Below, one piece after another: positions 1 to 64,000 of a stretch of DNA of 64,000 bases (within the stretch, counting starts at the first letter, position 1; every line of letters starts with the position of its first letter). Origin of the DNA: Candidatus Shapirobacteria bacterium (lineage in GTDB: Bacteria; Patescibacteriota; Microgenomatia; UBA12405); the NCBI GenBank assembly GCA_041665485.1, contig JBAYIT010000002.1, positions 5,867-69,866 of the forward strand. The letters run 5' to 3'. The position numbers were made by a program, and so were the translations under genes. The notes under the pieces are model-generated. The model had not been told where the DNA came from. It ran no database searches and saw nothing but the letters and a program-made list of their open reading frames with translations.

Positions 1-657
1 TCCGCTATTCTTGGTCTATTTCTTTATTTTAAAAACAATCGTCCTTCACGTTATTTTTGGTTAATACTTTCTTGGTGGATCCTGCCCCTATTGGCCGATT
101 GCGCCTTTACCAAAGTTTTTACCGCCCGCTATGTTCTTTACACTCTTCCTCCACTCCTTATCCTCATTGCTCTTGGTGTTAGCCAATTTAGTCGTTATCG
201 TTTGTTTCCCTTCCTGTTATTTATAATATTGATTCCTAATATTATCTGGATTAAAAACATGTCCTTTAGGCCATTTACTGCCGTAATTCCGCCTTCCGAA
301 TCCGGTTATCTTCGCGATTGGACTTCGGGGTGGGGGATTAGAGAAGCCTCTGTCTATTTTAAATCCAGGGCCAAAGAAGCCAACATTATCGTTGGTACTG
401 AAGGTTTTTTTGGTACTCTCCCCAATGGCCTGCAAATATATACTGACCACGTTAACCAACTTACTGTTATTGGTACCGGTGTTGATATTCATCAAGTGCC
501 TCCGGAGCTGATTAATGCCAAAAATTACGGTGATGAGGTCTATCTCCTCTTTAATGCCTCCCGTCTCAAGCTCACTCCAGATGATTTTTCCAAACTTAAA
601 CTAATCCAGTCATGGATCAAACCAGACGGCGACAGTTTATTATTGCTTCAGCTGTGA
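1..657 (+). CDS. C-terminal fragment of an ArnT/PMT-like GT-C membrane glycosyltransferase paralog (5' end lies outside the window)
   Basis: The frame is open from nt 1; the ORF track starts at a TTG at 91 but no stop lies upstream. The C-terminal domain resembles those of the other ArnT-like paralogs here ('GWGIREASVYF...IIVGTEGFFG'). Confidence 0.5.
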   Translation, partial: SAILGLFLYFKNNRPSRYFWLILSWWILPLLADCAFTKVFTARYVLYTLPPLLILIALGVSQFSRYRLFPFLLFIILIPNIIWIKNMSFRPFTAVIPPSESGYLRDWTSGWGIREASVYFKSRAKEANIIVGTEGFFGTLPNGLQIYTDHVNQLTVIGTGVDIHQVPPELINAKNYGDEVYLLFNASRLKLTPDDFSKLKLIQSWIKPDGDSLLLLQL

Positions 658-673
658 TCTGCTAAACTCAACT

Positions 674-1912
674 ATGTCAAAACCTTGGTTAATTTTCTTA
701 ATTACCATCGCCCTTTTCCTCCGTTTCTTTCTTATGGCTTTTTGTTACCACCCCGATCTTGCCGGCCAAAGCCTTTCCACCTACTTTTGGGGATTTAAAA
801 ATGTTACCAATGTTTACGACCATCTTCTTTCTTTACCTCCAACTCACCCTCTTGTCAAAAACTTTGGTATTAGTGACATTTTTATTTATCCGCCCTTAAC
901 CTACTTTACTCTCGGCACCTTCGAAAAAGTTTTTGGCTTCACTGGCCTTGGTCAATTTCTCGAAACTCTTATGTCTGGTGCCAATGTTTATCAAATTAGT
1001 AATCTTAATCTCTATCTTTTTCTTCTCAAATTACCTTATTTATTTTTTGATTTGGCTGTCGTTTACCTGCTTTATCGTTACTTTGATCAACCCCAAAATA
1101 AGCGCCTTTCCGCTCTCCTTTGGCTTTTTAATCCTGTCACTCTTTACGCCACTTTTGCCATGGGTGTTTTTGATATTATTCCTGTCTTTTTTACTGTTCT
1201 TTCGCTTTACCTTCTCAAGAATAAACATCTCCTTTGGGCTTCTTTATCAATCGGCTTCGGCATTGCCTTCAAAATGTACCCTATCTTTTTACTTCCCTTT
1301 CTCATTGCTCCGGCAAAAAATCTATCTACCAAAATCAAAATTATTGTCGTCGGGTTTCTGCCTCTCATTCTTACCAACCTCCCCTATATCTTCTCTTCTG
1401 CCTATCGCTATATGGTTTTTAGCCCCAAAAGCCAAAAAATGCTTTTTATGCAATGGCCACTTTCCGGCTCTGAAGGCATTTTTCCATTTATCTTTATCCT
1501 TACCTTCCTTTATCTTCTCGCTTCGTCACTTAAATCGTTTCGGCCCATCAAGGCCTATTATTTGGCTTTTTTTCTTATTCTCTTTTCTGTCACCCACTAT
1601 CATCCTCAGTGGTTTATCTGGGGAGCCCCTTTTTTAATCATCGAATTTATTAGTCATCGTCTTCGTCATCCTTGGTTATATCTTGGTTTGTTTTTGATTT
1701 ATGTTTTTATTGTTTTTACTTTCGAAAATTCTCTTTCCATCGGCCTTTTCGCTCCACTTAATCCCAGTCTTGCCCAATTTGTCGGCACCGCTAATTTGCT
1801 TTCCCAAAAAATTAATCTCGATCAAACCAAAAGTCTTTTTCGTAGTGTTTTTGCCGGTATTTCTCTTTATCTGACCTATGTCAATCTTAAAAAAATCGAT
1901 GTTCAAAAATAA
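674..1912 (+). CDS. Polytopic integral membrane protein, candidate GT-C family glycosyltransferase (DUF2029/GT87-like topology)
   Basis: 412 aa with about 10 hydrophobic segments and an ATG start at 674. Short N-terminal loop reads 'CYHPDLAGQS'. The internal ORF 933..1637 is a same-strand shadow. Confidence 0.6.
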   Translation: MSKPWLIFLITIALFLRFFLMAFCYHPDLAGQSLSTYFWGFKNVTNVYDHLLSLPPTHPLVKNFGISDIFIYPPLTYFTLGTFEKVFGFTGLGQFLETLMSGANVYQISNLNLYLFLLKLPYLFFDLAVVYLLYRYFDQPQNKRLSALLWLFNPVTLYATFAMGVFDIIPVFFTVLSLYLLKNKHLLWASLSIGFGIAFKMYPIFLLPFLIAPAKNLSTKIKIIVVGFLPLILTNLPYIFSSAYRYMVFSPKSQKMLFMQWPLSGSEGIFPFIFILTFLYLLASSLKSFRPIKAYYLAFFLILFSVTHYHPQWFIWGAPFLIIEFISHRLRHPWLYLGLFLIYVFIVFTFENSLSIGLFAPLNPSLAQFVGTANLLSQKINLDQTKSLFRSVFAGISLYLTYVNLKKIDVQK

Positions 1913-3581
1913 ATTTTTTTTTCCTATTCTTCTCTTGCTTTTAGTCCTGCCAGCCACTAGGTTCTTTTTTCGGTCAGGAGACTATTGGAATATGCACGAT
2001 GATATGCAGGTTATTCGTCAGCTTGATTTTGAGAAATGTCTAACTGATGGCCAGATACCCTGTCGTTGGGTTCCAGATTTAGGTTATGGCTACGGCTATC
2101 CCTTGTTTAATTACTACCCCCCATTGCCCTACATTGTTGGTCAAGTCTGGCGAACTGTCGGAGCTTCGTTTACTGACACTGTCAAGTTTACCGCCCTTAC
2201 CCAAATCATTCTCGGAGCTTTTTTTATGTATCTTCTTGGCGCCTCTCTTACCAATAAATGGGGGGGCTTGATTTCCGCTCTCTTTTTTACCTATGCTCCC
2301 TATCACGCTGTCAATATTTACATTCGCGGTGCTATGAATGAAGCTTGGGCAGCCACCTTTTTCCCCCTGGTATTATATTTCATTAGGCGGGCTATCCTTG
2401 ACTCAAAAGTAAAATATTATCTCGGTATCTCCCTCTCTTTCGGTCTTATTCTTCTGTCTCACAACCCCATGGCTTTGATTTTCGCTCCCCTGGCCATTCT
2501 TTGGTCTCTTTACTGGCTTTTTATTTCCCAAAAACAATTTTTAAAAACAATTGTCTCTTTGGCCATGTCGGTTGTTCTTTCGCTTTTATTTTCTGCCTTT
2601 TACACCCTTCCTCTCTTGGTCGAAACCAAGCTTGTTCAAATTGAATCCATGTTTTCTGGCTATTACCACTATTCTGTTCACTTCGCCACTATAAAACAGC
2701 TCTTTATTAGTAATTTTTGGGGCGACGGTCCATCGGTTTGGGGCACGGAGGACAAAATGTCCTTTATGATTGGTTACCTCCATTGGATTTTGCCCATCTT
2801 TGTTTTTATTGCCTATCTTTTTAAATTTAAAAAAAGTCACAAATTTATAGACTTATTTCCTCCGGCTCTGGTTCTAATTGGTTTTTTCTCTGCTTTCATG
2901 TCTCATGAACGTTCCACTCCCTTTTGGCAAATATTTCCCGTTATTCAAAATGTTCAATTTCCTTGGCGCTTCCTCAATCTAACTACTTTTATCTTTTCCA
3001 CCAGTATTATCTTTCTTGTCAATCTTATTAAGAAGCCCATTTTCTATGTGTTGATTATTACCAGTCTTCTTATTCTTAATCTTGGTTATTTTTATCCGAT
3101 TCATTCCGGGCCGGTCACTGATTCGCAAAAGTTTAGTGGCCAAAGCTGGCGTCTTCTCATCACCGCCAGTATTTATGATTATCTCCCCAAGTCAGCTGAA
3201 ACGGCCCCCAAGTCGCCATCCGTCGGGCTTATTGATGAAATAATCCCGTCAGACATTTCCCTTACTATCAAGAACGAAAAACACGGCACCGATTGGTTCT
3301 TTGTAAACTTTAATCTCAATAGCGACGCTCAAATTATCTTTGGTCAGCTGGACTTTCCCAACTTTTTAATTCTTGACCAAGATCAACCAATTCCCCATTT
3401 TACTGAAAACAAGCTTGGTCGGATTGGAGTTAATCTTAAAGCCGGTAATCATCAGCTTTTTGCCAAGCTTCAAAATACTCCCATCCGGACTCTTGCCAAT
3501 CTACTTTCTCTTGTCTCTTGGATTAGTCTATTTATCTGTTTAATTCGCTATCTGTGGCTGAAATTAACACCTCGGAAATAA
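1878..3581 (+). CDS. Large polytopic membrane protein, GT-C-like family B (paralog of 26367..27872)
   Basis: 567 aa. After TM1 comes the conserved motif 'HDDMQVIRQLDFEKCLTDGQIPCRW...PLFNYYPPLPY', matching 'QDDMHVFRLQEFHQCLIDGQIPCRY...PIFNFYPPLSY' in the paralog. Many TM segments, then a soluble C-terminal domain. The start may instead be M8 at 1899. Confidence 0.65.
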   Translation: MSILKKSMFKNKFFFPILLLLLVLPATRFFFRSGDYWNMHDDMQVIRQLDFEKCLTDGQIPCRWVPDLGYGYGYPLFNYYPPLPYIVGQVWRTVGASFTDTVKFTALTQIILGAFFMYLLGASLTNKWGGLISALFFTYAPYHAVNIYIRGAMNEAWAATFFPLVLYFIRRAILDSKVKYYLGISLSFGLILLSHNPMALIFAPLAILWSLYWLFISQKQFLKTIVSLAMSVVLSLLFSAFYTLPLLVETKLVQIESMFSGYYHYSVHFATIKQLFISNFWGDGPSVWGTEDKMSFMIGYLHWILPIFVFIAYLFKFKKSHKFIDLFPPALVLIGFFSAFMSHERSTPFWQIFPVIQNVQFPWRFLNLTTFIFSTSIIFLVNLIKKPIFYVLIITSLLILNLGYFYPIHSGPVTDSQKFSGQSWRLLITASIYDYLPKSAETAPKSPSVGLIDEIIPSDISLTIKNEKHGTDWFFVNFNLNSDAQIIFGQLDFPNFLILDQDQPIPHFTENKLGRIGVNLKAGNHQLFAKLQNTPIRTLANLLSLVSWISLFICLIRYLWLKLTPRK

Positions 3582-5011
3582 CCCGAAAAGCTACTTCGTC
3601 AGTAATTTTTTTATCATTACGTAACTTTGGCCTCCAGGCTGTTTCTCTGGTTGGTTTTTTTATTCTCACTCTTCTCCTTGGCACCGGAGAGGTTGGTCTT
3701 TTTGCTATAGTTGCCGAATCAGTTGCAATTTTTGCCTATTTTTCAGATGTCGGTCTGGCCTCAGCCCTAATTCAACAAAAAAAACCAATTTCTCAAATTC
3801 AATTAAGAACTACTTTTTTTATCCAACAAAGTCTGGTAATTATTGCTCTTTTGATAGTTCTCTATTCTTATCCTAAATTGGCTGTCGCCAAAAATTATGG
3901 TCTGCCCGAAACTCTGATCTTAACTGCTCTCTGTTTTTCTTTTTTGACTGCCTCTCTTAAAACCATCCCTTCAGTTTTACTTGAGCGTCATCTCAATTTT
4001 AAAACCATTTCTCTGGTAGATATCGTCGAAAATGTCAGCTTTTATCTTGTCGCCGTTATTTTTGCCCTACTAGGTTTTGGGGTTTATTCATATGCTATCG
4101 CTACTGTTGTCAGAAGTGCTCTTGGTCTTTTTCTTATTTACCATTATCAGCCTTGGCCCATCGGTATCTCATTTTCTCTTCACACTGCTAAAAAACTCTT
4201 TCGTTATGGTATTCCCTTTCAATTCAATTCTCTGATCGCTATGGCCAAGGACCGGTTATCAACCATTGTTGTTGCCGGTATCTTAGGCCGAGTTGAGTTC
4301 GGCTTTCTCTCTTGGTCTCAAAAGGGTCCGAGAATTCCCCTAAGCTTCATGGATGCCGTCATGCGGGTTACTTTTCCTGCCTTCTCCCGCCTCCGCCAAC
4401 AGCCGGAGCTACTTAAACGATCTTTAGAAAAAAGTGTTTTTTTTATTGCCTATTTTGTTTTTCCTCTTATGTCGCTTTTAGTTTTAGTCGCCCCTCATTT
4501 TATTGATCTCATTCCCAAATACAACAAGTGGCAACCAGCTCTGTTGCCGATGTATCTTTTCTGCCTAAACTACAGTATCGCCGCCATTACTACTCCCATA
4601 ACTAACGCCTTTAATGCCACTGGTAAAATTTTTCTTACTTCAAAATTTATGATCATGTGGACTGTTCTCACTTGGATTTTTTATCCTCTTCTTACCGCTA
4701 AGTTTGGTTTCGTTGGCACAGCCATTGCTGCTTTGATTGTCTCTTCAAGTTCTTTTATAGTTTGGTATTTTGCCGATAAAATCTACTCCGTTAATCTCTA
4801 TCTTGTTGTTGGTCACCCTTTCATTGCTTCTGTTTTGGCTCTATCTATCGGTTTATATATTCTTGATACCTATCCCCAAAACCCATTGATGTCAATTATC
4901 ACCGGTTCGTTGATTTTTACCGCTTTTTACCTTAGTTATAGTTACCTTTTTCTCAAGTCGCATCTTCTTTGGTTTATTAATCAACTAAAAAAAAGTTTTA
5001 ATGTCACTTAA
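3554..5011 (+). CDS. wzx: Wzx-type oligosaccharide flippase (MOP superfamily, 'polysaccharide biosynthesis protein')
   Basis: 485 aa with about 12-14 TM segments. The N-terminus 'SSVIFLSLRNFGLQAVSLVGFFILTLLLGTGEVGLFAIV...' is typical of O-antigen/teichoic acid flippases. Confidence 0.65.
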   Translation: MAEINTSEITRKATSSVIFLSLRNFGLQAVSLVGFFILTLLLGTGEVGLFAIVAESVAIFAYFSDVGLASALIQQKKPISQIQLRTTFFIQQSLVIIALLIVLYSYPKLAVAKNYGLPETLILTALCFSFLTASLKTIPSVLLERHLNFKTISLVDIVENVSFYLVAVIFALLGFGVYSYAIATVVRSALGLFLIYHYQPWPIGISFSLHTAKKLFRYGIPFQFNSLIAMAKDRLSTIVVAGILGRVEFGFLSWSQKGPRIPLSFMDAVMRVTFPAFSRLRQQPELLKRSLEKSVFFIAYFVFPLMSLLVLVAPHFIDLIPKYNKWQPALLPMYLFCLNYSIAAITTPITNAFNATGKIFLTSKFMIMWTVLTWIFYPLLTAKFGFVGTAIAALIVSSSSFIVWYFADKIYSVNLYLVVGHPFIASVLALSIGLYILDTYPQNPLMSIITGSLIFTAFYLSYSYLFLKSHLLWFINQLKKSFNVT

Positions 5012-6644
5012 GCATCTATTAGTCTTAGTTGCCGGTTCCATCCTCCTTTCTGTCACCATGATTCGTAGTGGTAGTCTTTACTCTTATGGTTTTGGTTATT
5101 GGGGTCCAAACGGTCACGACGCCATCTGGCATCTGGCCGTAATTGAACAGTCGAGGCTGGCTATCCCCCCTCAAAACCCTATTTTTTCCGGGGCAGAACT
5201 TACCAATTATCACTGGGGTTACGATCTTTTTGCTAGCTTTATTAGCTCTCTCACCGCTCTTAATGTTCAAACCATTTATTTTAAAATTATTCCGTTTTTA
5301 ACTGCTTTTTTTTATGGTTTATTTGCCTATCTATTTTTTTTCGAACTTACCAGAAACAAAATTGGTGCTCTAATTTTTATTGGCCTTAACTTTTTCGCCG
5401 GCTCTTTAGGCTGGCTAATTACTCTATTCCAAAACGGATCCTTGGGTGGTGAGTCGCTTTTTTGGTCGATGCAAGGAGCCTCCACTCTCATTAACCCGCC
5501 TTTTGCCTTATCTCTGGTTTTCCTGTTTCTGGGTTTATGGCTAACACTCAAAAAGTTTAATCCGTTTTTAGTTGGAGCAATTTTTGGCTTGCTGGCTCTA
5601 ATTAAAATCTATTCCGCCATCCTCTTTGGTCTTTCTCTCTTTCTTTATCTTATTGTAGATATTAAAAACAAAACATATTATCTTAGGCTTTTTGGAGCCT
5701 TTTCACTCTTAACCATTATTGTTGCTTTATTTCTCGGTTATCTAAACTCCGGCTCCCTTGTTGTTTGGCAACCTTTTTGGTTTGTTCATTCCTTAATTGA
5801 ATCAACTGACAAATTGTATTGGCCCTCCCTTGCCTCCTACCGTCAAAGTTTATCTCAAAATTTGTCTTTAATTAAACTTCCGCTTTTCATTATTATTGAA
5901 ACTTTCCTAGCTGTAGTTTTTCTTTTGGGTAATTTTGGCACCCGAGTTTTTGGTGTATTTTCCATTAAAACAAAATTAGAAATATCTTTAATCCTCAAAA
6001 CTATCATTTTCTTATCAATTTTATTTCCTCTCTTTTTTATCCAAAAAGGCACAGCTTGGAATACTATTCAGTTTCTTTACTATGGCCTTATTTTTTCCAA
6101 TATTTATTTTGCTATCTTTTTGTCGAAACTCATTCAAACTAAGCGTTTGGCTATTTTTTCAATACTATTTTTAGTTACTGCCCTGACTTCTCTTGGAACT
6201 CTTAAAGACTATTTTGGCAATCCTCCGCCGTCGTCCTTACCCATAGCAGAGATCCAAGCTCTGTCTTTTCTGAAACACCAACCATCCGGTATTGTTTTAA
6301 GCTATCCCTATGATCCTTATCTTAAATCTGGCCTAACTACTCCCATTCCCTTGTATCTTTATGAAACTACCGCTTACGTCTCGGCTTTCTCTGGTAAGGT
6401 AAGTTTTTTGGCTGACGAGATGAACGCCGATATCTTAGGTCTTAATTGGCGTTCTCGCCGAAAAGATATCACCGACTTTTTTCTAACCAAAGATAAGTTT
6501 TTCGCCCGTGGCTTTCTTCTAAACAATCGAATTGACTATATCTATCTTCTCTCTGGCCAACATCTTCCACTTTCGTTAGTCGAGTTAGAAATTGATCAGA
6601 TTTACAACCAAAGCGGTATAACGATTTACCGTGTCAGAAGGTGA
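5001..6644 (+). CDS. Polytopic membrane protein with C-terminal soluble domain; possible Wzy-like polymerase/ligase or another GT-C
   Basis: 547 aa with more than 10 TM segments followed by a hydrophilic tail of about 150 aa. Lies directly downstream of the flippase. No diagnostic motif recognised. Confidence 0.5.
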   Translation: MSLKHLLVLVAGSILLSVTMIRSGSLYSYGFGYWGPNGHDAIWHLAVIEQSRLAIPPQNPIFSGAELTNYHWGYDLFASFISSLTALNVQTIYFKIIPFLTAFFYGLFAYLFFFELTRNKIGALIFIGLNFFAGSLGWLITLFQNGSLGGESLFWSMQGASTLINPPFALSLVFLFLGLWLTLKKFNPFLVGAIFGLLALIKIYSAILFGLSLFLYLIVDIKNKTYYLRLFGAFSLLTIIVALFLGYLNSGSLVVWQPFWFVHSLIESTDKLYWPSLASYRQSLSQNLSLIKLPLFIIIETFLAVVFLLGNFGTRVFGVFSIKTKLEISLILKTIIFLSILFPLFFIQKGTAWNTIQFLYYGLIFSNIYFAIFLSKLIQTKRLAIFSILFLVTALTSLGTLKDYFGNPPPSSLPIAEIQALSFLKHQPSGIVLSYPYDPYLKSGLTTPIPLYLYETTAYVSAFSGKVSFLADEMNADILGLNWRSRRKDITDFFLTKDKFFARGFLLNNRIDYIYLLSGQHLPLSLVELEIDQIYNQSGITIYRVRR

Positions 6645-7599
6645 TAAACTTATACTTATTATGACCAAGAACAAACCATTAATTTCTGCCGTTATTAATA
6701 TTCACAATGAAGTCAAGACACTCGAGAAATGTCTTCGCTCAATCCGTGGTTTTGCCGACGAAATAATTATTATTGATATGGAGTCAACCGATAATGGTGC
6801 AGAAATTGCCAAGAATTTTAATGCCAAGGTTATTTCTCATCGTTTTGTTAAATATGTTGAACCGGTAAGAAATTTTGCCCTTTCTAAAACTACCGGCAAA
6901 TGGGTATTGATACTTGACCCGGATGAATATCTCAACACTACCCTTAAGAAAGAACTTTTGCGTGTTACTCAAAGAAAAGACGTTGACTTTGTTCGTATCC
7001 CCAGAAAAAATTTAGTTTTCGGGCGCTGGTTACGTCATTCCAACATGTGGCCTGACTATCTTGTTCGTTTTTTTAAAAATGGCCATGTTTCCTGGAAAAA
7101 AGAGATCCATTCTCAGCCAACAACTAAAGGTAATGGTCTTAACCTTCTTGACTCTGAAAAGTTGGCTATTCGTCATCAAAACTATCCTTCCATTAATAGT
7201 TTCATTCAACGAGCTGTTCGCTATTCTTCCGTTCAGGCCGAAGAGCTTATGTCTACCGACTACAAGCTCAAGACCAGTGATTTTATTCTCAAACCAATTC
7301 AAGAGTTTAATAGTCGTTTTTTTCGTGGTGAAGGTTTTAAAGATGGGCTTCATGGCTTAATATTTTGTTTGCTTCAGGCTTTCGCGATCTGTCTCATTTA
7401 TATTCGTCTATGGGAAAAAACAGGTAGCCCAGATAAGCCACTTGCCAAAGACTCTTTCGTTTCTGCTGCCCAAGAGGCCAATTTCGAATTCAACCATTGG
7501 TTTAGCTGGTACTACATTAAGGAAAACAATCAAAATTTCTTTAAAAATTTCTTTATTCGTTTTCGTCAGTTCATTAATCGTCTTACTAAAAATCTCTAA
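6631..7599 (+). CDS. GT2 glycosyltransferase with C-terminal TM helices (ArnC/GtrB-like; candidate polyprenyl-phosphate sugar synthase)
   Basis: 'ISAVINIHNE...ADEIIIIDMESTDNG' GT-A N-terminal region and 'DPDEY' DXD motif. C-terminus has the hydrophobic segment 'LIFCLLQAFAICLIYIRLW'. The likely true start is M11 at 6661. Confidence 0.7.
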   Translation: MSEGDKLILIMTKNKPLISAVINIHNEVKTLEKCLRSIRGFADEIIIIDMESTDNGAEIAKNFNAKVISHRFVKYVEPVRNFALSKTTGKWVLILDPDEYLNTTLKKELLRVTQRKDVDFVRIPRKNLVFGRWLRHSNMWPDYLVRFFKNGHVSWKKEIHSQPTTKGNGLNLLDSEKLAIRHQNYPSINSFIQRAVRYSSVQAEELMSTDYKLKTSDFILKPIQEFNSRFFRGEGFKDGLHGLIFCLLQAFAICLIYIRLWEKTGSPDKPLAKDSFVSAAQEANFEFNHWFSWYYIKENNQNFFKNFFIRFRQFINRLTKNL

Positions 7600-7602
7600 T
7601 TA

Positions 7603-8523
7603 ATGACTAGAGTCAATATTGTTATTCTTAACTGGAACCAACTCCAATTAACCCTCGATACTATTGCTTCGGTTAAGAAAATAAGTCATAAATATTTCCA
7701 TTACCGAATTACTCTGGTTGATAACGGCTCCACCGACAACTGTCAAGCCGAACTTAATAAAGCTTTTTATGTTGACTCCCAAGTTAATCTTATTTTCCAT
7801 CGTCAAAATCTTGGCTATGTTGACGGCAATAATTCAGGTATAAAACTTGGGCTAAGTGGCAACTTCGACTATACTCTGATTCTTAACAATGATGTTCAAG
7901 TCGACCCAGATTTTCTCGACAACCTAATAAAATTTTCGGAAAGTAATCCTCAATATTCTATCCTTGGTCCTAAAATTTATTTTGCTCCCGGCCATGAGTT
8001 TCACTTATCCCGTTATCAAAAAAAAGACCTCGGCCGGGTTATTTGGTCTGCCGGCGGTCATATCGACTGGGGCAATGTTATTGGTAGTAATGTCGGAGTC
8101 GATGAAGTTGACACCGGCCAATACAATTCGATTAACGATACTGTCGATTTTATTTCCGGTTGCGCTATTTTAGTTAAAAACCAGGTTTTTCAAAAAATCG
8201 GTCTTTTTGATTCCTGCTATTTTCTTTATCTTGAAGATGCTGACTTTTGTCAAAGGGCTCTTCGCGCCGGTTTCAAAATGGCTTGTGTTCCTAATTCAAT
8301 CATTTGGCATATTAATGCCGGATCTTCCAGTAGTGGTGGTAATCTTCATCATTATTTCTTGAGCCGCAATCGTCTGGTCTTTGGTTTCCGCTACGCCAAT
8401 TTCAAAACTAAACTAGCCCTACTCCGTCAGTCTATCGCCATTCTTTTTAATCCGCCATCCTCTTGGCACCGTCGTGGAGTTATTGATTATTTTTTAAATA
8501 AACTTAACCGTGGTAGTTGGTAA
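7603..8523 (+). CDS. GT2 family glycosyltransferase
   Basis: 'VNIVILNWNQ...VDNGSTDN', then 'NNDVQVDPDF' and 'FCQRA' motifs typical of GT-A/GT2 enzymes. Confidence 0.75.
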   Translation: MTRVNIVILNWNQLQLTLDTIASVKKISHKYFHYRITLVDNGSTDNCQAELNKAFYVDSQVNLIFHRQNLGYVDGNNSGIKLGLSGNFDYTLILNNDVQVDPDFLDNLIKFSESNPQYSILGPKIYFAPGHEFHLSRYQKKDLGRVIWSAGGHIDWGNVIGSNVGVDEVDTGQYNSINDTVDFISGCAILVKNQVFQKIGLFDSCYFLYLEDADFCQRALRAGFKMACVPNSIIWHINAGSSSSGGNLHHYFLSRNRLVFGFRYANFKTKLALLRQSIAILFNPPSSWHRRGVIDYFLNKLNRGSW

Positions 8524-9292
8524 TAGTTTAAGTGTTATTATCGTTGCCGGCAATGAAGAAAAGATGATTGCCGATTGTCTTAAAAGTTGCGCTTTTGCTG
8601 ACGAAGTCATCATTTGCCACAACTCAACCGACAACACCATTAAATTGGCCAAACAAATTTATCCTAAAGTTATAATTAAAGAGAACAAACTTAACCAACA
8701 AAAATTTGATTTTGCCGTCGCTAGAAACATCGGCTTTAAAGAAGCTCGTTCATCTTGGGTTTTGTATTTAGACTGTGATGAGAGAATTACCTTGGCCCTA
8801 TCCAAAGAAATTATTAAAATAACTAAGTCCAAAGAAGTTCCCTTTACTAACTACGACATCCCCCGAGCCAATTACTTTTTGGGTCAGCGGGTTAGATATG
8901 GTGGTACTTATCCAGATTACGTTAAAAGGCTCTTCTTGAGAAGTAGTTTTTCCGGTTACGTCGGTTCACTTCATGAACAGCCTCAAATTTCTGGTCCTAG
9001 CTCTGTTTTAAAAAACGACTTAATTCATTTAACCCACCGCGATCTGACTTCAATGTTGGAGAAAAGCATAAAGTGGACTGTTATTGAAGCCGAAATGCTT
9101 CACGATTCCGGTCATCCACCGGTAGTTTGGTGGCGATTTCCTCGGATGATGTTCACTAAATTTTGGCAAAGATTTGTAAAGGAACAAATGTGGCGCGACG
9201 GTATCGTTGGTCTTATTTCCGTCATTTTTGAAGTCTTCGACACCTTTATAATTTATGCCAGATTATGGGAAATACAACAAAAAAGGAATTAA
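8510..9292 (+). CDS. GT2 glycosyltransferase with C-terminal TM helix (ArnC-like)
   Basis: 'LSVIIVAGNEEKMIADCLKSC..DEVIICHNSTDNT' and a 'DCDE' DXD motif. C-terminal hydrophobic segment 'GLISVIFEVFDTFIIYARLWE'. Confidence 0.7.
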   Translation: MVVGNSLSVIIVAGNEEKMIADCLKSCAFADEVIICHNSTDNTIKLAKQIYPKVIIKENKLNQQKFDFAVARNIGFKEARSSWVLYLDCDERITLALSKEIIKITKSKEVPFTNYDIPRANYFLGQRVRYGGTYPDYVKRLFLRSSFSGYVGSLHEQPQISGPSSVLKNDLIHLTHRDLTSMLEKSIKWTVIEAEMLHDSGHPPVVWWRFPRMMFTKFWQRFVKEQMWRDGIVGLISVIFEVFDTFIIYARLWEIQQKRN

Positions 9293-10452
9293 GAGCCGGT
9301 ATATACGACCCCTATCTTGACACTCTTGGAGGAGGGGAGAGATATTGTCTTACTGTTGCCGAGATTTTACTCAAACAGGGATATACTGTCGATCTCTTTT
9401 GGTCAGGAAACAAAGAAGTAATCGCCAAAGCTAAAGATAGGTTTTCTCTTGATCTCGACGACATGAATTTGGTTTCCGACATCTTCTCTTCTCCTGCTAA
9501 TTTAACTGACATTGCCGACAATCCCGAAATCATTAGAATGCTTCTTGCTAATCCCACCCATCGTAAAATGGCCAGTCTTTGGCAAAGATTCAAAACCACC
9601 TCCAAGTACGACCTCTTCTTCTATCTTTCTGATGGTAGTTTGCCTTTTCTATTTTCCAAAAAAAATCTCTTACACCTTCAAGTTCCGTTTAACTATTTAC
9701 CAAACCAATGGCAGAAAGTCAGCAATTATCTTAAGTTAAAACTCATCAATAAAGTTATCTGCAATTCCCGTTTTACTAGTCGTTTTATTTCCAAGTTACT
9801 TTCAAAAAAGCCGTCTGTTCTTTACCCTCCCGTCGACGTTGATCGTTTTAGTCCAAGTCCTGTCAAAGAAAACATAATTCTCTCTGTTGGTCGATTTGAC
9901 AATATCCTTAACGCCAAAAGGCAAGATATATTAATAGATATTTTTAAAGAATTAATTACTAAAAACAGCCTTCCTGGTTGGAAATTAGTTTTAGCCGGTG
10001 GTAGCCACCAAAAAAGTCAAGACAATAAATATCTTAATCTCCTTATTGATCAAGCAAAGGGTTATCCGATTGAATTTCTCGTCGATCCTCCCTTTGCTGA
10101 TCTTGTCAATCTCTATTCAAAAAGTAAAATCTATTGGCATGCCGCCGGATTTGGTGTTGATGAGAATCAAGAACCTCAAAAAACTGAACATTTTGGAATA
10201 GTTGCTGTCGAGGCTATGGCCAGTGGTTGTGTGCCGGTGGTAATTAATAAAGGTGGTCTTCCCGAAATTATTAACCCCGGTATTAATGGTTACCTTTGGT
10301 CTGATTTTCCTCAAGCAATCGAATCAACTATGAAATTAATTAATGATCGCGGTCTATTAGAAAAGCTATCTCATAGGGCTTTAGGTGATTCAAAAAAGTT
10401 TTCTAAAAGTAACTTTGAGTCTGACCTTTTATCCATTTTACAAAACAAATGA
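9265..10452 (+). CDS. GT4 (GT-B fold) glycosyltransferase
   Basis: The C-terminal half carries the EX7E-type donor-binding motif 'EHFGIVAVEAMASGCVPVVINKGGLPEII'. Confidence 0.75.
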   Translation: MGNTTKKELRAGIYDPYLDTLGGGERYCLTVAEILLKQGYTVDLFWSGNKEVIAKAKDRFSLDLDDMNLVSDIFSSPANLTDIADNPEIIRMLLANPTHRKMASLWQRFKTTSKYDLFFYLSDGSLPFLFSKKNLLHLQVPFNYLPNQWQKVSNYLKLKLINKVICNSRFTSRFISKLLSKKPSVLYPPVDVDRFSPSPVKENIILSVGRFDNILNAKRQDILIDIFKELITKNSLPGWKLVLAGGSHQKSQDNKYLNLLIDQAKGYPIEFLVDPPFADLVNLYSKSKIYWHAAGFGVDENQEPQKTEHFGIVAVEAMASGCVPVVINKGGLPEIINPGINGYLWSDFPQAIESTMKLINDRGLLEKLSHRALGDSKKFSKSNFESDLLSILQNK

Positions 10453-11321
10453 AAATATCGGCCATTATTACCAGCTGGAACGGCAAAAAATTACTCCGAA
10501 AAAACCTTCTCATTGTTATTAAAAATTCTCCTGAGGTTTCCGAGTTTATTGTTGCCGATGACGCTTCAACTGATTCAAGTATTGCATACTTAAAAAAAAT
10601 CAAGAAACGGTATCCTCAACTTCGTATTTTAACTACCCCCCATAATCTCGGTTTTTCTGCTAATAGCAACCGTGCCGTTCGCCTTGCCAAAGGCGACCTG
10701 GTTGTTCTTTTAAATAATGATATTTCCCCCCATCCGGGCTTTCTTAAAGCATCTCTAAAACACTTTTCCGACTCGAAAGTTCTTGGGGTTGGTTTTTGCG
10801 AATTAGGCAACGAAAATTGGGCAAAAATTTTTTGGAGTGGAGGTTACATTCAACACGAATCCGGAAGTCCTGTTGACAAACCCCACCCCACCGCCTGGGT
10901 TTCCGGCGGGGGTTGTATCGTCAGACGTCAATGTTTTCTAAAACTAGGCGGTTTTGATCCTGCCTTTGAACCTTTTTATTATGAGGACGCCGATCTTGGC
11001 CTCCGCACTTGGGAGCAGGGCTATAAATTAATCTGGGAGCCAAAATCTATCATCGAACATCGTCATGAAAGCACCATGTCCCGCTTTCCTAAGCGCCACC
11101 TGGATTATGTTAAAGAGCGTAACCGCCTTCTTCTTACCTGGCGCCATATTACCGACAAAAAGTTAATTTGGCAAAATAAATTAGCTATGGTCGGTCGTGT
11201 TATATCTGGCCCCAATTATATTAAAATCATCCGCGCCGCCAAACGCCAAATGGCCAAATATCCGATTAATACTCACCATCACCGAATCGATGTTCAAGGC
11301 TTAATCAAGATGTTTTCATAA
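10449..11321 (+). CDS. GT2 family glycosyltransferase
   Basis: 'ISAIITSWNGKKLL...FIVADDASTDSS' and 'YEDADLGLR'. The ATGA start overlaps the upstream stop. Confidence 0.75.
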   Translation: MKISAIITSWNGKKLLRKNLLIVIKNSPEVSEFIVADDASTDSSIAYLKKIKKRYPQLRILTTPHNLGFSANSNRAVRLAKGDLVVLLNNDISPHPGFLKASLKHFSDSKVLGVGFCELGNENWAKIFWSGGYIQHESGSPVDKPHPTAWVSGGGCIVRRQCFLKLGGFDPAFEPFYYEDADLGLRTWEQGYKLIWEPKSIIEHRHESTMSRFPKRHLDYVKERNRLLLTWRHITDKKLIWQNKLAMVGRVISGPNYIKIIRAAKRQMAKYPINTHHHRIDVQGLIKMFS

Positions 11322-12638
11322 ACTTTTTACTCTCAAACTATCGTTTTTAATCAAACTCCAACAAAACCAAACATATAAACCCGCATTAACCAAAGATAAA
11401 GGCAATCCAGCCCAGTAATTACCCGCGGTTAGTGCCCACCTAACCGGCCACAAGAATCCGGGATACCACCAATGTCGGAATAGGTTTAACCAAAAAATAA
11501 GACTCATCAGTAGCCACGGTCGGAATAACTTCGGATTCCAAATGGTTATAATTAGTCCTGTAACTACACCCATGTAATAATATCTCTCCAACATATTCGT
11601 CAAAAAAAGCCACCCGCCGGCACTTACTATAAACAAAGCACTAAAGATCGCTTCTTGACTAATCCCTTTCTTTAATTTTTTAATTGCCAAAAAATAACAG
11701 CCAGCAAACAACATTAATCCCCACAATTTTCCCGATACACCAAAAAATAACTGATTTTGATTGTAGGCCTTATCTAGAGTAAAAATATGCCAAAAATTAT
11801 AGGAGTTAGTTGTTAGTCTAAATTCTGCTCGATAAAAAACCTTTTTAACAACTGTTTCCATCGAATATTGTAAAGGGTTTTGTTTGGCTGAAAACGGTAT
11901 CACATAGGCTAAAGTTAGTCCTGTCACCAAAACCGCCCCCATCAAAAAACTTTTTAGTTTTAAACCTACCATTGGCCAAATAACTAAAAAAAGTGGCACC
12001 ACTAATACTGCCGTTGGTTTTAATGACACCGCCAACCACAAAGAAAGCAACGAACCCCAAAAATTTTTTGGTATCAGTAAAAAAGATGTCAAAACAAAAA
12101 GATACGCCAACGAATCCGTTTGTCCCCATAAACTACTAACATACCAACTAAAAGGGGAGAGCCAATAAACCAACGGCCAAGCTAGCGGTTTTTTAGTTTT
12201 TTTCTTTGCTATGGAGTAAAGCAAAACCCCAATCAACATGTCAGCCAAAATAGATAATAACTTCATCGTAAATAAGTATCCCTGTTCAAATGGAATTTCA
12301 GGCGACACTAACGCCTCAAAATTAGTTCCCCAAACGTAAAATCCTCGAAAAATCTCTAGCGGAAATACTGTATACAATCCATTTGCTAAGCGGGGAATCA
12401 CCCATATCAATTGCCAATAAAGCCACTTTTCAGCTCCATACATCAAGCTCATTAATGGTGGGTGATTCGGCCAAGAAAAAATCCACACCGGATTCTCATA
12501 AAAACCAGTTCCTCCATTACTATAAATATAATTTCCCCAACCCGCCTGACATAATATATCCGAGTGAAACACCACCGTTGAGACTAACAATCTTCCTAGT
12601 AATACTAATCCTAACAGCAAATACACTCCTTTCTGCAT
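11316..12638 (-). CDS. Polytopic integral membrane protein, candidate GT-C family glycosyltransferase
   Basis: 440 aa with more than 10 TM segments, a short N-terminal loop after TM1 and Trp-rich loops. Convergent with 10449..11321 and overlaps it by 6 nt. Confidence 0.55.
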   Translation of the reverse strand: MQKGVYLLLGLVLLGRLLVSTVVFHSDILCQAGWGNYIYSNGGTGFYENPVWIFSWPNHPPLMSLMYGAEKWLYWQLIWVIPRLANGLYTVFPLEIFRGFYVWGTNFEALVSPEIPFEQGYLFTMKLLSILADMLIGVLLYSIAKKKTKKPLAWPLVYWLSPFSWYVSSLWGQTDSLAYLFVLTSFLLIPKNFWGSLLSLWLAVSLKPTAVLVVPLFLVIWPMVGLKLKSFLMGAVLVTGLTLAYVIPFSAKQNPLQYSMETVVKKVFYRAEFRLTTNSYNFWHIFTLDKAYNQNQLFFGVSGKLWGLMLFAGCYFLAIKKLKKGISQEAIFSALFIVSAGGWLFLTNMLERYYYMGVVTGLIITIWNPKLFRPWLLMSLIFWLNLFRHWWYPGFLWPVRWALTAGNYWAGLPLSLVNAGLYVWFCWSLIKNDSLRVKSL

Positions 12639-12752
12639 CCACCATTAGTCTAACATTTTACTGCCACCAATAAAAACGAAATCCAGCATCTCTCTGGACG
12701 GATATTCTACTCTTTTACGCTTAAAAATTGATACACTTACTCAAGGTAAGAT
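12639..12752. promoter_or_regulatory. Divergent intergenic/promoter region between minus-strand 11316..12638 and plus-strand 12753..13409
   Basis: The largest non-coding gap in the window (114 nt), AT-rich. A TTGATA hexamer lies upstream of a TAAGAT-like element, but the spacing is poor and no confident -35/-10 can be called. Confidence 0.25.
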
Positions 12753-13409
12753 ATGTTGTTCAAATTTGTTTATCTCATTTTCATTATTAGTCCCTTTTTT
12801 GTTGGCAAGATTTACCCGTTTTGGGTTTATTTACTCATCATCTTCGCCTACATTGCCTCCTCCAAATCAAAGTTATTCATACTTCCAGTCATTTTTGTAC
12901 TATTCTTTGTCAATCTTCATGTTAACAGTCTTTTTGGTCTAAGTCGTCAGTTAAAACCAGATTTCAATCTAGAAAAAATAAACATCACCAGTCCAATTAG
13001 TATTCAAAAAGTAGCCCAATATTACTACGACGACGTCTATACACCCTATCGAATCCGCCACTTTCTTTATAGCCAATGGCTCACCGTTTTTGTTTGGATC
13101 AGTTCTGTTTTAAAATTATTGTCACCGATATTTTGGGTAAGGTTAATGGGTTTTAGTGGTAGTATCCTTATTTTTTTAGGTGTTATCGAATACATTAAAA
13201 ATGATTTTTCACCAAGATATTGGTTCTGGTGGTTTTTTATAATAATTTTTAGTTCCGGGCTCGGAATTAATCTTGACACCAGGAATTCTATTTTTCTCTC
13301 CCTACCCATACTAATAAATTTGGTAATCCTGGGTTTCAAGTCTAAACTATTTATTTCTATCCAAAAATATTGGTGGCTATTACTTTTTGTTGACTTCATC
13401 TTAAAATGA
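12753..13409 (+). CDS. Small integral membrane protein (about 6 TM), unknown function
   Basis: 218 aa and very hydrophobic. First gene after the divergent intergenic region 12639..12752. Confidence 0.45.
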   Translation: MLFKFVYLIFIISPFFVGKIYPFWVYLLIIFAYIASSKSKLFILPVIFVLFFVNLHVNSLFGLSRQLKPDFNLEKINITSPISIQKVAQYYYDDVYTPYRIRHFLYSQWLTVFVWISSVLKLLSPIFWVRLMGFSGSILIFLGVIEYIKNDFSPRYWFWWFFIIIFSSGLGINLDTRNSIFLSLPILINLVILGFKSKLFISIQKYWWLLLFVDFILK

Positions 13410-15001
13410 GTAATAAACACTTTGTCCTATTTTTAATTTTAATTTCCGTGTTCGGTTTTTACTTACGAACCAAAAACATAGCCACTAACCCGCCGCACTT
13501 GGGCAATGACGAAATCTCTATTGCCTTTGACAGCTATTCGATTAGAACCGTTGGCAAAGATGAACATGGTAGATCTTGGCCGTTATCTTTCATGTCCCAC
13601 CGAAGCTATAAGGCTCCTCTTTACGCCTATCTTAACACCCCGTTCAATTATATTTTTGGTAATAACGAGTATGGCATCAGAATGTTGTCAGCCATTTCCG
13701 GCACCTTACTAATACTTATTATTGGACTTCTCGGAAAAACTTCATCCAACACTTCCATCGGTATCTTAAGTGCCATTATTATTGCTATTACTCCAAAAGC
13801 AATTATGGCTTCCAGAATAGGCTATGAGGCTAATTTGGCCTTAACCATCATGTCTTTTGGCGTTTTAGCTATGATTTATTATCGATTTGCCAAAAAAACC
13901 ATTTGGCTCATTGTCGCCGGGGTGTTTTTGGGATTATCTGTCTGGGGTTACCATACTCAATGGGGTCTGGCTCCAATGTTAGCTTTCTGTTTACCGATGC
14001 TCTTTAGACCTAAAATCAAATTTACCAAATGGTGGCCAACGTGGATATTGTTAGTGGTCATTGTTTTTCCGATTTATCTTGATTTTTACCAAACCCAGCT
14101 TTCTGACTCACACAATCGGGCCAGCTCGCAAATTTGGTATCAAGATGGTCAACTTAATGACTATCTCAAAAATTCTCCAGACAATAAAGTTAAAAAAATC
14201 GCCGTCTTACTTATTTCTCCGATCAATAATTATATTGAGCATTTCAGCTTTGACACCCTTTTTGGTGACGGTTTGGGTATGTTCGAACGAACCTCACCGC
14301 TTGAATTTGGCTGGTTTTTACTTCCCTGTTTACCATTGCTAATTGTCGGGCTAATCAAAGTTAACACAATCTTTGGTGATAATAAAAATTGGCTTCTATT
14401 ATGGATGGCTTTGTCCCCAATTATCCCTGCCACCACTTACGGTGGGGTTGCTGCCGTCAGAAATCTCTCAATTATGGTGCCACTATCGATCATCACAGCT
14501 GGTGGCTGGTGGTATCTGAAAAAACACAAACCAATAATTTTTCTTTTAACCTCGTCTTTACTTCTTCTCCATCTTTTAATTTTTCTCCCCACCATCTTCG
14601 TTCATTTTCAAAAAAGTTCTGGCAATTATTTTCAGTTCGGATACAAGCAATCATGGGAAAAGATAAAACCAGTGGTCAAAAACTACCAACATGTTATTGT
14701 TGAGTCGAGATTCGGTCGCTTTGGTCAATTCGTCGGTGTGCCACACTTGTACTTTGGCTATTTTGGTGCTTTTCCAGTCGAGGCCATGCAATCCAAAACC
14801 AACGAAAACGGTCGAATGAAAATTGACAAATTCGAATTTGGTCACGTTGATTGGATGGTAGAAGAAATTCAGCCTAAATCGATCTATGTTGTTTCCACCA
14901 TTAATCCCATTGTTGCTAATGCTATTGGTAAACTAAATCAAATTGAAGAAATAATAACTCCCGATAATCAATCTCAATTTTTAATCTATGCCACCAAATA
15001 A
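13406..15001 (+). CDS. ArnT/PMT-like GT-C membrane glycosyltransferase (paralog 1)
   Basis: N-terminal TM helix then 'NPPHLGNDEISIAFDSYSI...GRSWPLSF'. The D-E loop motif is characteristic of the PMT_2/ArnT family. Conserved C-terminal domain 'FGYKQSWEKIKPVVKNYQHVIV...YFGYF'. Confidence 0.7.
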   Translation: MSNKHFVLFLILISVFGFYLRTKNIATNPPHLGNDEISIAFDSYSIRTVGKDEHGRSWPLSFMSHRSYKAPLYAYLNTPFNYIFGNNEYGIRMLSAISGTLLILIIGLLGKTSSNTSIGILSAIIIAITPKAIMASRIGYEANLALTIMSFGVLAMIYYRFAKKTIWLIVAGVFLGLSVWGYHTQWGLAPMLAFCLPMLFRPKIKFTKWWPTWILLVVIVFPIYLDFYQTQLSDSHNRASSQIWYQDGQLNDYLKNSPDNKVKKIAVLLISPINNYIEHFSFDTLFGDGLGMFERTSPLEFGWFLLPCLPLLIVGLIKVNTIFGDNKNWLLLWMALSPIIPATTYGGVAAVRNLSIMVPLSIITAGGWWYLKKHKPIIFLLTSSLLLLHLLIFLPTIFVHFQKSSGNYFQFGYKQSWEKIKPVVKNYQHVIVESRFGRFGQFVGVPHLYFGYFGAFPVEAMQSKTNENGRMKIDKFEFGHVDWMVEEIQPKSIYVVSTINPIVANAIGKLNQIEEIITPDNQSQFLIYATK

Positions 15002-15800
15002 AACATCTCTCTCCATCATCATCCCCACCTGGAACACTGCCGAAATCACCCTTCGTTGTGTCAATAGTATTGTCAAACATCTTGGTAAGTTAGTCGAAAT
15101 AATTGTCGTTGATAACGGCTCTACCGATAGTACCCAAGATGTTTTAAAAAAAACTACCGTTAAATATGTTAAGTTAGACAAAAATTACGGTTATGCCACT
15201 GCCTGCAATGCCGGCGCTAAAGTAGCCACTTCCGAATATCTTCTATTTTTAAATTCAGATATGGAACTTATCGACAAGGAAGTTTTGGCCATGGTCAATT
15301 TTTACAAAAAAAATATTAATTGCGGTCTAGTCGGCCCACAATTTTTCAACCCTGACCTCTCTCCCCAAGGCTCTGTCTTCCCACCCCAAACTCCACTCAA
15401 TGCATTTAGGGAATTTTGGTTACACCAAAAAACCTTCTCTAAGTATTTCCCAAAAACCGATAAACCGGAAAAAGTCTGGGCCATTTCCGGTGGTGCTGTT
15501 TTAATTTCTAAAAAAAATTACCAAAGTGTTGGCGGTTGGAGCCAAAAATATCACATGTACTACGAAGATTTGGACCTTTGTCGCCAAACCAGAAATAGGG
15601 GATTCTCAATCTATTATTTTCCAAGTTGCCGCTTTATCCATCGTCATGGTGCTAGTGGTGCCAATATCGCCAATGCCAATAACCAATGGCGTCGCCTAAT
15701 TAATGGCTCAAAAATCTATCATGGTCTATTTTTGCATTACCTCATTAACCTAATTATATGGTCGGGCCAAAAATGGCAGAAAACTTTTTTAAAAACTTAA
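14988..15800 (+). CDS. GT2 family glycosyltransferase
   Basis: 'LSIIIPTWNTAEITLRCVNSI...IIVVDNGSTDST' and 'YYEDLDLC'. Confidence 0.75.
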   Translation: MPPNKTSLSIIIPTWNTAEITLRCVNSIVKHLGKLVEIIVVDNGSTDSTQDVLKKTTVKYVKLDKNYGYATACNAGAKVATSEYLLFLNSDMELIDKEVLAMVNFYKKNINCGLVGPQFFNPDLSPQGSVFPPQTPLNAFREFWLHQKTFSKYFPKTDKPEKVWAISGGAVLISKKNYQSVGGWSQKYHMYYEDLDLCRQTRNRGFSIYYFPSCRFIHRHGASGANIANANNQWRRLINGSKIYHGLFLHYLINLIIWSGQKWQKTFLKT

Positions 15801-17119
15801 CCTTAACTAAAATTATTTTAACTGCCTTAATTATAAGGCTCCTATTGCTACCTTGGGTCTATCATGGTGATGTTACTGTTACTTATTGGTGGGGAAAATT
15901 TGCCTCTGAATTTGGTTGGCGGGGCTATTACGACTGGCTTAATTTTGGTGGCTATGGTCGACCTGATCAACCAATGCTAAACATTTATTATGATTGGAGT
16001 GTTAGACAAATCTATTTATTTTTCTATGACATCTTTTGGTTTCTTAACACACATATCAGCTTATTCCCATCAAAATTTATGCAATGGTACTTCATCAATG
16101 GTAATCAAATCCTACTCAAACTGCCAATGGTTTTTTCAGACATCTTCCTTATTTTTTTAAGCTACAAATTTTTTTTAAAGATTTTTAACAGCCAAAAAGC
16201 AAAAATAATTGCCATTGTTTTAACTTTTTATCTTCCTCTTATCTACAATAGCGCTGTCTGGGGTAGCGGCGACAGCATCATTAATTTATTTGGTCTGCTC
16301 TGTGTGTACCTTGTTTGGCAAAAAAAATACATTTCCAGCGCATTATTTTTTCTTCTATCAATTTTATACAAGTCCTCGCTTTTAATTTGGATTCCCATAA
16401 TAATAGTTTCACTTATAAAAAATAATATAAAACGAACAGAAATATGTAAAGCTACGATATTTTTCCTATTATTTATATCTTTAGTTAGCTTCCCATTTAC
16501 TCCATTAGGAATAAACCCATTGATTTGGTTTTTTCAAACGATGCTCACTAAGATTTTACCCGGTGCCATGCCTCAACTTACTGCCAACGCCTTTAATTTT
16601 TGGGCTCTACTATACGGTCTTAAGCCTCAACTTGACGAGATTATCTTGTTTGGTGGTTTTTCCGCCAGAATGATTTCTATCGTTTTATGCTTTATTGGTT
16701 ATCTTATTATCTGTCGTAAACTATACCTAAATTATAATCTTAAAAATCTCCTGTTATCTCTGGTAAACATTTCCCTTGTCACTTTTGTTTTTATGACCAG
16801 AATGCATGAACGCTACACCTTTCCTGCCCTAATTCCTCTCCTCATCCTTTGTTTTTACGACAAAAAATTCATCAAATATTTTGTTGTTTTAACAATCACT
16901 CATCTTTTAAATGTTTACAACTGGTGGTGGGTTCCAACCATCCATCCTCTAGAAGATTTTTTGTCTAATAATATTGTTATCAAAACAATTAGCCTAACTA
17001 ATCTCTGTATCACTCTATTACTATTATTTTTTAATTTTTCAATACCTATCGAAGCGGATAATTCTCCAATTCGATCCAGAAACGGTCTGATCAAATCTAA
17101 TAACTCCCGTATTAAATAG
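15758..17119 (+). CDS. Polytopic integral membrane protein, candidate GT-C family glycosyltransferase
   Basis: 453 aa with many TM segments. First loop reads 'LPWVYHGDVTVTYWW'. The 3' end overlaps the convergent gene 17039..18406 by 81 nt. The start may be M6 at 15773. Confidence 0.55.
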   Translation: MVGPKMAENFFKNLTLTKIILTALIIRLLLLPWVYHGDVTVTYWWGKFASEFGWRGYYDWLNFGGYGRPDQPMLNIYYDWSVRQIYLFFYDIFWFLNTHISLFPSKFMQWYFINGNQILLKLPMVFSDIFLIFLSYKFFLKIFNSQKAKIIAIVLTFYLPLIYNSAVWGSGDSIINLFGLLCVYLVWQKKYISSALFFLLSILYKSSLLIWIPIIIVSLIKNNIKRTEICKATIFFLLFISLVSFPFTPLGINPLIWFFQTMLTKILPGAMPQLTANAFNFWALLYGLKPQLDEIILFGGFSARMISIVLCFIGYLIICRKLYLNYNLKNLLLSLVNISLVTFVFMTRMHERYTFPALIPLLILCFYDKKFIKYFVVLTITHLLNVYNWWWVPTIHPLEDFLSNNIVIKTISLTNLCITLLLLFFNFSIPIEADNSPIRSRNGLIKSNNSRIK

Positions 17120-18406
17120 CCTCATTTGTACCGATGGGTCACCCCTTAATAATTTATCATCACCCTCCTGAGTAATTACATATAAATTGTCAGAAACAGA
17201 GTATTCGTCTATTGATCTTATTCTAACGTCATTCACCAACAATATGTCCCGATATTTTACTCCAAAACTATTTATATCATTACTTTGTAAAACAGCTAAA
17301 TTTGGATTCTTAAGTTCATTATCAATAATGTCTTGAGCAATTATATTGGTTATGCGCTTGGCAAAATAAGCACTGTCATCCGGTATCTTCCCAAATAGGT
17401 AATTTAAAGAGACGGGAAGATTGATGACAACCATCAGAAAGAATATAATTGGTTGAACCCATCGCCATATTTTTTCTCTTGGTAAAATCAGCCACAGATA
17501 CCAAGGGATCAGCGCTCCAATAAAATAGTGGCCCTGAGGCGATTTTATAAAACCAACGGCAATAAACAACGACAATACTGGTGTCAATAATAGTAAGTTT
17601 TTCCTATTAAAACGAATATCATTTACCAACAAAGGCAAACAACAGATCAATATCCAGGCTCTTGTTAACAAGAATTTCAAACCAACCGATAAAGCCTCAA
17701 AATTAAAATCAAGAGTGGCTGAAGATTGTTTGTATAGTATTGTTCGAGACAAAAACAAGCCTGGTGGGTGAAAAAAATCGAAGGTTAAGAAAATTAATAT
17801 CGGTATAGAAAATCCTAAGATAAATAGAATTTTGTTTTTTGCTGAAAACAAAAACAAGGCCGATGGTATGATTGCCAAATAGTGCAGGTGTGACGTAAAA
17901 CCAAATAAAACACCTGCCAGTAAAGTTAACAGATTTTTTTTAGACATTAATAAAAAATAGCCCCCTGCCATCAATGCCGGAATTAGATTAGGATTCCACG
18001 CCCATCTTGACGACAACAAATATGGGTACCAAATAACTAACAATAGACAAGCCAAATATGTTAGTCGTTTGTTTGTTAAGTACGTAGTTATAATCAATAT
18101 CAATAGGCCCACAATACTTATAAATGCATTACCTATAGTTGGTGATACCGGCGTGAAATTAAATAAAAGGGCAAAAGGCATTATCAAGTAGTAACTTAAA
18201 CTACTGTAAACCATATTGCCATCTTCTGACATTGGACCTATCAACGTAATATCTTTATCAACCCAATACTGGTGAATTTTAACTAAATCAGAACTCTCAT
18301 CTCTGTTAAAACGTAACTGCTTTTCCAGGTTATAAAATCTGGTAAATAAAACCAACGCAAACACCATGATAACAAGTCCATATCGATTTATACTGTTAGA
18401 CTTCAT
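17039..18406 (-). CDS. Polytopic integral membrane protein, candidate GT-C family glycosyltransferase
   Basis: 455 aa. TM1 is followed by 'NLEKQLRFNRDESSDLV' (an acidic D-E loop), then multiple TM segments and a soluble C-terminus. Last gene of the minus-strand operon 24655->17039. Confidence 0.55.
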   Translation of the reverse strand: MKSNSINRYGLVIMVFALVLFTRFYNLEKQLRFNRDESSDLVKIHQYWVDKDITLIGPMSEDGNMVYSSLSYYLIMPFALLFNFTPVSPTIGNAFISIVGLLILIITTYLTNKRLTYLACLLLVIWYPYLLSSRWAWNPNLIPALMAGGYFLLMSKKNLLTLLAGVLFGFTSHLHYLAIIPSALFLFSAKNKILFILGFSIPILIFLTFDFFHPPGLFLSRTILYKQSSATLDFNFEALSVGLKFLLTRAWILICCLPLLVNDIRFNRKNLLLLTPVLSLFIAVGFIKSPQGHYFIGALIPWYLWLILPREKIWRWVQPIIFFLMVVINLPVSLNYLFGKIPDDSAYFAKRITNIIAQDIIDNELKNPNLAVLQSNDINSFGVKYRDILLVNDVRIRSIDEYSVSDNLYVITQEGDDKLLRGDPSVQMRLFNTGVIRFDQTVSGSNWRIIRFDRY

Positions 18407-19980
18407 TTATGACCTAAATAAAATATAGGGTTAGCATAGGTATTTAATATCACTTTTTCTATTTTGATGCCCTCCGGTTGATCGTAGCCATTTCTTTCAT
18501 ATGCTACCAAATACAGAGTATTACTTTCGGCCAAATTTGGGTTGAACCTGTCTCCAAAATTAACAAAACAATATCTCTTTTCCAGGCAAAAATCACCTTG
18601 ATCGTCTATTCCAAAGACCAATCTTGGATCATATTTATTCCAAAACAGAAACCTAACTAGTGTCGGCTCATAGGTATTGTCCATAATAATCTTCCTATAT
18701 TTATCTTTGTTTAGTAAAACATAACTCATTGCTTCTTTGTAGCCACTGTGCCACCATCGCCACGATTCGTTTCGATAATGGTTCCAATAATAAAATTGGT
18801 AATTTATTAGTTCAGTGAATAATAATAATACAACAAAAATCTTGGCTATTTTATTAATTTTGACAAAACCATATCCAGTCAACCAAACCAGGGGAAAAAC
18901 CATTAAAAATAATCTCGAAGCGTGGTTGTAACCATCGATTGTCAATGCCGATGCTACTGGTGAAATCAACAACAGACCAATTAACCATCGAGCCCAACTT
19001 TCCCTGGCTCTTATTAAATAAGCCACCCCATAAACCAATAATGGCAATGTTATCCAAAACATATTACCAACTTGATGCAGTGAATGTCTAAATGTAATAT
19101 CTCCTTGTCCAAACAAAAAGGCAGAACTAAAAGCGTTTGTGTAGTTGAACAATATTTTTTTTGTCGATAACGTAAATTTATTGTAAAAAATTTTACCCAG
19201 AAGCTTGTTCTCCGTTGCATTTCTATATTTTTCCACTTCAGCGACAATCTCTTTATTGCTAATCACCGACATTGTTTTAAATCTATCAGCACCGTGTCCT
19301 TGGATAATGTGATAGGCGATTGGCAAGCTGGTCAGAACAACAACCAACAACAATAAAGCAGTTTTTGAACGATTAATCCTGATAAATCCAACTGTTAGTA
19401 AAATTATTAATGGAGACAGGACATTGGCAATGCTGTAAACATAAAAAGAAAGACCAAACAATATCCCAGCTAGAATAAGGCAACGGGTGTTATTTGTAAC
19501 TTTAGACATAATCAAATAGTGAATACCGGCAAATAGTACTGTCATTAATAGAGTAAGTTCAAACCCAGATCGACTATACTGAATATGCCAAGGGGTAATG
19601 GCCAGTAAAAAGATACTAATTAATTTGACTTTTTTGTCTACCCCAATTAATCCCAATACTAAATAAAAAAACAAAATACTTGTCATCCCAAAAAAAACCG
19701 AGGTCATCCTTACCCCCCACTCATTTAATCCGAATAACTTAATGAAGGGAATCATCGCGTATATCAGACCTGGGGCTCGCCATTCCGAAAAACTATGAAT
19801 ATACGTTGGCAATAAATTTCCCTTATAGTCTCGCCCAGTTGTTAGCAACGAATAAGACTGATATCCAGCATCGACTTCGTCACCAAATAGCTCAAGGTAG
19901 TCTAGCCTATAAACCCTCAGTAAAAAGGCTAATAATAATGTGAAAATTAATACCCAATTCCTAGCCAATATTTTTACCAT
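18403..19980 (-). CDS. ArnT/PMT-like GT-C membrane glycosyltransferase (paralog 2)
   Basis: 'LELFGDEVDAGYQSYSL...GNLLPTYIHSF' D-E loop. C-terminal domain 'WHSGYKEAMSYVL...RFLFWNKYDP'. The ORF extends to 20064, but M29 at 19980 abuts the upstream gene's stop and gives an N-terminal length like the paralogs. Confidence 0.65.
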   Translation of the reverse strand: MVKILARNWVLIFTLLLAFLLRVYRLDYLELFGDEVDAGYQSYSLLTTGRDYKGNLLPTYIHSFSEWRAPGLIYAMIPFIKLFGLNEWGVRMTSVFFGMTSILFFYLVLGLIGVDKKVKLISIFLLAITPWHIQYSRSGFELTLLMTVLFAGIHYLIMSKVTNNTRCLILAGILFGLSFYVYSIANVLSPLIILLTVGFIRINRSKTALLLLVVVLTSLPIAYHIIQGHGADRFKTMSVISNKEIVAEVEKYRNATENKLLGKIFYNKFTLSTKKILFNYTNAFSSAFLFGQGDITFRHSLHQVGNMFWITLPLLVYGVAYLIRARESWARWLIGLLLISPVASALTIDGYNHASRLFLMVFPLVWLTGYGFVKINKIAKIFVVLLLFTELINYQFYYWNHYRNESWRWWHSGYKEAMSYVLLNKDKYRKIIMDNTYEPTLVRFLFWNKYDPRLVFGIDDQGDFCLEKRYCFVNFGDRFNPNLAESNTLYLVAYERNGYDQPEGIKIEKVILNTYANPIFYLGHK

Positions 19981-20552
19981 ACCAAAAACCCAACCAATAA
20001 CACAGGGAGTATTATTATTGACTTTTGCATTAGTTGGCCAGTCTTTGATAAAGCGTATTGCCAATCACCACCCCACTTATAGTAAATTACCATATCAAGC
20101 TTTTGTCCCCTAGTCCCGAAAGCCAATTTTCCATCAACTATTTTGGTAGGCAAAATTTCAACTATGTATCTTCTGTCTTTGGAATTAGTAATTGTTTGAA
20201 AATCAAGCCGAGCTCGACTAGTATCACCAAAGTTGAATCCGCTAAATAACTGACGATAAATCTCCAAACCACCACTCTCTCTGATTACAATCTCGAGTTG
20301 ATCTCTACTTTCCAAGTTTGGGTTCTTAAACAATACGTCAACCCGATTTAAATTGTCATAACTTGACACAAATTCCGATTTGAACAATGACATATCAGCC
20401 AGCCTAATAAAAGTCAATTCTAAATTACTATTATCAGCAATCGCCAACTTTGACGGTATCAGATTAACCAAAAAGAAAACCCCAAAGTAAGAAACCAAGA
20501 TCAACAGCCAACCAATGATAACTTGCTTTGATTTACTTTTTAAATTTTGCAC
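19974..20552 (-). CDS. Small membrane-anchored protein (N-terminal TM helix plus a soluble domain of about 150 aa), unknown function
   Basis: 192 aa. N-terminal 'VIIGWLLILVSYFGVFFLVNLI' is the only hydrophobic segment. Embedded between GT-C genes in one operon. Confidence 0.5.
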   Translation of the reverse strand: MQNLKSKSKQVIIGWLLILVSYFGVFFLVNLIPSKLAIADNSNLELTFIRLADMSLFKSEFVSSYDNLNRVDVLFKNPNLESRDQLEIVIRESGGLEIYRQLFSGFNFGDTSRARLDFQTITNSKDRRYIVEILPTKIVDGKLAFGTRGQKLDMVIYYKWGGDWQYALSKTGQLMQKSIIILPVLLVGFLVW

Positions 20553-21747
20553 ATAAATATAACCAATAAACTGAAGTCAAGCTTAGGAACAACTTTAAAC
20601 AGCTATCAAGCCAGTGCACGTTTACTTTATGTTTAACCAATATTTCAGAAATAAATGGCATATTAATTAAGTTGTTATTGATCGGCGTTAACAGCCCCCA
20701 ATATAGATATTTATCATCGAATAATAGTGTAATACCAACGAACAAAATCAATATCAATAAAAAATTCCTGTAACCTCCACGCAACACCAGTAGTATGGAT
20801 ATGAATGGCATAAACCATATTAACCATTGTGGGTTGAAGTTCGAAAAACCAAGTAGCATTAGATTAATGGTTACAAGCAAAATGCTCAATCCAACTAAAT
20901 TTATACCCATTTTATTTTTAATGGCAAACAAAGTTGTAACTGTTAGCAACGCCGGTACTAGGGGCACCATCGTTATTGATCCAATATTAATTACATTTTC
21001 AAACATTCTCATTGCTAAACCGGAACGCATGACATCATTTACAAAATAGTCATACTTGATAAACGGCAAAATTGTAATCGCATAAACAAAAAAGCCCAAT
21101 GCAAATAGTCCGATTTTTTTAAGCCAACTTTTTGTTGGGTAAACACCCGCCAATGCCAAAGTCCAAATTAGTGGAAAACTTTTTATACTAGAAGCCAACC
21201 CAAAAATCATAAAAGCAACTAAAGGCTTATCGTAATAAAAATAAAGGCCCAAAATAAAAGGGAAAATTGCCAGAATGTCATTCTGGCCCATTATGACACC
21301 GCTAAAAATCGTAATCGGATTTAAATACCAAATCAAAGTTGCTAGTTTGGCCTGGTTTTTTTTATATCCAGCTTTCAAAACTATCTTGTACACCAAAAAA
21401 CCAGTTAATAAAATCAATAACAATATCGGTGTTTTGCTGGCCAAATTATATAAAAAGATGTTCTCATCTAAAAAAGCAATATTGCTCCCCGTACCAAGCC
21501 AACCAACAATTTCTTTACCAGCTATTAATTTCACTAGCGGTAGCTCTGCTTTTACTATCCAGTAATTTGCTGGAGGGTAGTGAAACTTTGGTGCATTATC
21601 ATGATGTTCATCAAGATATTTATATATGTTCCAAACTTTCTCATTGCCCAATGTTGCGTAATACAAAACTAGTTTGGTGTCCGGATGATAGGTAATCGGA
21701 GCAATAAACAAATAAACTGTCAGGGTCAATAATATTATTTTTCGCAT
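20533..21747 (-). CDS. Polytopic integral membrane protein, candidate GT-C family glycosyltransferase
   Basis: 404 aa. N-terminal loop 'ITYHPDTKLVLYYA' after TM1 and about 10 TM segments. Confidence 0.55.
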   Translation of the reverse strand: MRKIILLTLTVYLFIAPITYHPDTKLVLYYATLGNEKVWNIYKYLDEHHDNAPKFHYPPANYWIVKAELPLVKLIAGKEIVGWLGTGSNIAFLDENIFLYNLASKTPILLLILLTGFLVYKIVLKAGYKKNQAKLATLIWYLNPITIFSGVIMGQNDILAIFPFILGLYFYYDKPLVAFMIFGLASSIKSFPLIWTLALAGVYPTKSWLKKIGLFALGFFVYAITILPFIKYDYFVNDVMRSGLAMRMFENVINIGSITMVPLVPALLTVTTLFAIKNKMGINLVGLSILLVTINLMLLGFSNFNPQWLIWFMPFISILLVLRGGYRNFLLILILFVGITLLFDDKYLYWGLLTPINNNLINMPFISEILVKHKVNVHWLDSCLKLFLSLTSVYWLYLCAKFKK

Positions 21748-21749
21748 TT

Positions 21750-23396
21750 TTATTTTGTGGTAATTATTTTTGCCGTTTCATAAAGAATGTTTGACACCTT
21801 CATTTCAATTTTTGCCCCGTCAACTCTCAGTATTTCTTCATCGGTTATATCTGGTCTTGTCCAAAAGAGAGTATTTGTTAGCTTACTATCCACTGGCCAA
21901 TCAACCTTTCTAAACTCGTATTTATTAAAATTAAAGTTCAAATTCCCTTCTATTCCCGGCTTCGGTCTTAAATAAGCATAAGATTGAACCAACTCTGGTT
22001 TTATTTGGCCGTAAAAAAGGAAAAATATATAATTTTGGGCATGAGGTGAATCAATGATTACGTGGTGATAATCTTTAATTAAACCGGCAAAATACGGCAT
22101 CCCTTCCTTAAACCCCCCCGGCTGATACTCACCGTAATTTAAATAGGGGCTATATCTTAATTCGTTGTTTACGTTAAAGACCAAGGACACTCCTAATACC
22201 ATTGAAAACACAAATTTCCAGCCATATTTCAGTAATCTAGTTTTTATTTTACTGTCTATATAGTTAATGCTGACAACAATTCCTAAGCCAGATAGTATTT
22301 CCAAAGCTGGAAATATGTTTAACGATCTAAAGGGATGAAACCACGTCCACGTTGAAGCCGCCGGTGCAATTCCCGCCACCAACCAATAGATAATTATTCT
22401 CGTCGGCTTTGAGTTTTCAAATCTCTTGATTAAATAAACAACACCAAAAAGCACCATTATTCCCTCAATCCAACCCAACATGCTCATCCCTGGAATATAT
22501 TGGGGCGAACCTCTTACCCAATGAAAAATTCTGTTGTTTAGGTTAATGGGGGATATGTAGGCGCTAACGTTTCCCACCAATCTCCCAATTAGAAAATAAG
22601 CCATACTACCATTAATATCCAATAGTTCCTTCGGAGCATAAGGATAGAACTTATTAAACACGTTCTCCTGTCTGAATCTAGTCAGTACTAGTTGGCTATT
22701 GTTAGCGATTAATATTGGTAGGCAAATTACAACCAAAAGTGTCAGATAAAGCAATCTAGAAAATTTCAAACTAATTTTCTTTTTTTTAATCCAGCTTAAC
22801 GGGTCTAGTGCCCACAGAAGTAATAGCGCCGGCCCGGCAAGTCTAGCTGAGTGGTAAGAATAGGCGGATAAACCCAAAAACAGTACTGATAACAACACCC
22901 TGAATCTCGTCTTGGCCAAAATTAATAGCCATGTAGCTATTAAGAAAAAGCTGGCTGATAAGTTAGTCTCAAGAGCGTTTCTGGAAAAATGCAATCTCCA
23001 AGGTTGAAAAGCTATTAAAATGAATATCCCCAATAATAAATATTTATTTTTAATAAATATTTTTAACAACAGGAAACTAAATATTAGAGAAACAGTTCCG
23101 GCCACTGCCGAAGGTAAACGGACAGCCTGATCACTAACGCCAAAAATTTTATAAAAAGGAATGATCAAATATGCGTACAAAGCTGGTTTATAGTCATTAA
23201 ATGATCTTAATGTCAGAGGTAACTTGTTTCCACATTCATCCTTACCTGTTTCCATTAATGAATAGGCGTTGTATCCCAAAGCCGCTTCGTCAAAACCTAA
23301 AGATGGTGGAGATTTGTCCAGTCCCACAACCCTAACAAAAAAACCGGCCAAAATTACTAAAACCACAAGTATCGGCCAAATTATCTTCTTATTCAT
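21750..23396 (-). CDS. ArnT/PMT-like GT-C membrane glycosyltransferase (paralog 3)
   Basis: 'KSPPSLGFDEAALGYNAYSLMETGKDECGNKLPLTLRSF' D-E loop. C-terminal domain 'GFKEGMPYFAGLIKDYHHVII...YIFFLFYGQ'. Confidence 0.7.
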   Translation of the reverse strand: MNKKIIWPILVVLVILAGFFVRVVGLDKSPPSLGFDEAALGYNAYSLMETGKDECGNKLPLTLRSFNDYKPALYAYLIIPFYKIFGVSDQAVRLPSAVAGTVSLIFSFLLLKIFIKNKYLLLGIFILIAFQPWRLHFSRNALETNLSASFFLIATWLLILAKTRFRVLLSVLFLGLSAYSYHSARLAGPALLLLWALDPLSWIKKKKISLKFSRLLYLTLLVVICLPILIANNSQLVLTRFRQENVFNKFYPYAPKELLDINGSMAYFLIGRLVGNVSAYISPINLNNRIFHWVRGSPQYIPGMSMLGWIEGIMVLFGVVYLIKRFENSKPTRIIIYWLVAGIAPAASTWTWFHPFRSLNIFPALEILSGLGIVVSINYIDSKIKTRLLKYGWKFVFSMVLGVSLVFNVNNELRYSPYLNYGEYQPGGFKEGMPYFAGLIKDYHHVIIDSPHAQNYIFFLFYGQIKPELVQSYAYLRPKPGIEGNLNFNFNKYEFRKVDWPVDSKLTNTLFWTRPDITDEEILRVDGAKIEMKVSNILYETAKIITTK

Positions 23397-24655
23397 TCTA
23401 TCTCAGCCAAACCAATATCTTCACCAAACCGAAATGCTACAGAATCCCTGACACTGCTCTTTGCTAGTATCTTTATACCAGTTTCTTGAACCTTATCTAC
23501 CCAATTGTTTGGAAAACGATTATCCTCTCGGCTACCCGCAAATTCACCCACAAAACCAGCCAATAATGTATTTTTCTCTATCTCATCTTTAGGAACCTCA
23601 AAACTTTCAAAAATAAAATTATATTTTTTGCACTTTTCACCAAGGTAATAAAAGCAATAACCTTTACCATTTCCCACCCGGCCACTAACTCTAATGGTTT
23701 TATATTTACTTAAGTCAAGTTTATCAATATTTTCAAACCAAAACTGATAAACCAATGGTCGATTGTCAAACCAGTACTCGCTTCTCCTACTAAGATTGCT
23801 GGCGTTAATCAGAATCCCGTATACGATCAATAAACTCAAAGGTATGGCAATGTATTTCGATATATTTACCAACCCAGTAGCCAATATTAGAGAAATAGGC
23901 CACATGGCGCCAATCAATCTTAAATTAGTTGGACCGGAACTGAAAACAAAGCCTAACCAAACTATCAATCCGCTAATCAATAAAAAATGGTTAATTTCTT
24001 TGTTTTTTTGTTTGGTCAAATAATACAAACCAAGAACTAATAAGAATATTTCCGTCCAATAAAACATAACTATCGATTTTTGTTCAGTTGGGTTTATCTC
24101 TCCAAAAAATAGGCTTTCTAGATCAAAAAAAGGTAATGTCTCTGTCACAATCTCTTTGTAATCAAAAAATATTTTATTGCCCGATAATCTCCTAAACCAA
24201 AGAGGTGTTTCTATTTTTTCTCTCAAACTGTCTTCAGCATAAAAATGGTTATTTACCTTTTCCTGAATCTCCTCAAAACCAATTTTTGACAATACGGTCG
24301 GATGATTTCCAATCAGCAGGACGTTTAATATTGGTAAAACAATTACCCCAATATAAAAAAATCTATAGTTCAAATTAAGAACCAAACTTAAACAAAATAG
24401 CATCAACGCAGTTAGAGGATAAGCCAGTGCGACAACCCAAAGTGTCGGCGAAATTATCAGCAAACAAACAGTCACCAGTGCCACTATCCGGCTAGTTCTA
24501 GCAGCAATAGTTTTTGCCAACAAGAACAAAGAAAAAGCTAGTAACAAGGTTGCAACAACTCTCAAAACGATCAACCAATTTTCTCCATATAGCCCAACCC
24601 ATCCCATGATCTTTACTTGTTCCTCTGTTGGTGGATAGGCCAATATGTTAAACAT
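23393..24655 (-). CDS. Polytopic integral membrane protein, unknown; first gene of the minus-strand GT-C operon
   Basis: 420 aa. N-terminal half is hydrophobic (about 8 TM) and the C-terminal half is soluble. The stop overlaps the downstream gene (ATGA-type). Confidence 0.5.
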   Translation of the reverse strand: MFNILAYPPTEEQVKIMGWVGLYGENWLIVLRVVATLLLAFSLFLLAKTIAARTSRIVALVTVCLLIISPTLWVVALAYPLTALMLFCLSLVLNLNYRFFYIGVIVLPILNVLLIGNHPTVLSKIGFEEIQEKVNNHFYAEDSLREKIETPLWFRRLSGNKIFFDYKEIVTETLPFFDLESLFFGEINPTEQKSIVMFYWTEIFLLVLGLYYLTKQKNKEINHFLLISGLIVWLGFVFSSGPTNLRLIGAMWPISLILATGLVNISKYIAIPLSLLIVYGILINASNLSRRSEYWFDNRPLVYQFWFENIDKLDLSKYKTIRVSGRVGNGKGYCFYYLGEKCKKYNFIFESFEVPKDEIEKNTLLAGFVGEFAGSREDNRFPNNWVDKVQETGIKILAKSSVRDSVAFRFGEDIGLAEIE

Positions 24656-24712
24656 CTTACACAGTATAAAACAACTTAGGACTCAATTTTGGTATAAAAT
24701 ATATAAGTTCCA
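24656..24712 (+). promoter_or_regulatory. Divergent intergenic region with candidate extended -10 element (tgGTATAAAAT) for the plus-strand block starting at 24713
   Basis: Only 57 nt between divergently transcribed operons. 'TGgTATAAAAT' lies about 18 nt upstream of the ATG with no SD, so a short or leaderless 5'UTR is implied. Confidence 0.3.
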
Positions 24713-26377
24713 ATGAAATTCAAGCTTATTCTAACATTCTTTACTCTTCTTATTGGCCTGCTTTTAGGTTACACCCGCTTTACTAATCTCAATTCTCTCC
24801 CCCCATCCCTTTTTTCCGACGAAGTCGACGCCCAATACCAAGCTTTTGTCTTTAATCACCTTAAAACCGATTACTTTGGCAACCGTTTCCCCGTCCATTT
24901 CCATTCTTTCGCCGATTGGCGTACCCCGCTTACTATCTACGTTACCGCTCTTATTCAATCAGCATTCCCCGATTTTACCGATATTTCCGTCAGATTGTCT
25001 TCGGCTATTTTTGGTATTGGCTTTGTTCTTGTCATGTCATTTTTTATCTATAAAGCCGTTTCTCCTATTTCCGGAGTAGTCTCCTTTCTTTTTCTTAGCT
25101 TCTCTCCCTGGTTAATCCACTATAGCCGAACTGGCTTTGAGGCCACCGGCATGCTTTTTTGTCTAAGTCTTAATTTACTATTTTTTTACTACTACACAAA
25201 AAAACATCGTCTCCTTTTCTTAACTTTTTCGATCGTTTTTTTAATTCTTTCTACCTACTTTTACAGTACTGCTAAGCTTTTTGCCGTTTTTATCATTGTT
25301 TCGGAGTTCTTTTTTTGGCGCTCCGATATTATTAAAATCAAAACCAGAGATATGTTCAAGGTTCTTATCATCTCTCTTATTGTTGCTCTACCGCTTATTC
25401 GAGACACCCTACTAAACCGCACCGGCTTCCGTTTCTCTTACATTAGTATTTTTTCTAATCCCCAAATAAGCAAAGAAGTAGATTTTTCCCGTTATCAGGA
25501 TATCCTCATCGACCACCCCCAAGAAATCGGTGTAGTCACCCCCTTCTCCTCTAAGATATTTCATAATCGCCTCCAATATCTCTGGCAAAATTTTTATCAA
25601 AACTACATCTCCTCTTTTTCCACCGATTTTCTTCTCCTAAAAGGGGACACCAATCTTCGTCAAGGCTTTGCTGATACCAGCCTCCTTTATCCTCTAGACC
25701 TAATCCTTTTACTTTTGGGAATTTATATTTCTTTTCGAAAATCCAAAAATAATTTAAACAAGTTTTTTCTTATTCTGCTTCTACTTTCTCCCATCCCTTT
25801 TTCTCTTACCCGTGACTCCCTCGGGCCCCACGCCACCCGTTTAATTCTTTTTTTACTTCCCTTTACCTATTTTATTTCCCAAGTCGGTCTTGTAATTAAC
25901 AAACGGCTTTTAATTCCTCTTACTGCCATTTATTTTATCTTTTTTCTAAATTTCTGGCATTACTATTCCCTTCATTATCCTCAAATTTCGGCTAGATTCT
26001 GGCACACTGGCATTAAAGAAACCGTTCTCCAAGTCGGTCTTTACCCCAACACCGATATCTACTTTAGTAATAATCCCGAGCCAATTCTCCCTTTCTTTTT
26101 ATTTTATTCCCGGTATCTTCCCCAAAATACTTCTATTACCCAAAATATAAAAAATATCTCTACTGATTTTTTTGATGGCGCCCGTCTTGGAGAACACTAC
26201 TATTTTGGCCATCTTAATTGGTCAAGTCCGCCGCCATCAGGATTGGTTGTTACTACCCAGGAAGAAGTTAAAAACAACTTCGATTTTGCCACTAATTATA
26301 AAATAATTCTAACTTTTGATAAAAAATACATCGAAGAGCCAACCTATCTTCTTGCCAAACCCATTAATGAAAACTAA
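24713..26377 (+). CDS. ArnT/PMT-like GT-C membrane glycosyltransferase (paralog 4)
   Basis: 'SLPPSLFSDEVDAQYQAFVF...GNRFPVHFHSF' D-E loop. C-terminal domain 'WHTGIKETVLQVG...PFFLFYSRY'. Confidence 0.7.
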   Translation: MKFKLILTFFTLLIGLLLGYTRFTNLNSLPPSLFSDEVDAQYQAFVFNHLKTDYFGNRFPVHFHSFADWRTPLTIYVTALIQSAFPDFTDISVRLSSAIFGIGFVLVMSFFIYKAVSPISGVVSFLFLSFSPWLIHYSRTGFEATGMLFCLSLNLLFFYYYTKKHRLLFLTFSIVFLILSTYFYSTAKLFAVFIIVSEFFFWRSDIIKIKTRDMFKVLIISLIVALPLIRDTLLNRTGFRFSYISIFSNPQISKEVDFSRYQDILIDHPQEIGVVTPFSSKIFHNRLQYLWQNFYQNYISSFSTDFLLLKGDTNLRQGFADTSLLYPLDLILLLLGIYISFRKSKNNLNKFFLILLLLSPIPFSLTRDSLGPHATRLILFLLPFTYFISQVGLVINKRLLIPLTAIYFIFFLNFWHYYSLHYPQISARFWHTGIKETVLQVGLYPNTDIYFSNNPEPILPFFLFYSRYLPQNTSITQNIKNISTDFFDGARLGEHYYFGHLNWSSPPPSGLVVTTQEEVKNNFDFATNYKIILTFDKKYIEEPTYLLAKPINEN

Positions 26378-27872
26378 ACGTCGGCTTATCCCAATCGTCT
26401 TAATAATCTGCCTCTCTCTTCTCTCCGTTTACCGGTTGTTGCGTCCTGGTTTTCTTTCTCTTCAAGACGATATGCATGTTTTTCGCTTACAGGAATTCCA
26501 CCAGTGTCTTATTGACGGCCAAATTCCCTGCCGTTATTCCACTACTGCCTCTTTCAATTACGGCTCACCCATTTTTAATTTCTACCCACCTCTTTCCTAT
26601 ATTATTCCCGAATTATTTCATCTTCTTGGTTTTTCTCTTGCCGACAGCATTAAACTCCTTCTCATTTTTTCTGCTGTTATCCGTGGTTTAGGCATGTACT
26701 TTCTTGCCGGTCCAGTTGCTGCCATTCTTTATATTTTCGCCCCTTACCAAGCCCTAAACACCTTTGTTCGTGGCGCTATTGCCGAAAACCTAGCCCTAAG
26801 CCTTCTGCCTTGGCTAATTCTGAGTTTAAAATATAAAAGATTTGCTTCCGCCACTCTCTTTTCAACTCTGCTCCTATTAACTCATCAACTTTCTATCATC
26901 GCCTTTCTGCCAATAATTGCCGGATTTTGCCTAATCGAAAAAATATCTTTTAAAAAATTAATAACTATTTCAACTCTTTCTCTTGGTCTTTCTTCGTTTT
27001 TTTTATTGCCCTCTATTTTCGAAAGGGGATTCACTACTAATAGCACTATGTTTACCGACTATTTTGATTATCATCTCCACTTTGTCAGTCTTTATCAAAT
27101 TTTTATCTCTCGCTTTTGGGGTTATGGTGCTTCCAATTGGGGAATAGGCGATGGCATGGGTTTTACTATTGGCCAAATTCAATTTATCATCCCATTTTTA
27201 CTTTTTTTATTTTCTCCAAAAAAGATTAAACTCAAAATTATCCCCTTACTTGGTCTTGCTCTTTTCTTTCTTTTCCTCACTCACCAACGTTCTACTTTTA
27301 TTTGGCAAGCCATACCTTTTTTGGCCTTTTTCCAATTTCCCTGGCGTTTTATTGGTCCAGCCGTTTTTCTGTTCTCTTATGCTTCAGGTTTAATCAAAAT
27401 TAATCGGTTGTTTATCATCCTCATTGCCGTCTTGGCCATCACCTCCAATATAAATTTCTTTCATGAAGACTTGTGGTATAAAAATCCAGATTTTCTCACT
27501 CAAAAATCAGAATCAGGTTTTCGTGATTTTTGGCCAAAATCCGGTAATCAATTTCCAGACAAACCCGCTCCTGCCACCACTGATGTTTCTAATTTCTCCA
27601 AAACCTCAAACCAAATAAATTTCACCTCCAATTTTGACAAGCCAACACTTACCGAATTGCCCTTAGTCTATTTTCCCGGCTGGAAAGCCACCATCAACCT
27701 TAGGCCCGCTAGTATTATCGTCAACCCTGATCTTGGCCAGATAAACCTTGATATTCCTGCCGGTAAAAACCAAATAAATTTAACTTTTGCCGATACTCCA
27801 ATTAGAAAAGCAGGTAACATTATTTCTTTGGGAACACTAGTTATTATATTAATAACCCTCCTACCACTATGA
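26367..27872 (+). CDS. Large polytopic membrane protein, GT-C-like family B (paralog of 1878..3581)
   Basis: 'LQDDMHVFRLQEFHQCLIDGQIPCRY...PIFNFYPPLSY' matches the motif of 1878..3581. The ATG at 26367 (MKTKRR) is preferred over the 26316 ORF start, which would overlap the upstream gene by 62 nt. Confidence 0.65.
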   Translation: MKTKRRLIPIVLIICLSLLSVYRLLRPGFLSLQDDMHVFRLQEFHQCLIDGQIPCRYSTTASFNYGSPIFNFYPPLSYIIPELFHLLGFSLADSIKLLLIFSAVIRGLGMYFLAGPVAAILYIFAPYQALNTFVRGAIAENLALSLLPWLILSLKYKRFASATLFSTLLLLTHQLSIIAFLPIIAGFCLIEKISFKKLITISTLSLGLSSFFLLPSIFERGFTTNSTMFTDYFDYHLHFVSLYQIFISRFWGYGASNWGIGDGMGFTIGQIQFIIPFLLFLFSPKKIKLKIIPLLGLALFFLFLTHQRSTFIWQAIPFLAFFQFPWRFIGPAVFLFSYASGLIKINRLFIILIAVLAITSNINFFHEDLWYKNPDFLTQKSESGFRDFWPKSGNQFPDKPAPATTDVSNFSKTSNQINFTSNFDKPTLTELPLVYFPGWKATINLRPASIIVNPDLGQINLDIPAGKNQINLTFADTPIRKAGNIISLGTLVIILITLLPL

Positions 27873-29464
27873 AAAAGTGGCCAAAATTTCTATTTGTCGT
27901 TATTCTTCTTCTATCCGCGTTTATCCGCTTCTATCAGTTAGATCATTTCCCTCCCAGCCCCAATTGGGACGAAGTTAGTCACGGTGTTAATGCTCAAAGT
28001 ATCTTAGAAACGGGAGCCGATCAATGGGGCCAAAAATTTCCTCTCTTCAATTTTCGTGCTTACGGCGATTATCCAACTGTCGCCAACATGTATTTCACTA
28101 TCCCTTTTATTAAAATCCTTGGTCTCAACACTTTATCTATTAGATTACCTTCGGCCATCTTTGGTTTTCTTTTCGTTCCTTTAATTTTCTTTTTATGTCA
28201 GATTTTGTTTGGCCAAACCAGAATCTCTCTCATCGCGATGTTTATTACTGCCATTGCCCCTTGGTCCTTTTTCCCTTCCCGCGCTGTTTTTCAATCAACT
28301 ACCGCCATTACTTTTCTTATCGCCGCCATTACTTTCTTTTTTTATTTTTATTATCATCATAAATCTTATCTCATATTTCTTAGTTCTCTCTTCTTAGGCT
28401 TATCCATGTACGCCTACCACAACACCAGGCTAATCGCCCCTTTGATCTTTGTCTATCTTTTTTGGTCAATCAAAAAATCATTTAAAAAAGTAGTTTTCCC
28501 TATCCTGTTATTTTTATTTTTTGCCGTCCCTTCTTTAATTAATCTTCTTTCTCCTGAATCCCGGGCCCGTGGTTATTGGGTTTCTTTAATTAACCCCAGT
28601 GCCATCAATTTAATCAACGAACAACGTCGGCTTTATGAAGGCCCACCAATTCTAAATTTGATCCTTCACAATAAAGTTACTTACGCCGTCCCTCAAATTA
28701 CCCTTAATTTCTTGAATTTTTTCAACCCCATTCCTTTATTTTTTACTGGTACCGGCCAATATCAATTCAATGTTGCCGGAAAGGGTCTCCTCTTTCCCGT
28801 TTGGCTTCCGTTTTTCTATCTTGGATTGTTATCTCTTTGGCGTCATCGCCAAAAACCATCTTATCGGTTTTTAATCTTTTGGCTTATTGTCGGCTTATTT
28901 CCTGCCATTATTACCTCCGGTGATTTTGCTTCCATCCGCGCCACCACTGCCATGCCTGTTTACCTTATTCTCACTGCCCTAGGCATCAATCAGTTTCTTT
29001 CCTCCCTTCCAATAATTCTTATCATTATTGCTTCACTTTTATCTTTTTCTAATTATCTTTATCTTTACATCACCTCTTACGCTCAAAATTACTCCCAATC
29101 TTGGCAATTTGGCTACCAAGAAGCCATAGAAATCATCAAACCCATCTACTCTAAGTACGACCATATCTATTTTACTAAAAAATACGGCGAACCCCATGAA
29201 TTCATTCTCTTCTTTTGGCCTTGGAGTCTCAAAAGCTTTCAGAATGATCCTAATTTAGGTTGGGACTATCATGCTTATTGGTATTGGGTCAACTCCTTTG
29301 ATAAATTTATATTCCTCAATGATTGGGAGATAACCAAATATTCTTTCCCCCCCAATAGTCTTTTGGTAACCTCTCCCCAAAATTATTCTGGCAAACCGGT
29401 TAAAATATCAGCAGTTAAGTTTCTTGATCAGTCGGTCGCTTTTGACATTGTCGGCTATGAATAA
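27869..29464 (+). CDS. ArnT/PMT-like GT-C membrane glycosyltransferase (paralog 5; first of three tandem copies)
   Basis: 'FPPSPNWDEVSHGVNAQSILETGADQWGQKFPLFNFRAYGDY' D-E loop. C-terminal domain 'WQFGYQEAIEIIKPIYSKYDHIYF...FILFFW'. Confidence 0.7.
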   Translation: MKKWPKFLFVVILLLSAFIRFYQLDHFPPSPNWDEVSHGVNAQSILETGADQWGQKFPLFNFRAYGDYPTVANMYFTIPFIKILGLNTLSIRLPSAIFGFLFVPLIFFLCQILFGQTRISLIAMFITAIAPWSFFPSRAVFQSTTAITFLIAAITFFFYFYYHHKSYLIFLSSLFLGLSMYAYHNTRLIAPLIFVYLFWSIKKSFKKVVFPILLFLFFAVPSLINLLSPESRARGYWVSLINPSAINLINEQRRLYEGPPILNLILHNKVTYAVPQITLNFLNFFNPIPLFFTGTGQYQFNVAGKGLLFPVWLPFFYLGLLSLWRHRQKPSYRFLIFWLIVGLFPAIITSGDFASIRATTAMPVYLILTALGINQFLSSLPIILIIIASLLSFSNYLYLYITSYAQNYSQSWQFGYQEAIEIIKPIYSKYDHIYFTKKYGEPHEFILFFWPWSLKSFQNDPNLGWDYHAYWYWVNSFDKFIFLNDWEITKYSFPPNSLLVTSPQNYSGKPVKISAVKFLDQSVAFDIVGYE

Positions 29465-31034
29465 AACAAAAATAATTTTATTCTTAATTGTTCTACTTGG
29501 TTTTCTCCTAAGATTCTACCGAATAGGGGAGTATCCTCCGCTTCTTTGGGACGAAGCCGCTCTCGGTTACAATGCTTATTCACTTCTTCAAACCGGAAGG
29601 GACGAACATGGTGCCTTTTTTCCATTAATTCTCAAATCTTTTGGCGATTACAAACCGGCCATTTATTCTTATCTTTCTATTCCCTTTGTCTTCCTTTTTG
29701 GTCTTAATGAAACATCTGTCAGGCTGGTTTCTATTATTGCCGGCTGTCTTTCCCCTTTGTTTTTGTACTTTCTTATTAATAAAATCGATTCAAAAAAACA
29801 GAAAGTCGCCTTACTATCAGCTTTAGTATTGGCTGTCACTCCTTTTGCTATCCACTTTTCCCGTGGCGCTTGGGAAACTAACCTATTGGTTTTTGAAATT
29901 ATTGTTAGCCTCTATTTCTTCTTTTCCCAAAAGTTTTTTCTTTCCGCTTTTATTCTTTCTCTTTCACTTTACACCTATCAGTCAGCCAAAATGCTTGTTC
30001 CCTTTATCTTCTTACCTCTGATTCTACAATCTCTGAAACAACACCCAAAAATTATCTTTACCAAGTTCCTCATCCCAATTCTTATCTTTTCTCTCCCGCT
30101 CCTATGTGGTCTTCTGTTTTCTCAAGACTCGGGTCGTCTTAAAGTCGTTAGTCTCTTTTCCTATCCTCAAAGCCAGGAAGAGATATCAGTTATCAAAAAC
30201 GAAACGGGAAACTTTGATTATTTGCTCTTCCACAATAAATATCTAAATTTTGGCCGCCAGTTTTTAACCCGTTACTTTAATCACTTTTCTCCCCGTTTCT
30301 TATTCTTTGATGGCGATTGGCAATCTCCCCGCCATAGCGCCCCTTACATCGGCGTCCTCCTCCTCCCCTCTACCTTGTTCCTAATTTTAGGACTGATTAC
30401 TAATTACCGTTTACCAATTACCAAATTATTCCTCTACTGGCTTCTTATCGCCCCCATTCCTTCTTCTCTCACCCGCGATCTCCTTTCCGGCGTCCGCTCC
30501 CTCTTTCTTGTCATCCCTCTCACTTATTTCACTGCCCTCGGTATCCGCCGGATTACGGATCACCGTTCACGATTCACGTATCTAGTTACTAGTATCATGT
30601 TTCTAGTATCTTTAATCTATTACTCCGATCTCTACTACAGCCATATGGTCAAAAAGTCACCTTTCGATTTTCTTTATGGTAATAAGGAAGTTGCCCAATT
30701 TGTCATTAACAACCAACAAAATTACGATCGTATTTATTATTCCGACTTTTATGGCCAACCTTACATCTTCTATCTTTTCTACTCCCAATATTCCCCCAAG
30801 AAATACCAAGCCAAAAATCATTTAAGTTTATCCGGGCCAGACATTGGACATGTTGAAAAAATCGACAATATTCTTTTTGCTTCACCCGATTTCAATTTCA
30901 TTAGAAATCAACCTCAAAAAATTTTAGCCATTTTTAGTTTTGACGAAGTAGAGAGGCAGGGGATAGATAAAAAATTATTAACCCCTATTTCTACTATTGG
31001 CAATATTACCACCTACTATGCCTACTCTAATTAA
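29457..31034 (+). CDS. ArnT/PMT-like GT-C membrane glycosyltransferase (paralog 6)
   Basis: 'YPPLLWDEAALGYNAYSLLQTGRDEHGAFFPLILKSFGDYKP'. C-terminal domain 'YGNKEVAQFV...YIFYLFYSQY'. The ORF begins at 29424, but M12 at 29457 (MNKTKIILF) is the likely start. Confidence 0.7.
   Translation: MNKTKIILFLIVLLGFLLRFYRIGEYPPLLWDEAALGYNAYSLLQTGRDEHGAFFPLILKSFGDYKPAIYSYLSIPFVFLFGLNETSVRLVSIIAGCLSPLFLYFLINKIDSKKQKVALLSALVLAVTPFAIHFSRGAWETNLLVFEIIVSLYFFFSQKFFLSAFILSLSLYTYQSAKMLVPFIFLPLILQSLKQHPKIIFTKFLIPILIFSLPLLCGLLFSQDSGRLKVVSLFSYPQSQEEISVIKNETGNFDYLLFHNKYLNFGRQFLTRYFNHFSPRFLFFDGDWQSPRHSAPYIGVLLLPSTLFLILGLITNYRLPITKLFLYWLLIAPIPSSLTRDLLSGVRSLFLVIPLTYFTALGIRRITDHRSRFTYLVTSIMFLVSLIYYSDLYYSHMVKKSPFDFLYGNKEVAQFVINNQQNYDRIYYSDFYGQPYIFYLFYSQYSPKKYQAKNHLSLSGPDIGHVEKIDNILFASPDFNFIRNQPQKILAIFSFDEVERQGIDKKLLTPISTIGNITTYYAYSN
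30551..30620 (+). repeat. Degenerate 7-nt periodic array at the homologous position of paralog 29457..31034
   Basis: gattacg gatcacc gttcacg attcacg tatctag ttactag tatcatg tttctag tatcttt aatctat. Confidence 0.6.
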
Positions 31035-32607
31035 AAACAATTTTTGGTTACTACTCATTATTTTTTTGGCCGCCGTCTTGCGGTTCTACAATATTGGTAA
31101 TTATCCTACTCTTAATCCCGACGAAGCCGCTCTTGGTTACAATGCTTACTCTTTAATTCAAACCGGTAAAGACGAACACGGCGCTTCCTGGCCTCTCCAT
31201 TTTAAATCATTTGGCGACTTTAAACCCGGAGGTTACGTCTATTTAGCTATCCCTTTTATTGCCACCTTTGGTCTTACTCCACTGGCCGTTCGTCTCCCTA
31301 ATCTTCTGCTTTCGCTTTTAACCATACTTTATTTCTATAAAATAGCTTTTTTGTTCACCAAATCGCGACAAATTTCTTTGATTTCAGCTTTGTTTTTAGC
31401 CATTAACCCCTGGCATCTCCATTTTTCCCGTGGCGCTTGGGAATCATCTTCTGCTCTGGCTTTTTTAGTTATTGGTAGCTACTACTTTCTTGTTCGTCGT
31501 TATTTTCTTTTTGTTCTCACTTTTGTCGCCTCTCTCTATCTCTACCACTCTGCCCGTATCGTTGCCCCACTTCTGGCCTTGTCATATCTTTTTATTCATA
31601 AATCATATTTCATAAATCATAAATCAAAATTAATTTTCCCAATACTTATCGGTATTCTCCTCACTTTCCCCGTTCTTTTCTCATTTCTTAAAAACGGTGG
31701 TACTACCCGTTTTGGCGGTGTTGGTTTAACTGCCGACACCGGCCCGTTATCCCGTTCTGAAGAACTTCTTAATCACCACATGAGTACCGCCCTGCCTTTA
31801 AGAATTCTTCATAATCGTCGGGTACTTTATCTTATGTCTTGGGGGCAAAAATATTTTTCCCACTTTGATCTCAATTTTCTTTTTATTAATGGTGATGAAG
31901 TTCCCCGTTCCAAAGTTCCCGATATGGGCCAACTTTACCTTCTTCAACTTCCGTTTCTTCTATATGGTATTTATATTTTCTTTCAATCTAAGATCTATCA
32001 TCTAAAATCTAAGATCTTTGTATTGTCTTGGCTTTTAATCTCCCCCCTTGCCTCTTCTTTCACTTTTCAAGCCCCCTCTGCCCTCCGCGCCCTACCCCTG
32101 GTTATCCCCCTCACTTTTCTCTCCGCCCTCGGCTTTTATTGGTTTACGTATCACCTATCACGTACCTTGTACCTTGTACCTTGTACCTTGTACCTAGTCT
32201 CTTGTCTCTTCTATCTTGATTCTTATCACAATCATTATCAAAAACGCTATCCCTTTGCCTGGAATTATGGCTTTAGTCAAGTTATTCCTTACCTTAATTC
32301 CCAAAAAGACAACTATCAAAATATCTATTTTACTAACAAATACGATCAGCCCTATATTCTCTATCTCTTCTTTTCAAAGTATCCTCCGCAAAAAATTCAA
32401 TCGCAAATAAAACTCACCCCGCCCGATAAATTCGGTTTTTCCACTGTATCCCAAATCGACAACATCTACTTTGGTAAAATTGAGTGGGACAAAATTTCAA
32501 CTAACTCATTAATTATTTCTTCTCCAGACGAAAAAGCCCCAATTCCACCAATTAAAACAATTGAAGTTCAACCCAACAAAGCTGTTTTCAATATTTATCA
32601 AAAATAA
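31018..32607 (+). CDS. ArnT/PMT-like GT-C membrane glycosyltransferase (paralog 7); contains three heptanucleotide-periodic arrays
   Basis: 'YPTLNPDEAALGYNAYSLIQTGKDEHGASWPLHFKSFGDFKP'. C-terminal domain 'WNYGFSQVIPYL...YILYLFFSKY'. The ORF begins at 30997; M8 at 31018 is likely. Confidence 0.7.
   Translation: MPTLIKNNFWLLLIIFLAAVLRFYNIGNYPTLNPDEAALGYNAYSLIQTGKDEHGASWPLHFKSFGDFKPGGYVYLAIPFIATFGLTPLAVRLPNLLLSLLTILYFYKIAFLFTKSRQISLISALFLAINPWHLHFSRGAWESSSALAFLVIGSYYFLVRRYFLFVLTFVASLYLYHSARIVAPLLALSYLFIHKSYFINHKSKLIFPILIGILLTFPVLFSFLKNGGTTRFGGVGLTADTGPLSRSEELLNHHMSTALPLRILHNRRVLYLMSWGQKYFSHFDLNFLFINGDEVPRSKVPDMGQLYLLQLPFLLYGIYIFFQSKIYHLKSKIFVLSWLLISPLASSFTFQAPSALRALPLVIPLTFLSALGFYWFTYHLSRTLYLVPCTLYLVSCLFYLDSYHNHYQKRYPFAWNYGFSQVIPYLNSQKDNYQNIYFTNKYDQPYILYLFFSKYPPQKIQSQIKLTPPDKFGFSTVSQIDNIYFGKIEWDKISTNSLIISSPDEKAPIPPIKTIEVQPNKAVFNIYQK
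31596..31637 (+). repeat. Degenerate heptamer array (TCATAAA-like x6)
   Basis: tcataaa tcatatt tcataaa tcataaa tcaaaat taatttt, inside 31018..32607 (encodes 'FIHKSYFINHKSKLI'). Confidence 0.65.
31987..32021 (+). repeat. Degenerate heptamer array (ATCTAAG-like x5)
   Basis: atctaag atctatc atctaaa atctaag atctttg, inside 31018..32607 (encodes 'QSKIYHLKSKIF'). Confidence 0.65.
32149..32217 (+). repeat. Heptanucleotide-periodic tandem array including perfect (GTACCTT)x4
   Basis: tatcacc tatcacg gtacctt x4 gtaccta gtctctt gtctctt ctatctt, inside the ArnT-like paralog 31018..32607 (translated '...YHLSRTLYLVPCTLYLVSCLFYL'). Confidence 0.85.
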
Positions 32608-33390
32608 ATGAAAAAACCAACAATTTCCATTGCCATCGCCACCTACAATGAAGCTGACAACATTAAACAATGCCTCAAAGCTGTTGTCGATTGGGCTGAT
32701 GAAATCGTCATTTACGATGCTGAATCCATTGACGATACCGTCAAAATCATTAATACTTTCCCCAAAACCAAACTAATCACTGGCCCCAACCATCCTATCT
32801 TTCATATTAATAAGCAACGAGCTATTGACGTTTGTAAATCTGATTGGATTCTCCAGCTTGATGCTGATGAGATTGTCACTCCAGAGCTTAAGTCAGAAAT
32901 TTTGACCACCATTTCAAATAACCCTTCAGAAAATGGTTTTTGGATCGACCGTAAAAATTATTTTCTTGGACGATTCTTAACCAAAGGTGGCGTTTACCCA
33001 GATCCAACTATCCGTCTTTATCGTCGCAATAAAGGCAAATTACCATGTAAAGATGTTCACGAACAGGCAAGAATAATTGGTAGTGTTGGCCATCTTAAAT
33101 CCGACCTTCTCCACTATGCTGACCCTTCTTTTCAACGTTACTTAATGCGCAACAATCGCTACACTGGCCTAATTGCCACCGAATTAGAATCCCAAAAAGT
33201 TCCTCTTAATTTATTCTTCGGCCTAAATTATTTTCTTCTCAAGCCTATTATTAACTTTTTTTCTACTTATTTTCGCCACAAGGGTTTTGCTGATGGTTTT
33301 CCCGGGTTTATCTTTTCTTGGTATTCGTCTCTTCGCTTTCCTATTTCTTTTATCAAATATTGGGAATTAAAAAATGGCAAAACAGATTAA
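32608..33390 (+). CDS. GT2 glycosyltransferase with C-terminal hydrophobic segment (ArnC-like)
   Basis: 'ISIAIATYNEADNIKQCL...DEIVIYDAESIDDT' and 'DADE' DXD. C-terminal 'LFFGLNYFLLKPIINFF'. Confidence 0.7.
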   Translation: MKKPTISIAIATYNEADNIKQCLKAVVDWADEIVIYDAESIDDTVKIINTFPKTKLITGPNHPIFHINKQRAIDVCKSDWILQLDADEIVTPELKSEILTTISNNPSENGFWIDRKNYFLGRFLTKGGVYPDPTIRLYRRNKGKLPCKDVHEQARIIGSVGHLKSDLLHYADPSFQRYLMRNNRYTGLIATELESQKVPLNLFFGLNYFLLKPIINFFSTYFRHKGFADGFPGFIFSWYSSLRFPISFIKYWELKNGKTD

Positions 33391-34447
33391 AGTTGCTCTT
33401 GACATATCTCCCCTCAAAGATGGCAACGCCAACCGTGGCATGGGCTATTATGTCCGCAACTTACTCACCGCCATGCAATCACAAATCTCCTCCAACCCCA
33501 ACTTCAAAAACTTTAAAATTTCAGAAGTTAGAAATTGGAAATTAGAAATTGGAAATTTTGATTTACTCCATATTCCTTACTTCAACCCTTTCTCCCCCTC
33601 CTATCCTATTCATCTCCAAATACCCACAGTCATTACTGTCCCTGACTTAATTCCTATCGCTTACAAAAAACATTACACAGTTGGCATCAAAGGCACACTC
33701 AATTGGTGGCGACAAAAACTATTTCTCAAAAATATTCCCTATATTATCACTATCGCTCACTCTCAAAAATATATCATTCATAAAATTACTGGCTATCCGC
33801 TTGATCGCATTTACGTCACATGGCTAGCTGCCGCCAGCCACTTCAAGCCGGAAACTTCAAAAATAAAACTAAATCAAATTAAGAAAAAATATAATCTGCC
33901 AGACAAATTTGTTCTCTATGTTGGTGATATTAACTGGAATAAAAACATTCCTCGTCTTGTTAGTAGTTGCCTCGATTTAAAATATCCATTAGTTATTGTC
34001 GGTAGCTCCGCCACTAGAAAAAATATTACCGATCATCCTTGGAATCAAGATTTACTTTGGGTCCAATCTCACTCCAATCAAATCACTTTAACTGGTTTTG
34101 TCCCCGACGAAGATATACCTGTCATTTATTCTTTGGCCACTATTTACTGTCAACCATCATATTCCGAAGGTTTTGGTCTACCCTTAGTTGAAGCCATGAA
34201 AACCGGCTGTCCTGTCAGCTATAGTCAAGAGCCAACTTGTCAGGAAATTATGGATTATCACGGTGATTTTTTTGATCCTAACTCTACTGCCGGTCTTAAA
34301 GATTCTCTTAAGAGGCTCTGGTCAGATCCTGAACTTAGGAAAAAGTTAGCAATCGAGGGATTAAAACATTCGCAAATCTTCGACTGGAAACTAACAGCCA
34401 TTCAAACTCTCACTCTTTATTCCCAAATCTACCATGAAAATCACTGA
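33374..34447 (+). CDS. GT4 (GT-B fold) glycosyltransferase
   Basis: 'CQPSYSEGFGLPLVEAMKTGCPVSYS' EX7E region. Carries a GG(A/T)AATT heptamer array at 33523..33557. Confidence 0.7.
   Translation: MAKQIKVALDISPLKDGNANRGMGYYVRNLLTAMQSQISSNPNFKNFKISEVRNWKLEIGNFDLLHIPYFNPFSPSYPIHLQIPTVITVPDLIPIAYKKHYTVGIKGTLNWWRQKLFLKNIPYIITIAHSQKYIIHKITGYPLDRIYVTWLAAASHFKPETSKIKLNQIKKKYNLPDKFVLYVGDINWNKNIPRLVSSCLDLKYPLVIVGSSATRKNITDHPWNQDLLWVQSHSNQITLTGFVPDEDIPVIYSLATIYCQPSYSEGFGLPLVEAMKTGCPVSYSQEPTCQEIMDYHGDFFDPNSTAGLKDSLKRLWSDPELRKKLAIEGLKHSQIFDWKLTAIQTLTLYSQIYHENH
33523..33557 (+). repeat. Heptamer array (AGAAATT/GGAAATT) x5, with a perfect 14-mer x2
   Basis: agaagtt agaaatt ggaaatt agaaatt ggaaatt, inside GT4 33374..34447 (encodes 'EVRNWKLEIGNF'). 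Confidence 0.8.
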
Positions 34448-35237
34448 GCACTTCCTTTCAGTCATCATCCCTATCTATAAACAAGAGAAAACTATTTTGA
34501 CCGATATTACCAATATTCAAAAAACTCTTGATCAAATCCGCTACGATTACGAAATTATCGCCGTAGTTGACGGTAAAAATATCGATCGATCTTATCAAAT
34601 TCTTAAGAAAGCCAAAATTCCCAAAGTTAAAATTTACGGTTACCCCAACAATTATGGTAAAGGTTACGCTGTCCGTTTTGGTATGGCCAAAACTAAGGGC
34701 GACTATGTTGCCTTTATTGATGCCGGTATGGAAATCGACCCTAACGGCATTTCCATGATTCTCGAGCACATGGAGTGGTACAACGCCGATATTATTGTTG
34801 CCTCAAAAAGGCACCCCGCCTCTCAAGTTAAATACCCGTTAGATCGCCAAATTGTTAGTTTCGGCGCCCATCTTATCGCCAGATTTTTGCTCGGCATTAA
34901 TGTTCACGACACTCAAGCCGGTCTTAAAATATTCAAAAGATCAGTTTTGGTAAAGGTTCTTCCTCGACTTTTGGTAAAAAATTATGCTTTTGATTTAGAA
35001 ATATTATCAGTTTCTAATCGCCTTGGTTTTAATCGTATCTTCGAGGCCCCCATTAAACTTAGTTATGCCTTTGATAGTCTAACTCACGCCGGTAGTTACA
35101 AAACTATTATTAGATGTTTTATTGAATCTCTAGCTGTTTTTTATCGTCTAAATATCATTAAATTTTATGATGACAACAACAAGCGACAATGGGTGTTTAA
35201 TAAAGACCTACAAATGAGAATTAATACCGGCCGATGA
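34434..35237 (+). CDS. GT2 glycosyltransferase, DPM1/GtrB-like (candidate polyprenyl-phosphate hexose synthase)
   Basis: 'LSVIIPIYKQE...YEIIAVVDGKNIDRS...YGYPNNYGKGYAVRFGMAKTKGDYVAFIDAGMEIDP' is the typical DPM1/GtrB-like GT2 core. Confidence 0.65.
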   Translation: MKITEHFLSVIIPIYKQEKTILTDITNIQKTLDQIRYDYEIIAVVDGKNIDRSYQILKKAKIPKVKIYGYPNNYGKGYAVRFGMAKTKGDYVAFIDAGMEIDPNGISMILEHMEWYNADIIVASKRHPASQVKYPLDRQIVSFGAHLIARFLLGINVHDTQAGLKIFKRSVLVKVLPRLLVKNYAFDLEILSVSNRLGFNRIFEAPIKLSYAFDSLTHAGSYKTIIRCFIESLAVFYRLNIIKFYDDNNKRQWVFNKDLQMRINTGR

Positions 35238-36151
35238 AACCCCTATTCTCTGTAATTATTCCCGTTCGTCATCCTACCGACTATCTTGAAGAGACAGTCA
35301 GGGCCCTCGACAAGCAGTCTCTTAACAACTTTGAACTCCTAGTTATTACCGACAAAATAGCCGGTAATGTCTCACCGGCAATTAAGCGTAATCTTGGTGC
35401 CAAGATGGCCAAAGGAGAATATCTTGCCTTTCTCGACGACGATTCTTATCCTTCTTCTGATTGGCTCAAAAACGCCCGAAAACACTTTTCCAAAAATATC
35501 ACTGCCGTCTGTGGCCCTTGTTTAACACCTCCAAGTGATGATGTTTTTCGCCAAGCGTCTGGTCTCGTTTGGTCTAGTTTTCTTGGCAGTGGTGGGGCAG
35601 GGGAGTATCGTAATAATATTGCCAAACCTCGATTTGTCGACGATTTTCCTTCTGTCAATTTGATAGTCAAAAAAAGTGATTTTTTAGAAGTTAAAGGCTT
35701 TAATACTCATCACTGGCCGGGAGAAGACACTATTCTTTGTTTAGATCTGACCCACAAACTTCATAAAAAAATCTTCTATCATCCTAGCGTTCAAGTTTTC
35801 CATCACCGCCGAAAAGTTATAATCCCCCATCTTCAACAAATCACCCGCTACGCTATTCATCGTGGTCTTTTTGCTAAAATCTACCCCCAAACTAGCCTTC
35901 GAATTGGTTACATTCTCCCCTCCCTCTTTATTATATATTTATTATTATTGCCGTTATTGCCAAAGACATTTTTAATTCCACTATTTATCTATCTGCTTCT
36001 ACTTCTATTTACTTTTTTCAATTTTATTTTAAAAAATAGCCTTATCGTTTCTCTTTTGGCTACTATCACCATTCCCATTACTCACCTTTATTATGGTATA
36101 TTTTTCATCCGTGGTTTATTCAAAAATGAACTAAAGTTTATCCCCCTATGA
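35234..36151 (+). CDS. GT2 glycosyltransferase with C-terminal TM helices
   Basis: 'LFSVIIPVRHPTDYLEETVRALDKQSL..FELLVITD' and 'FLDDDSYP' DXD. The C-terminal approx. 90 aa are strongly hydrophobic. Confidence 0.7.
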   Translation: MKPLFSVIIPVRHPTDYLEETVRALDKQSLNNFELLVITDKIAGNVSPAIKRNLGAKMAKGEYLAFLDDDSYPSSDWLKNARKHFSKNITAVCGPCLTPPSDDVFRQASGLVWSSFLGSGGAGEYRNNIAKPRFVDDFPSVNLIVKKSDFLEVKGFNTHHWPGEDTILCLDLTHKLHKKIFYHPSVQVFHHRRKVIIPHLQQITRYAIHRGLFAKIYPQTSLRIGYILPSLFIIYLLLLPLLPKTFLIPLFIYLLLLLFTFFNFILKNSLIVSLLATITIPITHLYYGIFFIRGLFKNELKFIPL

Positions 36152-37578
36152 AAATAGCTATTTCATATCCGCCGTTAGATTCATCAAAGGGCTCTGCCTT
36201 TCTTTCTCAAAATCGCCAGTTTCAGTGGACAAACACCGGTAATATTATTTATCCGGTTATCGCTGCTTATGCCGCTACTCTCCTCCAAAAACTTGGCCAT
36301 CAAGTATTTTGGGACGATGCCATTGTTCAAAAACTTGACTATCAAACCTGGCTTAATCGTCTTATCAGACAAAAACCAGATCTCATCGTTATTGAATCCA
36401 AAACTCCGGTTATTAAACTCCATTGGCAAATCATTAAAGACCTAAAAAGAAGGAATTTGGAAATTGGTAATTGGAAATTGGTTATTTGTTTAATTGGCGA
36501 TCATGTTTCCGCTCTCCCTGAAGAATCAATTAAAAATTCCCCCGTCGACTTCGTTTTAGTCGGCGGTGACTACGATTTCTTGCTTGAAAAACTAGTTAAT
36601 CTCTTGTCCAAAAATAAAATACCAAAAAACAAAATTATAAAAGTTAGCCCAACACACAATCTTGATTCGCTCCCCATAATCGACCGAAAACTAACCCAAT
36701 GGCATCTTTATGCCTACAACAACACCAACTATAAATATAAGCCTGGAGCCTACATCATGTCTGGTCGTGACTGCTGGTGGGGGAGTTGTACTTTCTGTTC
36801 TTGGACATCTCTTTTTCCCGGAAAAACATTCCGTAAATTCAGCGTCGACCACACTATCTCTGAAATCGAAAACTTAGTTAACAATTTTGGTGTCAAAGAA
36901 ATTTTTGATGACTCCGGCACTCTTCCCACTGGCCAATGGCTTGAAAACTTATGTCATCAATTAATTGATAAAAAGTTAAGTCAAAAAGTTAAACTCGGTT
37001 GCAATATGCGTTTTGGTGCTTTGAACCAAGAACAATACTATCTAATGAAACAAGCCGGCTTTCGTTTAGTGCTTTATGGCCTTGAATCGGCTAATCAAAA
37101 AACACTTGACTTAATTAATAAAAATGAAAAGACTTCTGATGCTATTAAAACCTTGCAAATGGCCAAAAAGGCCGGCCTTGAACCACATATCACCGTCATG
37201 ATCGGCTATCCTTGGGAAACTGAATCGGATGCCATCAAAACTCTCAATCTTGCTCGTAAAATTTTTCGAGAAGGGTTGGCCGATAGTATCCAAGCCACCC
37301 GAATTATTCCCTATCCGGGCACGGTTCTCTTTAATCAATCCCTCAAAAATAATTGGCTTTTATCTAAAGATTGGCAGGATTATGACATGCGCCAAAGTAT
37401 CATCAAATCACCCATCAGCTCTGCAAAACAAGAAAAACTAATACTTAGCCTTTTTAAGGGTGTTCTCACTCCTAATTTTCTTATTCGCAAAATCCTTTCC
37501 GTTCGGTCTCTTTATGATATTAAGTTTCTTACTGGCTATGCCATCAAATACCTCCAAAAAATCAGGGATTTTAAATAA
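36148..37578 (+). CDS. B12-binding-domain radical SAM enzyme (class B rSAM)
   Basis: N-terminal cobalamin-binding-like domain ('DFVLVGGDYDF') followed by 'SGRDCWWGSCTFCSW' (CxxxCxxC). 476 aa. Carries a GG(A/T)AATT heptamer array at 36453..36487. Confidence 0.7.
   Translation: MKIAISYPPLDSSKGSAFLSQNRQFQWTNTGNIIYPVIAAYAATLLQKLGHQVFWDDAIVQKLDYQTWLNRLIRQKPDLIVIESKTPVIKLHWQIIKDLKRRNLEIGNWKLVICLIGDHVSALPEESIKNSPVDFVLVGGDYDFLLEKLVNLLSKNKIPKNKIIKVSPTHNLDSLPIIDRKLTQWHLYAYNNTNYKYKPGAYIMSGRDCWWGSCTFCSWTSLFPGKTFRKFSVDHTISEIENLVNNFGVKEIFDDSGTLPTGQWLENLCHQLIDKKLSQKVKLGCNMRFGALNQEQYYLMKQAGFRLVLYGLESANQKTLDLINKNEKTSDAIKTLQMAKKAGLEPHITVMIGYPWETESDAIKTLNLARKIFREGLADSIQATRIIPYPGTVLFNQSLKNNWLLSKDWQDYDMRQSIIKSPISSAKQEKLILSLFKGVLTPNFLIRKILSVRSLYDIKFLTGYAIKYLQKIRDFK
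36453..36487 (+). repeat. Heptamer array GG(A/T)AATT x5
   Basis: ggaattt ggaaatt ggtaatt ggaaatt ggttatt, inside the rSAM gene 36148..37578 (encodes 'RNLEIGNWKLVI'). Same unit as 33523..33557. Confidence 0.75.
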
Positions 37579-38266
37579 ACTAGATACTGCAATATTATTG
37601 AAACAGCTTCATTTTAATGATTTCCAGTATCAATCCTCCGTTTTGTCCCACACCAATCATCGCTTAAATATTATGCTTCAGTTCTCTGGAAACAATCAAA
37701 GAGTATTGGATTTAGGTTGTGGTATCGGATATTTTATGGAAATGTTACAAACCAAACATTCAAAAGTGTTTGGAGTAGACATATCAAAAAAGGCTTTATT
37801 AACCGCCAAAAGAAAGGGGCTAAACGTCATCCAATCAAACTTCGAATCAAAACTCCCATTTGACGATAATCAGTTTGATGTTGTAACCGCCGGCGAAATA
37901 ATTGAACACCTCTATAACACCTCTTTATTTTTAGCCGAAATTAGACGAATTTTAAAGAAAAACGGAACGCTTATTATGTCTACTCCAAATGTCGCTTCTT
38001 TAGGTAGAAGATTAATGTTATTATTCGGCGTTAGTCCTTTTCTGGAAACAGAATTATCAAAAACTGATGCTGGCCATGTTCGCTACTTCACTAAAAAGTC
38101 ATTGCTTTCTTTATTGACTAAAAACAAATTTAAACCAGTCCGCCACACATCGGATTCAATCAACTTTAACAACAAACTAGATAGTAAATTAAGATCAAAA
38201 ACATTAGCCAAAGTTTTTCCGACTCTAGGCGCCAGCATTATTGTTGCCTGTATTAACCAGAAATGA
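37460..38266 (+). CDS. Class I SAM-dependent methyltransferase
   Basis: 'RVLDLGCGIGYFMEML' motif I, 'FDVVTAGEIIEHL' and 'LKKNGTLIMSTPN'. The start is uncertain because the ORF overlaps the rSAM gene by 119 nt; the real start is probably downstream (e.g. 37538 or 37673). Confidence 0.65.
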   Translation: MFSLLIFLFAKSFPFGLFMILSFLLAMPSNTSKKSGILNKLDTAILLKQLHFNDFQYQSSVLSHTNHRLNIMLQFSGNNQRVLDLGCGIGYFMEMLQTKHSKVFGVDISKKALLTAKRKGLNVIQSNFESKLPFDDNQFDVVTAGEIIEHLYNTSLFLAEIRRILKKNGTLIMSTPNVASLGRRLMLLFGVSPFLETELSKTDAGHVRYFTKKSLLSLLTKNKFKPVRHTSDSINFNNKLDSKLRSKTLAKVFPTLGASIIVACINQK

Positions 38267-38270
38267 ACCC

Positions 38271-39461
38271 ATGAAACTCAATATCCTTTTTATAATTAAC
38301 GGTCTTGGTTTTTCAAAAAATACCGGTATTGGTGGGTCTGATAAAAGAGCCATTGAGATTGTTAGAAATGCAAAGTTGCTTTATCCAAGCTCTAATTTCG
38401 ATATTATGACCACTGAATCCGGTTATGCCATCTTCTCCCAACAAGAAAAACTAGAAACCAACTATAACATTATTAAAAGACCTAAATGGTGGCCGAGAAT
38501 TTTTGAAAAAACCCTATTGGGAAGATTATTTTCCTACTTTTACTGCACCATTTTCGCCACACACAAGATTATTAACCTTAAAAAATACGATATCGTTTTT
38601 TCCACCAGTGATTTTTTCTTCGATATTATCCCAGCAACCATCTCTAAAACAGTCAACCACCAAAAAATCGTAGCAATGATTCATCATCACATCGCCAGCC
38701 CCTTAAAGCGAAAAGGCGACTTATTGGTCAATATTTTTAATTTCTTATCTCAACAGTTTAGTTATTGGTGGATTAAAAACAATTTTGATTCTGTTTTTTT
38801 ATACAACACTCAAGAAGGTAGACACATCTCCCACTTACTTCTTGGTAGTAAAAAGATCACATTTTATTTTACCGAAAACGGTATAGATAGAGAAAAAATT
38901 GACAACGTTAAAAGTAAATTTAAAAAATACGACGCCTGCTTTGTTGGTGGAATAAGATATAGCAAAGGAATTTTGGACATATTGAACATATGGGAAATAG
39001 TCATTAAAAATTTTCCAAAATCAAAGATCGCCATTGTTGGTGGCGGAAGCAATGAAATAATTAAAAAGTTCAAATCAGAAATTATAATACGAAACTTGAC
39101 CAAAAACGTCTATTTGACTGGACCTCAAAGTAATCAAGAAACAATCTCAATAATGAAACAAAGCAAAATATTTCTCTTTCCCAGCCATGAAGAAGGGTGG
39201 GGGATTGCCCTGAATGAGGCATTGTACTGTGGTCTTCCGACAGTCTGTTACAATCTTCCTGCCTTTTCCATATTTAAGAAATTTCTTTACACTTCAAAAA
39301 TTGGTCACTGGCAAAAATTAGCATCTCACATGATTAAACTTCTCAATTCCAATGTCAATAAATCCAAATCCACTCAATCAATAAAATTTGCCAGTAAGTT
39401 TAACTGGAAGAGTATTACCGTCAAAGACATTAATTTTATTAATTCAATTAATCGTGGATAA
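38271..39461 (+). CDS. GT4 (GT-B fold) glycosyltransferase
   Basis: 'IFLFPSHEEGWGIALNEALYCGLPTVCYNLPAF' EX7E region. The ORF begins at 38241; M11 at 38271 (MKLNILFI) is likely. Confidence 0.7.
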   Translation: MKLNILFIINGLGFSKNTGIGGSDKRAIEIVRNAKLLYPSSNFDIMTTESGYAIFSQQEKLETNYNIIKRPKWWPRIFEKTLLGRLFSYFYCTIFATHKIINLKKYDIVFSTSDFFFDIIPATISKTVNHQKIVAMIHHHIASPLKRKGDLLVNIFNFLSQQFSYWWIKNNFDSVFLYNTQEGRHISHLLLGSKKITFYFTENGIDREKIDNVKSKFKKYDACFVGGIRYSKGILDILNIWEIVIKNFPKSKIAIVGGGSNEIIKKFKSEIIIRNLTKNVYLTGPQSNQETISIMKQSKIFLFPSHEEGWGIALNEALYCGLPTVCYNLPAFSIFKKFLYTSKIGHWQKLASHMIKLLNSNVNKSKSTQSIKFASKFNWKSITVKDINFINSINRG

Positions 39462-40182
39462 TAAAAAGTTTGAATACGACTATTTCCACAAAGAAACTCA
39501 CAGTAACTACCGTGGTTATCACTATCGAGATGTCTATCCCGCCTTCAATTCATATGCCCATATTCTCGTTGGTATGTTAAACCCTAAAAAGATGCTTGAT
39601 ATTGGTTGTGCTAAAGGATACCTGGTTCTCGCTTTCCATAGATTGAAGGTCGATGCCTACGGAGTCGATATCTCTCGTTATGCTATAACCCATGGCCATC
39701 CTGCTATTAAATCCAAAATTAGGGTTCACAATATCGAAACAAAAAAATTACCCTATCCTGATGGTTATTTTGACCTTGTAACCTCATGTGAAGTAATTGA
39801 GCATGTTGTTAAACACAAGCTTGTTTTTAAGGAAATAAAGCGAGTCTTATCTCCCAACGGCATTGTTTTTTTAACTACTCCAGTTAAAAATATTTTAAAT
39901 AAAGACGGTGTCCCAGCCGACAAAACCCACGTCAGTGTTTTTCCCAGAAAAAAATGGCTAAAAATGTTTGATCAAATTTCATTGAAATCAATCAGTGGAC
40001 TTCGCTATCTCAAACTATCTCTAAATCTCACCAATACTATGTATCAAAACCCTGCCAAAAGCAATCTCGGCCAATTTTTGGAAAAATTGGGAGTAATTGG
40101 CCGAAAATTAAGATTTCTAATCCTATTTTATGATGTTTTTTTTCATTATCAAACTGATGTCTTTCTTCTTAAAAAAAGCTAA
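39388..40182 (+). CDS. Class I SAM-dependent methyltransferase (paralog of 37460..38266)
   Basis: 'KMLDIGCAKGYLVLAF', 'FDLVTSCEVIEHV', 'LSPNGIVFLTTP'. The N-terminus overlaps the upstream GT4 by about 70 nt in another frame, so the true start is probably later or non-ATG. Confidence 0.6.
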   Translation: MPVSLTGRVLPSKTLILLIQLIVDNKKFEYDYFHKETHSNYRGYHYRDVYPAFNSYAHILVGMLNPKKMLDIGCAKGYLVLAFHRLKVDAYGVDISRYAITHGHPAIKSKIRVHNIETKKLPYPDGYFDLVTSCEVIEHVVKHKLVFKEIKRVLSPNGIVFLTTPVKNILNKDGVPADKTHVSVFPRKKWLKMFDQISLKSISGLRYLKLSLNLTNTMYQNPAKSNLGQFLEKLGVIGRKLRFLILFYDVFFHYQTDVFLLKKS

Positions 40183-41324
40183 TTGCCCACCACCTTTTTA
40201 TAGACTTCCAGAGTTTGTTCAGCAAACCTTTGCCAAGAGAAACATTTCGCTCTTTTGATACTTTTTTTTATCATCTCTCTTCTTTTTTCTCCTTTTAAAT
40301 TAAGGATTTTATTCAATTCTTCCGCCATTTGGTTAGTGTCGTTTGGATCAACTAAAACAGCGGCATCCTTTACGACCTCTTTCATTGCCCCACAGTTACT
40401 TGTTATTACCGGACAACCACATGCCATCGATTCAACCAGAGGAAGTCCAAAACCTTCTTCAAATGAAGGGAAAAACATCACATCAGCCGCCGAATAATAT
40501 TTTGCCACTTCTTTTTCGGAAAAACTCTCTCGGTAAATAACTTTATTGTTCAAACGATGCTTCTTAAGCATGTTACCAATTTCACTAGTTTTATTTCCTA
40601 AACGGATTAAAACAACTTCATCATCCAGATCATATTTTTTCTTTAATATCGCCAATGCCTCAACCACACCAAGCACATTTTTTCTCGCCAATTCATTGCC
40701 AACATGAAGCACAATTTTCTTGCTTTTTGCTAGTTTCAATTCATCTCTAGCTCTATTTTTTGGATATGGCTTAAAAATCTCATGATTAACTCCGCTATAT
40801 ACAACACTTATCTTTTTCGGGTCAACACTTAATATTTTTATAGCTTCGCACTTGGTATATTCCGACACGCAAATAACTGCGTCCGCCTTTTTCAAGCGAA
40901 GAATACTCATTCTTATTAACCGACCATAAATTCCATCAAGAAATTTGTTACCTAACTTATCATGATATTTAAACTGTAGCACGTCAAACAAGGTCACCAC
41001 ATTGGGTCGATAATAATCGACCAAAAACCCCAACATCTGATTAGTAATATGATAAACATCATATCCCTTAGGAAGCCTAAATCTATCCACAAAATAAATT
41101 AAAAACCGGGAGATATTCGGGTGATCAAAATAGGCAAACTTTTGTAAAAAGTTAACCCCTTTATTTTCCACCCAGCCTAGCTCCCCCTTTTTTATTACAT
41201 GCGTACAAAATAAGTCAGCCTTCACTTTATCTATTTTTTTAAACATCATCCATAAAGCATAGGCGTTTCTTCCTGCACCGGAATATGGGGGAAAATTATT
41301 AATCAAGCACACTTTCATAATCAA
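40179..41324 (-). CDS. GT4 (GT-B fold) glycosyltransferase
   Basis: 'MFFPSFEEGFGLPLVESMACGCPVITSNCGAMKEVV' EX7E region. Convergent with the methyltransferase and overlaps it by 4 nt. Confidence 0.75.
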   Translation of the reverse strand: MIMKVCLINNFPPYSGAGRNAYALWMMFKKIDKVKADLFCTHVIKKGELGWVENKGVNFLQKFAYFDHPNISRFLIYFVDRFRLPKGYDVYHITNQMLGFLVDYYRPNVVTLFDVLQFKYHDKLGNKFLDGIYGRLIRMSILRLKKADAVICVSEYTKCEAIKILSVDPKKISVVYSGVNHEIFKPYPKNRARDELKLAKSKKIVLHVGNELARKNVLGVVEALAILKKKYDLDDEVVLIRLGNKTSEIGNMLKKHRLNNKVIYRESFSEKEVAKYYSAADVMFFPSFEEGFGLPLVESMACGCPVITSNCGAMKEVVKDAAVLVDPNDTNQMAEELNKILNLKGEKRREMIKKSIKRAKCFSWQRFAEQTLEVYKKVVGN

Positions 41325-42757
41325 AGATTGAGCCTTAACTTTAACTTCAATAAAACAAAATTAATCAAACGCTTAATCGGTCCAATTTTTATCATCCTAA
41401 AAATAACCTTAGTTAAAAAAGTTTTGTATATCAACCAAGACAGCAAAAAAGCTATTGCCAAACCGCCCAGCTTTCTCGTCATATCCCTTCTTTTTAATTC
41501 CATATTTACCCAACTTCCCAAAACTAATGCCTTTTTCCTCTCTTCGGCAGTAAAATCCTTTGTTTCAAAAATAGGCACAAATTCCAAATGGGCAATTGTG
41601 TTCAAATAATTATTCGGTTGTAATATAAATAGGCCATTATCTGTCACCCATTTAAACAATTCTGTCCCGGGAAATGGAATAAGATTATAAAAAGTTGCCG
41701 TACTTATTGGATATTTCAGCGCAAAGTCGATTGACTTTTTAAATGTTTTCGTCGTTTCTCCGGGCAAACCGACTATAAAAAACAACGATACCTCTAAGCC
41801 GACTTTCAACGCCATCTTAACCGCTTTTTCAATCTGCTTGTTCGTTTCACCCTTCTTAACTCTTACTAACACTTCTGAATCGAAAGTCTCCACTCCAAAG
41901 GCAATCGCTTTAAAGCCAACGTCTTTCATTCTCTTTAATAATTCCTCGGTAGACAAATCAGCCCTAATCCCATTACCGCATTGCATAAACAAGTCTTTCA
42001 TTTTAGCCTTTTCAATCAAATCAAAAAGTCTGTAGACTCTTTCTTTATTTACGGTAAAATTGTCGTCCTGAAAGTCAAAATCTCTATAACCAATGTCATA
42101 CCAGTATTTCAATTCGGAAAAAATATTTTCTGCAGAACGAAAACGATACCGTTTTCCCATAACCGTCGAAATTGGACAAAATATACACTGATAGGGGCAT
42201 CCTCGCGAAGAAATTATTGGCACCCTTTTCCGGGTATACTGGCTCATATCTACATTTTTATATTTTGGAAACGGGATTAAATCAAGTTCCTCGATAATCA
42301 TCGGCTGATTTATCTTCAATTTCTTATTCTGTCTATAAATTAGGCCATCAATCTGTTTTAGTGGTTTGCCTTTACAAAATTCAACTAAAGAGATTTCTGC
42401 CTCATTCATAAATCCATAGTCAGCCCCACTTTCTTTTACTGCCACTTCTTTTAAGGTCGAAACATGAGGACCACCAACAGCAATGGGTTTATCAAATTGT
42501 TTAAGAAAACCAACTATTTCATACGCTAAATTATGATAATAGGTCATCACCGTCACCCCAAATAAATCTGGTTTAAACTCTTCAATTGTTCTTCTCAGTA
42601 TTTCATAGCCATTACCCAATCGGAAATCCACCACTCGACTTTCAATTCCATTAACCTCAAGACTCTGTGATAAATAACCGATACCAGTATGAGGATGTGT
42701 CGGTAATCCATACCTATTTGGAAACGGTGGTATACAAAATAGAACTTTCTTAATCAT
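41321..42757 (-). CDS. B12-binding-domain radical SAM enzyme (class B rSAM; second copy)
   Basis: N-terminal B12-binding-like domain ('DLFGVTVMTYY...IAVGGPH') followed by 'SSRGCPYQCIFCPIS' (CxxxCxxC). 478 aa. Confidence 0.7.
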   Translation of the reverse strand: MIKKVLFCIPPFPNRYGLPTHPHTGIGYLSQSLEVNGIESRVVDFRLGNGYEILRRTIEEFKPDLFGVTVMTYYHNLAYEIVGFLKQFDKPIAVGGPHVSTLKEVAVKESGADYGFMNEAEISLVEFCKGKPLKQIDGLIYRQNKKLKINQPMIIEELDLIPFPKYKNVDMSQYTRKRVPIISSRGCPYQCIFCPISTVMGKRYRFRSAENIFSELKYWYDIGYRDFDFQDDNFTVNKERVYRLFDLIEKAKMKDLFMQCGNGIRADLSTEELLKRMKDVGFKAIAFGVETFDSEVLVRVKKGETNKQIEKAVKMALKVGLEVSLFFIVGLPGETTKTFKKSIDFALKYPISTATFYNLIPFPGTELFKWVTDNGLFILQPNNYLNTIAHLEFVPIFETKDFTAEERKKALVLGSWVNMELKRRDMTRKLGGLAIAFLLSWLIYKTFLTKVIFRMIKIGPIKRLINFVLLKLKLRLNL

Positions 42758-43868
42758 TTTTAATCACCTCTAAATATTCTTTTTCATACAATCTAATTTG
42801 TTTTTCCCAATCAAACATCAAAGATCTTTTCTTTGAATTGTTTGCCAATGTTTTTCTTAAATTACCATCACCAACAACCTCAATTAACTTATTTGTCAGA
42901 TCAACACTATCGCTCTTTCTAAAAAATAATCCGCTGTCAGCCACAACTTCCGGGCAAGCATCAACATCTGTTGCCACTATCGGCAATCCCGCCGCCATCG
43001 CTTCAATAAAAACTATTCCAAACCACTCTTCTTTACTGGTCAATAAAAAAAGATTGGCAACGCCATAGTAATACGGCAGTTCATCATCAGTCACGAAACC
43101 TAACATCTTTACGGTCGATCTCAATTTCCTTTTTTTAATTTCTATCTCGATCTCCCCCTTTGATATCCCGGTTCCCGCAATCATAAACTTTATCTTTCCA
43201 TTAATTTTTCTAATTCGATCGGCCGCTTTTATTAGGGTTAAAAGGTCCTTTCTCGGTTCGAGTCGGCAAACCGTTAAAATCATAAATTCGCCCTTCTTAA
43301 CCAACTTTGATCTTAAAGTCCCCAATCTCTCTTTATCTAAAACAAATTTTTTAAAATCAATCCCGATATAAATCAGTTTTGAAACTAAACCGTGCCTTTG
43401 TTTGTAAATCATAGCTTCATACTTTGAAATAGCGATTCTTTGATTGGCAAATTTCGCCGCTTGAGCCTCCATCGGTGTATACCCCTCTAATATAAAGATA
43501 AATGGCACACCAAATAACCATCGATAAAGCCTTGCTATTACAGCTTCTGTAACAAAATGAACTGAAATAACATCATATCTTTCACCGCCTAGTTTCAATT
43601 TTAACAGCATAATCATCGATTTAAACATGAAAAGTAAAGTATAAAAATATACCCGCCAGTCGTTATATGAATGATCTGTTTCCCTATAACTTTTACTAAT
43701 TCTTATAACTTTGATTGCCTTATCTAAGTCAGTCAACCTCTCGCCCTCTCTCGTCAATATTGTTATTGTATGCCCTAATTGACTAAAACGCTTTGCTAAC
43801 TCCAACAGATGCGTTTCTGTACCGCCACCATGAACCCCCACCCAACGATGAAAAAATAGAACTTTCAT
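42750..43868 (-). CDS. GT4 (GT-B fold) glycosyltransferase
   Basis: 'LLTSKEEWFGIVFIEAMAAGLPIVATDVDACPEVV'. Confidence 0.75.
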   Translation of the reverse strand: MKVLFFHRWVGVHGGGTETHLLELAKRFSQLGHTITILTREGERLTDLDKAIKVIRISKSYRETDHSYNDWRVYFYTLLFMFKSMIMLLKLKLGGERYDVISVHFVTEAVIARLYRWLFGVPFIFILEGYTPMEAQAAKFANQRIAISKYEAMIYKQRHGLVSKLIYIGIDFKKFVLDKERLGTLRSKLVKKGEFMILTVCRLEPRKDLLTLIKAADRIRKINGKIKFMIAGTGISKGEIEIEIKKRKLRSTVKMLGFVTDDELPYYYGVANLFLLTSKEEWFGIVFIEAMAAGLPIVATDVDACPEVVADSGLFFRKSDSVDLTNKLIEVVGDGNLRKTLANNSKKRSLMFDWEKQIRLYEKEYLEVIKND

Positions 43869-44827
43869 GTTTTAAATATTCCCTCCACATATCCGGTAAT
43901 ACCTTTAAGTTGTGAAACATCTTTTTTAGACACAGCCGAATACATCCAATAAACATTAAGCACTAAAATATTCAAGACAGCTCCCAATAAAGATCTTAAA
44001 CTTTTTGGTCGTAAATGCTTTCGGTGAAATATGCCGGTGTCTTTACCTATGTAATAGGCGTTTCTTGATGGTCCGATTCTTACCATATGTTTTACTTTTA
44101 TTTTAGGAGAAAAAATGAGCTTGTATTCAGCTTGCTTAATTCTCAAGAACAAATCTCCGTCAGCATGGTTAAAATTATATATCTCATCAAAGCCGCCAAG
44201 CTCATCTAACACCTCTCTTTTAATTCCCATGCTTGTCGTTGTCAATAAATCTATTTCAGCTCGAGAAAAATTAATCGATTCTGGCAAGGCTGTCCCAAAC
44301 GAATACGCTCCACTACCAAAGTACTTTCCCGGTACCGTAGGACAATTTTCCATTGCTAGATAAATATACGGACCAATAAACATTTTTCCCAGTACACTGG
44401 ATCTCATTTTTAAATATAAACTATGCATTTCACCGGTTGGGTAACAACTAGAAATTACTGGCCCACTAACAGCTGCAATTCTCTCATTCTTATCTAATTC
44501 AATCTTGATATTTTTTAACCAATCTTTGTCAGCCACTGCATCATCAGCCAAAAAAGCAACATATTCAGTTTTTACTTCCTTCCATCCTATGTTGAACAAA
44601 ACTGATAATCTTTTTATCGAGCAGACCACCACTTTCACCTCAATTTTATTCAAAAACAATTTAACAATCTTCTCAACACCAATCTGATTAACATTATTTT
44701 CAACCAAAACCACTTTAAAATTCCGATAACTCTGTTGCGCCAATGAATCCAGACATTTTTCCAAGTCAACACCTCTATAATTGTGTGGATAGGTATTAAC
44801 CACTACGGTAATCATTTCTTTAGTCAT
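43865..44827 (-). CDS. GT2 family glycosyltransferase
   Basis: 'ITVVVNTYPHNYRG..LEKCLDSLAQQSY.NFKVVLVEN' and 'LADDAVADKDW' are a GT-A-like N-terminal domain. Confidence 0.6.
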   Translation of the reverse strand: MTKEMITVVVNTYPHNYRGVDLEKCLDSLAQQSYRNFKVVLVENNVNQIGVEKIVKLFLNKIEVKVVVCSIKRLSVLFNIGWKEVKTEYVAFLADDAVADKDWLKNIKIELDKNERIAAVSGPVISSCYPTGEMHSLYLKMRSSVLGKMFIGPYIYLAMENCPTVPGKYFGSGAYSFGTALPESINFSRAEIDLLTTTSMGIKREVLDELGGFDEIYNFNHADGDLFLRIKQAEYKLIFSPKIKVKHMVRIGPSRNAYYIGKDTGIFHRKHLRPKSLRSLLGAVLNILVLNVYWMYSAVSKKDVSQLKGITGYVEGIFKT

Positions 44828-45980
44828 TTTTTAAGGCCTTTTGATACACGTCAACAGTTTTCTGTCCGACTACTTGCCAACCTCTTTTCCTAGCCGTTTT
44901 CAATGCCCCATTCTCTAGTTTCTCTTTCAACCCTTTCTCCAACACTAAACGATTCATTACGTTGGTTAAACTTTCTATGTTTCCAGATTGGCAATACAGA
45001 CCACTAACACCATCTTCAATCTCTTCCGACAACGTTCCGATCTTAGCTACCACCACCGCCTTCCCAAAACCCAATGCTATTGACAGAGGCAAGCTCGAAG
45101 AGATTGATCGCGTATATGGGAAAACTACAAAATTGGCCTTTTCGTAAAATTTATCTATTTCTTTCTGGCTCAAAAAACCGGTAAAGACAACTTTGTTCTT
45201 TAACTTTAACCTCGCCACCACCATTCTAAGATGCTTCATGTAGTCCTCATAACCACTTAAAACTCCGCCAGCAATTACTAATCGGGCCCTCGGACTGATT
45301 TTCAAATGTTTCTCGAAAGCAATTATAAGTTCATCCAAACCTTTTCTTTCCAGTACATAGCCAAAAAATAAAACCAAATGATTTTTAATTTTACCGCATT
45401 TTCTTTCTTCTATTCCTATTGTTACAACACTGACGCGACTTCTCATCCCATAGTCTCTTTGGCAAACCTCTTTCGTATAGTTCGAGTGGACAATAACCAT
45501 ATTTGATAATCTCCAAACCAATCCAAAAAAAACCCTGAAACTCAAGCCAACCACCACAGGATTACCTTTAATTTTCATCATTTTTAAAAAATCAGCATCA
45601 ATTTCCCTTATCGATGGAATAGCGTGAATTGTCACCACCACTTTTTTGCCAGAAATTCTTAATAACAAAATTGCCATAGGAAGAGTAAACAAACCAAGAA
45701 GTCTGCCGTACATATTAAATTCGTGTTGAAAATGAACCAGCTCGACTTTTTCTTCTAATGCTTTCTTCAAAATTAAAAACGGAAACAAAAAATTGTTTTG
45801 CCAAAAAACAACGATCTTTTTATCCTTTTCCTTCTTTGCGTAGTCAACATTTTCTAGGCAGTAATCAACCCATAACCGAGGATTACTTCCACTATCTACC
45901 AATCCCTTATACAAATATCTTGTATAGTGAGTTTCCGGTTGAATCGTCGAAACAATCGCAACTTTTACCTCTTTTTTCAT
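44820..45980 (-). CDS. GT4-like (GT-B fold) glycosyltransferase
   Basis: 'VVFPYTRSISSSLPLSIALGFGKAVVVAKIGTLSEEIEDGVSGL' C-terminal donor-binding-like region. Confidence 0.6.
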   Translation of the reverse strand: MKKEVKVAIVSTIQPETHYTRYLYKGLVDSGSNPRLWVDYCLENVDYAKKEKDKKIVVFWQNNFLFPFLILKKALEEKVELVHFQHEFNMYGRLLGLFTLPMAILLLRISGKKVVVTIHAIPSIREIDADFLKMMKIKGNPVVVGLSFRVFFGLVWRLSNMVIVHSNYTKEVCQRDYGMRSRVSVVTIGIEERKCGKIKNHLVLFFGYVLERKGLDELIIAFEKHLKISPRARLVIAGGVLSGYEDYMKHLRMVVARLKLKNKVVFTGFLSQKEIDKFYEKANFVVFPYTRSISSSLPLSIALGFGKAVVVAKIGTLSEEIEDGVSGLYCQSGNIESLTNVMNRLVLEKGLKEKLENGALKTARKRGWQVVGQKTVDVYQKALKND

Positions 45981-47674
45981 AATTTATTGAGCGCTTCTCT
46001 GGCCGGAGAATAGTTTGGCACTGCTTGCAATATATAGTTAAAAATCTTTTTAGCTTCTTCATTGTTGCCTGCCTCCGCCTGAACTACCCCCATTACATAA
46101 ATTGCCTGTAAACTATTTGGTTGTAATTCTACTATTTTTTTGGCATGAACTAAAGCTAAATCAATCCTTTTTTCCGTCAAATCAATTTGAGTTAATGATA
46201 AATATGTTTGAAACATTGCCGGATTAAGGCTCAAAGCTGTTTGATAACTCTCTCTGGCCAAGTCTAATCTTCCGGTTTTAAAAAATATATTCGCTCGATT
46301 GTGATATGCATCAGCATAATTTGGTTTAACCAATACCGATTGAGTAAAACCCCTAACAGCATTGTCATATTGCCCTAATTTGTCGTAGTCATCACCGATG
46401 TTATTCCATGCATTGTGAGAGTTTGGAGACACCTGACAGGTATTAACCCAAAGGTTGTGGTTAGTTTGCCAATCAATATTTCGATAGAAGGTTCTAATGC
46501 TATAAACAGACAGTATAACTACCAAAAAAAAGGGGCCCAACTTTACAAAACCATCTATAATCGAATCAAACAGATACCCCAACAACAAAGCTACTCCGGT
46601 CGACCCAAGAAAAATGTATCTTTCCGCCACCAACCAACTGACTTTTATTGGTGCCATTGAAGAAGCTGTTGCCGCAAAAATGAAAGCTAAACAAAAAAAT
46701 ATTTTTTTGTTCTTCCAGAAAAAATACACCAAAGACACCAAGTAAGTAATTAATATGGACCAGTTTAACCAAACTGGAAAAATATACATTGTATGATAAA
46801 GCGTTAAATCAGCCGGAAACAAAGCAATTTGGAGATACTTAGCTGCAGCCGTCGGATATTGAAAAAGCGGATTATAAAAAATTTCACCAGAACCGTTAGT
46901 TCCTGAATTAACTTCGTTTATTCTATTAAAAATGTCATTTTTCAGCATTAGAAAAAGAATCGACCCAACTAAAAAGATCAAGATCAAGTACCACTTAATA
47001 AACAATCCTTTACTAATATTTTTTGACAAGGTCAAGACGTATATTGGCAAAATCAAGAATATGGCCAAGGAACGAACCGGTTCAAAATATGTTGCCACAG
47101 GAAGAAAGGCAAAAAAGTAATAAAGGTATTTCTTATTCTTTGTTGCATCATAAGCAGCAAAGAATAACAATAAAGCAAACATCCCAATCGCATTTAGCAA
47201 ATACGGTTTGCCTGAAATCCAAGAAACAGCTTCTACATGAACAGGTAAAACAGAAAACATTAAAACAGATATTTTTGCCACGTTTTTTCCGAAAGAAATA
47301 TTGGCAAAAATAAAAAACAGTAAAATCGACAATAAATACAAAGCAGTATTAGCAAAGTGAAAAGGGAAACTACTACCAACACCAAAAATCATAGCGATAA
47401 TGGCGTTTATTACTGATGGAGAACTTCTAAAACTTGAAAAAAGAATTGACAAATCTTTCACGTTTGAATTCTGAGTTATCGCCGCATAATCATCCGACAC
47501 AAAGTTGCCATTCAGCGAATTAAAATACAGTAAAAACACACCAACACACAAAGCCAACAAAAACTTCCAGTTTTCTTTAATAATCCCTCTAATTCCTAAA
47601 AAAGATTCGACCGGTCTGTCCACAATTTTTAAAACTTCTGCTCTTTTTATTCGTTTCAACCTCTTCTGTGACAT
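45977..47674 (-). CDS. Membrane protein with N-terminal polytopic (GT-C/O-antigen-ligase-like) domain and C-terminal TPR repeats (TMTC-like architecture)
   Basis: About 10 TM segments in the first roughly 390 aa, then TPR repeats ('AWNNIGDDYDKLGQYDNAVRGFTQSV...PNYADAYHNRANIFFKTGRLDLARESYQTALSLNP...'). Confidence 0.65.
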   Translation of the reverse strand: MSQKRLKRIKRAEVLKIVDRPVESFLGIRGIIKENWKFLLALCVGVFLLYFNSLNGNFVSDDYAAITQNSNVKDLSILFSSFRSSPSVINAIIAMIFGVGSSFPFHFANTALYLLSILLFFIFANISFGKNVAKISVLMFSVLPVHVEAVSWISGKPYLLNAIGMFALLLFFAAYDATKNKKYLYYFFAFLPVATYFEPVRSLAIFLILPIYVLTLSKNISKGLFIKWYLILIFLVGSILFLMLKNDIFNRINEVNSGTNGSGEIFYNPLFQYPTAAAKYLQIALFPADLTLYHTMYIFPVWLNWSILITYLVSLVYFFWKNKKIFFCLAFIFAATASSMAPIKVSWLVAERYIFLGSTGVALLLGYLFDSIIDGFVKLGPFFLVVILSVYSIRTFYRNIDWQTNHNLWVNTCQVSPNSHNAWNNIGDDYDKLGQYDNAVRGFTQSVLVKPNYADAYHNRANIFFKTGRLDLARESYQTALSLNPAMFQTYLSLTQIDLTEKRIDLALVHAKKIVELQPNSLQAIYVMGVVQAEAGNNEEAKKIFNYILQAVPNYSPAREALNKL

Positions 47675-47693
47675 ATCAAAATTCTATCATCTC

Positions 47694-48683
47694 CTAGCCG
47701 CCTACAACCACCTTAATCAGTGACAATCTCTTCAACATGAGAACCAATAATACCGATAACCCCCAGGCCATTAACCATTGGCTAACAATCCACCAAAAAG
47801 TCATTCCAACTCCCATAAAAGAATTTTTCTGTTTTAAAACCAAATCAGTTATCAATGGGTGAATTAAGTAAACCCCAAACGAAACTTCACCCAACACCTT
47901 AACTAGTCGGCCAAGTTTATTCTTTTTCAAATTTTTAATTGCTAAAAACACCGCCACTGCCTGCAATCCAACCCATGGCCAAAGTCTATCGAAGGCTATC
48001 TGGCCCCCATCAGTTGCCCCATGCAAATATAAAGCATGACTATTCACTGCAAACATTAACAAACCTAGAGCAACTACCACCAACAAATATATTTTTCTTA
48101 TCTTTATCTTTTCCAATAAATTGCCAAGTAAATAATATCCAATATAAGGCACAAAAATTACTATCGGCCAATCAGCTTTTCGCCACCAGGCCAAATAATA
48201 TCCAAGAATATAAATAAAACAAAACGTTAACGACACCACTAAAGCAAATTTTTTGTTTTTAATTATTCTTAAGATTGGCGTCACTGCATACAATCCCAAC
48301 GCCACCATCAAATAATATAAATGGTAATAAGTTTGCGAATACTTCCAAAAAGTTTCTAATCCAGACACTAAACTTCCTCGGTTAAAAACTAGAAAATAAA
48401 ATATATTCCAAAAAATCAATGCCGGCAATATTCTCCCCATCCTTTTTCTTAAAAACACCTTACCACCTTCCCACCTGTAGCTTTTTCCCAAAAATATTGC
48501 CCCCGAAATCATGATAAACAATGGCACCACAAAGCGCGTCATTGATGAAACCAACAGCCCCATTAGTACTGATCCTCTGTCTGAAAATTGATAGTTATTA
48601 ATCACCTTGGCGCAGATGTGCAATAGCACCGCTGCCCCACTTGCCACCACCCTCAACCAATCATAATTTTCTCTCTCTTCCAT
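47694..48683 (-). CDS. Acyltransferase family 3 (OatA/WecH-like) O-acyltransferase
   Basis: N-terminus 'ENYDWLRVVASGAAVLLHI' matches the acyltransferase-3 signature (R..F(D/W).LR..A...V...H). About 10 TM segments, 329 aa. Confidence 0.65.
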   Translation of the reverse strand: MEERENYDWLRVVASGAAVLLHICAKVINNYQFSDRGSVLMGLLVSSMTRFVVPLFIMISGAIFLGKSYRWEGGKVFLRKRMGRILPALIFWNIFYFLVFNRGSLVSGLETFWKYSQTYYHLYYLMVALGLYAVTPILRIIKNKKFALVVSLTFCFIYILGYYLAWWRKADWPIVIFVPYIGYYLLGNLLEKIKIRKIYLLVVVALGLLMFAVNSHALYLHGATDGGQIAFDRLWPWVGLQAVAVFLAIKNLKKNKLGRLVKVLGEVSFGVYLIHPLITDLVLKQKNSFMGVGMTFWWIVSQWLMAWGLSVLLVLMLKRLSLIKVVVGG

Positions 48684-48705
48684 CCCAAAATGCTATCATA
48701 CAAAA

Positions 48706-49506
48706 GTGCTTGATCTAATTTCTGAAATCAAAAACATTTTTAAGTGGCGCGAACTTCTCTTTCAAATGGTTGGCCGGGAAGTCAAAGCCCGCTACAAACA
48801 ATCAATTCTCGGCTACTTTTGGGTAGTCCTCAATCCATTAGCTCAAATGCTGGTCATGAGCTTTGCTTTTTCTCTAATTTTACGCATTCCTACCAACGCC
48901 GCTTCAAATATTCCCTACAGCATTTTTCTTTTTGTTGCCCTTCTTCCCTGGAATCTCTTTGCCAACTCTTTATCTTCTTCAGCCCGATCTCTAGTCGACG
49001 CATCCTCGCTTATTACCAAGATATATTTTCCTCGAACCATTCTAGTTGTTGCCGCCATTGTTGCAAAAATCGTCGACTTTCTTTTCGCCTTGATTATCCT
49101 CATTGGTTACATGGTTATTTATCAAATTCCCATCAATACAAATATCCTATGGGTCTTTCCAATCTTTGTAATCCAACAAATCTTTACCATCGGGCTTTCC
49201 TTTTTCTTCGCCGCCGCCAATCTTCTCTATCGTGATATTCAATATCTTCTCACTCTCCTTCTAACTCTCTGGATGTATCTTACCCCCATTATCTATCCGG
49301 CCGACATTGTCCCTCCACAATATAAAATTTTCTTCCAACTCAACCCTCTCTCGGTAATTGTTAATGCCTACCGTCAAGTAGTTTTAGGTGGTTCTCCACC
49401 AAATTACACCAGTCTCTTTATTGCCCTTTCTTTGTCTTTACTAACTTTCACATTAGGACTTTCTTATTTTAAATCCCGCGAAAAAATCTTCGCTGATAAT
49501 ATCTAA
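48706..49506 (+). CDS. wzm: ABC-2 type polysaccharide/teichoic-acid export permease (Wzm/TagG-like)
   Basis: 'ELLFQMVGREVKARYKQSILGYFWVVLNPLAQMLVMSFAF' is the typical ABC-2 N-terminus. 6 TM segments, 266 aa. The ORF 48744..49235 is an out-of-frame shadow. Confidence 0.75.
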   Translation: MLDLISEIKNIFKWRELLFQMVGREVKARYKQSILGYFWVVLNPLAQMLVMSFAFSLILRIPTNAASNIPYSIFLFVALLPWNLFANSLSSSARSLVDASSLITKIYFPRTILVVAAIVAKIVDFLFALIILIGYMVIYQIPINTNILWVFPIFVIQQIFTIGLSFFFAAANLLYRDIQYLLTLLLTLWMYLTPIIYPADIVPPQYKIFFQLNPLSVIVNAYRQVVLGGSPPNYTSLFIALSLSLLTFTLGLSYFKSREKIFADNI

Positions 49507-49507
49507 T

Positions 49508-50236
49508 ATGACAAAATCTATTATTGAGTTTGTTAATGTCCAAAAAGACTTTAATCTTACCTCTCAAAAAACTTTCAAAGAGTTTTTGCCGGCTCTATTT
49601 CTTGGTGAAAAAACTCACGATTCTTTCACCGCTCTTAGTGACGTTTCTTTTACTATTAATGCCGGAGAAACCATTGGCATTATCGGCCCTAATGGTTCAG
49701 GCAAATCAACTATTCTAAAACTTGTCGCCAAAGTTATGTCTCCAACCTTCGGCAAAGTTGAAGTTCACGGTAAAGTATCGCCTCTTATCGAACTTGGTGC
49801 TGGTTTTCACCCTGAACTTACCGGTAAAGAAAATGTCTATTTAAGTGGTGCCATCTTAGGACTCAAAAAAAGACAGATCGACGAACATTTTAAATCAATT
49901 GTTGACTTTGCCGGGCTTGAAGAATTTATTAATCAGCCCATCAAACACTTTAGCTCCGGCATGTATATGCGCCTAGCTTTCGCCGTTGCCGTTCACGTTG
50001 ACCCAGAAATTCTTATTGTTGACGAAATTTTGGCTGTTGGTGACGCTCCTTTTCAGGCTAAATGCTTCACTAAAATGGAAGAATTCAAAAAGAAGGGAGT
50101 CACTATTCTTTTTGTCTCCCACTCTCTCAATACCATTCAATCTTTTTGCACTCGCGTGCTCTACATCAAACAAGGAAAGCTAATCGCCGATGGCCCCAGT
50201 TCTCAAGTCTGTCAGCAATATCAAAATGACCAATAA
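49508..50236 (+). CDS. wzt: ABC transporter ATP-binding protein (Wzt/TagH-like, short form without a C-terminal carbohydrate-binding domain)
   Basis: Walker A 'GIIGPNGSGKST', signature 'FSSGMYMRLAFA', Walker B 'ILIVDEILAVGD'. Translationally coupled to the permease (2-nt gap). Confidence 0.8.
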   Translation: MTKSIIEFVNVQKDFNLTSQKTFKEFLPALFLGEKTHDSFTALSDVSFTINAGETIGIIGPNGSGKSTILKLVAKVMSPTFGKVEVHGKVSPLIELGAGFHPELTGKENVYLSGAILGLKKRQIDEHFKSIVDFAGLEEFINQPIKHFSSGMYMRLAFAVAVHVDPEILIVDEILAVGDAPFQAKCFTKMEEFKKKGVTILFVSHSLNTIQSFCTRVLYIKQGKLIADGPSSQVCQQYQNDQ

Positions 50237-50436
50237 AATTTCGAGCTATTTTTCGCCAAACCAAATTCCATACTCAACTGCCAATTCATCAGTACTTTCT
50301 GAAGCAATGTCTACCGCCTCTTCCAAATCCTTTCCTTTTCCTAAATCGCTAATAACGCTATCATCGCTGGCACACATCAACTTTACCTCAAAATTCTTCC
50401 TATTAATAAATATGTAATTATCAGCACTCATACCCT

Positions 50437-51426
50437 ATGATACCGAAAAAACGGAAAAAATCAAATAAATCAAAAATTAATCAACCAACTGGAATATCGA
50501 TCGTCATTCCCAATTGGAACGGCCAAGCCTTCTTGCCCTCCTGCCTTAACTCTCTATTAACCTCCATCAAAAAAACCAAAAACATATTGTTTGAAATAAT
50601 CCTTGTCGACAACGCCTCCACCGACAAATCTGTCTCTATCTTTAAATCCAGCGTACCAGCTTACCAGCGTACTAAGGTATTGCGACTCCGTCGCAATACC
50701 GGCTTCGTCTACGCCGTCAACAGAGGCATTGAAGCTTCCCAATTCGATTACGTTTGCATTTGCAACAACGACCTTACTGTTGATCAAAATTGGTTTACCG
50801 AAATCGTCAAAGCCATCCAGCGCACCAGCGAACCAGCGAACCATCGCACCAGCGAACCAATCACCACTTTCTCCGGTCTAGTTCTCAACAAAGATGGCAC
50901 TAAAATCGAGAGCAGGGGGTTAAGATTCTACCCATATGGCAAAGCCGAAAACATCGCCAACGGCCTCCCTTTTTCAAAAACTAACATCCATCATCTAAGT
51001 TCTAAGAACTATCTGATTTGGGGTTCTTCCGCCTCCATAGTCATCTACCACAAACCGACTATTTTAAAAGTTGGTCTCTTTGATGAACGTTTCTTTGCCT
51101 ACGAAGAAGATGTTGACCTCGCCTACCGCCTTAACAAATCCGGCTTCAAAACCCTCTTTGTTCCCACCGCCATCTCTTATCATCTTGGTGGCGGTACTTC
51201 TTCTAAAATGGGCAACTTCCGCCAACAGATGGATTTCAAAAATTGGATTTTATTAATTGCCAAAAACTATAGTTTCAGGGAAATCCTTGCCAATTCTCCA
51301 GTCATTTTCATCGAACGCCTTAGAAACCTCTCCGGTGTTGTTAAATCCACCCCCCTCCCCAAACTCCCTCAAACCCTCTTTTCCGTCTTCTCCCAAACCC
51401 TCTCTGCCCTTATTCAAAAAAAATAA
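50437..51426 (+). CDS. GT2 family glycosyltransferase carrying in-frame octamer-repeat insertions
   Basis: 'ISIVIPNWNGQAFLPSCL...IILVDNASTDKS' and 'ICNNDLTVDQNWF'. Octamer arrays CCAGCG(A/T)A at 50649..50672 and 50818..50865 encode 'PAYQRTK' and 'QRTSEPANHRTSEP'. Confidence 0.7.
   Translation: MIPKKRKKSNKSKINQPTGISIVIPNWNGQAFLPSCLNSLLTSIKKTKNILFEIILVDNASTDKSVSIFKSSVPAYQRTKVLRLRRNTGFVYAVNRGIEASQFDYVCICNNDLTVDQNWFTEIVKAIQRTSEPANHRTSEPITTFSGLVLNKDGTKIESRGLRFYPYGKAENIANGLPFSKTNIHHLSSKNYLIWGSSASIVIYHKPTILKVGLFDERFFAYEEDVDLAYRLNKSGFKTLFVPTAISYHLGGGTSSKMGNFRQQMDFKNWILLIAKNYSFREILANSPVIFIERLRNLSGVVKSTPLPKLPQTLFSVFSQTLSALIQKK
50649..50672 (+). repeat. Octamer array CCAGCG(T)TA x3
   Basis: ccagcgta ccagctta ccagcgta, inside GT2 50437..51426. 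Confidence 0.8.
50818..50865 (+). repeat. Octamer array CCAGCG(A/C)A x6 (degenerate)
   Basis: ccagcgca ccagcgaa ccagcgaa ccatcgca ccagcgaa ccaatcac. 48 nt, in frame, encoding 'QRTSEPANHRTSEPIT'. Confidence 0.8.
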
Positions 51427-51449
51427 TTTCCTATAAAATAGTATAAATC

Positions 51450-51794
51450 ATGTCAATTTTAAAAATAGACCACATCCCAAGCCCTGAAGATGTTATCGCT
51501 CTAACACAAGAATTTCCCGAATATATAAAACTCTCTGCTGATTTAAACAAGCAAATATTGTATGGTGGAAGCCGTCTGCATCATGATTGTGAACAAAAAT
51601 TAATTAATCAAGAGTCTTCAGAAAATAAACATATTTGGAGTAGGGGAGTCAATCTCGCCACTAAAAAAATAGATTACGAGGCCGTAGCTAACATCAAACC
51701 ATCGATGGGTAATCCCAGTTCTGAAATTTTAGATCCGGAAAAACGGCGAAAATTTAAGGATTTAGTTAAAATCTATTTTCCCGACTATGAATAA
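51450..51794 (+). CDS. Small hypothetical protein (114 aa), possibly a DUF5674-type protein
   Basis: Soluble and acidic. 'GGSRLHHDCEQKLINQESSENKHIWSRGVNL...SEILDPEKRRK' recalls a small conserved CPR/Firmicutes protein family from memory; low certainty. Confidence 0.4.
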   Translation: MSILKIDHIPSPEDVIALTQEFPEYIKLSADLNKQILYGGSRLHHDCEQKLINQESSENKHIWSRGVNLATKKIDYEAVANIKPSMGNPSSEILDPEKRRKFKDLVKIYFPDYE

Positions 51795-52059
51795 CAACCA
51801 ATATCTTGAATATATGAATTTAACCACCGACGCCAAGCGAGCTGTCTACGAACTAGTAAGTCCAGAAATAGGAAACAACAGCTACTTCCTCCGTCAATAT
51901 TTGTTTGGTATTTCTCAATACTTTTCCCACTTAAAAAACTTTCGCCAGTCTTTTAACCTCGACTTACTTGAATCCTCAAACACCAATCCAAAAATCAAGG
52001 CAGAATATTTACTCGACAACAACCGAATAATTTTGAATTTTATTAAAAAATCTTCTTAA
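51787..52059 (+). CDS. Small hypothetical protein (90 aa)
   Basis: ORF overlapping the upstream stop by 8 nt. No recognisable motif. Confidence 0.35.
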   Translation: MNNNQYLEYMNLTTDAKRAVYELVSPEIGNNSYFLRQYLFGISQYFSHLKNFRQSFNLDLLESSNTNPKIKAEYLLDNNRIILNFIKKSS

Positions 52060-53020
52060 ACAGCCTCGTCAACTTTTCTTCGCTATGCCTTAGTCGCATA
52101 TTTTTTTCCTCAATCATCGCCACATCTTCAACTATCGTTTTAACCTTTGCTTTTTGGCATATTTTTAGCAATTCTGAATGCTCTAGGCGGTAAAAATCCA
52201 TCACCTTTTTTAATTTTCTTGTTGGTAATATCCCCAAATCAGCCATAACCACCAAGTCAAACGGTTTCTTCATTTTTATATATTTTTCAAACACCTCAAC
52301 AATTTCTTCTTGACTAAACCCTTTATTTTCAAAAGCCGTTGTCATTAAATTTGTCAGCAATATCTTCTTGGCCCTCGATCTTCTATAAGCTTGGGCCACC
52401 CCCTCCACTAAAAAATTAATCACCACCGATCCATACATACTTCCCGGGCAAACAATAATCACCTCTGCCTTACCTAAAGCCTCAATCACCTCACAATTTA
52501 TTGCCACTTTAGGCTTTAGCCATACGTCTTTAACCTGATCATCAGACATTCTTAGCTCATCCAGCCTGTGTTCTCCCTCATAACTTCTTCCACTTCTTGT
52601 TTTAAAACAAACATTACTTGGCTCCAAAGACACCGGTATCACTCTCCCGCAAATCTTAGCCCCGGTTAGTTGAGAAAATAAAGTGTCCACACGGCTCAAG
52701 TTTCCTACTTTTTCCGCCATAAATTGAAAAAATATGTTGCCAAAATTTCTATCTCTGCCATCTCTAAATTTGAGCATTTCCTCCCAAATCTCTTTTTGTT
52801 TCCCATTTTTCCATAAAGATATCATCGATCGCCAATAGTCAGAAAACGCCAAGATGTTTCCTCTCTCATCAGTCCGAATTCTGCCGCTATCTCCTCCGCT
52901 ATCAAACGGCGTTACTATCGAATCAATGTTCTCAAACCCGGCCCGAATCAATGCCCGATTGACAATCGGCATCCCCGACCCTCCGCCAATTGTGCAAATT
53001 CTTTTCCCCAAAGTCATCAT
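52043..53020 (-). CDS. YvcK/GlmR/CofD-family protein (UPF0052; 2-phospho-L-lactate transferase-like, UDP-sugar-binding gluconeogenesis factor family)
   Basis: N-terminal 'ICTIGGGSGMPIVNRALIRAGF...IVTPFDSGGDSGRIR' matches the GGGTG...L..L..../DDGGSSG signature of the YvcK/CofD family. Confidence 0.65.
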   Translation of the reverse strand: MMTLGKRICTIGGGSGMPIVNRALIRAGFENIDSIVTPFDSGGDSGRIRTDERGNILAFSDYWRSMISLWKNGKQKEIWEEMLKFRDGRDRNFGNIFFQFMAEKVGNLSRVDTLFSQLTGAKICGRVIPVSLEPSNVCFKTRSGRSYEGEHRLDELRMSDDQVKDVWLKPKVAINCEVIEALGKAEVIIVCPGSMYGSVVINFLVEGVAQAYRRSRAKKILLTNLMTTAFENKGFSQEEIVEVFEKYIKMKKPFDLVVMADLGILPTRKLKKVMDFYRLEHSELLKICQKAKVKTIVEDVAMIEEKNMRLRHSEEKLTRLFKKIF

Positions 53021-53943
53021 TTATCCCTCCGATTGCCATTATTGGCATGATAGGCCTCGACATAATTTGAACGGGTCAAGACTTTATCGATCCATCTCAC
53101 CTTTAGCTTTTCACTAAGTTGCTTGATAAAGCCGTAATCCCCACACATATTATTTGTCCAATTAGACTTATCTTTATGTTTAGAATGAAATATAAAGCCA
53201 GTTCCAGTAACATCTCCACGAACTATTTTTTTCCCAAAGCTTAGGGAGGGAACAGTTTTGTTAGGAAACCACACTTTCCACACATATAACGTATTCTCAT
53301 CCAGCAAGTAAGTTGCCAACTTTTCCAAGGAATATTTATTTACCAACATATCATCGTCGTCAAGGTACATCACCCACCCCTCTTTCACTTCTTTAATTAA
53401 TCTATTTAAATATAAATTATAAGGAAAATCTGCCTCTTTTTTTCTCTTCAATCTTGGATACTCAATAATATCTCTTTTGTTTATTCCACCAAGATAATCC
53501 ATTGACTTTTTATCATCAATTCCAATTATTTGCCTAACATTTACATAAGTTTGATTAACTACCGATTGCCGGCACTCTTTAAAAAACACCGGTCTACCTG
53601 CCGTTCTAGTTAAAATATTAATTAACGGCTTCTCTTTCATCAATATTCCTTTTATTTTCTCTCCGATACTTAATCCCTCATTTTCTATTTTTTTCAGATG
53701 TCTGATATTGGCCTCAACTATTCTCTTTAAGTCAGTTTCGTTCGCACCTCTTCTCTCCATCTTCCCAAAATTTCGATAATGCTCACAGGCTTTTCTTTCA
53801 TCGTCAATCCCCGCTGGAACCAAATCAGGATAAAATTTTACATACCACTCCCAATCAAAATCGCTTTTATTCACTCTCATATAATACAATATCCTAGTGC
53901 CTCGACTCCTAGACAAGCTCATCCAAAAAAAACTTCTCCTCAA
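53017..53943 (-). CDS. Putative glycosyltransferase with 'YLDDDD' motif and N-terminal 'FDWEWYVKFYPDL...HY..FG..E.R' motif
   Basis: 'INILTRTAGRPVFFKECRQSVVNQTY' and 'WVMYLDDDDMLVN' (DXD-like). The N-terminal motif recurs in polysaccharide-biosynthesis proteins. The true start is probably M22 at 53880. Confidence 0.55.
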   Translation of the reverse strand: MRRSFFWMSLSRSRGTRILYYMRVNKSDFDWEWYVKFYPDLVPAGIDDERKACEHYRNFGKMERRGANETDLKRIVEANIRHLKKIENEGLSIGEKIKGILMKEKPLINILTRTAGRPVFFKECRQSVVNQTYVNVRQIIGIDDKKSMDYLGGINKRDIIEYPRLKRKKEADFPYNLYLNRLIKEVKEGWVMYLDDDDMLVNKYSLEKLATYLLDENTLYVWKVWFPNKTVPSLSFGKKIVRGDVTGTGFIFHSKHKDKSNWTNNMCGDYGFIKQLSEKLKVRWIDKVLTRSNYVEAYHANNGNRRDK

Positions 53944-55507
53944 AACTAATTTTGACTATTTTTTTTGGTTCCAAAAAAAAACATCAATCAAAAAAGAACT
54001 CCCCATTTTAAAGTACCAACCCCTAATTAGCATTATAGTTCCAGTTTACGACCCTCCTGAAAATTTCTTCAAAAAATGCCTCGACTCAGTTCTTAATCAA
54101 ACTTATCAAAACTGGCAACTTTGCCTAGTTGACGACTGTTCTCCCAATTCAAATATTAGAAAAATAATTTCTGATTATGCCAAAAAGGACTCCCGTATCA
54201 AATACTCTTTTAGAAAAGTAAACGGCCATATTTCTCAAGCCAGCAACGACGCCATTACCCTGGCTACCGGCGAATTTATTGCTCTCCTTGACCACGACGA
54301 TGAAATTGCTCCCCACGCCTTATCCAGTATCGTCCTGCTCCTCAACAAATCTCCTAAAACCGATCTTATCTATTCTGATGAAGACAAAATAAACAGGTGG
54401 GGGATTCACTGCGATCCTTCATTTAAATCAGATTTTGCCCTCGATCGTTTTTTGTCTAATAACTATATTTGCCACCTGTCAGTCATCCGCAAATCACTCA
54501 TCAATAAAATTGGCGGATTTCGCCCTGGATATGAGGGCTCTCAAGACTACGATTTGATTTTAAGAGTTATTGAAAACACCAAAAATATCGCCCATATTCC
54601 AGATATTCTCTATCACTGGCGAAAAACTCCAAATTCTACTGCCTCTGTTTATTCAATCAAAAGCTACGCCAACCAAGCCTCTACCAATGCTCTAACCGAC
54701 CATTTTAAACGCCAGAAAATCAAGGCTACAGTTCAAAATGGGCTTAAACTTGGTACTTTTCGCGTCTCTTATTCCATTTTAAAAAAACCTTTAGTCTCGA
54801 TTATTATTCCCTCCAATAATGCTAGTCTTCTAACCAACTGTCTTCAAACTATCATCGATAATACTACTTATCAAAATTACGAAATAACCACTGTCAATAA
54901 TGGCTCTGAAAAATTTAACTATTCTGCCGTCAATAATTTTGGGGTAACCAAGTCAACGGGGGATTATCTTTTATTTTTAAACAACGATATTGAAATTATT
55001 ACCCCAGAATGGATTGAAAACATGCTTGAGCATGCCCAAAGGCCAGATATTGGCGCTGTTGGCGCCAAATTACTTTACAAAAACGGCCAAGTCCAACACG
55101 CCGGAGTCATCTTGGGGGTCGGCGGTGTTGCCAACCACAACTTTTATCGTCTTCCAGATAGCATAAGTCAGCCATTCCCCCTTCTCAACGCCAAAGACAT
55201 TGTTAACAACTTTTCCGCCGTCACCGGCGCTTGTCTAATGGTTGCCAAAAGTAAATTTGGTAAAGTTGGCGGCTTTGATGAGTCCCTTTCTATTGCCTAC
55301 AACGACGTCGACCTTTGTTTGAAACTAAATAATCTGGGCTTTCGCACCCTCTACACCCCCTACGCCGTCGCCTACCACCTCGAGTCGACCTCTATTTCCC
55401 CCAATCGCGATCAGGTCCAGTTTGCCCGCGAACAAGAACTCTTCCGTTCCAAATGGTCAAAGCTAATTGAAAACGACCCTTTCTACAATCCTAATTTACC
55501 TCGCTAG
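53897..55507 (+). CDS. Two-domain GT2 glycosyltransferase (tandem GT-A domains)
   Basis: Domain 1 'ISIIVPVYDPPENFFKKCLDSVLNQTYQNWQLCLVDDCS...LDHDDE'. Domain 2 'VSIIIPSNNASLLTNCLQTIIDNTTYQNYEITTVNNGS...FLNNDIE'. The N-terminal approx. 30 aa are A/T homopolymer-rich and may be non-coding. Confidence 0.7.
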   Translation: MPRLLDKLIQKKLLLKTNFDYFFWFQKKTSIKKELPILKYQPLISIIVPVYDPPENFFKKCLDSVLNQTYQNWQLCLVDDCSPNSNIRKIISDYAKKDSRIKYSFRKVNGHISQASNDAITLATGEFIALLDHDDEIAPHALSSIVLLLNKSPKTDLIYSDEDKINRWGIHCDPSFKSDFALDRFLSNNYICHLSVIRKSLINKIGGFRPGYEGSQDYDLILRVIENTKNIAHIPDILYHWRKTPNSTASVYSIKSYANQASTNALTDHFKRQKIKATVQNGLKLGTFRVSYSILKKPLVSIIIPSNNASLLTNCLQTIIDNTTYQNYEITTVNNGSEKFNYSAVNNFGVTKSTGDYLLFLNNDIEIITPEWIENMLEHAQRPDIGAVGAKLLYKNGQVQHAGVILGVGGVANHNFYRLPDSISQPFPLLNAKDIVNNFSAVTGACLMVAKSKFGKVGGFDESLSIAYNDVDLCLKLNNLGFRTLYTPYAVAYHLESTSISPNRDQVQFAREQELFRSKWSKLIENDPFYNPNLPR

Positions 55508-57185
55508 ATAAGAACAACAACCGTACCATCGGCTCGTCCCACGACTGGACATAGTCAAAATATTTTTCCTTGTCATTCACCACTATCGGCTCAATTTCCA
55601 AACAAACATCACCCCAATCTCTCTCAAGTCTTTCAATTTTTTGCAAATACACCTTTTCTTTGCCAATTTTTTCCAAATCCAAATAGCCCCACCTCATTTC
55701 CTTTTTACATTCGGCATCCTTTATGGCAAAGCGGTAGGGGACCCGTATTAAATCATCATTACTCTTATTTATCACCATCTCAAAACCGCCAATCACATCA
55801 CCGTCCGAGGTGTGAAACATTTTTATTAACTTGCTTTTGGAACTTAAGTAACTTGGTTCCTCAACTTCTTTTAAAAATTCATCTTTATTTCTAAAATTTG
55901 TTGAAAGGTCGTAATAGCGCTTATTTATTTTGTCAACCACCCCCAAAACCAACACCAAAGCCACCAGTCCAAAAACCATCAAGTTTGCCCATTTCTTCCC
56001 CACCAATAGCCAAAATTGGCTAACCCAAAACAATAATAACGGCACCAACGGCAACAAATACCTCCCCTGCACCCCCTCAACTACGGTCGACCCCACCACT
56101 GTCCATTGTATTAAAAATGCCATCTCGATCAAGGTGTAGGTTAAGAAAATTATACTTCCAATCGAGACAAAACCAACCCAACCAATTATAGGTTTTTTTA
56201 GCTTACGAATAGTCACCACCAAAAAAGTTAATACAATCCCTACAACAATAAAGAATTGGTACAAATCAAATTCATAATCAAGCCAGCCAAAATAGCCAAG
56301 CACACCCTTAAAGTAAAAATCTCTCTTCGCCACCCACGTATCCGCCAATATTCGTCCTGCTTGCCATGGATCATGCTTAATTATTTCTAGTTGATACACG
56401 CCATTTATCAAACCAGAAGTTCCGCCACTTATATTATTTGTAAAATATTCAATAAATGCCAAAACCACCGGCACACAAGCCAGCACCACTGGCGCCACAA
56501 TCCATGGTTTTCTAATTACCACCTCTTTATACTTAGCCCAAAGAACTGCCGGTAATAGCAAAACCATTGGATAATACCCAGGCTTTACAAAAATAAACAG
56601 CGCCATCAAAATCGCTAGCAAAACCAAATTTTTCTTCAAAAAGACTGCCAATATCAAAGGCGCCAAGCACAACAAAAATACGTCGTGATTAACCCCCGTC
56701 ACCTGATGAATTACCATTGGAATCATGGCATAAGCCATAACCAGGTCCGCATATTTATCTGGAATTATCCTCAACGACAACCACACACAAATTAAAAACA
56801 ATATTAATCCAGCCATTCTCCCCAAATAAAACGATAATGCCGGATAAACCGAAAAAGATCCCGCCCACACCCCAACCTCAACTGGAAAATAACTAATATA
56901 ACTTCTCCAATCAGGCAAATAACCAAAAGTCACCATCTCCTTACTAAAATCTTTCTCCCACACCCTTTTACCGTCAAATTTTTTCTCATATCTAAAGGCC
57001 ACATCAATCACTTTAAGTTTTTCTGGTAATTTGATAAATCGAACTTGAGCTTCCCAAGGCCTTCCGCTAACTATTGCTGCCGTGTTCTGGAAATGAATCA
57101 CCTCATCAGCCTTTTGAAACGGCGGTACCAACCACACCATCACCAACCCCAGCACCACCAAATACAGCCAAAATATTTTTTTCAC
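55491..57185 (-). CDS. Polytopic integral membrane protein, candidate GT-C glycosyltransferase (DUF2142-like; loop D-E motif)
   Basis: TM1 then 'VPPFQKADEVIHFQNTAAIVSGRPW', then more than 10 TM segments and a C-terminal soluble domain of about 150 aa. 564 aa. Confidence 0.55.
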   Translation of the reverse strand: MKKIFWLYLVVLGLVMVWLVPPFQKADEVIHFQNTAAIVSGRPWEAQVRFIKLPEKLKVIDVAFRYEKKFDGKRVWEKDFSKEMVTFGYLPDWRSYISYFPVEVGVWAGSFSVYPALSFYLGRMAGLILFLICVWLSLRIIPDKYADLVMAYAMIPMVIHQVTGVNHDVFLLCLAPLILAVFLKKNLVLLAILMALFIFVKPGYYPMVLLLPAVLWAKYKEVVIRKPWIVAPVVLACVPVVLAFIEYFTNNISGGTSGLINGVYQLEIIKHDPWQAGRILADTWVAKRDFYFKGVLGYFGWLDYEFDLYQFFIVVGIVLTFLVVTIRKLKKPIIGWVGFVSIGSIIFLTYTLIEMAFLIQWTVVGSTVVEGVQGRYLLPLVPLLLFWVSQFWLLVGKKWANLMVFGLVALVLVLGVVDKINKRYYDLSTNFRNKDEFLKEVEEPSYLSSKSKLIKMFHTSDGDVIGGFEMVINKSNDDLIRVPYRFAIKDAECKKEMRWGYLDLEKIGKEKVYLQKIERLERDWGDVCLEIEPIVVNDKEKYFDYVQSWDEPMVRLLFLSSEVN

Positions 57186-57229
57186 GCCTAATTATAACCA
57201 AATTAATAACAGAGAAAACCTACAAAAGA

Positions 57230-58222
57230 TTATTCACCATCTTTACAAGATAAATTATTTGCCCATTCACGATTATCAAGATACCATTCCACACAATTTT
57301 TAATTCCCTGATCAAAATCAACAGACGGTTCCCAACCAAACAATTTTTTTGCTTTGTTACCATTTGCCAAAGTGTCTTTTATATCTGCCTTCGAAAATTC
57401 TCGATACTCAATAACTGCTTTTTTATCAGAATATCTTTGAATTAAGTCAATCAGATATTTGAGCGAGTAAGAGGCTAAGCCACCACCCAAGTTGACAATT
57501 TCATAACCCAAAGGTTTCAAAGCCATAATCGTACCTTTGGCAATGTCATCAACATAAGTAAAATCCCGAGTTTGAGTTCCGTCACCATTTATATAAATCG
57601 GTTTTCCCTCAATGATATTTTTAATAAACTTAAAAATAACCATGTCCGGTCTACCCGCTGGTCCATAAACAGTAAAATATCTAACAATACTAATATCCAA
57701 CCCATAAAGATAATGATACGTGTAAGCCATAACCTCAGCCGATTTTTTGGATGCCGCATATGGAGAAATTGGTGAATTGACTGGCAGTGTTTCCAAAAAC
57801 GGCATCGGCTGACCTGCATATAAAGAAGAGGTTGAAGCCAACACCATTTTCTTAACCCCATACACCTTCATTAACTCCATCAAATTTAAAGTACCCATCG
57901 CATTTGTTCTCATATAAACAAAAGGATTCTCCATACTATATCTCACCCCAGCTCTAGCCGCCAAATTAATAACTCCGTCAAATTGATTTTTTCTAAATAG
58001 ACCTTCTAAATCATCAAAGTTTTCAATATCAATTTTTTTAAAACTAAAATTTTTATTTTTTGTCAATAAACCTAATCGGTATTCTTTTAATCTCACATCA
58101 TAATAGTCATTCATATTATCTACCCCTACTACACTGTCACCTCGCTCTAGCAGTTGTTGACAAACTTTTTGGCCAATAAACCCAGATGACCCAGTTACCA
58201 ATATGTTCATTTTCATATTCAA
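57230..58222 (-). CDS. NAD-dependent epimerase/dehydratase (extended SDR; UDP-sugar 4-epimerase, GalE/UDP-glucuronate 4-epimerase-like)
   Basis: Rossmann 'ILVTGSSGFIGQKV', 'VDNMNDYYDVRLK', catalytic 'YAASKKSAEVMAYTY' (YxxxK). 330 aa. Confidence 0.8.
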   Translation of the reverse strand: MNMKMNILVTGSSGFIGQKVCQQLLERGDSVVGVDNMNDYYDVRLKEYRLGLLTKNKNFSFKKIDIENFDDLEGLFRKNQFDGVINLAARAGVRYSMENPFVYMRTNAMGTLNLMELMKVYGVKKMVLASTSSLYAGQPMPFLETLPVNSPISPYAASKKSAEVMAYTYHYLYGLDISIVRYFTVYGPAGRPDMVIFKFIKNIIEGKPIYINGDGTQTRDFTYVDDIAKGTIMALKPLGYEIVNLGGGLASYSLKYLIDLIQRYSDKKAVIEYREFSKADIKDTLANGNKAKKLFGWEPSVDFDQGIKNCVEWYLDNREWANNLSCKDGE

Positions 58223-58254
58223 TTATAACCAAAATAATAATGTAAAATAACAAA

Positions 58255-59028
58255 GTGAAATTCAGCATTGTTACTCCTTCATACAACCAAGGCCAATATA
58301 TCGAAGAAACTATCAATAGCGTTATTAGTCAAAAGGGTGATTTTGATATCGAATATTTCATCATGGACGGCAGCTCAACCGACAACACTGTTGCGATCCT
58401 AAAAAAATATTCCAAGAATTTATCCAAAAATCCGCGTATATCTTTTTATTGGCAATCTAAGAAAGACAGTGGCCAAGTTGACGCTCTTAACCAGGGCCTA
58501 GCCAAAACCAACGGCGATGTTATCGCCTACATTAACTCCGACGACTATTATCTCCCCAACGCCTTTAATACTGTTGCCAAATATTTCGAAAGCCACCCCA
58601 AAAGCCTCTGGCTAGTTGGCAATTGTCAAGTCTCCAACCCTCGTCTCGCCTGGACGTTTTTCCTTAAACATCTTTGGCCAATCCAATGTTTCAAAGACGC
58701 CTTATATGTCTTTAATACCATCAACCAACCATCCGTCTTTCTAAAAAAACCACTAGTTGATAAGGTTGGTAAGTTTAACTCCGATTACCACTACGCCTTT
58801 GATTATGATTATTGGCTCAGATGTTTGAAATTTGGCTTACCAAGTAGAATTTTTAACGGTCTTTCCGTTTTCCGCATTCACGAAAAGTCAAAAGGTAATA
58901 CAGGTTTCATCGCCCAATTTACTGAAGACAGAATAATATTAAATAACTACTATCCAAATATTATTGAAAGAAAACTTCATGATTTCGGTAAATATTTGGT
59001 TAGTCATATTTACAAAAAAATAAAATAA
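58255..59028 (+). CDS. GT2 family glycosyltransferase
   Basis: 'KFSIVTPSYNQGQYIEETINSVISQ...YFIMDGSSTDNT' and 'INSDDYY'. Confidence 0.75.
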   Translation: MKFSIVTPSYNQGQYIEETINSVISQKGDFDIEYFIMDGSSTDNTVAILKKYSKNLSKNPRISFYWQSKKDSGQVDALNQGLAKTNGDVIAYINSDDYYLPNAFNTVAKYFESHPKSLWLVGNCQVSNPRLAWTFFLKHLWPIQCFKDALYVFNTINQPSVFLKKPLVDKVGKFNSDYHYAFDYDYWLRCLKFGLPSRIFNGLSVFRIHEKSKGNTGFIAQFTEDRIILNNYYPNIIERKLHDFGKYLVSHIYKKIK

Positions 59029-60162
59029 ATGCTCAAGTCTTCTTTTAAAAGAATCGGAATTAACCTGCTCTTTTTATTTCCAGGTAAAGTCGGCGGTACT
59101 GAAATATTTGCGAGAAAATTACTTGAAATAGTCGACAAAACATTTGCCAAAGAAAACCTAGTTGTCGTTTATTGCCAAAAGGAATTTGCCAACACGGTAA
59201 ATTACCAAAACATTAAGATTTCCGTCTGTCCGATTTTTTTCTCTAACAAAATGTCTCGATTATTCTACGAGTTATTAATTCTTCCATTTGTCTTGCTTCG
59301 AGACAAAATCGATTTATTACATTCGATGGGATATACCTCGCCAATTATTACTAACTGTCCCAAAATCGTTACTATTTTTGACACGCAATATATTAGCTTT
59401 CCCAATACTATTTCTAAATTTTACAGAACCATCTATTTAATTCTAATTCCATTAATTGCCAAAACATGCGATAAAATAATTACTGTTTCAACTTTTTCAA
59501 AAAATGAAATCATCAAAAACTTAAAAGTCGATCCTGGGAAAATACAAGTAATTTATGGAGGGGTTAGTCAGATAGTCAACAAACCTGTCTCGGATCTTGA
59601 TAGAGGAAACTACATTATGACTTCTGCCGCAACTCATCCCCATAAAAATATCTTAAATTTAGTTAAAGCATTTAATACTTTAATAACAGATGAAAAATTT
59701 AAAAAATTCAAATTGATCATCTCCGGATTTCCCTCAATTGGACAAAATGATATTACCAATTTCTTAATAAAAAACAAACTTACCAACCAGGTAAAGTTTC
59801 TTGGCTGGCTAGACCACTCAAAAAACTTAGAAAAAATGTCTAAAGCCAGATTGTTTGTTTTTCCATCTTTGTACGAAGGTTTTGGCCTTCCCGCTTTGGA
59901 ATCATTGTCACTTGGAACCCCACTGGTTGTTTCCAATTCCGCCTCTTTACCAGAAGTTGTCGGTAATTCAGCCGTAATCATAAATGCTCAAAAAAGTAGA
60001 AACATCCTCCTTGGTATAAAAAAAGTTTTAACAAACCAAATCCTCCGAAACAATAATGTTAAAAACGGTCTTCAAAGAGCCAAACTGTTTGGCTGGAAAA
60101 AATCAGCTGACAAAACAATTGTTTTATATAAGTCATTTCTAAACTATGGACAATTATCTTAA
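59029..60162 (+). CDS. GT4 (GT-B fold) glycosyltransferase
   Basis: 'LFVFPSLYEGFGLPALESLSLGTPLVVSNSASLPEVVG'. Confidence 0.75.
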   Translation: MLKSSFKRIGINLLFLFPGKVGGTEIFARKLLEIVDKTFAKENLVVVYCQKEFANTVNYQNIKISVCPIFFSNKMSRLFYELLILPFVLLRDKIDLLHSMGYTSPIITNCPKIVTIFDTQYISFPNTISKFYRTIYLILIPLIAKTCDKIITVSTFSKNEIIKNLKVDPGKIQVIYGGVSQIVNKPVSDLDRGNYIMTSAATHPHKNILNLVKAFNTLITDEKFKKFKLIISGFPSIGQNDITNFLIKNKLTNQVKFLGWLDHSKNLEKMSKARLFVFPSLYEGFGLPALESLSLGTPLVVSNSASLPEVVGNSAVIINAQKSRNILLGIKKVLTNQILRNNNVKNGLQRAKLFGWKKSADKTIVLYKSFLNYGQLS

Positions 60163-60841
60163 GTATCTTCAAAAAATCCAAAGCTCTAAAAATTTTCGCA
60201 GGAAAGTTGATTACATCGAGTACAATTTTTCTAAATATTTCAATAACAATAATATTTCCGTTTTAGAAATCGGACCAGGTTTAGGAGAATTTATCTATTA
60301 TTTAAATAAACTGAATATTAATACAATCGACATAATTGACCAAGATAAATATATCCTCAAAAATATTCAACAAAAATATAAAGTTCGCCAAATATGTTGT
60401 TCTGATATTTTAACTTCTGTAATCGAAAAACAATACGATATTATTTTTCTTTTACAAGTACTCGAACACATTCCAAAAAATAATTATCAAAAATTATTAA
60501 ATAACCTATTCAAACATCTAAATAAAAACGGAAAAATAATAATTACAGTTCCAAACGGAGGAAATCCATTCAACATTGTCGAAAGATATTCTGACCTAAC
60601 TCACGAAATATTGTTCACTGAAAACTCATTAAAAGAGTTGCCTAATTATTGCAATTTACCAAGTAATACTATCACAGAGGTCCAACCTTACAACATTCCC
60701 ACTTATTCATTAATTAATCAAACTAGAATTATATTCCAAAAACTAACTCACCTAATCATACTTTTTACATCAATATCTAACGGTGGAGTCTTTTCCAGAA
60801 TCCTAACCCCAAACATCTCCCTAATAATCACCAAAAAATAA
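60146..60841 (+). CDS. Class I SAM-dependent methyltransferase
   Basis: 'ISVLEIGPGLGEFIYYL' motif I, 'YDIIFLLQVLEHI' and 'LNKNGKIIITVPN'. Confidence 0.65.
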   Translation: MDNYLKYLQKIQSSKNFRRKVDYIEYNFSKYFNNNNISVLEIGPGLGEFIYYLNKLNINTIDIIDQDKYILKNIQQKYKVRQICCSDILTSVIEKQYDIIFLLQVLEHIPKNNYQKLLNNLFKHLNKNGKIIITVPNGGNPFNIVERYSDLTHEILFTENSLKELPNYCNLPSNTITEVQPYNIPTYSLINQTRIIFQKLTHLIILFTSISNGGVFSRILTPNISLIITKK

Positions 60842-61753
60842 ATGAATTTCGATACCCCCATCCTTTTCATTATCTTTAATCGTCCCGACACCACCAAGCG
60901 GGTTTTTGAAGCCATCCGTAAACTTAAACCATTATATTTGTATGTAGCAGCCGATGGTCCTCGTTTGTCACGCCCAAGCGAAAAAGATTTATGTCAACAG
61001 ACAAGAAACATCATTAAACTTGTAGACTGGCCCTGTAAAGTAAACACCCTTTTCCAAGATAACAATCTCGGATGTAAAATGGCTGTGTGTACAGCCATAA
61101 CCTGGTTTTTTAACAATGTGAAACAGGGGATAGTTCTTGAAGACGACTGTCTCCCCAACCCCTCATTCTTTCCTTACTGCAGCCAACTTCTAGACAAGTA
61201 TGCCAACGATAAAAAGATTATGACTATCAGTGGTGACAATTTTCAAATAGAAAAAAGCCATGACAGTTATTATTTTTCTAAATACTCCCACATTTGGGGG
61301 TGGGCCTCATGGGCCAGAGCCTGGAAACACTATGACGTAAAAATATCAACTTGGCCAGAAACAAGAAAAAAGGATCTTTTTAAAAAAATTTTACCAAACA
61401 TGATAGTAAAATTTTATTGGTACCAAATTTTTGACCTTGTCCACAACAATAAAATAAATACTTGGGATTATCAATGGTTATATTGTATTTGGAAAAACAA
61501 TGGGATTACCATCATACCTTCTGTTAACCTTATCTCAAATATTGGGTTTGGTAATAATCCCACTCACACTTACAACAAACACTCCTCCTTTGCCAATATG
61601 GAAACCTATAAAATGACTTTTCCTTTACTTCATCCCAAAAATCAAAAAATAAACATCAAATATGATAATTTTACCGAAAAACATCATTTCAAAATAAATC
61701 TATCCCGCTACCTTTTCATGGCTGTATATCATCGTATTTTTTCTATATTATGA
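60842..61753 (+). CDS. HlpA-like nucleotide-diphospho-sugar transferase (GT-A fold, GT13/GnT-I-related family)
   Basis: 'PILFIIFNRPDTTKRVFEAIRKLKPLYLYVAADGPR' matches the N-terminus of 'hemolytic protein HlpA-like' GT-A proteins. 'LEDDCLP' DXD. Confidence 0.55.
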   Translation: MNFDTPILFIIFNRPDTTKRVFEAIRKLKPLYLYVAADGPRLSRPSEKDLCQQTRNIIKLVDWPCKVNTLFQDNNLGCKMAVCTAITWFFNNVKQGIVLEDDCLPNPSFFPYCSQLLDKYANDKKIMTISGDNFQIEKSHDSYYFSKYSHIWGWASWARAWKHYDVKISTWPETRKKDLFKKILPNMIVKFYWYQIFDLVHNNKINTWDYQWLYCIWKNNGITIIPSVNLISNIGFGNNPTHTYNKHSSFANMETYKMTFPLLHPKNQKINIKYDNFTEKHHFKINLSRYLFMAVYHRIFSIL

Positions 61754-62535
61754 GTAAACGTGAACTCTTTTTTACCATCATCACCTGTTCTAAGAATTCA
61801 TCAAGTACTATTATCAACACCATTAACTCTGTTAAAAAACAATCTTTTACTGATTATCAACATATTTTTATCGACGGTAACTCCACCGACAACACCGTAA
61901 ATATTATTAATAAATACAAATGCAACAATCAAGATAAAGTTAAACTTTTTCAATTTCCCTCCAAAGGCATTTCAGATGCTATGAATATTGGAATCGACAA
62001 ATCTAAGGGCAAGTATCTTATTCACCTTCACAGTGACGACTCGTTTTTCTCATCAAAAGTACTTAAAGACGTTCATGATTATTTGCTAAAAAATCCAAAC
62101 CTTGACTGGGTTTACGGAAAAATTAATATTATTGACCAAGATATAAATCAAAATATCGGAACTTTCCCCAATCGTAAGATATTCCAAATTGCCTCTCAAT
62201 TCCTTTTGGAACTGTTCAACTTTATTCCCCACCAAGCCGTCTTTATAAAAAAATCAGTCTTTAAAAAATTTGGATTATTCGACACTAACTTTAAGATTGC
62301 CATGGATTATGATTTTTGGATGAAGATTCATCAAGTAACTAGGTGGAAATTTACCAATATTATCGTTTCAAATTATGGAATTAGCCAAAACAGCACCTCA
62401 TCAAAGATATCAAATCGCTCCAGAGGAATTTTCGAATATCACCAAATCCATAAAAAATATTTAAGTTACCCCATGTACCTTCTCTCAGAATTTGTCCTTT
62501 TCATAATCAATAAATTTAATAAAACATACCGATGA
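61750..62535 (+). CDS. GT2 family glycosyltransferase
   Basis: 'LFFTIITCSKNSSSTIINTINSVKKQSF.DYQHIFIDGNSTDNT' and 'HSDDSF'. Confidence 0.75.
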   Translation: MSKRELFFTIITCSKNSSSTIINTINSVKKQSFTDYQHIFIDGNSTDNTVNIINKYKCNNQDKVKLFQFPSKGISDAMNIGIDKSKGKYLIHLHSDDSFFSSKVLKDVHDYLLKNPNLDWVYGKINIIDQDINQNIGTFPNRKIFQIASQFLLELFNFIPHQAVFIKKSVFKKFGLFDTNFKIAMDYDFWMKIHQVTRWKFTNIIVSNYGISQNSTSSKISNRSRGIFEYHQIHKKYLSYPMYLLSEFVLFIINKFNKTYR

Positions 62536-64000
62536 TAGAAATTATCTTTACTTTTACTCCACTAATTATCTTTGTTTTTCTGAGTTATTTTCTCTTCTCT
62601 CCAATTCAAAAGGTCATTGACAATAAACTATTATCGTTTTTTACCTCTCTTCTAGTCTCCCCGCTATTTATCTCTCTTTTTTACCACTTATTGATATATA
62701 TATTCCCCAATCATCAAGATATATTTTATATATTAGCCTTAGTTACATTTACCTTCCTTATCTCCATTATTTCATTGAAATTTTTTGGGAAACCCACCTT
62801 ACAGATACCAAAAGGATTGTCCCTGCCATCCTCCCCAACCAACAAACTGTTAATCCTTATCAATCTAATTATTATTTCAACCACAATTGTTAGAACCGTC
62901 TTTTGGCCCATCAACTGGGATGATCAAATACTCTATTTGCGTCAGTCATATGTCTATCACCAGACACAATCGGCTCACACTTTATATCAACTCATCCCTT
63001 ACAAAGACAACCAAATCGAATATCAAATGAACGCTTCGATTAGACCAGCTCTTCCAATAATATTTTCCCTTGGATTCTTTTTTTCCAACTCCATCAGAAC
63101 TGTTCAATATTATTGCCAATTTATGATTGTCTGGTTTTTTATTTCTCTTCTTGGTATCACTTACAGTATTGCCAAATCTATCTTTTCGCCTAACAGAACT
63201 ATTCCACAGCTTACTCTGTTTCTTATCTTAACTTGTTACTACCTTATCAATTTTACTATCTATGGTTTCAAGGAGCCATCTCTCATGGCTTTAACCTTAC
63301 TATCCCTCTATCTCATATATTATTTCAATTCAATAAAAACCCTTTCAATCATCCAACCAGTAATCCTTGGGATTACTACTGGCCTAGTTTGCTTCATCAA
63401 CTATTCCGGGTCAGTTTTATCTTCGATTATTATTATCATCTACTTCCTCTACGTCCATAAAAATTTGCTTATTAAAATTAAGTATGTCTCAGTATTAATT
63501 ATCAGCCTGATGCTTTTTAGTTTCTGTGAACCAATAATTTTCCTCTCCTGGGTAGTAGCCGGAATCATACCAAAAAGCGACACTCAAATTATCAACGAAT
63601 CAAATTTACCGCCTCAATCAAATTATCAAGAAATCTCTCGAGAAACTCACTATTTTATTTCCCAAATGACAACAGCCATCATCGATGGTCAAAAATCTAA
63701 GAACACAGAGTCGTCTGGATACAAAATACTTCAAGATAGTAACTTTGATTATTTAATCAAAGGCAAACTTCAAGGCTTATTTCAAATTCAATTCTATGGA
63801 CCTGTGATTATATTTTTCCTTATAGTTTTACTTATTAATTTTAAATCTGTTGTCTCCATTTCTTTCAACCGCCTGCTACTTATATTTTTATTATTGTATT
63901 GCACCATTTTTTTCGACCCGTTCAACCTAAACCCAAATCGATATTCTTATGTTCTCAACATCAGTCCCAAATATACCATCATGCTTATCCCTATACTAGC
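62532..64000 (+). CDS. Polytopic integral membrane protein (3' end outside the window), candidate GT-C glycosyltransferase
   Basis: ATG at 62532 overlaps the upstream stop (ATGA). The frame stays open to the window end (about 490 aa seen). Many TM segments, and the loop 'WPINWDDQILYL' carries an acidic pair. Absent from the ORF track only because it has no stop. Confidence 0.55.
   Translation, partial: MIEIIFTFTPLIIFVFLSYFLFSPIQKVIDNKLLSFFTSLLVSPLFISLFYHLLIYIFPNHQDIFYILALVTFTFLISIISLKFFGKPTLQIPKGLSLPSSPTNKLLILINLIIISTTIVRTVFWPINWDDQILYLRQSYVYHQTQSAHTLYQLIPYKDNQIEYQMNASIRPALPIIFSLGFFFSNSIRTVQYYCQFMIVWFFISLLGITYSIAKSIFSPNRTIPQLTLFLILTCYYLINFTIYGFKEPSLMALTLLSLYLIYYFNSIKTLSIIQPVILGITTGLVCFINYSGSVLSSIIIIIYFLYVHKNLLIKIKYVSVLIISLMLFSFCEPIIFLSWVVAGIIPKSDTQIINESNLPPQSNYQEISRETHYFISQMTTAIIDGQKSKNTESSGYKILQDSNFDYLIKGKLQGLFQIQFYGPVIIFFLIVLLINFKSVVSISFNRLLLIFLLLYCTIFFDPFNLNPNRYSYVLNISPKYTIMLIPIL

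Follow-up and report, generated by a model that had tools for sequence, protein, structure and literature searches.

The Pfam family PF10131 (PTPS_related) is a listed member of the GT-C clan CL0111 (PMC7801869). Enzymes of the YfhO family (PF09586) use Und-P-sugars as donors and glycosylate teichoic acids or Ser/Thr-rich regions of proteins, in some cases together with a Wzx-type flippase (PMC8035078; PMC12041528). The family includes YfhO of B. subtilis and S. aureus, a GlcNAc transferase for LTA, and YfhO of L. monocytogenes, which acts on WTA, as well as the streptococcal proteins PgtC2 and PgfM1/M2 of protein O-glycosylation. Further described relatives by fold are the ArnT and PMT_2 proteins, lipid-phosphate-sugar transferases of the GT83/GT39 type, and the oligosaccharyltransferases (OSTs) of family GT66 (STT3, AglB and PglB), whose hallmark is the motif WWDYG.

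Patescibacteria have tiny genomes, and for many of them a life attached to host cells is assumed. The window analysed here, a whole stretch of 64 kb from a Candidatus Shapirobacteria bacterium, nevertheless contains at least 14 GT-C-type genes and more than 20 genes for soluble glycosyltransferases. So many glycosyltransferase genes in spite of such small genomes suggest that surface glycans are probably central to the way in which Patescibacteria live. Two of the GT-C-type genes, here called A and B, are the subject of this report; an earlier note, made from the sequence alone, had drawn attention to them as paralogs with a conserved acidic loop.

Results

Gene A (1878..3581) is an intact open reading frame of 567 aa, and gene B (26367..27872) encodes a paralog of 501 aa; both, like all other features discussed below, lie on the forward strand. 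Their products are the large polytopic proteins of 500–570 aa that the earlier note had described, and the peptide strings quoted there are present in both translations. The two proteins are 31% identical over 545 columns (BLASTP, E=3e-67), which is far beyond chance. They are therefore paralogs along their whole length; the similarity noted earlier is real, but it is not limited to the first ~100 residues. When all open reading frames of the window were searched with a family profile (hmmsearch), only A and B matched. Seven PMT_2-like genes of the window form a separate paralog group, and neither A nor B resembles them at BLASTP E<=1e-6. The family occurs in Microgenomates/Patescibacteria and comprises 18,283 clusters at 50% identity in metagenomes. 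In at least five such clusters of relatives, four of them scanned with Pfam and the fifth matched by BLASTP, an N-terminal cytoplasmic GT2 domain is fused to the GT-C body.

An ATG at 1899 (M8) is a possible alternative start for A. The start annotated by NCBI, at M39 (nt 1992), was rejected because it would remove the first transmembrane (TM) helix and a conserved K-rich N-terminus; homologs of 560–590 aa cover 98–99% of the long form. The longest reading of B (26316..27872) begins at a TTG at 26316, while the ATG at 26367, which is also the NCBI call (P0121), agrees with the N-termini of homologs.

The AF2 model of A (pLDDT 91.1, pTM 0.91) was compared with the PDB using Foldseek. All of the top 35 matches were GT-C enzymes, among them STT3, AglB, PglB, AftD, ArnT, Emb, DPY19, ALG12 and Pmt4, and 17 had E<=1e-3. 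The best E-values, from 3e-5 (STT3) to 8e-4 over 450–580 columns, belonged to the GT66 enzymes; TM-scores were modest (0.37–0.44), with TMq 0.44 for AftD and TMq 0.42 for ArnT (5f15, rmsd 6.6 Å). A transporter fold, which the earlier note had named as the outcome opposed to its GT-C proposal, was absent from the significant matches. The model thus supports a GT-C fold for A rather than that of a transporter.

Twelve TM helices are predicted for A, with both termini in the cytoplasm. The cytoplasmic loops, of only 2–4 residues, and the two short termini together carry 12 K/R and 0 D/E, and every long loop lies on the opposite side, as does every invariant polar residue. It follows from this distribution of charges that the loop carrying the D-D pair is extracytoplasmic, as had been anticipated. 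In the model, a K-rich cytoplasmic N-terminus (aa 1–13, with four K/R and no D/E) precedes TM helix 1 (aa 14–31; 1917..1970), after which comes a long loop 1 (aa 32–97) that contains two helices and bears the conserved acidic residues. Towards the other end, an extracytoplasmic domain (aa 405–534; 3090..3479), predicted to be mostly a beta-sandwich (strands 452–531), is followed by a C-terminal TM anchor helix (aa 535–563; 3480..3566). The sandwich found only weak Foldseek matches, to beta-sandwich domains of glycoside hydrolases (E 0.4–1).

The motif of loop 1 (aa 41–82; 1998..2123) reads D41-D42-M...R47...C54...Q59-I-P-C62-R63...YGYPLFNYYPP in A; its counterpart in B, DDM...C...CR...FNFYPP, lies at 26466..26591. 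The conserved DDM...CR...FN(Y/F)YPP loop was recognized correctly from the two sequences, since it is kept across 366 relatives: D41 is present in 98%, D42 in 80% (E in a further 5%), R47 in 98%, C54 and C62 in 90% each, R63 in 99%, N78 in 93% and Y80 in 98%. Written as a regular expression, the motif as originally worded matches 271 of these 366 members. Both cysteines occur in 328 sequences and neither in 34, while no sequence clearly has only one, two having a gap at C54; this perfect covariation points to a C54–C62 disulfide. We propose D41/D42 as the candidate catalytic acid. The outer loops of the family also hold a cluster of about 20 charged or aromatic residues that are invariant. D434-Y-x-P-K is conserved in the C-terminal domain of A, and T534-P-I-R537, ahead of the last TM helix, is invariant. 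P0345, a stronger member of PF10131, reads T-H-E where A and B have D-D-M, and it has no cysteine pair, so that both features are traits of the subfamily of A and B, for which a signature is now defined: the DD loop with its co-varying, putatively disulfide-bonded cysteines, and the motif QFPWR.

The earlier note could not place the family, mentioning PTPS-related and YfhO-like proteins as possibilities. A in fact passes the Pfam thresholds for PF10131 (29.1 bits, only 2.7 bits above the cut-off of 26.4) and for PMT_2 (PF13231; 30.1 bits over aa 101–239). B reaches 19.3 bits with PF10131, which is below the cut-off, and does not match PMT_2. The PF10131 match of A covers the TM core (aa 77–414) on model positions 1–316, and in A, B and their relatives alike this 621-position model is matched only up to ~316, that is, in its first half. 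Among 49 family members, 25 match PF10131 (E<0.01, best 1.4e-15), 15 match PMT_2 and 13 match the C-terminal end of YfhO, so that both suggestions were well founded; some relatives match PF10131 at 1e-15 to 6e-20. Neither A nor B matches YfhO PF09586 itself (cut-off 28.5 bits). Orthologs of B match PF10131 and the YfhO C-terminus, some B-type relatives scoring 28.8–37.7 bits on PF09586, mostly at model positions ~743–834, which represent the C-terminal beta domain and the last helix. In A and B, Pfam finds no PMT (PF02366) or MIR domain, NCBIfam has no matching model, and W[WY]D or WWDYG motifs are absent. Neither A as single query nor the family profile gave a meaningful match in PDB sequence searches, and no solved structure of a family member was found there. 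NCBI names A 'glycosyltransferase family 39 protein', B 'hypothetical protein', and several relatives either 'glycosyltransferase family 39 protein' or '6-pyruvoyl-tetrahydropterin synthase-related protein'. A and B thus belong to a family that is already catalogued in databases, and the classification itself is not new.

A is only loosely associated with ArnT-like genes, contrary to the earlier suggestion that both genes lie next to such genes. Upstream, its start is overlapped by the end of a gene for a GT87-like polytopic protein of 412 aa (674..1912; PF09594, 27.7 bits, cut-off 25), which has a paralog at 20533..21747. Downstream, the end of A overlaps by 28 nt the start of a flippase gene of the Wzx/MOP family (3554..5011; NCBIfam MOP flippase E=1e-34, below the curated cut-off; Pfam Polysacc_synt on orthologs), which directly follows A orthologs in 45 of 49 species genomes. 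The flippase gene is followed by a gene for a second GT-C-fold membrane protein (5001..6644; 547 aa, AF2 pLDDT 90), the same succession being found in 39 of 44 genomes. Near its N-terminus this protein carries a GPNGHD loop, and its C-terminal alpha/beta domain resembles the globular domain at the C-terminus of AglB; its Foldseek matches in the PDB include DPY19 (4e-8), STT3, AglB, PglB, AftA (TMq 0.54) and 3vu0. It has no Pfam or NCBIfam match, and neither has any of the 120 homologs listed, out of at least 1026, a match in Pfam; those that are named are called 'hypothetical protein'. As a third paralog of A and B it was rejected, since profile–profile comparison detected no relationship (probability 1.4%).

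Next come five genes for cytoplasmic glycosyltransferases in the order GT2, GT2, GT2, GT4, GT2 (6631..11321; Pfam), an order also seen beside A orthologs in three other loci (L001–L003). From the overlapping stop and start codons and the synteny we infer a conserved operon composed of A, Wzx, the second GT-C gene, three GT2 genes, GT4 and GT2. A scan of 1..13500 for promoters and terminators was uninformative on its boundaries, because promoter-like sites were at chance level and terminator-like ones were scattered in T-rich coding sequence. No clear polyprenyl-phosphate sugar synthase of the GtrB/Dpm1 type and no GtrA-type flippase adjoins A, and ten GT2 genes typed with NCBIfam all scored below the curated cut-offs for polyprenyl-phosphate sugar synthases. 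Neither a Wzy-, WaaL- or LCP-type gene among the ORFs scanned nor an initiating phosphoglycosyl transferase in the 64-kb window was seen.

Discussion

We consider, with a probability of roughly 0.8, that A and B are paralogous GT-C glycosyltransferases of a PF10131/YfhO-like branch, with 12 TM helices each, cytoplasmic termini and an outward-facing active site, that transfer a polyprenyl-phosphate-linked sugar to a surface acceptor. That they add sugars to the cell surface is very probable. What each residue does in catalysis, and which donor and acceptor are used, we infer from the analogy to characterised GT-C enzymes; on that basis A would take the lipid-linked sugar at the outer leaflet and pass it on to an acceptor on the cell surface. 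Invariant outer-loop residues would form the active site. Loop 1, perhaps stapled by the C54–C62 disulfide, would contribute D41/D42, R47 and R63, and the remainder would be K103, R150/E155, H195, E249, H268, D292, H343, QFPWR360–364 and D434. A loop-1 aspartate may serve as catalytic base or as acceptor-activating residue, the basic residues and histidines may bind the lipid phosphate, and the C-terminal beta-sandwich might assist in holding the acceptor. The likeliest donor would be a polyprenyl-P-monosaccharide, as for YfhO, ArnT and PMT, although the tight coupling of A to Wzx would fit an oligosaccharide equally well; the acceptor could be either a glycopolymer, of the wall or of the surface, or a surface protein. 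The operon of A would build and export a surface glycan. For experiments on a single family member, the signature, a confident structural model of A and a conserved set of operon partners are now available.

Sequence evidence from Pfam for this assignment is marginal, A passing the PF10131 cut-off narrowly and B falling below it. The TM core of A scores above the curated cut-off of PF10131, and half of the sampled relatives also match it; the model, however, begins at residue 77 of A, after TM1 and the DD loop, so that the DD-loop signature is not part of it. With the YfhO family, A and B share the GT-C fold, a predicted extracytoplasmic active site and a beta domain near the C-terminus that leads into a last TM helix, relatives matching YfhO model positions ~750–825 in this beta region; an apparent association with GT2 enzymes of the cytoplasm and with a flippase would be a further likeness. 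On the other hand, the YfhO model, with 835 positions, exceeds A and B by ~300 residues, and the TM core of the two proteins has more in common with PF10131 and PMT_2. The flippase adjacent to A is of the Wzx type, a CsbB/GtrB-type partner is not adjacent, and the proteins come from a Patescibacterium, not from a Firmicute. The PMT_2 match, the structural match to ArnT and the acidic residue in loop 1 recall the ArnT/PMT_2 enzymes; A nevertheless differs from CAZy GT39/PMT proteins in having neither a PF02366 match nor MIR domains, and B in having no PMT_2 match. [quoted passage not shown]

Alternatively, A may handle a polyprenyl-diphosphate oligosaccharide flipped by Wzx, in a Microgenomates pathway devoid of Wzy, either polymerising it, as a functional analog of Wzy, or transferring or ligating it en bloc, as a functional analog of OST, PglL or WaaL. 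The overlap of A with Wzx and their adjacency in 45 of 49 species, expected for users of a flipped lipid-linked oligosaccharide such as the GT66 enzymes, would be in keeping with such a role, as would the five cytoplasmic glycosyltransferases, which could make a repeat unit, the lack of Wzy, WaaL and LCP among the scanned ORFs, and the OSTs at the head of the Foldseek matches. Yet the Foldseek scores of OSTs and of ArnT/AftD are similar, A and B have no WWDYG and no sequence-level similarity to GT66, and the outer domain of A is a beta-sandwich shared with YfhO instead of the alpha/beta domain of OSTs. Moreover, the sequence affinities of A are with the monosaccharide-donor families PMT_2 and YfhO, and the window showed no initiating phosphoglycosyl transferase. 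Since the adjacent Pfam-less protein carries an AglB-like C-terminal domain, it is a better candidate for this role than A, which is unlikely to fill it. It is conceivable, though speculative and rather doubtful, that A, Wzx, the AglB/AftA-like protein without Pfam match and the five cytoplasmic glycosyltransferases constitute an undescribed, Wzy-independent route of surface-glycan assembly in Microgenomates, in which GT-C enzymes, and not Wzy, WaaL or LCP, polymerise or attach the flipped oligosaccharide.

The suspicion, voiced in the earlier note, that A and B form a GT-C clade described nowhere might draw on the lack of an NCBIfam model for either protein, on the status of B as a 'hypothetical protein' below the PF10131 cut-off, on the position of the DDM...C...CR loop outside the Pfam model, and on the literature, where queries on PF10131 and its PTPS-related name, on GT-C in CPR and on glycosyltransferases of Microgenomates yielded nothing about the family. 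That they form a new family beyond the known classifications is nonetheless improbable, given that A exceeds the curated cut-offs of PF10131 and PMT_2, that many relatives match PF10131 strongly, that PF10131 belongs to the Pfam GT-C clan, and that NCBI already labels A and its relatives glycosyltransferase or PTPS-related. More improbable still, and favoured by nothing specific, is the notion that A and B are transporters or scaffolds and their conserved loop purely structural: significant Foldseek matches include no transporter, the gathering of invariant charged and aromatic residues in the outer loops resembles GT-C active sites, and relatives are fused to GT2 catalytic domains.

As a surface glycosyltransferase, B would act within a setting of its own, in which five GT-C genes stand in a row with GT2, GT4 and GT2 behind them; this setting is kept in three distant orthologs (L004–L006). 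Here the association with ArnT-like genes holds, PMT_2-type genes being present on both sides. Directly upstream is a PMT_2/ArnT-like GT-C gene (24713..26377; PMT_2 E=1.4e-4, below the cut-off), a paralog of the other PMT_2-like genes; directly downstream are three GT-C genes of the PMT/PMT_2 type (27869..32607; Pfam), and the same row is found beside B orthologs. The cluster is closed, by Pfam and synteny, by the GT2, GT4 and GT2 genes (32608..35237), the last of which (34434..35237) gave weak, near-full-length NCBIfam matches, all below cut-offs, to the polyprenyl-phosphate sugar synthases PpgS, ArnC and PgfS.

Predicted fold and orientation

We consider it likely (probability about 0.8) that A, the protein encoded at 1878..3581 on the forward strand, and its paralog B (26367..27872, forward strand) are outward-facing GT-C transferases using a lipid-phosphate-linked donor. 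The AlphaFold2 model of A, built on a 49-sequence alignment, reached a pLDDT of 91.1 and a pTM of 0.91. When it was compared with the PDB by Foldseek, the first 35 places were all taken by GT-C enzymes, among them yeast, human and canine STT3 (best E=3e-5), AglB, PglB, AftD (TMq 0.44), ArnT (TMq 0.42, rmsd 6.6 Å), EmbA/B/C, DPY19, ALG12 and Pmt4. The absence of transporter folds from these 35 matches agrees with the GT-C reading of the earlier note. The moderate TM-scores fit a common core with a differing periphery.

The model contains 12 transmembrane helices, the last spanning residues 535–563. Its first outer loop is 66 residues long and includes two helices; the tip of the second long outer loop (aa 239–299) is modelled at low confidence, as is common in GT-C enzymes, and an outer domain of 130 residues is mostly a beta-sandwich (strands 452–531). 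The N-terminus carries four K/R and no acidic residue, and the loops assigned to the cytoplasm, each of 2–4 residues, have K/R as their only charged residues. Together with the two short termini, the cytoplasmic loops amount to 12 K/R and no D/E, and the long loops all lie on the opposite face. Because of this positive-inside distribution and the position of the long loops, the loop bearing the D-D pair would be extracytoplasmic, as had been expected.

Gene models and conserved residues

A and B share 31% identity over 545 columns (BLASTP, E=3e-67) and are thus full-length paralogs; the relationship proposed in the earlier note stands, but its extent is not limited to the first ~100 residues. 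Both peptide strings quoted there occur in the translations, and a family-profile search found no third copy among the ORFs of the window. For B, the ATG at 26367 (501 aa) is also the start called by NCBI and agrees with the N-termini of homologues, the reading frame being open from a TTG at 26316. For A, an ORF of 567 aa, the NCBI call begins at M39 (529 aa; region 1878..1992 of the window). That start would remove the K-rich N-terminus and the first transmembrane helix, both kept in homologues of 560–590 aa; a long start, at ATG 1878 or 1899, is better supported. NCBI names A ‘glycosyltransferase family 39 protein’ and B ‘hypothetical protein’.

Conservation was counted over 366 family members, with residues numbered as in the 567-aa form of A. 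Near-invariant positions are D41 (98%), R47, R63, K103, P141-Y142, R150-G151, E155, H195, E249, H268, D292, the motif Q360-F-P-W-R364 and D434 (94%, with E in a further 5%). At position 42, 80% of the sequences have D and 5% E. All the residues named fall in outer loops or at outer helix ends. C54 and C62 occur together in 328 sequences and are both missing from 34, with no clear case of one alone (the C54 position is gapped in two sequences). A disulfide would leave such a pattern, which also fits a location outside the cell. The relative P0345, a strong PF10131 member (6e-20, far above A) that carries a TPR domain at its C-terminus, replaces D-D-M by T-H-E and lacks the two cysteines, so the DDM/Cys version is a subfamily trait. 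P0345 retains both arginines and YGYPLFNFY; the general signature is an acidic residue, two arginines and a YGYPLFN(F/Y)Y turn.

Database placement and distribution

The earlier note left the family unplaced, suggesting that it might be YfhO-like or PTPS-related. That guess was right, and existing databases do place the family, though marginally. A scores 29.1 bits on PF10131 (PTPS_related; aa 77–414 against model positions 1–316 of 621) and 30.1 bits on PMT_2, above the curated cut-offs of 26.4 and 26.1 bits, respectively; the PF10131 score of B, 19.3 bits, stays under the cut-off. The loop that had drawn attention sits upstream of the PF10131 model start (aa 77). Among 49 aligned family members, 25 match PF10131, 15 PMT_2 and 13 YfhO (PF09586), the last solely at model positions ~750–825 of 835, corresponding to the C-terminal outer domain of A/B-type proteins. 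PF10131 belongs to the Pfam GT-C clan CL0111 and is annotated ‘function unknown’ (PMC7801869). No NCBIfam model matches A or B, and a PDB sequence search with A and its family returned no matching chain.

In a word-indexed search, relatives numbered more than 2,715 for A and 849 for B. A family profile run exhaustively against 1.84 billion cluster representatives gave 18,283 clusters at E<=1e-3, with 6,035 remaining at E<=1e-30. When one genome per GTDB species was scanned, at least 577 stretches contained relatives, the best 80 being essentially all from Patescibacteria (Shapiro-, Woese-, Ames-, Davies- and Blackburnbacteria). Many GTDB records with the Patescibacteria-type operon (L009, L010, L013–L015 and many others) bear the title ‘uncultured Gammaproteobacteria bacterium’, and one is labelled Clostridia and another Pseudomonadales; such titles are apparently placeholders or misnomers for Patescibacterial MAGs.

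Neither the fold class nor the Pfam family nor the NCBI name is new, and a specialist is unlikely to find the A/B result surprising. The analysis adds the subfamily signature, the covariation-supported disulfide, the confident model, the two conserved gene contexts and the fusion partners. The family is of modest value, being abundant and restricted to a poorly understood lineage.

Genomic context and proposed function

The stop of A lies just inside the next gene, which encodes a Wzx/MOP flippase (3554..5011) and is directly followed by a gene for a 547-aa polytopic protein without family match (5001..6644, forward strand) and by GT2, GT2, GT2, GT4 and GT2 genes (6631..11321). This order is repeated beside orthologues of 53–55% identity. 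Among GTDB loci with enough flank, Wzx lies directly downstream of the A orthologue in 45 of 49, and Wzx followed by the 547-aa family in 39 of 44. B has a different context, namely a PMT_2-type GT-C, B, three PMT/PMT_2 GT-Cs, GT2, GT4 and GT2, kept in three orthologues (39–44% identity). In more distant Microgenomates (Woesebacteria, Amesbacteria and others), the family often forms tandem arrays, with two or three copies head-to-tail (18 of 80 loci, including L047, L048, L056, L068, L070, L072, L073, L075, L079, L085 and L086), which suggests repeated local duplication.

Among the profile hits, an N-terminal GT2 domain is joined to an A/B-type body in no fewer than five distinct 50%-identity clusters (P0250, P0251, P0255, P0272 and P0287), giving proteins of about 820–830 aa. 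The GT2 part was confirmed by Pfam scan in four clusters (E 1e-23 to 1e-26) and in P0272 recognized by BLASTP alone, to a window GT2 and to A. As the GT-C N-terminus is cytoplasmic, the fused domain would be cytoplasmic as well. In further relatives the fusion partner is a second GT-C, of PMT_2 or TMEM260-like type, or a set of TPR repeats. Gene calling may have produced some of the fusions as artefacts, but the GT2 architecture recurs, and this speaks for a real functional link. For four of the five GT2 parts, the best window match is the GT2 at 14988..15800 (32–39% identity, E down to 1e-62), which sits behind a PMT_2 gene and adjoins neither A nor B.

Characterized YfhO-family and PMT_2-type bacterial GT-Cs draw their sugar from undecaprenyl-phosphate-sugar. 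A cytoplasmic GT2 synthesizes this donor and a GtrA- or Wzx-type protein flips it; the GT-C then transfers the sugar to extracellular acceptors, namely teichoic acids, wall polysaccharides or protein segments rich in Ser/Thr (PMC8035078; PMC12041528). By analogy, the simplest interpretation is that both A and B would likewise glycosylate a Patescibacterial surface polymer or protein, the lipid-linked donor then probably being a monosaccharide rather than an oligosaccharide. Alternatively, A may polymerize or ligate an oligosaccharide flipped by Wzx. We keep this explanation alive in view of the close coupling of A with Wzx, the five cytoplasmic glycosyltransferases in its operon and the lack of a Wzy, WaaL or LCP gene among the window ORFs scanned. 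It fits less well, however, with the YfhO/PMT_2 affinities of A, its beta-sandwich outer domain and the missing OST motif; moreover, the product of 5001..6644 is more OST-like than A.

The neighbouring gene and the surrounding island

The 5001..6644 protein has no match in Pfam or NCBIfam; none of the 120 homologues listed has a Pfam match, and the few that are named are all ‘hypothetical’. Its AlphaFold2 model (pLDDT 90) has a GT-C fold, with Foldseek matches to DPY19 (4e-8), STT3, AglB, PglB, AftA (TMq 0.54) and AftD; the alpha/beta domain at its C-terminus matches the globular C-terminal domain of AglB (3vu0). A GPNGHD loop after the first transmembrane helix is invariant, the WWD motif is absent and profile comparison detected no similarity to the A/B family. 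On this model the protein is predicted to be a GT-C enzyme whose C-terminal globular domain resembles that of AglB. The earlier note had thought that A and B might form an undescribed GT-C clade; by that same standard this protein is less ‘described’ and is the better candidate.

Positions 1..62535 form a single dense glycan-biosynthesis island, a density unusual for a genome of ~1 Mb. It encodes seven PMT_2/PMT-like, two PTPS-like and two GT87-like GT-Cs and one recognizable by fold only, besides more than 12 GT2 and about nine GT4 soluble glycosyltransferases, a DUF2142 protein and several polytopic proteins of 400–455 aa without Pfam match, two of which (11316..12638 and 15758..17119) are paralogs. 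The DUF2142 membrane protein (564 aa; 55491..57185, reverse strand) and a 565-aa protein with C-terminal TPR repeats and an N-terminal part without family match (45977..47674, reverse strand) may also be enzymes of the GT-C type. Among the GT4 genes at 36148..42757 stand two radical SAM genes, of which one (41321..42757) includes a B12-binding domain, and two class I methyltransferase genes; they may methylate or otherwise modify sugars in unusual ways. At 47694..50236 a membrane acyltransferase (Acyl_transf_3) precedes a Wzm/Wzt-like pair of ABC-2 permease and ABC ATPase, which suggests a second, ABC-transporter-dependent glycan export route beside that of Wzx. A CofD-family gene (2-phospho-L-lactate transferase-like; 52043..53020, reverse strand) lies between glycosyltransferase genes.

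Follow-up and report, generated by a model that had tools for sequence, protein, structure and literature searches.

What does a tiny uncultivated bacterium do with seven intact glycosyltransferases of ArnT/PMT type in one stretch of its genome? The question is raised by a contig of Candidatus Shapirobacteria, of which we analysed 64,000 nucleotides (the window; Table 1). The array is real: the seven complete genes lie exactly at the positions originally predicted, and a second gene call, made independently on this contig, gave the same starts. In pairwise BLASTP comparisons, the paralogs, denoted A–G, are 24–39% identical (E 1e-15 to 5e-95), far beyond chance, and a multiple alignment of the seven runs from end to end, bearing out the shared architecture claimed for them. 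The proteins are already listed at NCBI as GT39 or phospholipid-carrier-dependent glycosyltransferases. Because the array is also found lineage-wide (see below), we regard it as a sound but not unusual hint at a cell-surface glycan that is still unstudied. The explanation we favor and hold to be fairly probable, drawing on homology, fold, topology, conserved residues and synteny, is that such a glycan is assembled or decorated by the paralogs with polyprenyl-phosphate sugars, on the outer side of the membrane; the donor type and the acceptor are inferred.

Table 1. Coordinates of the array and of associated genes in the window.
Feature	Coordinates	Strand	Details
Paralog A	13406..15001	+	531 aa GT-C (PMT_2); PF13231 43.7 bits
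Paralog B	18403..19980	-	525 aa GT-C (PMT_2); PF13231 38.1 bits
Paralog C	21750..23396	-	548 aa GT-C (PMT_2); PF13231 34.4 bits
Paralog D	24713..26377	+	554 aa GT-C; PF13231 22.5 bits, below 26.1 cutoff
Paralog E	27869..29464	+	531 aa, triplet gene 1; PF13231 37.1 bits
Paralog F	29457..31034	+	525 aa, triplet gene 2; PF02366 41.1 bits, PF13231 32.8 bits
Paralog G	31018..32607	+	529 aa, triplet gene 3; PF02366 28.3 bits
C-domain of F (residues 402–525), as example	30660..31031	+	predicted extracytoplasmic alpha/beta domain
GT-C C-terminal part	1..657	+	218 aa; different, rarer PMT_2 subfamily (predicted "eighth copy")
GT87-type GT-C (PimE-like family)	674..1912	+	PF09594 27.7 bits, cutoff 25
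Other GT-C class (PTPS_related + PMT_2)	1878..3581	+	31% identical to 26316–27872
GT2 overlapping end of A	14988..15800	+	PF00535 97 bits
Divergent relative	17039..18406	-	455 aa; own D-E ("NRDES") after TM1; C-terminal soluble region
Paralog of GT87-like gene	20533..21747	-	25% identity, E 6e-17 to 674–1912
TM-core relative	23393..24655	-	420 aa; lacks TM1 and D-E pair
PTPS_related-type GT-C between D and E	26316..27872	+	start called at 26367 on same contig
GT2, always after G	32608..33390	+	260 aa; PF00535; 50/50 long loci
GT4, conserved module	33374..34447	+	PF00534; 47/50 loci
Soluble GT2, candidate donor synthase	34434..35237	+	267 aa; 66% identity in 41/50 loci
GT2 with C-terminal TM helices (residues 220–292)	35234..36151	+	PF00535; 30/50 loci
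B12-binding radical SAM enzyme	36148..37578	+	PF04055 + PF02310; 28/50 loci, 62% identity
DUF2142 polytopic membrane protein	55491..57185	-	PF09913 111 bits

Assignment of the seven genes to the GT-C enzymes of PMT/ArnT type, as originally proposed, is supported by sequence and by model. Six of the seven paralogs pass the Pfam threshold for PMT_2 or PMT; the exception, D, matches B with a BLASTP E value of 5e-45. PF02366 falls below threshold in the five paralogs other than F and G. When the family profile was compared with PDB sequences, no solved GT-C enzyme was found at E ≤ 10. Paralog F was modelled with AF2 (pLDDT 90.2, pTM 0.90), and its model contains 11 TM helices in all plus a C-terminal domain (C-domain), in line with the predicted TM1 and about ten further segments. 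The best Foldseek match of this model was ArnT (5EZM/5F15; E 9e-6, TMq 0.53–0.56, ≈600 columns), followed by STT3/AglB/PglB, ALG9/12 and Pmt4.

The D-E strings quoted in the original prediction are all present in the seven (residue numbering throughout is that of F). D32 and E33 are invariant in the paralogs, and among 362 family members their conservation is 98%. Of the predicted "PLxxxSF" motif, P56 is indeed invariant, whereas the "SF" occurs in only five of the seven copies. The conserved polar residues D32, E33, D49, R136, Y174, R227 and R347 all fall in loops assigned to one outer side. The short loops predicted to be inside carry net charges of +1.2 to +2.7, in contrast to the net negative charge of the first outer loop (EL1) and of the C-domain. 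Based on the F model, the loop charges and these residues, the D-E loop and the C-domain are predicted to lie outside the cell. Thus, the loop is predicted to be extracytoplasmic and GT-C family matches exist, the two points on which the original prediction had staked itself. Since the signature residues are kept in all seven (complete in B and D, for example, with R227 replaced by S in A), all paralogs look catalytically competent as judged from sequence. Each gene would then encode an 11-TM enzyme whose active site lies at the outer surface of the cytoplasmic membrane; this site would be formed by D32-E33 and D49 from EL1 together with R136, Y174, R227 and R347 from later outer loops. EL1 is the region best conserved between paralogs (40% identity). 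Relative to conservation within orthologs, EL4 and the C-domain diverge most (ratios of 0.31 and 0.39), a pattern compatible with the suggestion that the copies differ in acceptor or linkage specificity.

ArnT (GT83) is the undecaprenyl-phosphate-L-Ara4N:lipid A transferase (PDB 5EZM/5F15). It is about equal in size to the paralogs and matches the F model over its whole length. The two share an N-in topology and a first outer loop that is acidic and carries juxtamembrane helices; in both, TM7 and TM8 are separated by a long outer loop, and the C-terminus forms an extracytoplasmic alpha/beta domain (PMC7801869). However, the identity is only 10–11%, without a profile-level sequence match, and ArnT has 13 TM helices compared to the 11 modelled in F. 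With ArnT as the closest structure, and with GT87 (PimE-like) genes in the same window, the paralogs might instead modify membrane lipids or build lipoglycans, as ArnT does on lipid A and PimE/Mpt on phosphatidylinositol mannosides and lipomannan; the decorated lipids would be scavenged from the host. A Saccharibacterium has been proposed to have PIM-like glycolipids, along with GT87 and Dol-P-Man synthases (PMC6031116). However, we saw no genes related to phosphatidylinositol in the window. To our knowledge, lipid A, the acceptor of ArnT, is absent from this lineage, and the CPR envelopes of these bacteria contain none. We consider lipid modification quite improbable, although it is hard to tell from the surface-glycan explanation, given that lipoglycans are themselves surface glycans.

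The C-domain has the same position in the protein as the periplasmic domain of ArnT. Its predicted motif is real, with G408, F441, P447 and F474 conserved, and no polar residue is conserved. Modelled alone with AF2 (pLDDT 91.8), the domain gave nothing significant in Foldseek among solved structures (ArnT at E 3.8, TMq 0.37), and no match was found to a Pfam family or to a PDB sequence. In that sense it is distinct from canonical ArnT and PMT, as had been proposed, but ArnT too consists of a TM region followed by a C-terminal periplasmic domain (PMC7801869), and so does GT136 (PMC11127046). Nor is it a mobile module: all 2,062 cluster representatives that carry it have it at the C-terminus, within a single architecture of ≈540 aa. 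This family-specific alpha/beta domain would lie outside, over the TM core, and we infer that it probably influences, jointly with the long outer loop EL4, which acceptor is chosen.

A protein acceptor is just as conceivable. Like the bacterial and eukaryotic PMTs (GT39, PF02366; yeast Pmt1/2/4, bacterial Pmt), the paralogs might attach sugars from polyprenyl-phosphate donors to Ser/Thr in secreted proteins, for instance S-layer proteins or pilins, and each might have its own sugars or protein substrates. A D-E pair in loop 1 is the hallmark of PMTs, F and G score above the PF02366 threshold, the fold matches include Pmt4 and Pmt1/2, and paralog A is named "GT39 family" at NCBI. In its N-terminal part, the GT2 that follows G is similar to SunS and GmaR, which glycosylate proteins or peptides, although this likeness is limited to the generic GT2 nucleotide-binding region. 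The best fold match, however, is ArnT, the PMT matches being partial (TMq 0.28–0.48), and neither a MIR domain nor PMT_4TMC was detected with Pfam, the C-terminal domain being a different one. PMTs occur once per bacterial genome, and one is enough in actinobacteria, so that seven to ten copies would go unexplained. The neighbors, including a Wzx-like flippase, an ABC-2 transporter, many GT2 and GT4 genes and an acyltransferase, form a glycan island typical of polysaccharide clusters. We rate protein O-glycosylation as rather unlikely.

Conservation was analysed in 80 Microgenomates loci, 50 of which were at least 18 kb (long loci). The triplet E-F-G (27869/29457/31018) was found in the same order across the 80 loci, and the order C(-) D E F G was kept in nine. 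Orthologs outside this genome are 40–61% identical to the paralogs, much closer than any sibling copy. An expansion local to this genome is thus rejected; the sequences indicate ancient paralogy in conserved order. More than 2,500 homologs of F were found, and in almost every locus (49 of the 50 long ones) F is immediately preceded by an ortholog of E. G, which is 39% identical to F, has orthologs of up to 61% identity in all 50 long loci. Orthologs of C reach at most 59% identity, B-like copies occur in 28 loci, and A, a variable member of the array, has an ortholog in only one of the 80. The companions of the triplet are four cytoplasmic glycosyltransferases (one Dpm1/GtrB/ArnC-like) and a B12 radical-SAM enzyme. 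E-F-G with these Leloir glycosyltransferase and radical-SAM partners may represent a core pathway common to all Microgenomates, with A–D as variable accessories.

The constant association of E, F and G in one order would also be expected if they were subunits of one heteromeric complex performing a single step (cf. Pmt1-Pmt2 and EmbA-EmbB), copy number then reflecting complex architecture rather than many specificities. The coding overlaps of 8 nt (E/F) and 17 nt (F/G) suggest translational coupling, and the product of 23393–24655, which lacks the catalytic D-E and is possibly non-catalytic, could be a partner. However, E, F and G each carry the full catalytic signature and each forms a separate ortholog group, as expected for separate active enzymes. 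A single-step complex appears highly improbable, although complex formation and separate specificities are compatible with each other.

For the favored surface-glycan pathway, the first step would be the loading of a sugar onto polyprenyl phosphate by the cytoplasmic Dpm1/GtrB/ArnC-like GT2 at 34434–35237. In phmmer searches, this protein matched DPMS (5MLZ; 5.6e-8 over residues 8–172), GtrB (3e-7) and ArnC (3e-6), with chondroitin synthase scoring marginally above DPMS; its NCBIfam matches to PgfS, ArnC, PpgS and AglJ are weak, all far below cutoffs. It is the best candidate for the donor synthase, albeit weakly assigned by similarity. The GT2 at 14988–15800, with weak ArnC, PpgS, AglJ and DPMS matches among many others, is a second, weaker candidate. 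The lipid-linked sugar would then be flipped to the outer face by a putative flippase; a GtrA- or ArnE/F-like one was not found in the window, nor was an initiating phosphoglycosyltransferase among the ORFs scanned there. Each paralog may serve a different position or linkage of the glycan, whose backbone or lipid-linked precursor would come from the adjoining GT2 and GT4 enzymes and be exported through the Wzx-like or ABC-2 transporters.

If so, the pathway logic would equal that of several known systems. In mycobacteria, EmbA/B/C, AftA-D, MptA-C and PimE likewise comprise several GT-C paralogs per genome, each making a different wall-glycan linkage from polyprenyl-phosphate monosaccharides; in the PpgS/Rv3779 pair, the lipid donor comes from a small GT2, and the 34434 protein is weakly PpgS-like. 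Emb and AftD are weak fold matches to the F model, and GT87 genes lie nearby here. However, the mycobacterial enzymes belong to different GT-C families in a different phylum, without sequence orthology, Emb and AftD have much larger C-terminal carbohydrate-binding domains, and the host lineage, unlike mycobacteria, has a genome of roughly 1 Mb. The luminal ALG3/9/12 and ALG6/8/10 enzymes with Dpm1/Alg5 offer a similar combination: a conserved cytoplasmic GT4/GT2 set, a synthase of Dpm1 type, and several GT-C enzymes that act one after another. ALG9 and ALG12 match the F model (E 4e-5 and 2e-4), although they represent a different GT-C subclass and different families; the window, unlike the N-glycan pathway, yielded no oligosaccharyltransferase. 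GtrA/GtrB/GtrC and GT136 systems pair a GT2 lipid-sugar synthase with a GT-C enzyme acting after export, and GT136 has 11 TM helices before its C-terminal periplasmic domain, which provides precedent for both the three-component logic and such domains (PMC11127046). Those systems have one GT-C enzyme per locus and serve as serotype-converting accessories, whereas here there are three to seven, conserved across the lineage, and a GtrA-like flippase was not found.

The original count of eight paralogs is reduced to seven intact copies, since the fragment at 1–657 belongs to a separate GT-C subfamily (45 homologs). The fragment had no Pfam match and no BLASTP match to the seven at 1e-3, and it was related to the family at the profile level only (hmmsearch E 1e-7; hhalign 93.8% probability, E 1.7e-7). 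Both alignments span the last TM helices but extend into the C-domain no further than its first helix and strand, and the C-domain profile did not match the fragment-family profile significantly (probability 3%), so that its C-domain is not demonstrably the same. Two relatives were absent from the original list: 17039–18406 (hmmsearch E 2e-6; hhalign 93.3% probability over residues 11–172) and 23393–24655 (hmmsearch E 1.5e-10 to profile positions 148–406), homologs of which lie beside C in 12 loci. Five more overlooked genes are in other GT-C Pfam families or paralogous to one that is. The gene at 20533–21747, with no Pfam match of its own, is paralogous to the GT87-type gene at 674–1912; those at 1878–3581 and 26316–27872 resemble each other (31% identity), the latter with homologs in 27 loci. 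The fifth encodes a DUF2142 protein, a family that we take to be a member of the GT-C clan (Pfam CL0111).

The seven complete paralogs of the ArnT/PMT-like GT-C array, denoted A–G, of which E, F and G form a triplet, are intact open reading frames in a tightly gene-packed window from a Candidatus Shapirobacteria MAG. They lie at the coordinates originally predicted, and gene prediction on an independent assembly of the same contig gave identical starts. By BLASTP, all seven proteins were mutually similar, with pairwise identities of 24–39% (E = 1e-15 to 5e-95), and they could be aligned end to end; the closest pair was F and G (29457/31018), at 39% identity. Every D-E string quoted in the original prediction was found in the sequences, and both further motifs, P-L...S-F and the C-terminal W..G(Y)KE ... 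LF(Y/F), were real. The proposed membership in the PF13231/PF02366 families was largely borne out, with six of the seven reaching the curated gathering cutoff of one model or the other. For PF13231 (PMT_2), A, B, C, E and F scored 32.8–43.7 bits against a cutoff of 26.1, and for PF02366 (PMT), F and G scored 41.1 and 28.3 bits against a cutoff of 22.7. D scored 22.5 bits, just under the 26.1 threshold, yet it matched B with E = 5e-45 and is a clear homologue of its siblings. Only the N-terminal PMT/PMT_2 region was matched: none of the seven matched PMT_4TMC or MIR, and the PMT domain plus PMT_4TMC module that mark a GT39 protein O-mannosyltransferase do not occur together in them. Searches of NCBIfam gave just weak, sub-threshold and uninformative matches to Agl23 (TIGR03663), and none to ArnT. 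Public records already give the paralogs generic annotations, NCBI listing F as a “phospholipid carrier-dependent glycosyltransferase” and A as a “glycosyltransferase family 39 protein”.

In the loop that follows TM1 (loop 1), D32, E33 and D49 (residue numbers of the F protein) are 96–98% conserved. Among 362 family members, the positions with at least 85% conservation include R19, D32, E33, D49, R89, S135, R136, Y174, R227 and R347. The catalytic signature is kept in all seven window copies, except that A has a serine at position 227, and no copy looks like a decayed gene.

An AlphaFold (AF2) model of F, built from a 55-sequence family alignment, had a pLDDT of 90.2 and a pTM of 0.90. The model starts with TM1 and a helical outer loop carrying D32-E33 and D49, followed by six TM helices, a loop of 80 residues that contains short helices, another four TM helices and a 124-residue alpha/beta domain. 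The modelled polytopic TM core, acidic loop 1 and juxtamembrane helices are those of a GT-C fold, and all 22 Foldseek matches in the PDB at E ≤ 1e-3 were GT-C enzymes. The top match was ArnT (5EZM/5F15; E = 9e-6, TMq 0.53–0.56, 10–11% identity over about 600 columns), followed by STT3/AglB/PglB, ALG9/ALG12 and Pmt4. As in ArnT (PMC7801869), a long loop separates TM7 from TM8 in the F model. When the family profile and a profile of the C-terminal domain were compared with all PDB sequences, including that of ArnT, nothing was found at E ≤ 10; the seven therefore represent a distant subfamily, and orthology to ArnT (GT83) is not seen at the sequence level.

The loops assigned to the cytoplasm are short, with a net charge of +1.2 to +2.7 and almost no acidic residues across the 55 sequences, while loop 1 and the C-terminal domain are net negative in the same set. 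The positions with at least 85% conservation all map to outer loops or to the outer ends of helices, on one predicted side of the membrane, as expected of a single outward-facing active site. Because of these loop charges and the same-side placement of conserved residues, the D-E loop is predicted not to be cytoplasmic, the location that would have contradicted the original prediction; positive-inside counts over the 55 sequences place the N-terminus inside and loop 1 outside. Protein O-glycosylation of the PMT type remains a rival reading of such an outward-facing enzyme, to which the PF02366 matches point, but the first rank of ArnT by fold, the missing PMT_4TMC module and the polysaccharide-type gene context all argue against it.

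The C-terminal, predicted extracytoplasmic domain (C-domain) of the seven was sought by profile in 1.84 billion cluster representatives and was found in 2,062 proteins at E ≤ 1e-3, of which 588 also passed E ≤ 1e-10. It lay at the C-terminal end in every listed match. Full-length carriers were 505–634 aa long, and the shorter ones look like N-terminally truncated metagenome fragments. With a constant position in one architecture, the domain is therefore an integral part of one large family rather than a mobile module. Nor is a domain of this kind foreign to canonical ArnT, as had been proposed: ArnT consists of a TM region followed by a C-terminal periplasmic alpha/beta domain (PMC7801869), equal to the C-domain in position, size and class, so that the statement is incorrect as architecture. 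GT136 enzymes likewise have a periplasmic domain after TM11 (PMC11127046). The C-domain may be either a diverged form of the ArnT domain or a fold of its own. Conserved residues within the C-domain are structural only (G408, F441, P447 and F474). Relative to ortholog conservation, the long outer loop EL4 and the C-domain diverge most between paralogs (ratios 0.31 and 0.39), while loop 1 is the region most conserved between them (40% identity, ratio 0.53). This pattern fits a common catalysis with differing acceptors, although it is only suggestive.

The incomplete gene at 1–657, taken originally for an eighth copy, had no BLASTP match to the seven and no match in Pfam. A profile of the seven reached it at E = 1e-7, over the last TM helices and the start of the C-domain only. 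With its own homologs it belongs to a separate and small group, 45 proteins in all, of which one has PMT_2 and two are named ArnT-like. In a profile–profile comparison, this group matched the seven with 93.8% probability over the TM part and the first helix and strand of the C-domain; the C-domain profile alone gave a probability of 3%, i.e., no match. Lacking a demonstrable shared C-domain and the closer similarity of a true sibling, but matching in the TM region at the profile level, the fragment is therefore a GT-C of another subfamily. Several further GT-C genes had been missed in the window and are included in the table.

More than 2,500 homologs of F were found; the best are mostly 50–57% identical over the full length, and the named ones belong to Shapirobacteria and Woesebacteria. 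In a scan of species-representative genomes, at least 595 stretches matched. Judged by record title, the 80 best loci come from Shapiro-, Woese- and Amesbacteria and other Microgenomates, with some other labels among them: many public array-bearing MAG records (L005–L007, L010–L014 and others) go under the name “uncultured Gammaproteobacteria bacterium” and a few are entered as “Parcubacteria” or “Clostridia”, probably in error. Each locus of about 20 kb has 3–7 members of the family. On contigs of sufficient length, E, F and G almost always follow one another in this order, and the window arrangement C(-) D E F G was found again in nine loci. Each window paralog is closer to its outside orthologs (40–61% identity) than to its best sibling (28–39%), which together with the kept order shows that the duplications are ancient. 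Thus, the array is a hallmark of the lineage, not the recent expansion in this genome that had been considered.

GT-C genes of the window and the conserved partners of the triplet. Homolog counts refer to 50 loci of at least 18 kb, picked from at least 595 matches.
Feature	Position	Strand	Loci with homolog	Remark
GT87-type	674-1912			missed originally
PTPS_related/PMT_2-type GT-C	1878-3581			missed originally
A, GT-C paralog	13406-15001	+		
Divergent relative	17039-18406	-		own NRDES after TM1; missed originally
B, GT-C paralog	18403-19980	-		
Paralog of GT87-type 674-1912	20533-21747	-		missed originally
C, GT-C paralog	21750-23396	-		
TM-core match without TM1 and D-E	23393-24655	-		missed originally
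D, GT-C paralog	24713-26377	+		
PTPS_related/PMT_2-type GT-C	26316-27872			missed originally
E, GT-C	27869-29464	+	49/50	
F, GT-C	29457-31034	+	50/50	
G, GT-C	31018-32607	+	50/50	
GT2	32608-33390		50/50	
GT4	33374-34447		47/50	
GT2	34434-35237		41/50	66% identity
GT2 with TM helices	35234-36151		30/50	
B12 radical SAM	36148-37578		28/50	62% identity
DUF2142	55491-57185	-		missed originally

The presence of the E-F-G block with fixed partners in nearly all 50 long loci argues that a complex glycan, built from lipid-linked sugars on the outer side of the membrane, belongs to the core traits of this lineage and not to its accessory ones. The coding regions of E and F overlap by 8 nt and those of F and G by 17 nt (27869–32607), as do those of further neighbouring genes in the cluster. 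The overlaps within the triplet suggest translational coupling and, possibly, a three-protein GT-C complex. That E, F and G act as one heteromeric complex remains an alternative to separate enzymes; the overlaps and the fixed gene order are in its favor, while the full catalytic signature in each member speaks against non-catalytic subunits.

The best candidate, on sequence grounds, for the maker of a lipid-linked donor is the soluble GT2 at 34434–35237. It matched dolichol-phosphate mannose synthase (DPMS) with E = 5.6e-8 over residues 8–172, and GtrB and ArnC with E values to 3e-6; resemblance to PgfS, ArnC, PpgS and AglJ was weak, with all NCBIfam matches far under the cutoffs. We rejected the paralogous GT2 trio 6631–7599, 8510–9292 and 32608–33390 as lipid-sugar synthases, since these resemble SunS and GmaR rather than DPMS or GtrB, and also 35234–36151, which is not DPMS-like. 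SunS and GmaR, the nearest solved relatives of the trio, are peptide/protein glycosyltransferases (6631–7599 against GmaR, E = 9e-21). No GtrA, ArnE/F or EamA/SMR-type small flippase that would complete a three-component system was found in the 64-kb window, and the small membrane proteins 12753–13409 and 19974–20552 matched no family.

At least 36 of the approximately 56 window genes encode glycosyltransferases (about 15 of GT-C type, about 14 GT2 and 7 GT4). The others include two B12 radical SAM enzymes, methyltransferases, an acyltransferase, a Wzx-like flippase and an ABC-2 transporter pair. The 64 kb are given over almost wholly to glycan synthesis, a very large glycosyltransferase share for a genome of ~1 Mb. 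The second of the B12-binding radical SAM enzymes lies inside the cluster at 41321–42757(-); it and 36148–37578 may be sugar C-methyltransferases.

The best-supported reading is that the seven are an outward-facing GT-C set that would use polyprenyl-phosphate sugars for a surface glycan. Our data show the fold, topology, conserved residues and synteny, while the donor, the acceptor and the part played by the C-domain are inferred. Each paralog would add a different sugar or linkage; the neighbouring cytoplasmic GT2/GT4 (Leloir) enzymes would make the glycan precursor, and the Wzx-like or ABC-2 systems would export it. The same logic is found in mycobacterial Emb/Aft/Mpt, in the luminal ALG enzymes and in Gtr-type systems (PMC11127046). 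Synthesis of a glycolipid or lipoglycan by the seven remains as another reading, consistent with ArnT being the closest structure, with the GT87 neighbours and with the PIM proposal for a Saccharibacterium (PMC6031116). Returning to the surface glycan, we consider it conceivable, if rather unlikely, that E-F-G, a Dpm1-like synthase, three more Leloir glycosyltransferases and the B12 radical SAM enzyme constitute an undescribed, Microgenomates-wide assembly line outside the membrane that builds a core envelope glycan, the C-domain being a new fold that grips the growing acceptor. If true, it would resemble mycobacterial arabinan or lipomannan synthesis, or the luminal ALG steps.

Microgenomates are uncultivated bacteria with genomes of about 1 Mb that probably live on the surface of other cells. 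The array is noteworthy for a pathway common to the lineage and for an unusually large genome investment in a putative surface glycan. It reveals no new enzymatic principle, as the enzymes fit the ArnT/PMT paradigm with its canonical TM and C-terminal domain architecture. E, F, G and 34434–35237 are concrete targets for heterologous expression, and enrichments for glycan analysis. We found no prior description of GT-C arrays or of the conserved triplet in Microgenomates or CPR bacteria in the literature, whose incomplete coverage makes this weak evidence of absence; the nearest published proposal is that of PIM/GT87 in a Saccharibacterium (PMC6031116).

Five membrane proteins had no Pfam family at E ≤ 1 (5001–6644, 11316–12638(-), 15758–17119, 12753–13409 and 19974–20552(-)) and are candidate polymerases, ligases or flippases. 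Two of them, 15758–17119 and 11316–12638, are paralogs (E = 4e-17); the former, whose homologs occur in 32 related loci, weakly matched the NCBIfam “cell surface glycopolymer formation” model. For the polytopic proteins 5001–6644, 11316–12638, 15758–17119, 20533–21747, the N-terminal part of 45977–47674 and 62532 to the window end, either Pfam gave no match at E ≤ 1 or hhalign aligned them to the family without reaching significance. The protein 45977–47674(-) is fused to C-terminal TPR repeats in a TMTC-like architecture; its N-terminal part matched the GT-C profile weakly (domain E = 0.001; hhalign probability 12%). An unlisted open reading frame of at least 489 aa, 62532–64000, runs past the window end and encodes a polytopic membrane protein with an NWDDQ motif; neither the GT-C family nor any other part of the window resembles it significantly. 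A CofD/YvcK-family protein (PF01933, 135 bits) is encoded amid the glycosyltransferases at 52043–53020(-). No Rfam families or tRNA genes were found within the 64-kb window. The GC skew of the top strand was strongly negative over 1–64000 (-0.24 overall; -0.06 to -0.41 per 2-kb bin). Since genes of either orientation gave the same picture (+ strand, -0.20; - strand, -0.24), the skew is not linked to transcription and looks like an unusually large replication-strand mutational bias.

Follow-up and report, generated by a model that had tools for sequence, protein, structure and literature searches.

Almost all known cases of surface-glycan phase variation come from cultured, host-associated pathogens. 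The closest described system is pglE of Neisseria meningitidis, a protein-glycosylation glycosyltransferase gene whose phase variation depends on a heptanucleotide repeat (PMC7157529). Like pglE, the gene examined here, GTC5, has a 7-nt unit within the coding frame of a glycosyltransferase for surface glycans. In both genes, adding or removing one unit causes a frameshift, and both are set among other variable glycosylation genes. However, Neisseria isolates are found in both states and the pglE tract is located in a soluble glycosyltransferase, whereas GTC5 has only 4.9 units, placed in the 3' third of the gene and within the last membrane helix of the GT-C enzyme that it encodes. GTC5 also differs in carrying several arrays, in having yielded no off allele, and in belonging to an uncultured groundwater CPR bacterium. 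The LOS and capsule loci of Haemophilus influenzae and Campylobacter jejuni, with tetranucleotide and homopolymer tracts (PMC2651432, PMC8437040), likewise exploit slipped-strand mispairing of a unit that is not a multiple of three in surface-glycan genes. Their tracts, most often found close to the 5' end, are long or highly polymorphic among strains, whereas the arrays described here are constant in length in close strains and mostly degenerate.

An over-representation of heptameric repeats, perhaps due to the footprint of the polymerase, is described for many bacteria (PMC4692102). Examples that this source quotes from a 2007 survey include GGGAATC of Xanthomonas, GGGGA(T/C)T of Nostoc, and the heptanucleotide repeats of Calothrix. 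As summarized there, these repeats share with our arrays an excess of the 7-nt unit over neighbouring lengths and variation in length and sequence among close relatives, but they are mainly intergenic, share a single unit within each genome, and are sometimes long. The arrays reported here are instead intragenic, recur at orthologous positions, employ many units, and reach a cap near five exact units, which places them outside the cyanobacterial STRR/Xanthomonas-type class of few fixed and mainly intergenic units. Marine Beggiatoaceae likewise have abundant, lineage-specific heptamers, the TAACTGA direct repeats (PMC4679880), but these have one fixed unit, are intergenic and non-coding, and have a proposed regulatory role. 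Literature searches found nothing of this kind for CPR organisms, in agreement with the original prediction.

The DNA analysed is a 64-kb window (64,000 nucleotides) from Candidatus Shapirobacteria, a CPR lineage, to judge by the names given to identical and related proteins. GTC5 (31018..32607, + strand) is an intact 529-amino-acid ORF whose product is identical to a collected protein (P0001). It matches the Pfam PMT family (PF02366) with 28.3 bits against a cut-off of 22.7, and its paralogs match PMT and PMT_2. The AF2 model (pLDDT 81.8, pTM 0.86) predicts a membrane domain of many helices and, after it, a soluble domain at the C-terminus. Its best Foldseek match is ArnT (5EZM; E 1.6e-6, TM 0.55, 11% identity in the structural alignment), and further matches include STT3, AglB, ALG9/12, Pmt4, and PglB. 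A PDB sequence search with GTC5 gave no match, and the relation was found by the fold search. Residues D35 and E36 are invariant among 18 homologs within the sequence PDEAALGYN of the first extracytoplasmic loop, and this acidic motif is presumably catalytic. Profile, fold, and acidic motif together indicate that GTC5 is probably a polyprenyl-phosphate-sugar dependent glycosyltransferase of GT-C fold, similar to ArnT and PMT enzymes. The term "ArnT-like" denotes the fold and not the function of ArnT, which is transfer of L-Ara4N to lipid A. The neighbouring paralog, GTC4 (29457..31034, + strand), is 39% identical to GTC5.

The short exact tract in GTC5 spans 34 nt (32162..32195, + strand) and encodes TLYLVPCTLYLV (amino acids 382-393). 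It comprises precisely 4.86 copies of GTACCTT, uninterrupted and within the reading frame, and is the longest exact tandem repeat of the whole window. Four exact copies had been noted, and four full units are indeed present together with six bases of a fifth. The tract is enclosed by an older, degenerate heptamer array (32146..32224, + strand) that encodes amino acids 377-403 and is evident from self-matching at lag 7. The degenerate flanking copies seen at the first reading of the sequence are real. In register, the whole array has about 12 units, which fit YNGTNTC. According to the AF2 model, this array covers the loop at residues 379-381 and the start of the last membrane helix (382-410), and its identity to orthologs is 0.59-0.65, compared to 0.76-0.77 over the remainder of the gene. 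Because the periodicity is 7 nt and not 3 or 21, the evidence supports an origin of the tract by slippage at the DNA level, and not as a by-product of a low-complexity membrane helix.

Two further degenerate arrays in the same gene were anticipated and are present, both on the + strand and both encoding inter-helix loops. The first, with TCATAAA-like units (31594..31633; amino acids ~193-206, HKSYFINHKSK), is termed hot spot 3 and shows 85% conservation in the two nearest orthologs. The second, with AATCTAA-like units (31985..32020; amino acids ~323-335, QSKIYHLKSK), is hot spot 4 and is 89-94% conserved in orthologs. The periodicity proposed for the paralog was also borne out: a degenerate array of CGGATTA/CGGATCA units in GTC4 (30549..30620, + strand) aligns to the same protein segment, the last membrane helix, and its units resemble those of the GTC5 array in a related strain (L002). 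GTC4 carries another degenerate array, with the unit ATTACCA, at 30396..30424 (+ strand). Downstream, an array of GAAATTG/GAAATTA units (33520..33561, + strand; amino acids ~50-63, RNWKLEIGN) lies in a GT1-family gene (33374..34447), and a GGAAATT-like array of the same unit family (36447..36491, + strand; amino acids ~100-115) lies in a radical-SAM gene (36148..37578). Both of these positions are lineage-wide hot spots.

Period 7 is the sole strongly enriched tandem period in the window, with other periods nowhere near. Lag-7 segments with at least 20 of 24 matches number four versus 0.03 expected from codon shuffles, and at a threshold of 16 of 21 there are seven versus 0.18 expected. Chance does not explain such numbers. 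All seven arrays fall between 30.4 and 36.5 kb, and the other 57 kb have none. Most are degenerate, with 76-80% matches. No period-7 arrays were found in a 50-kb control region of Escherichia coli (rfb/wca).

The excess extends throughout the lineage. Among 80 related loci (species representatives, 1.31 Mb), we found 165 segments of period 7 (9.3 expected) and 117 of period 14 (6.3 expected), whereas each of periods 6, 8, and 9 gave 55-61 segments for 10-16 expected. Exact arrays of at least three units number 23 for period 7 and two each for periods 6 and 8; they span 3.0-5.3 units, and none is longer. At least 148 of the 165 arrays are inside ORFs, and several of the remaining 17 are artefacts of ORF calling. 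In GT-C and GT1 genes, arrays are about 50 times denser than shuffles predict.

These arrays recur at the same protein positions of GT-C, GT1, and radical-SAM genes while their unit sequences differ. All 47 arrays in GTC5 orthologs are confined to five spans, together 25% of the protein, which coincide with inter-helix loops in the model. GT1 orthologs contain 28 arrays; 25 could be mapped, and 23 of these lie at amino acids 54-62. In radical-SAM orthologs, eight of nine arrays lie at amino acids 107-109. Dozens of different units occur among the related loci. For example, the GTC5 array has five copies of CGGTTCA in L002 and CATATCA/TGTTTCT units in L004, and the paralog in L002 carries the unit TACCTTG. 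The idea that the arrays are binding sites for a protein that recognizes DNA or RNA was considered and dropped, because the units differ between sites and between species. Even where protein identity falls to 36-45%, orthologous sites keep the 7-nt periodicity as units turn over, and such persistence requires either ongoing slippage via frameshifted intermediates or a conversion process.

Variation in array length, which the original prediction would lead one to expect among related genes, was not seen in the orthologs, close strains, and collected proteins compared. The GTC5 array has exactly the same length in orthologs at 80% identity and differs from them in its units, and replacement of units at constant length alters 10-15 residues between close orthologs. 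Strains that are at least 90% identical show no variation in array length (one cluster of 10 members at 540 amino acids and one of eight at 546), and the GT1 hot spot is constant in length in about 60 species. No 7-amino-acid length variants at arrays occur among 166 collected proteins, and cluster members that seemed to be seven residues longer proved to have different start codons. A metagenome scan for close relatives returned nothing above 61% identity.

Since 7 is not a multiple of three, a single slip yields a frameshifted, truncated allele, as had been proposed. The predicted GTC5 products have 402, 397, 390, and 395 amino acids for +1, +2, -1, and -2 units, respectively, and all lack the C-terminal domain, whereas changes of +3 or -3 units remain in frame. 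None of the assemblies contained an out-of-frame allele, although a consensus sequence may mask minority alleles. Likewise, in none of about 150 arrays in the 80 species representatives is the ORF interrupted at the array, and exact look-up in a collection of 15 billion proteins returned no product predicted for alleles of -3 to +6 units. Three apparent exceptions have other causes. A 345-amino-acid protein (P0131) that seemed frameshifted at hot spot 4 reflects sequencing error, as its contig has 1.65x coverage and dozens of 1-3-nt homopolymer deletions. In two loci (L095/L096), the gene is split at hot spot 3 by a scaffold gap of 10 N, and 167-amino-acid products in two others (L097/L098) arise from a nonsense point change, TAT to TAA, at the edge of an array, and not from a change in unit number.

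Indirect evidence for length polymorphism comes from an independent assembly, the Logan contigs of SRR6484324, which match the window without mismatch over 5735, 1391, and 5708 nt. These contigs stop at 32191 and resume at 32166, within the exact tract. Logan assemblies, we assume, use k=31. A simulated k=31 graph of the window allele alone gives a single unbranched path from 1 to 64000, and addition of an allele with at least one extra unit reproduces both ends exactly. An allele with one unit fewer gives ends at 32188/32169, and one with two units fewer gives 32181/32176. The graph breaks are indirect evidence of a longer allele in otherwise identical DNA, although this allele could have three extra units and remain in frame, or could belong to a different locus or to another strain of the sample. 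No assembled sequence contained this allele. The contigs also break in the GT1 array (33556/33530), where no simulated single tandem duplication or deletion of 1-35 nt, no series of up to five copies of a 7-, 14-, or 21-nt unit, and no single-base change reproduces the ends. Among the 80 related loci, none of 110 contig ends, as judged by crude end calling, falls at an array. A divergence of a JGI contig from the window near 39887 was rejected as a polymorphism because it is a 10-N gap.

On balance, we think it somewhat probable that the tract, which belongs to the lineage-wide set of hot spots, is a slipped-strand heptanucleotide microsatellite and acts as a mutational off/on switch. Its length would be changed by slipped-strand mispairing. 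The exact tract is the recently homogenized core of an old array that codes for a loop on the cytoplasmic side and for the last membrane helix. In genes of the glycosylation cluster of Microgenomates, arrays of this type persist at the same small number of tolerant positions, namely the inter-helix loops of GT-C paralogs, one GT1 segment, and one radical-SAM segment. We infer a history in which one unit is gained and another lost, repeatedly, such that total length and frame are kept while one unit type spreads, with different types spreading in different lineages. Changes in the tract would then turn the enzyme off and on at a rate exceeding background. For the phase-variable locus of the original prediction, the slippage tract, the frameshift, and the k=31 break all speak in its favour, but the lack of an out-of-frame allele and the constant length in close strains do not. 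The tract could serve as a slippage-prone frameshift switch, and its switching may be frequent and selected, as in a true contingency locus. The small number of units (4.9, with a maximum of 5.3 in related loci) is short for a high-rate switch and, like the degeneracy of most arrays and the position in the 3' third of the gene, counts against switching. As an adaptive contingency locus, the tract is no more than a candidate.

A less probable but serious possibility is that the arrays are a neutral by-product of a polymerase that slips preferentially by 7 nt. They would then be mostly decayed relics at tolerant sites with no role in switching, and selection would merely purge frameshifts. The prevalence of degenerate arrays, their coincidence with loops, the uninterrupted ORFs, and the invariant lengths among close strains and at the GT1 hot spot are all consistent with this explanation, as is the conservation of two of the three GTC5 arrays above the gene average (0.85-0.94). 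Heptamer over-representation has also been reported as general in many bacteria (PMC4692102). However, neutral decay does not readily account for periodicity that survives to such low protein identity despite unit turnover, for the concentration of arrays in GT-C and GT1 genes and their absence from the other 57 kb, or for the longer allele inferred in identical DNA.

A 20-nt GC-rich palindrome, CCTGCCTGCCGGCAGGCAGG, is inserted inside heptamer arrays of relatives. The palindrome, or a 14-16-nt core of it, occurs in frame inside hot-spot arrays of several loci (L002/L003, L032, L029, and L048). That of L002 is a 21-nt insertion at the equivalent of hot spot 3, and a palindrome-like peptide is found at hot spot 4 of one collected protein (P0149). 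The palindrome is present in multiple copies in unrelated contigs of a viral collection, with 42 sites in all and as many as six in one contig. Direct repeats of 7 nt (at least six of seven matches) flank six of 41 palindrome sites, compared to 0.26 in controls (maximum 3), and flanking repeats of 4, 5, or 6 nt show no excess. When the palindrome is removed, the joined flanks self-match at 0.364 for lag 7, versus 0.26-0.30 for lags 5, 6, 8, and 9. No copy was found in the window with up to three mismatches allowed.

It is conceivable, but decidedly unlikely, that 7-bp target duplications made by this micro-element seed or renew the arrays, with the hot spots being sites that tolerate insertion. 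Its in-frame presence inside arrays of relatives, its multiple copies in unrelated contigs, and the lag-7 signature of its flanks agree with such a role. Yet the palindrome is absent from the window, the L002 insertion has no direct-repeat flanks, and an exact tract of five units would need several duplications that the element does not explain. The element might also merely prefer existing arrays. We know of no transposase or excision mechanism for it.

Slightly less credible again is the view that the arrays serve or allow in-frame variation, in which three-unit (7-amino-acid) changes and unit replacement vary loops and helix ends. A heptamer array encodes one 7-amino-acid periodic peptide in all three frames, as follows directly from the sequence, and the residue changes seen between close orthologs at constant length fit this view, as does the compatibility of a +3 allele (536 amino acids) with the Logan break. 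Against it, the 166 proteins include no 7-amino-acid variants at arrays, and the +3 and -3 products are missing from the protein collection. Finally, the alternative offered with the original prediction, a low-complexity membrane helix or codon bias, can hardly be maintained even though the segment does encode a hydrophobic helix, because protein periodicity or codon bias would yield a period of 3 or 21, a 34-nt exact repeat is beyond composition (0.03 segments in codon shuffles), and a 7-nt period is likewise found in a soluble segment of GT1 and in a radical-SAM enzyme.

In practice, assemblies at k=31 are interrupted at these arrays and some scaffold gaps fall on them, with effects on gene calls in metagenome-derived CPR genomes. 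Even if the arrays are neutral, it is unusual for 7-nt periodicity to be retained at the same protein positions across a phylum-level lineage while units turn over, and this makes them a clean natural system in which to study why bacterial slippage favours heptamers. A broader proposal, which we put forward as rather unlikely, is that Microgenomates (CPR) keep mutability-selected heptanucleotide microsatellites in one surface-glycosylation cluster of GT-C paralogs, GT1, and radical-SAM genes, where they would produce combinatorial on/off glycan variation, with arrays perhaps seeded or renewed by the 20-nt palindromic micro-element duplicating 7-bp targets. If the arrays are indeed selected, they would provide combinatorial glycan variation in host-attached organisms that face phages. 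If they switch genes, they would be the first sign of surface bet-hedging in ultra-small CPR bacteria.

The ArnT-like gene GTC5 (31018..32607, forward strand) carries 4.86 exact copies of GTACCTT at 32162..32195, which is the longest exact tandem repeat of the 64-kb window. Degenerate units on either side extend the 7-nucleotide periodicity to 32146..32224, where about 12 units fit YNGTNTC. The original prediction of a repeat array inside this gene is thus confirmed. The three additional arrays it listed are also real, and the window contains more than these, with a total of seven. All are confined to 30396..36491, and they are distributed among the adjacent GT-C paralog at 29457..31034 (two), GTC5 (three), a GT1 gene at 33374..34447 (one) and a radical-SAM gene at 36148..37578 (one), wherein the GT1 and radical-SAM arrays have a GAAATTG unit family in common. 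Lag-7 segments with at least 20 of 24 matches occur four times against 0.03 expected per window from codon-shuffled controls, and those with at least 16 of 21 matches occur seven times against 0.18. Among periods 3 to 24 in the window, none besides 7 is comparably enriched. Two arrays of 8-nucleotide periodicity, whose unit, like the heptamer, is not a multiple of three, reside inside an ORF at 50437..51426: one at 50646-50679 (CCAGCGTA x3) and the other at 50810-50860 (CCAGCGAA x5.4), which codes for QRTSEPANHRTSEPIT.

GTC5 codes for a protein of 529 amino acids whose Pfam PMT match exceeds the curated cut-off. It is the fifth and last of five consecutive GT-C-like membrane-protein ORFs (24713-32607; 554, 518, 531, 525 and 529 amino acids), followed by GT2, GT1, GT2, GT2 and radical-SAM genes. 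The first two ORFs of this row have Pfam matches under the curated cut-off, and in this genome only the last two carry heptamer arrays. In an AlphaFold model made with 18 homologs (pLDDT 81.8, pTM 0.86), a membrane domain of several helices is followed by an alpha/beta domain at the C-terminus; Foldseek matches this model best to ArnT (5EZM), STT3/AglB/PglB, ALG9/12 and Pmt4. The label 'ArnT-like' therefore holds as a statement about fold, although identity to 5EZM is only 11%. The sources of an identical protein and of its relatives assign them to Candidatus Shapirobacteria, and the window DNA has a copy among the contigs of IMG 3300037810, from a landfill groundwater well.

In this model, the main array codes for amino acids 377-403, a stretch that spans a loop (379-381) and then the beginning of the final membrane helix (382-410). 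Gain or loss of one or two units is predicted to truncate the protein at 390-402 amino acids, upstream of the C-terminal domain, consistent with the proposal that a one-unit change frameshifts the glycosyltransferase. Because such changes would truncate the enzyme, the tract could work like a slipped-strand frameshift switch.

An independent assembly suggests that the tract varies in length. Three Logan contigs from SRR6484324 match the window with no mismatches. The part read of the first, a 30.2-kb contig, covers 26457..32191; the second (1391 nucleotides, recorded in two samples) covers 32166..33556; and the third (16 kb) runs from 33530 onward and crosses the radical-SAM array unbroken. 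The first two share 26 nucleotides of pure repeat. The final bases of the left contig are a single flank base and then 30 of repeat, and the right contig opens with 30 of repeat followed by a single flank base. We built a simulated de Bruijn graph from the two strands of the entire window, with k=31, which we take to be the Logan value and which is supported by the exact fit of the simulated ends. With the window allele alone, the graph runs unbranched from 1 to 64000. When an allele with one, two or three extra units is included, the ends fall at exactly 32191 and 32166, whereas one unit fewer yields 32188/32169 and two fewer 32181/32176. Since only the longer alleles reproduced the observed ends, the SRR6484324 reads appear to contain a GTACCTT tract 38 or more nucleotides long, compared with 34 in the window and the IMG contig, whose surrounding sequence is identical. 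This longer tract could belong to a different locus or to a second strain in the sample.

The same assembly also breaks in the GT1 array (window 33526-33560), with ends at 33556/33530 and a 27-nucleotide overlap; no simulated single tandem duplication, deletion or base change reproduces both ends. Two related loci, L002 and L003, terminate in T plus 30 nucleotides of pure GAAATTG, the same signature as the GTACCTT break, and therefore that strain's GT1 array probably includes a tract of at least 38 nucleotides. Scaffold gaps of N runs adjoin or overlap array sites in other related loci (L055 9977-9986, L065 7935-7944, L095/L096 near 2290, L084 10600-10699), and contig L001 starts at or beside one (window 30624); these assemblies are independent and the observations anecdotal. 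By contrast, the 110 contig ends of related loci, counted crudely, showed no association with arrays.

Heptamer arrays are widespread in this lineage. In species-representative genomes, 80 related loci (1.31 Mb in total) gave 165 period-7 segments against 9.3 expected from codon shuffles, compared with 117 against 6.3 for period 14, 61 against 16 for period 6, 55 against 12 for period 8 and 57 against 10 for period 9. Exact arrays of at least three units number 23 for period 7 and two each for periods 6 and 8, and the longest heptamer array has 5.3 units. More distant Microgenomates loci exhibit a stronger period-7 excess (71 versus 1.0), and a 50-kb control region of E. coli O-antigen and colanic-acid genes has no heptamer arrays. 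At least 148 of the 165 lie within ORFs, and several of the 17 others are ORF-calling artefacts.

When placed on the window proteins, these arrays occupy fixed positions, or hot spots. All 47 arrays of the GTC5 family fall in five spans that make up 25% of the length: amino acids 122-128, 166-174, 201-228, 329-342 and 385-407 (numbered from an ORF start at 30997, and 7 lower when counted from the ATG at 31018). In the AlphaFold model, all five coincide with short loops between helices and the helix ends next to them. Similarly, 23 of 25 mapped GT1 arrays (28 in GT1 orthologs overall) are located at amino acids 54-62, and eight of nine radical-SAM arrays at 107-109. The GT1 site has constant length across about 60 species, yet its units vary (AAATTAG, AAAATTG, AATAGCT, ACATCTG, AATTACC, ACGGATT, AACTCAT). 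A peptide resembling (H/Y)KSYFINHKS, encoded by TCATAAA-type units, resides at hot spot 2, 3 or 4 depending on the ortholog (window hot spot 3 at 31594-31633; proteins P0006, P0009, P0030 and P0156; L102 972-1007), and GAAATTG-type units are found in GT1, radical-SAM and a third family (ORF 1878..3581). This recurrence suggests that array sequence either moved between sites or converged.

The closest orthologs of GTC5, in L002 and L004 (80% protein identity), have main arrays of exactly the window's length made of different units: CGGTTCA x5 then TGTCTCT-like units in L002, and CATATCA-like then TGTTTCT-like units in L004. Comparison of these two orthologs, a check that had been proposed, yields differences in unit sequence and none in array length. 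Nucleotide identity to these loci is 0.59-0.65 within 32146..32224 versus 0.76-0.77 in the remaining gene, while the other two GTC5 arrays are conserved above the gene average. The neighbouring paralog in L002 has TACCTTG units, equivalent to the window GTC5 unit, and CGGATCA-like units of the window paralog resemble the GTC5 array of L002. We infer concerted evolution inside an old array common to the paralogs. If one unit were gained and another lost, one unit type would spread while array length is kept.

A perfect GC-rich palindrome of 20 nucleotides, CCTGCCTGCCGGCAGGCAGG, or its 14-16-nucleotide core sits in frame within hot-spot arrays of several related Shapirobacteria loci (L002/L003 1717-1738, L032 12630-12649, L029 2761-2776, L048 4214-4227). 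The window has no copy, and the searchable literature gave no mention. Unrelated contigs of a viral collection (L108-L142; GC 0.38-0.68) carry the palindrome at a further 42 sites, with up to six per contig. Its flanks carry 7-nucleotide direct repeats (at least 6 of 7 matches) at 6 of 41 sites versus 0.26 in controls, and the joined flanks have a lag-7 self-match of 0.364 versus 0.26-0.30 at other lags. Some copies lie inside tRNA-like sequence (L132 2239-2330, L139 ~500-550, L109 ~8590-8660). In L132, ARAGORN predicts a 92-nucleotide tRNA-Met with the palindrome at the variable-arm position; in L139 it splits a D-loop motif into AGCTCAGTTGGTA and GAGC, and ARAGORN predicts no tRNA there. The palindrome might seed heptamer arrays, prefer them, or be an artefact.

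The tract was also proposed to be a phase-variable contingency locus, and this reading is supported in part. The repeat is probably prone to slippage, and unit changes would shift the frame, but no out-of-frame allele turned up, and in the 80 species representatives frame changes coincide with no array. Membership in this class is not established because both states were sought and only one was observed. Near-identical protein clusters lack length variation (10 members of 540 amino acids; eight of 546), none of the products predicted for alleles of -3 to +6 units has a match in a collection of 15 billion proteins, and a metagenome scan found no close relative. With 4.9 units the tract is also short, and it lies in the final third of the gene. 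These negatives weaken the case for a switch only in part, because minority alleles may be masked in consensus assemblies.

Short members of 90% clusters were rejected as array frameshifts, since they reflect homopolymer errors (1.65x assembly), 10-N scaffold gaps or TAT>TAA nonsense changes. The last is found at codon 168 of a GTC5 ortholog in two independent records (L097 2961-3464 and L098 574-1077, versus L102 470-2158) and may be a natural null allele. It sits in the first unit at the edge of the hot-spot-2 array and makes that unit fit the array consensus (TTCATAT to ATCATAT).

The main rival explanation is that the arrays are a neutral by-product of heptamer-biased slippage, which we consider rather unlikely. 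Heptameric repeats are in excess in many bacteria, for which a polymerase footprint has been proposed as the cause, and were described as mostly intergenic (PMC4692102). The closest precedent for the GTC5 tract comes from Neisseria meningitidis, in which a heptanucleotide repeat controls phase variation of pglE (PMC7157529). Literature searches gave no report of either repeats or phase variation for Patescibacteria, in agreement with the original prediction. The window arrays differ from known systems in their CPR host, in the presence of multiple arrays in one gene, in positions that are kept across a wide lineage while units turn over at constant length, and in a ceiling near five exact units. 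We lean, with some reservation, toward a slippage-prone heptanucleotide microsatellite that is able to switch the enzyme off as the best explanation.
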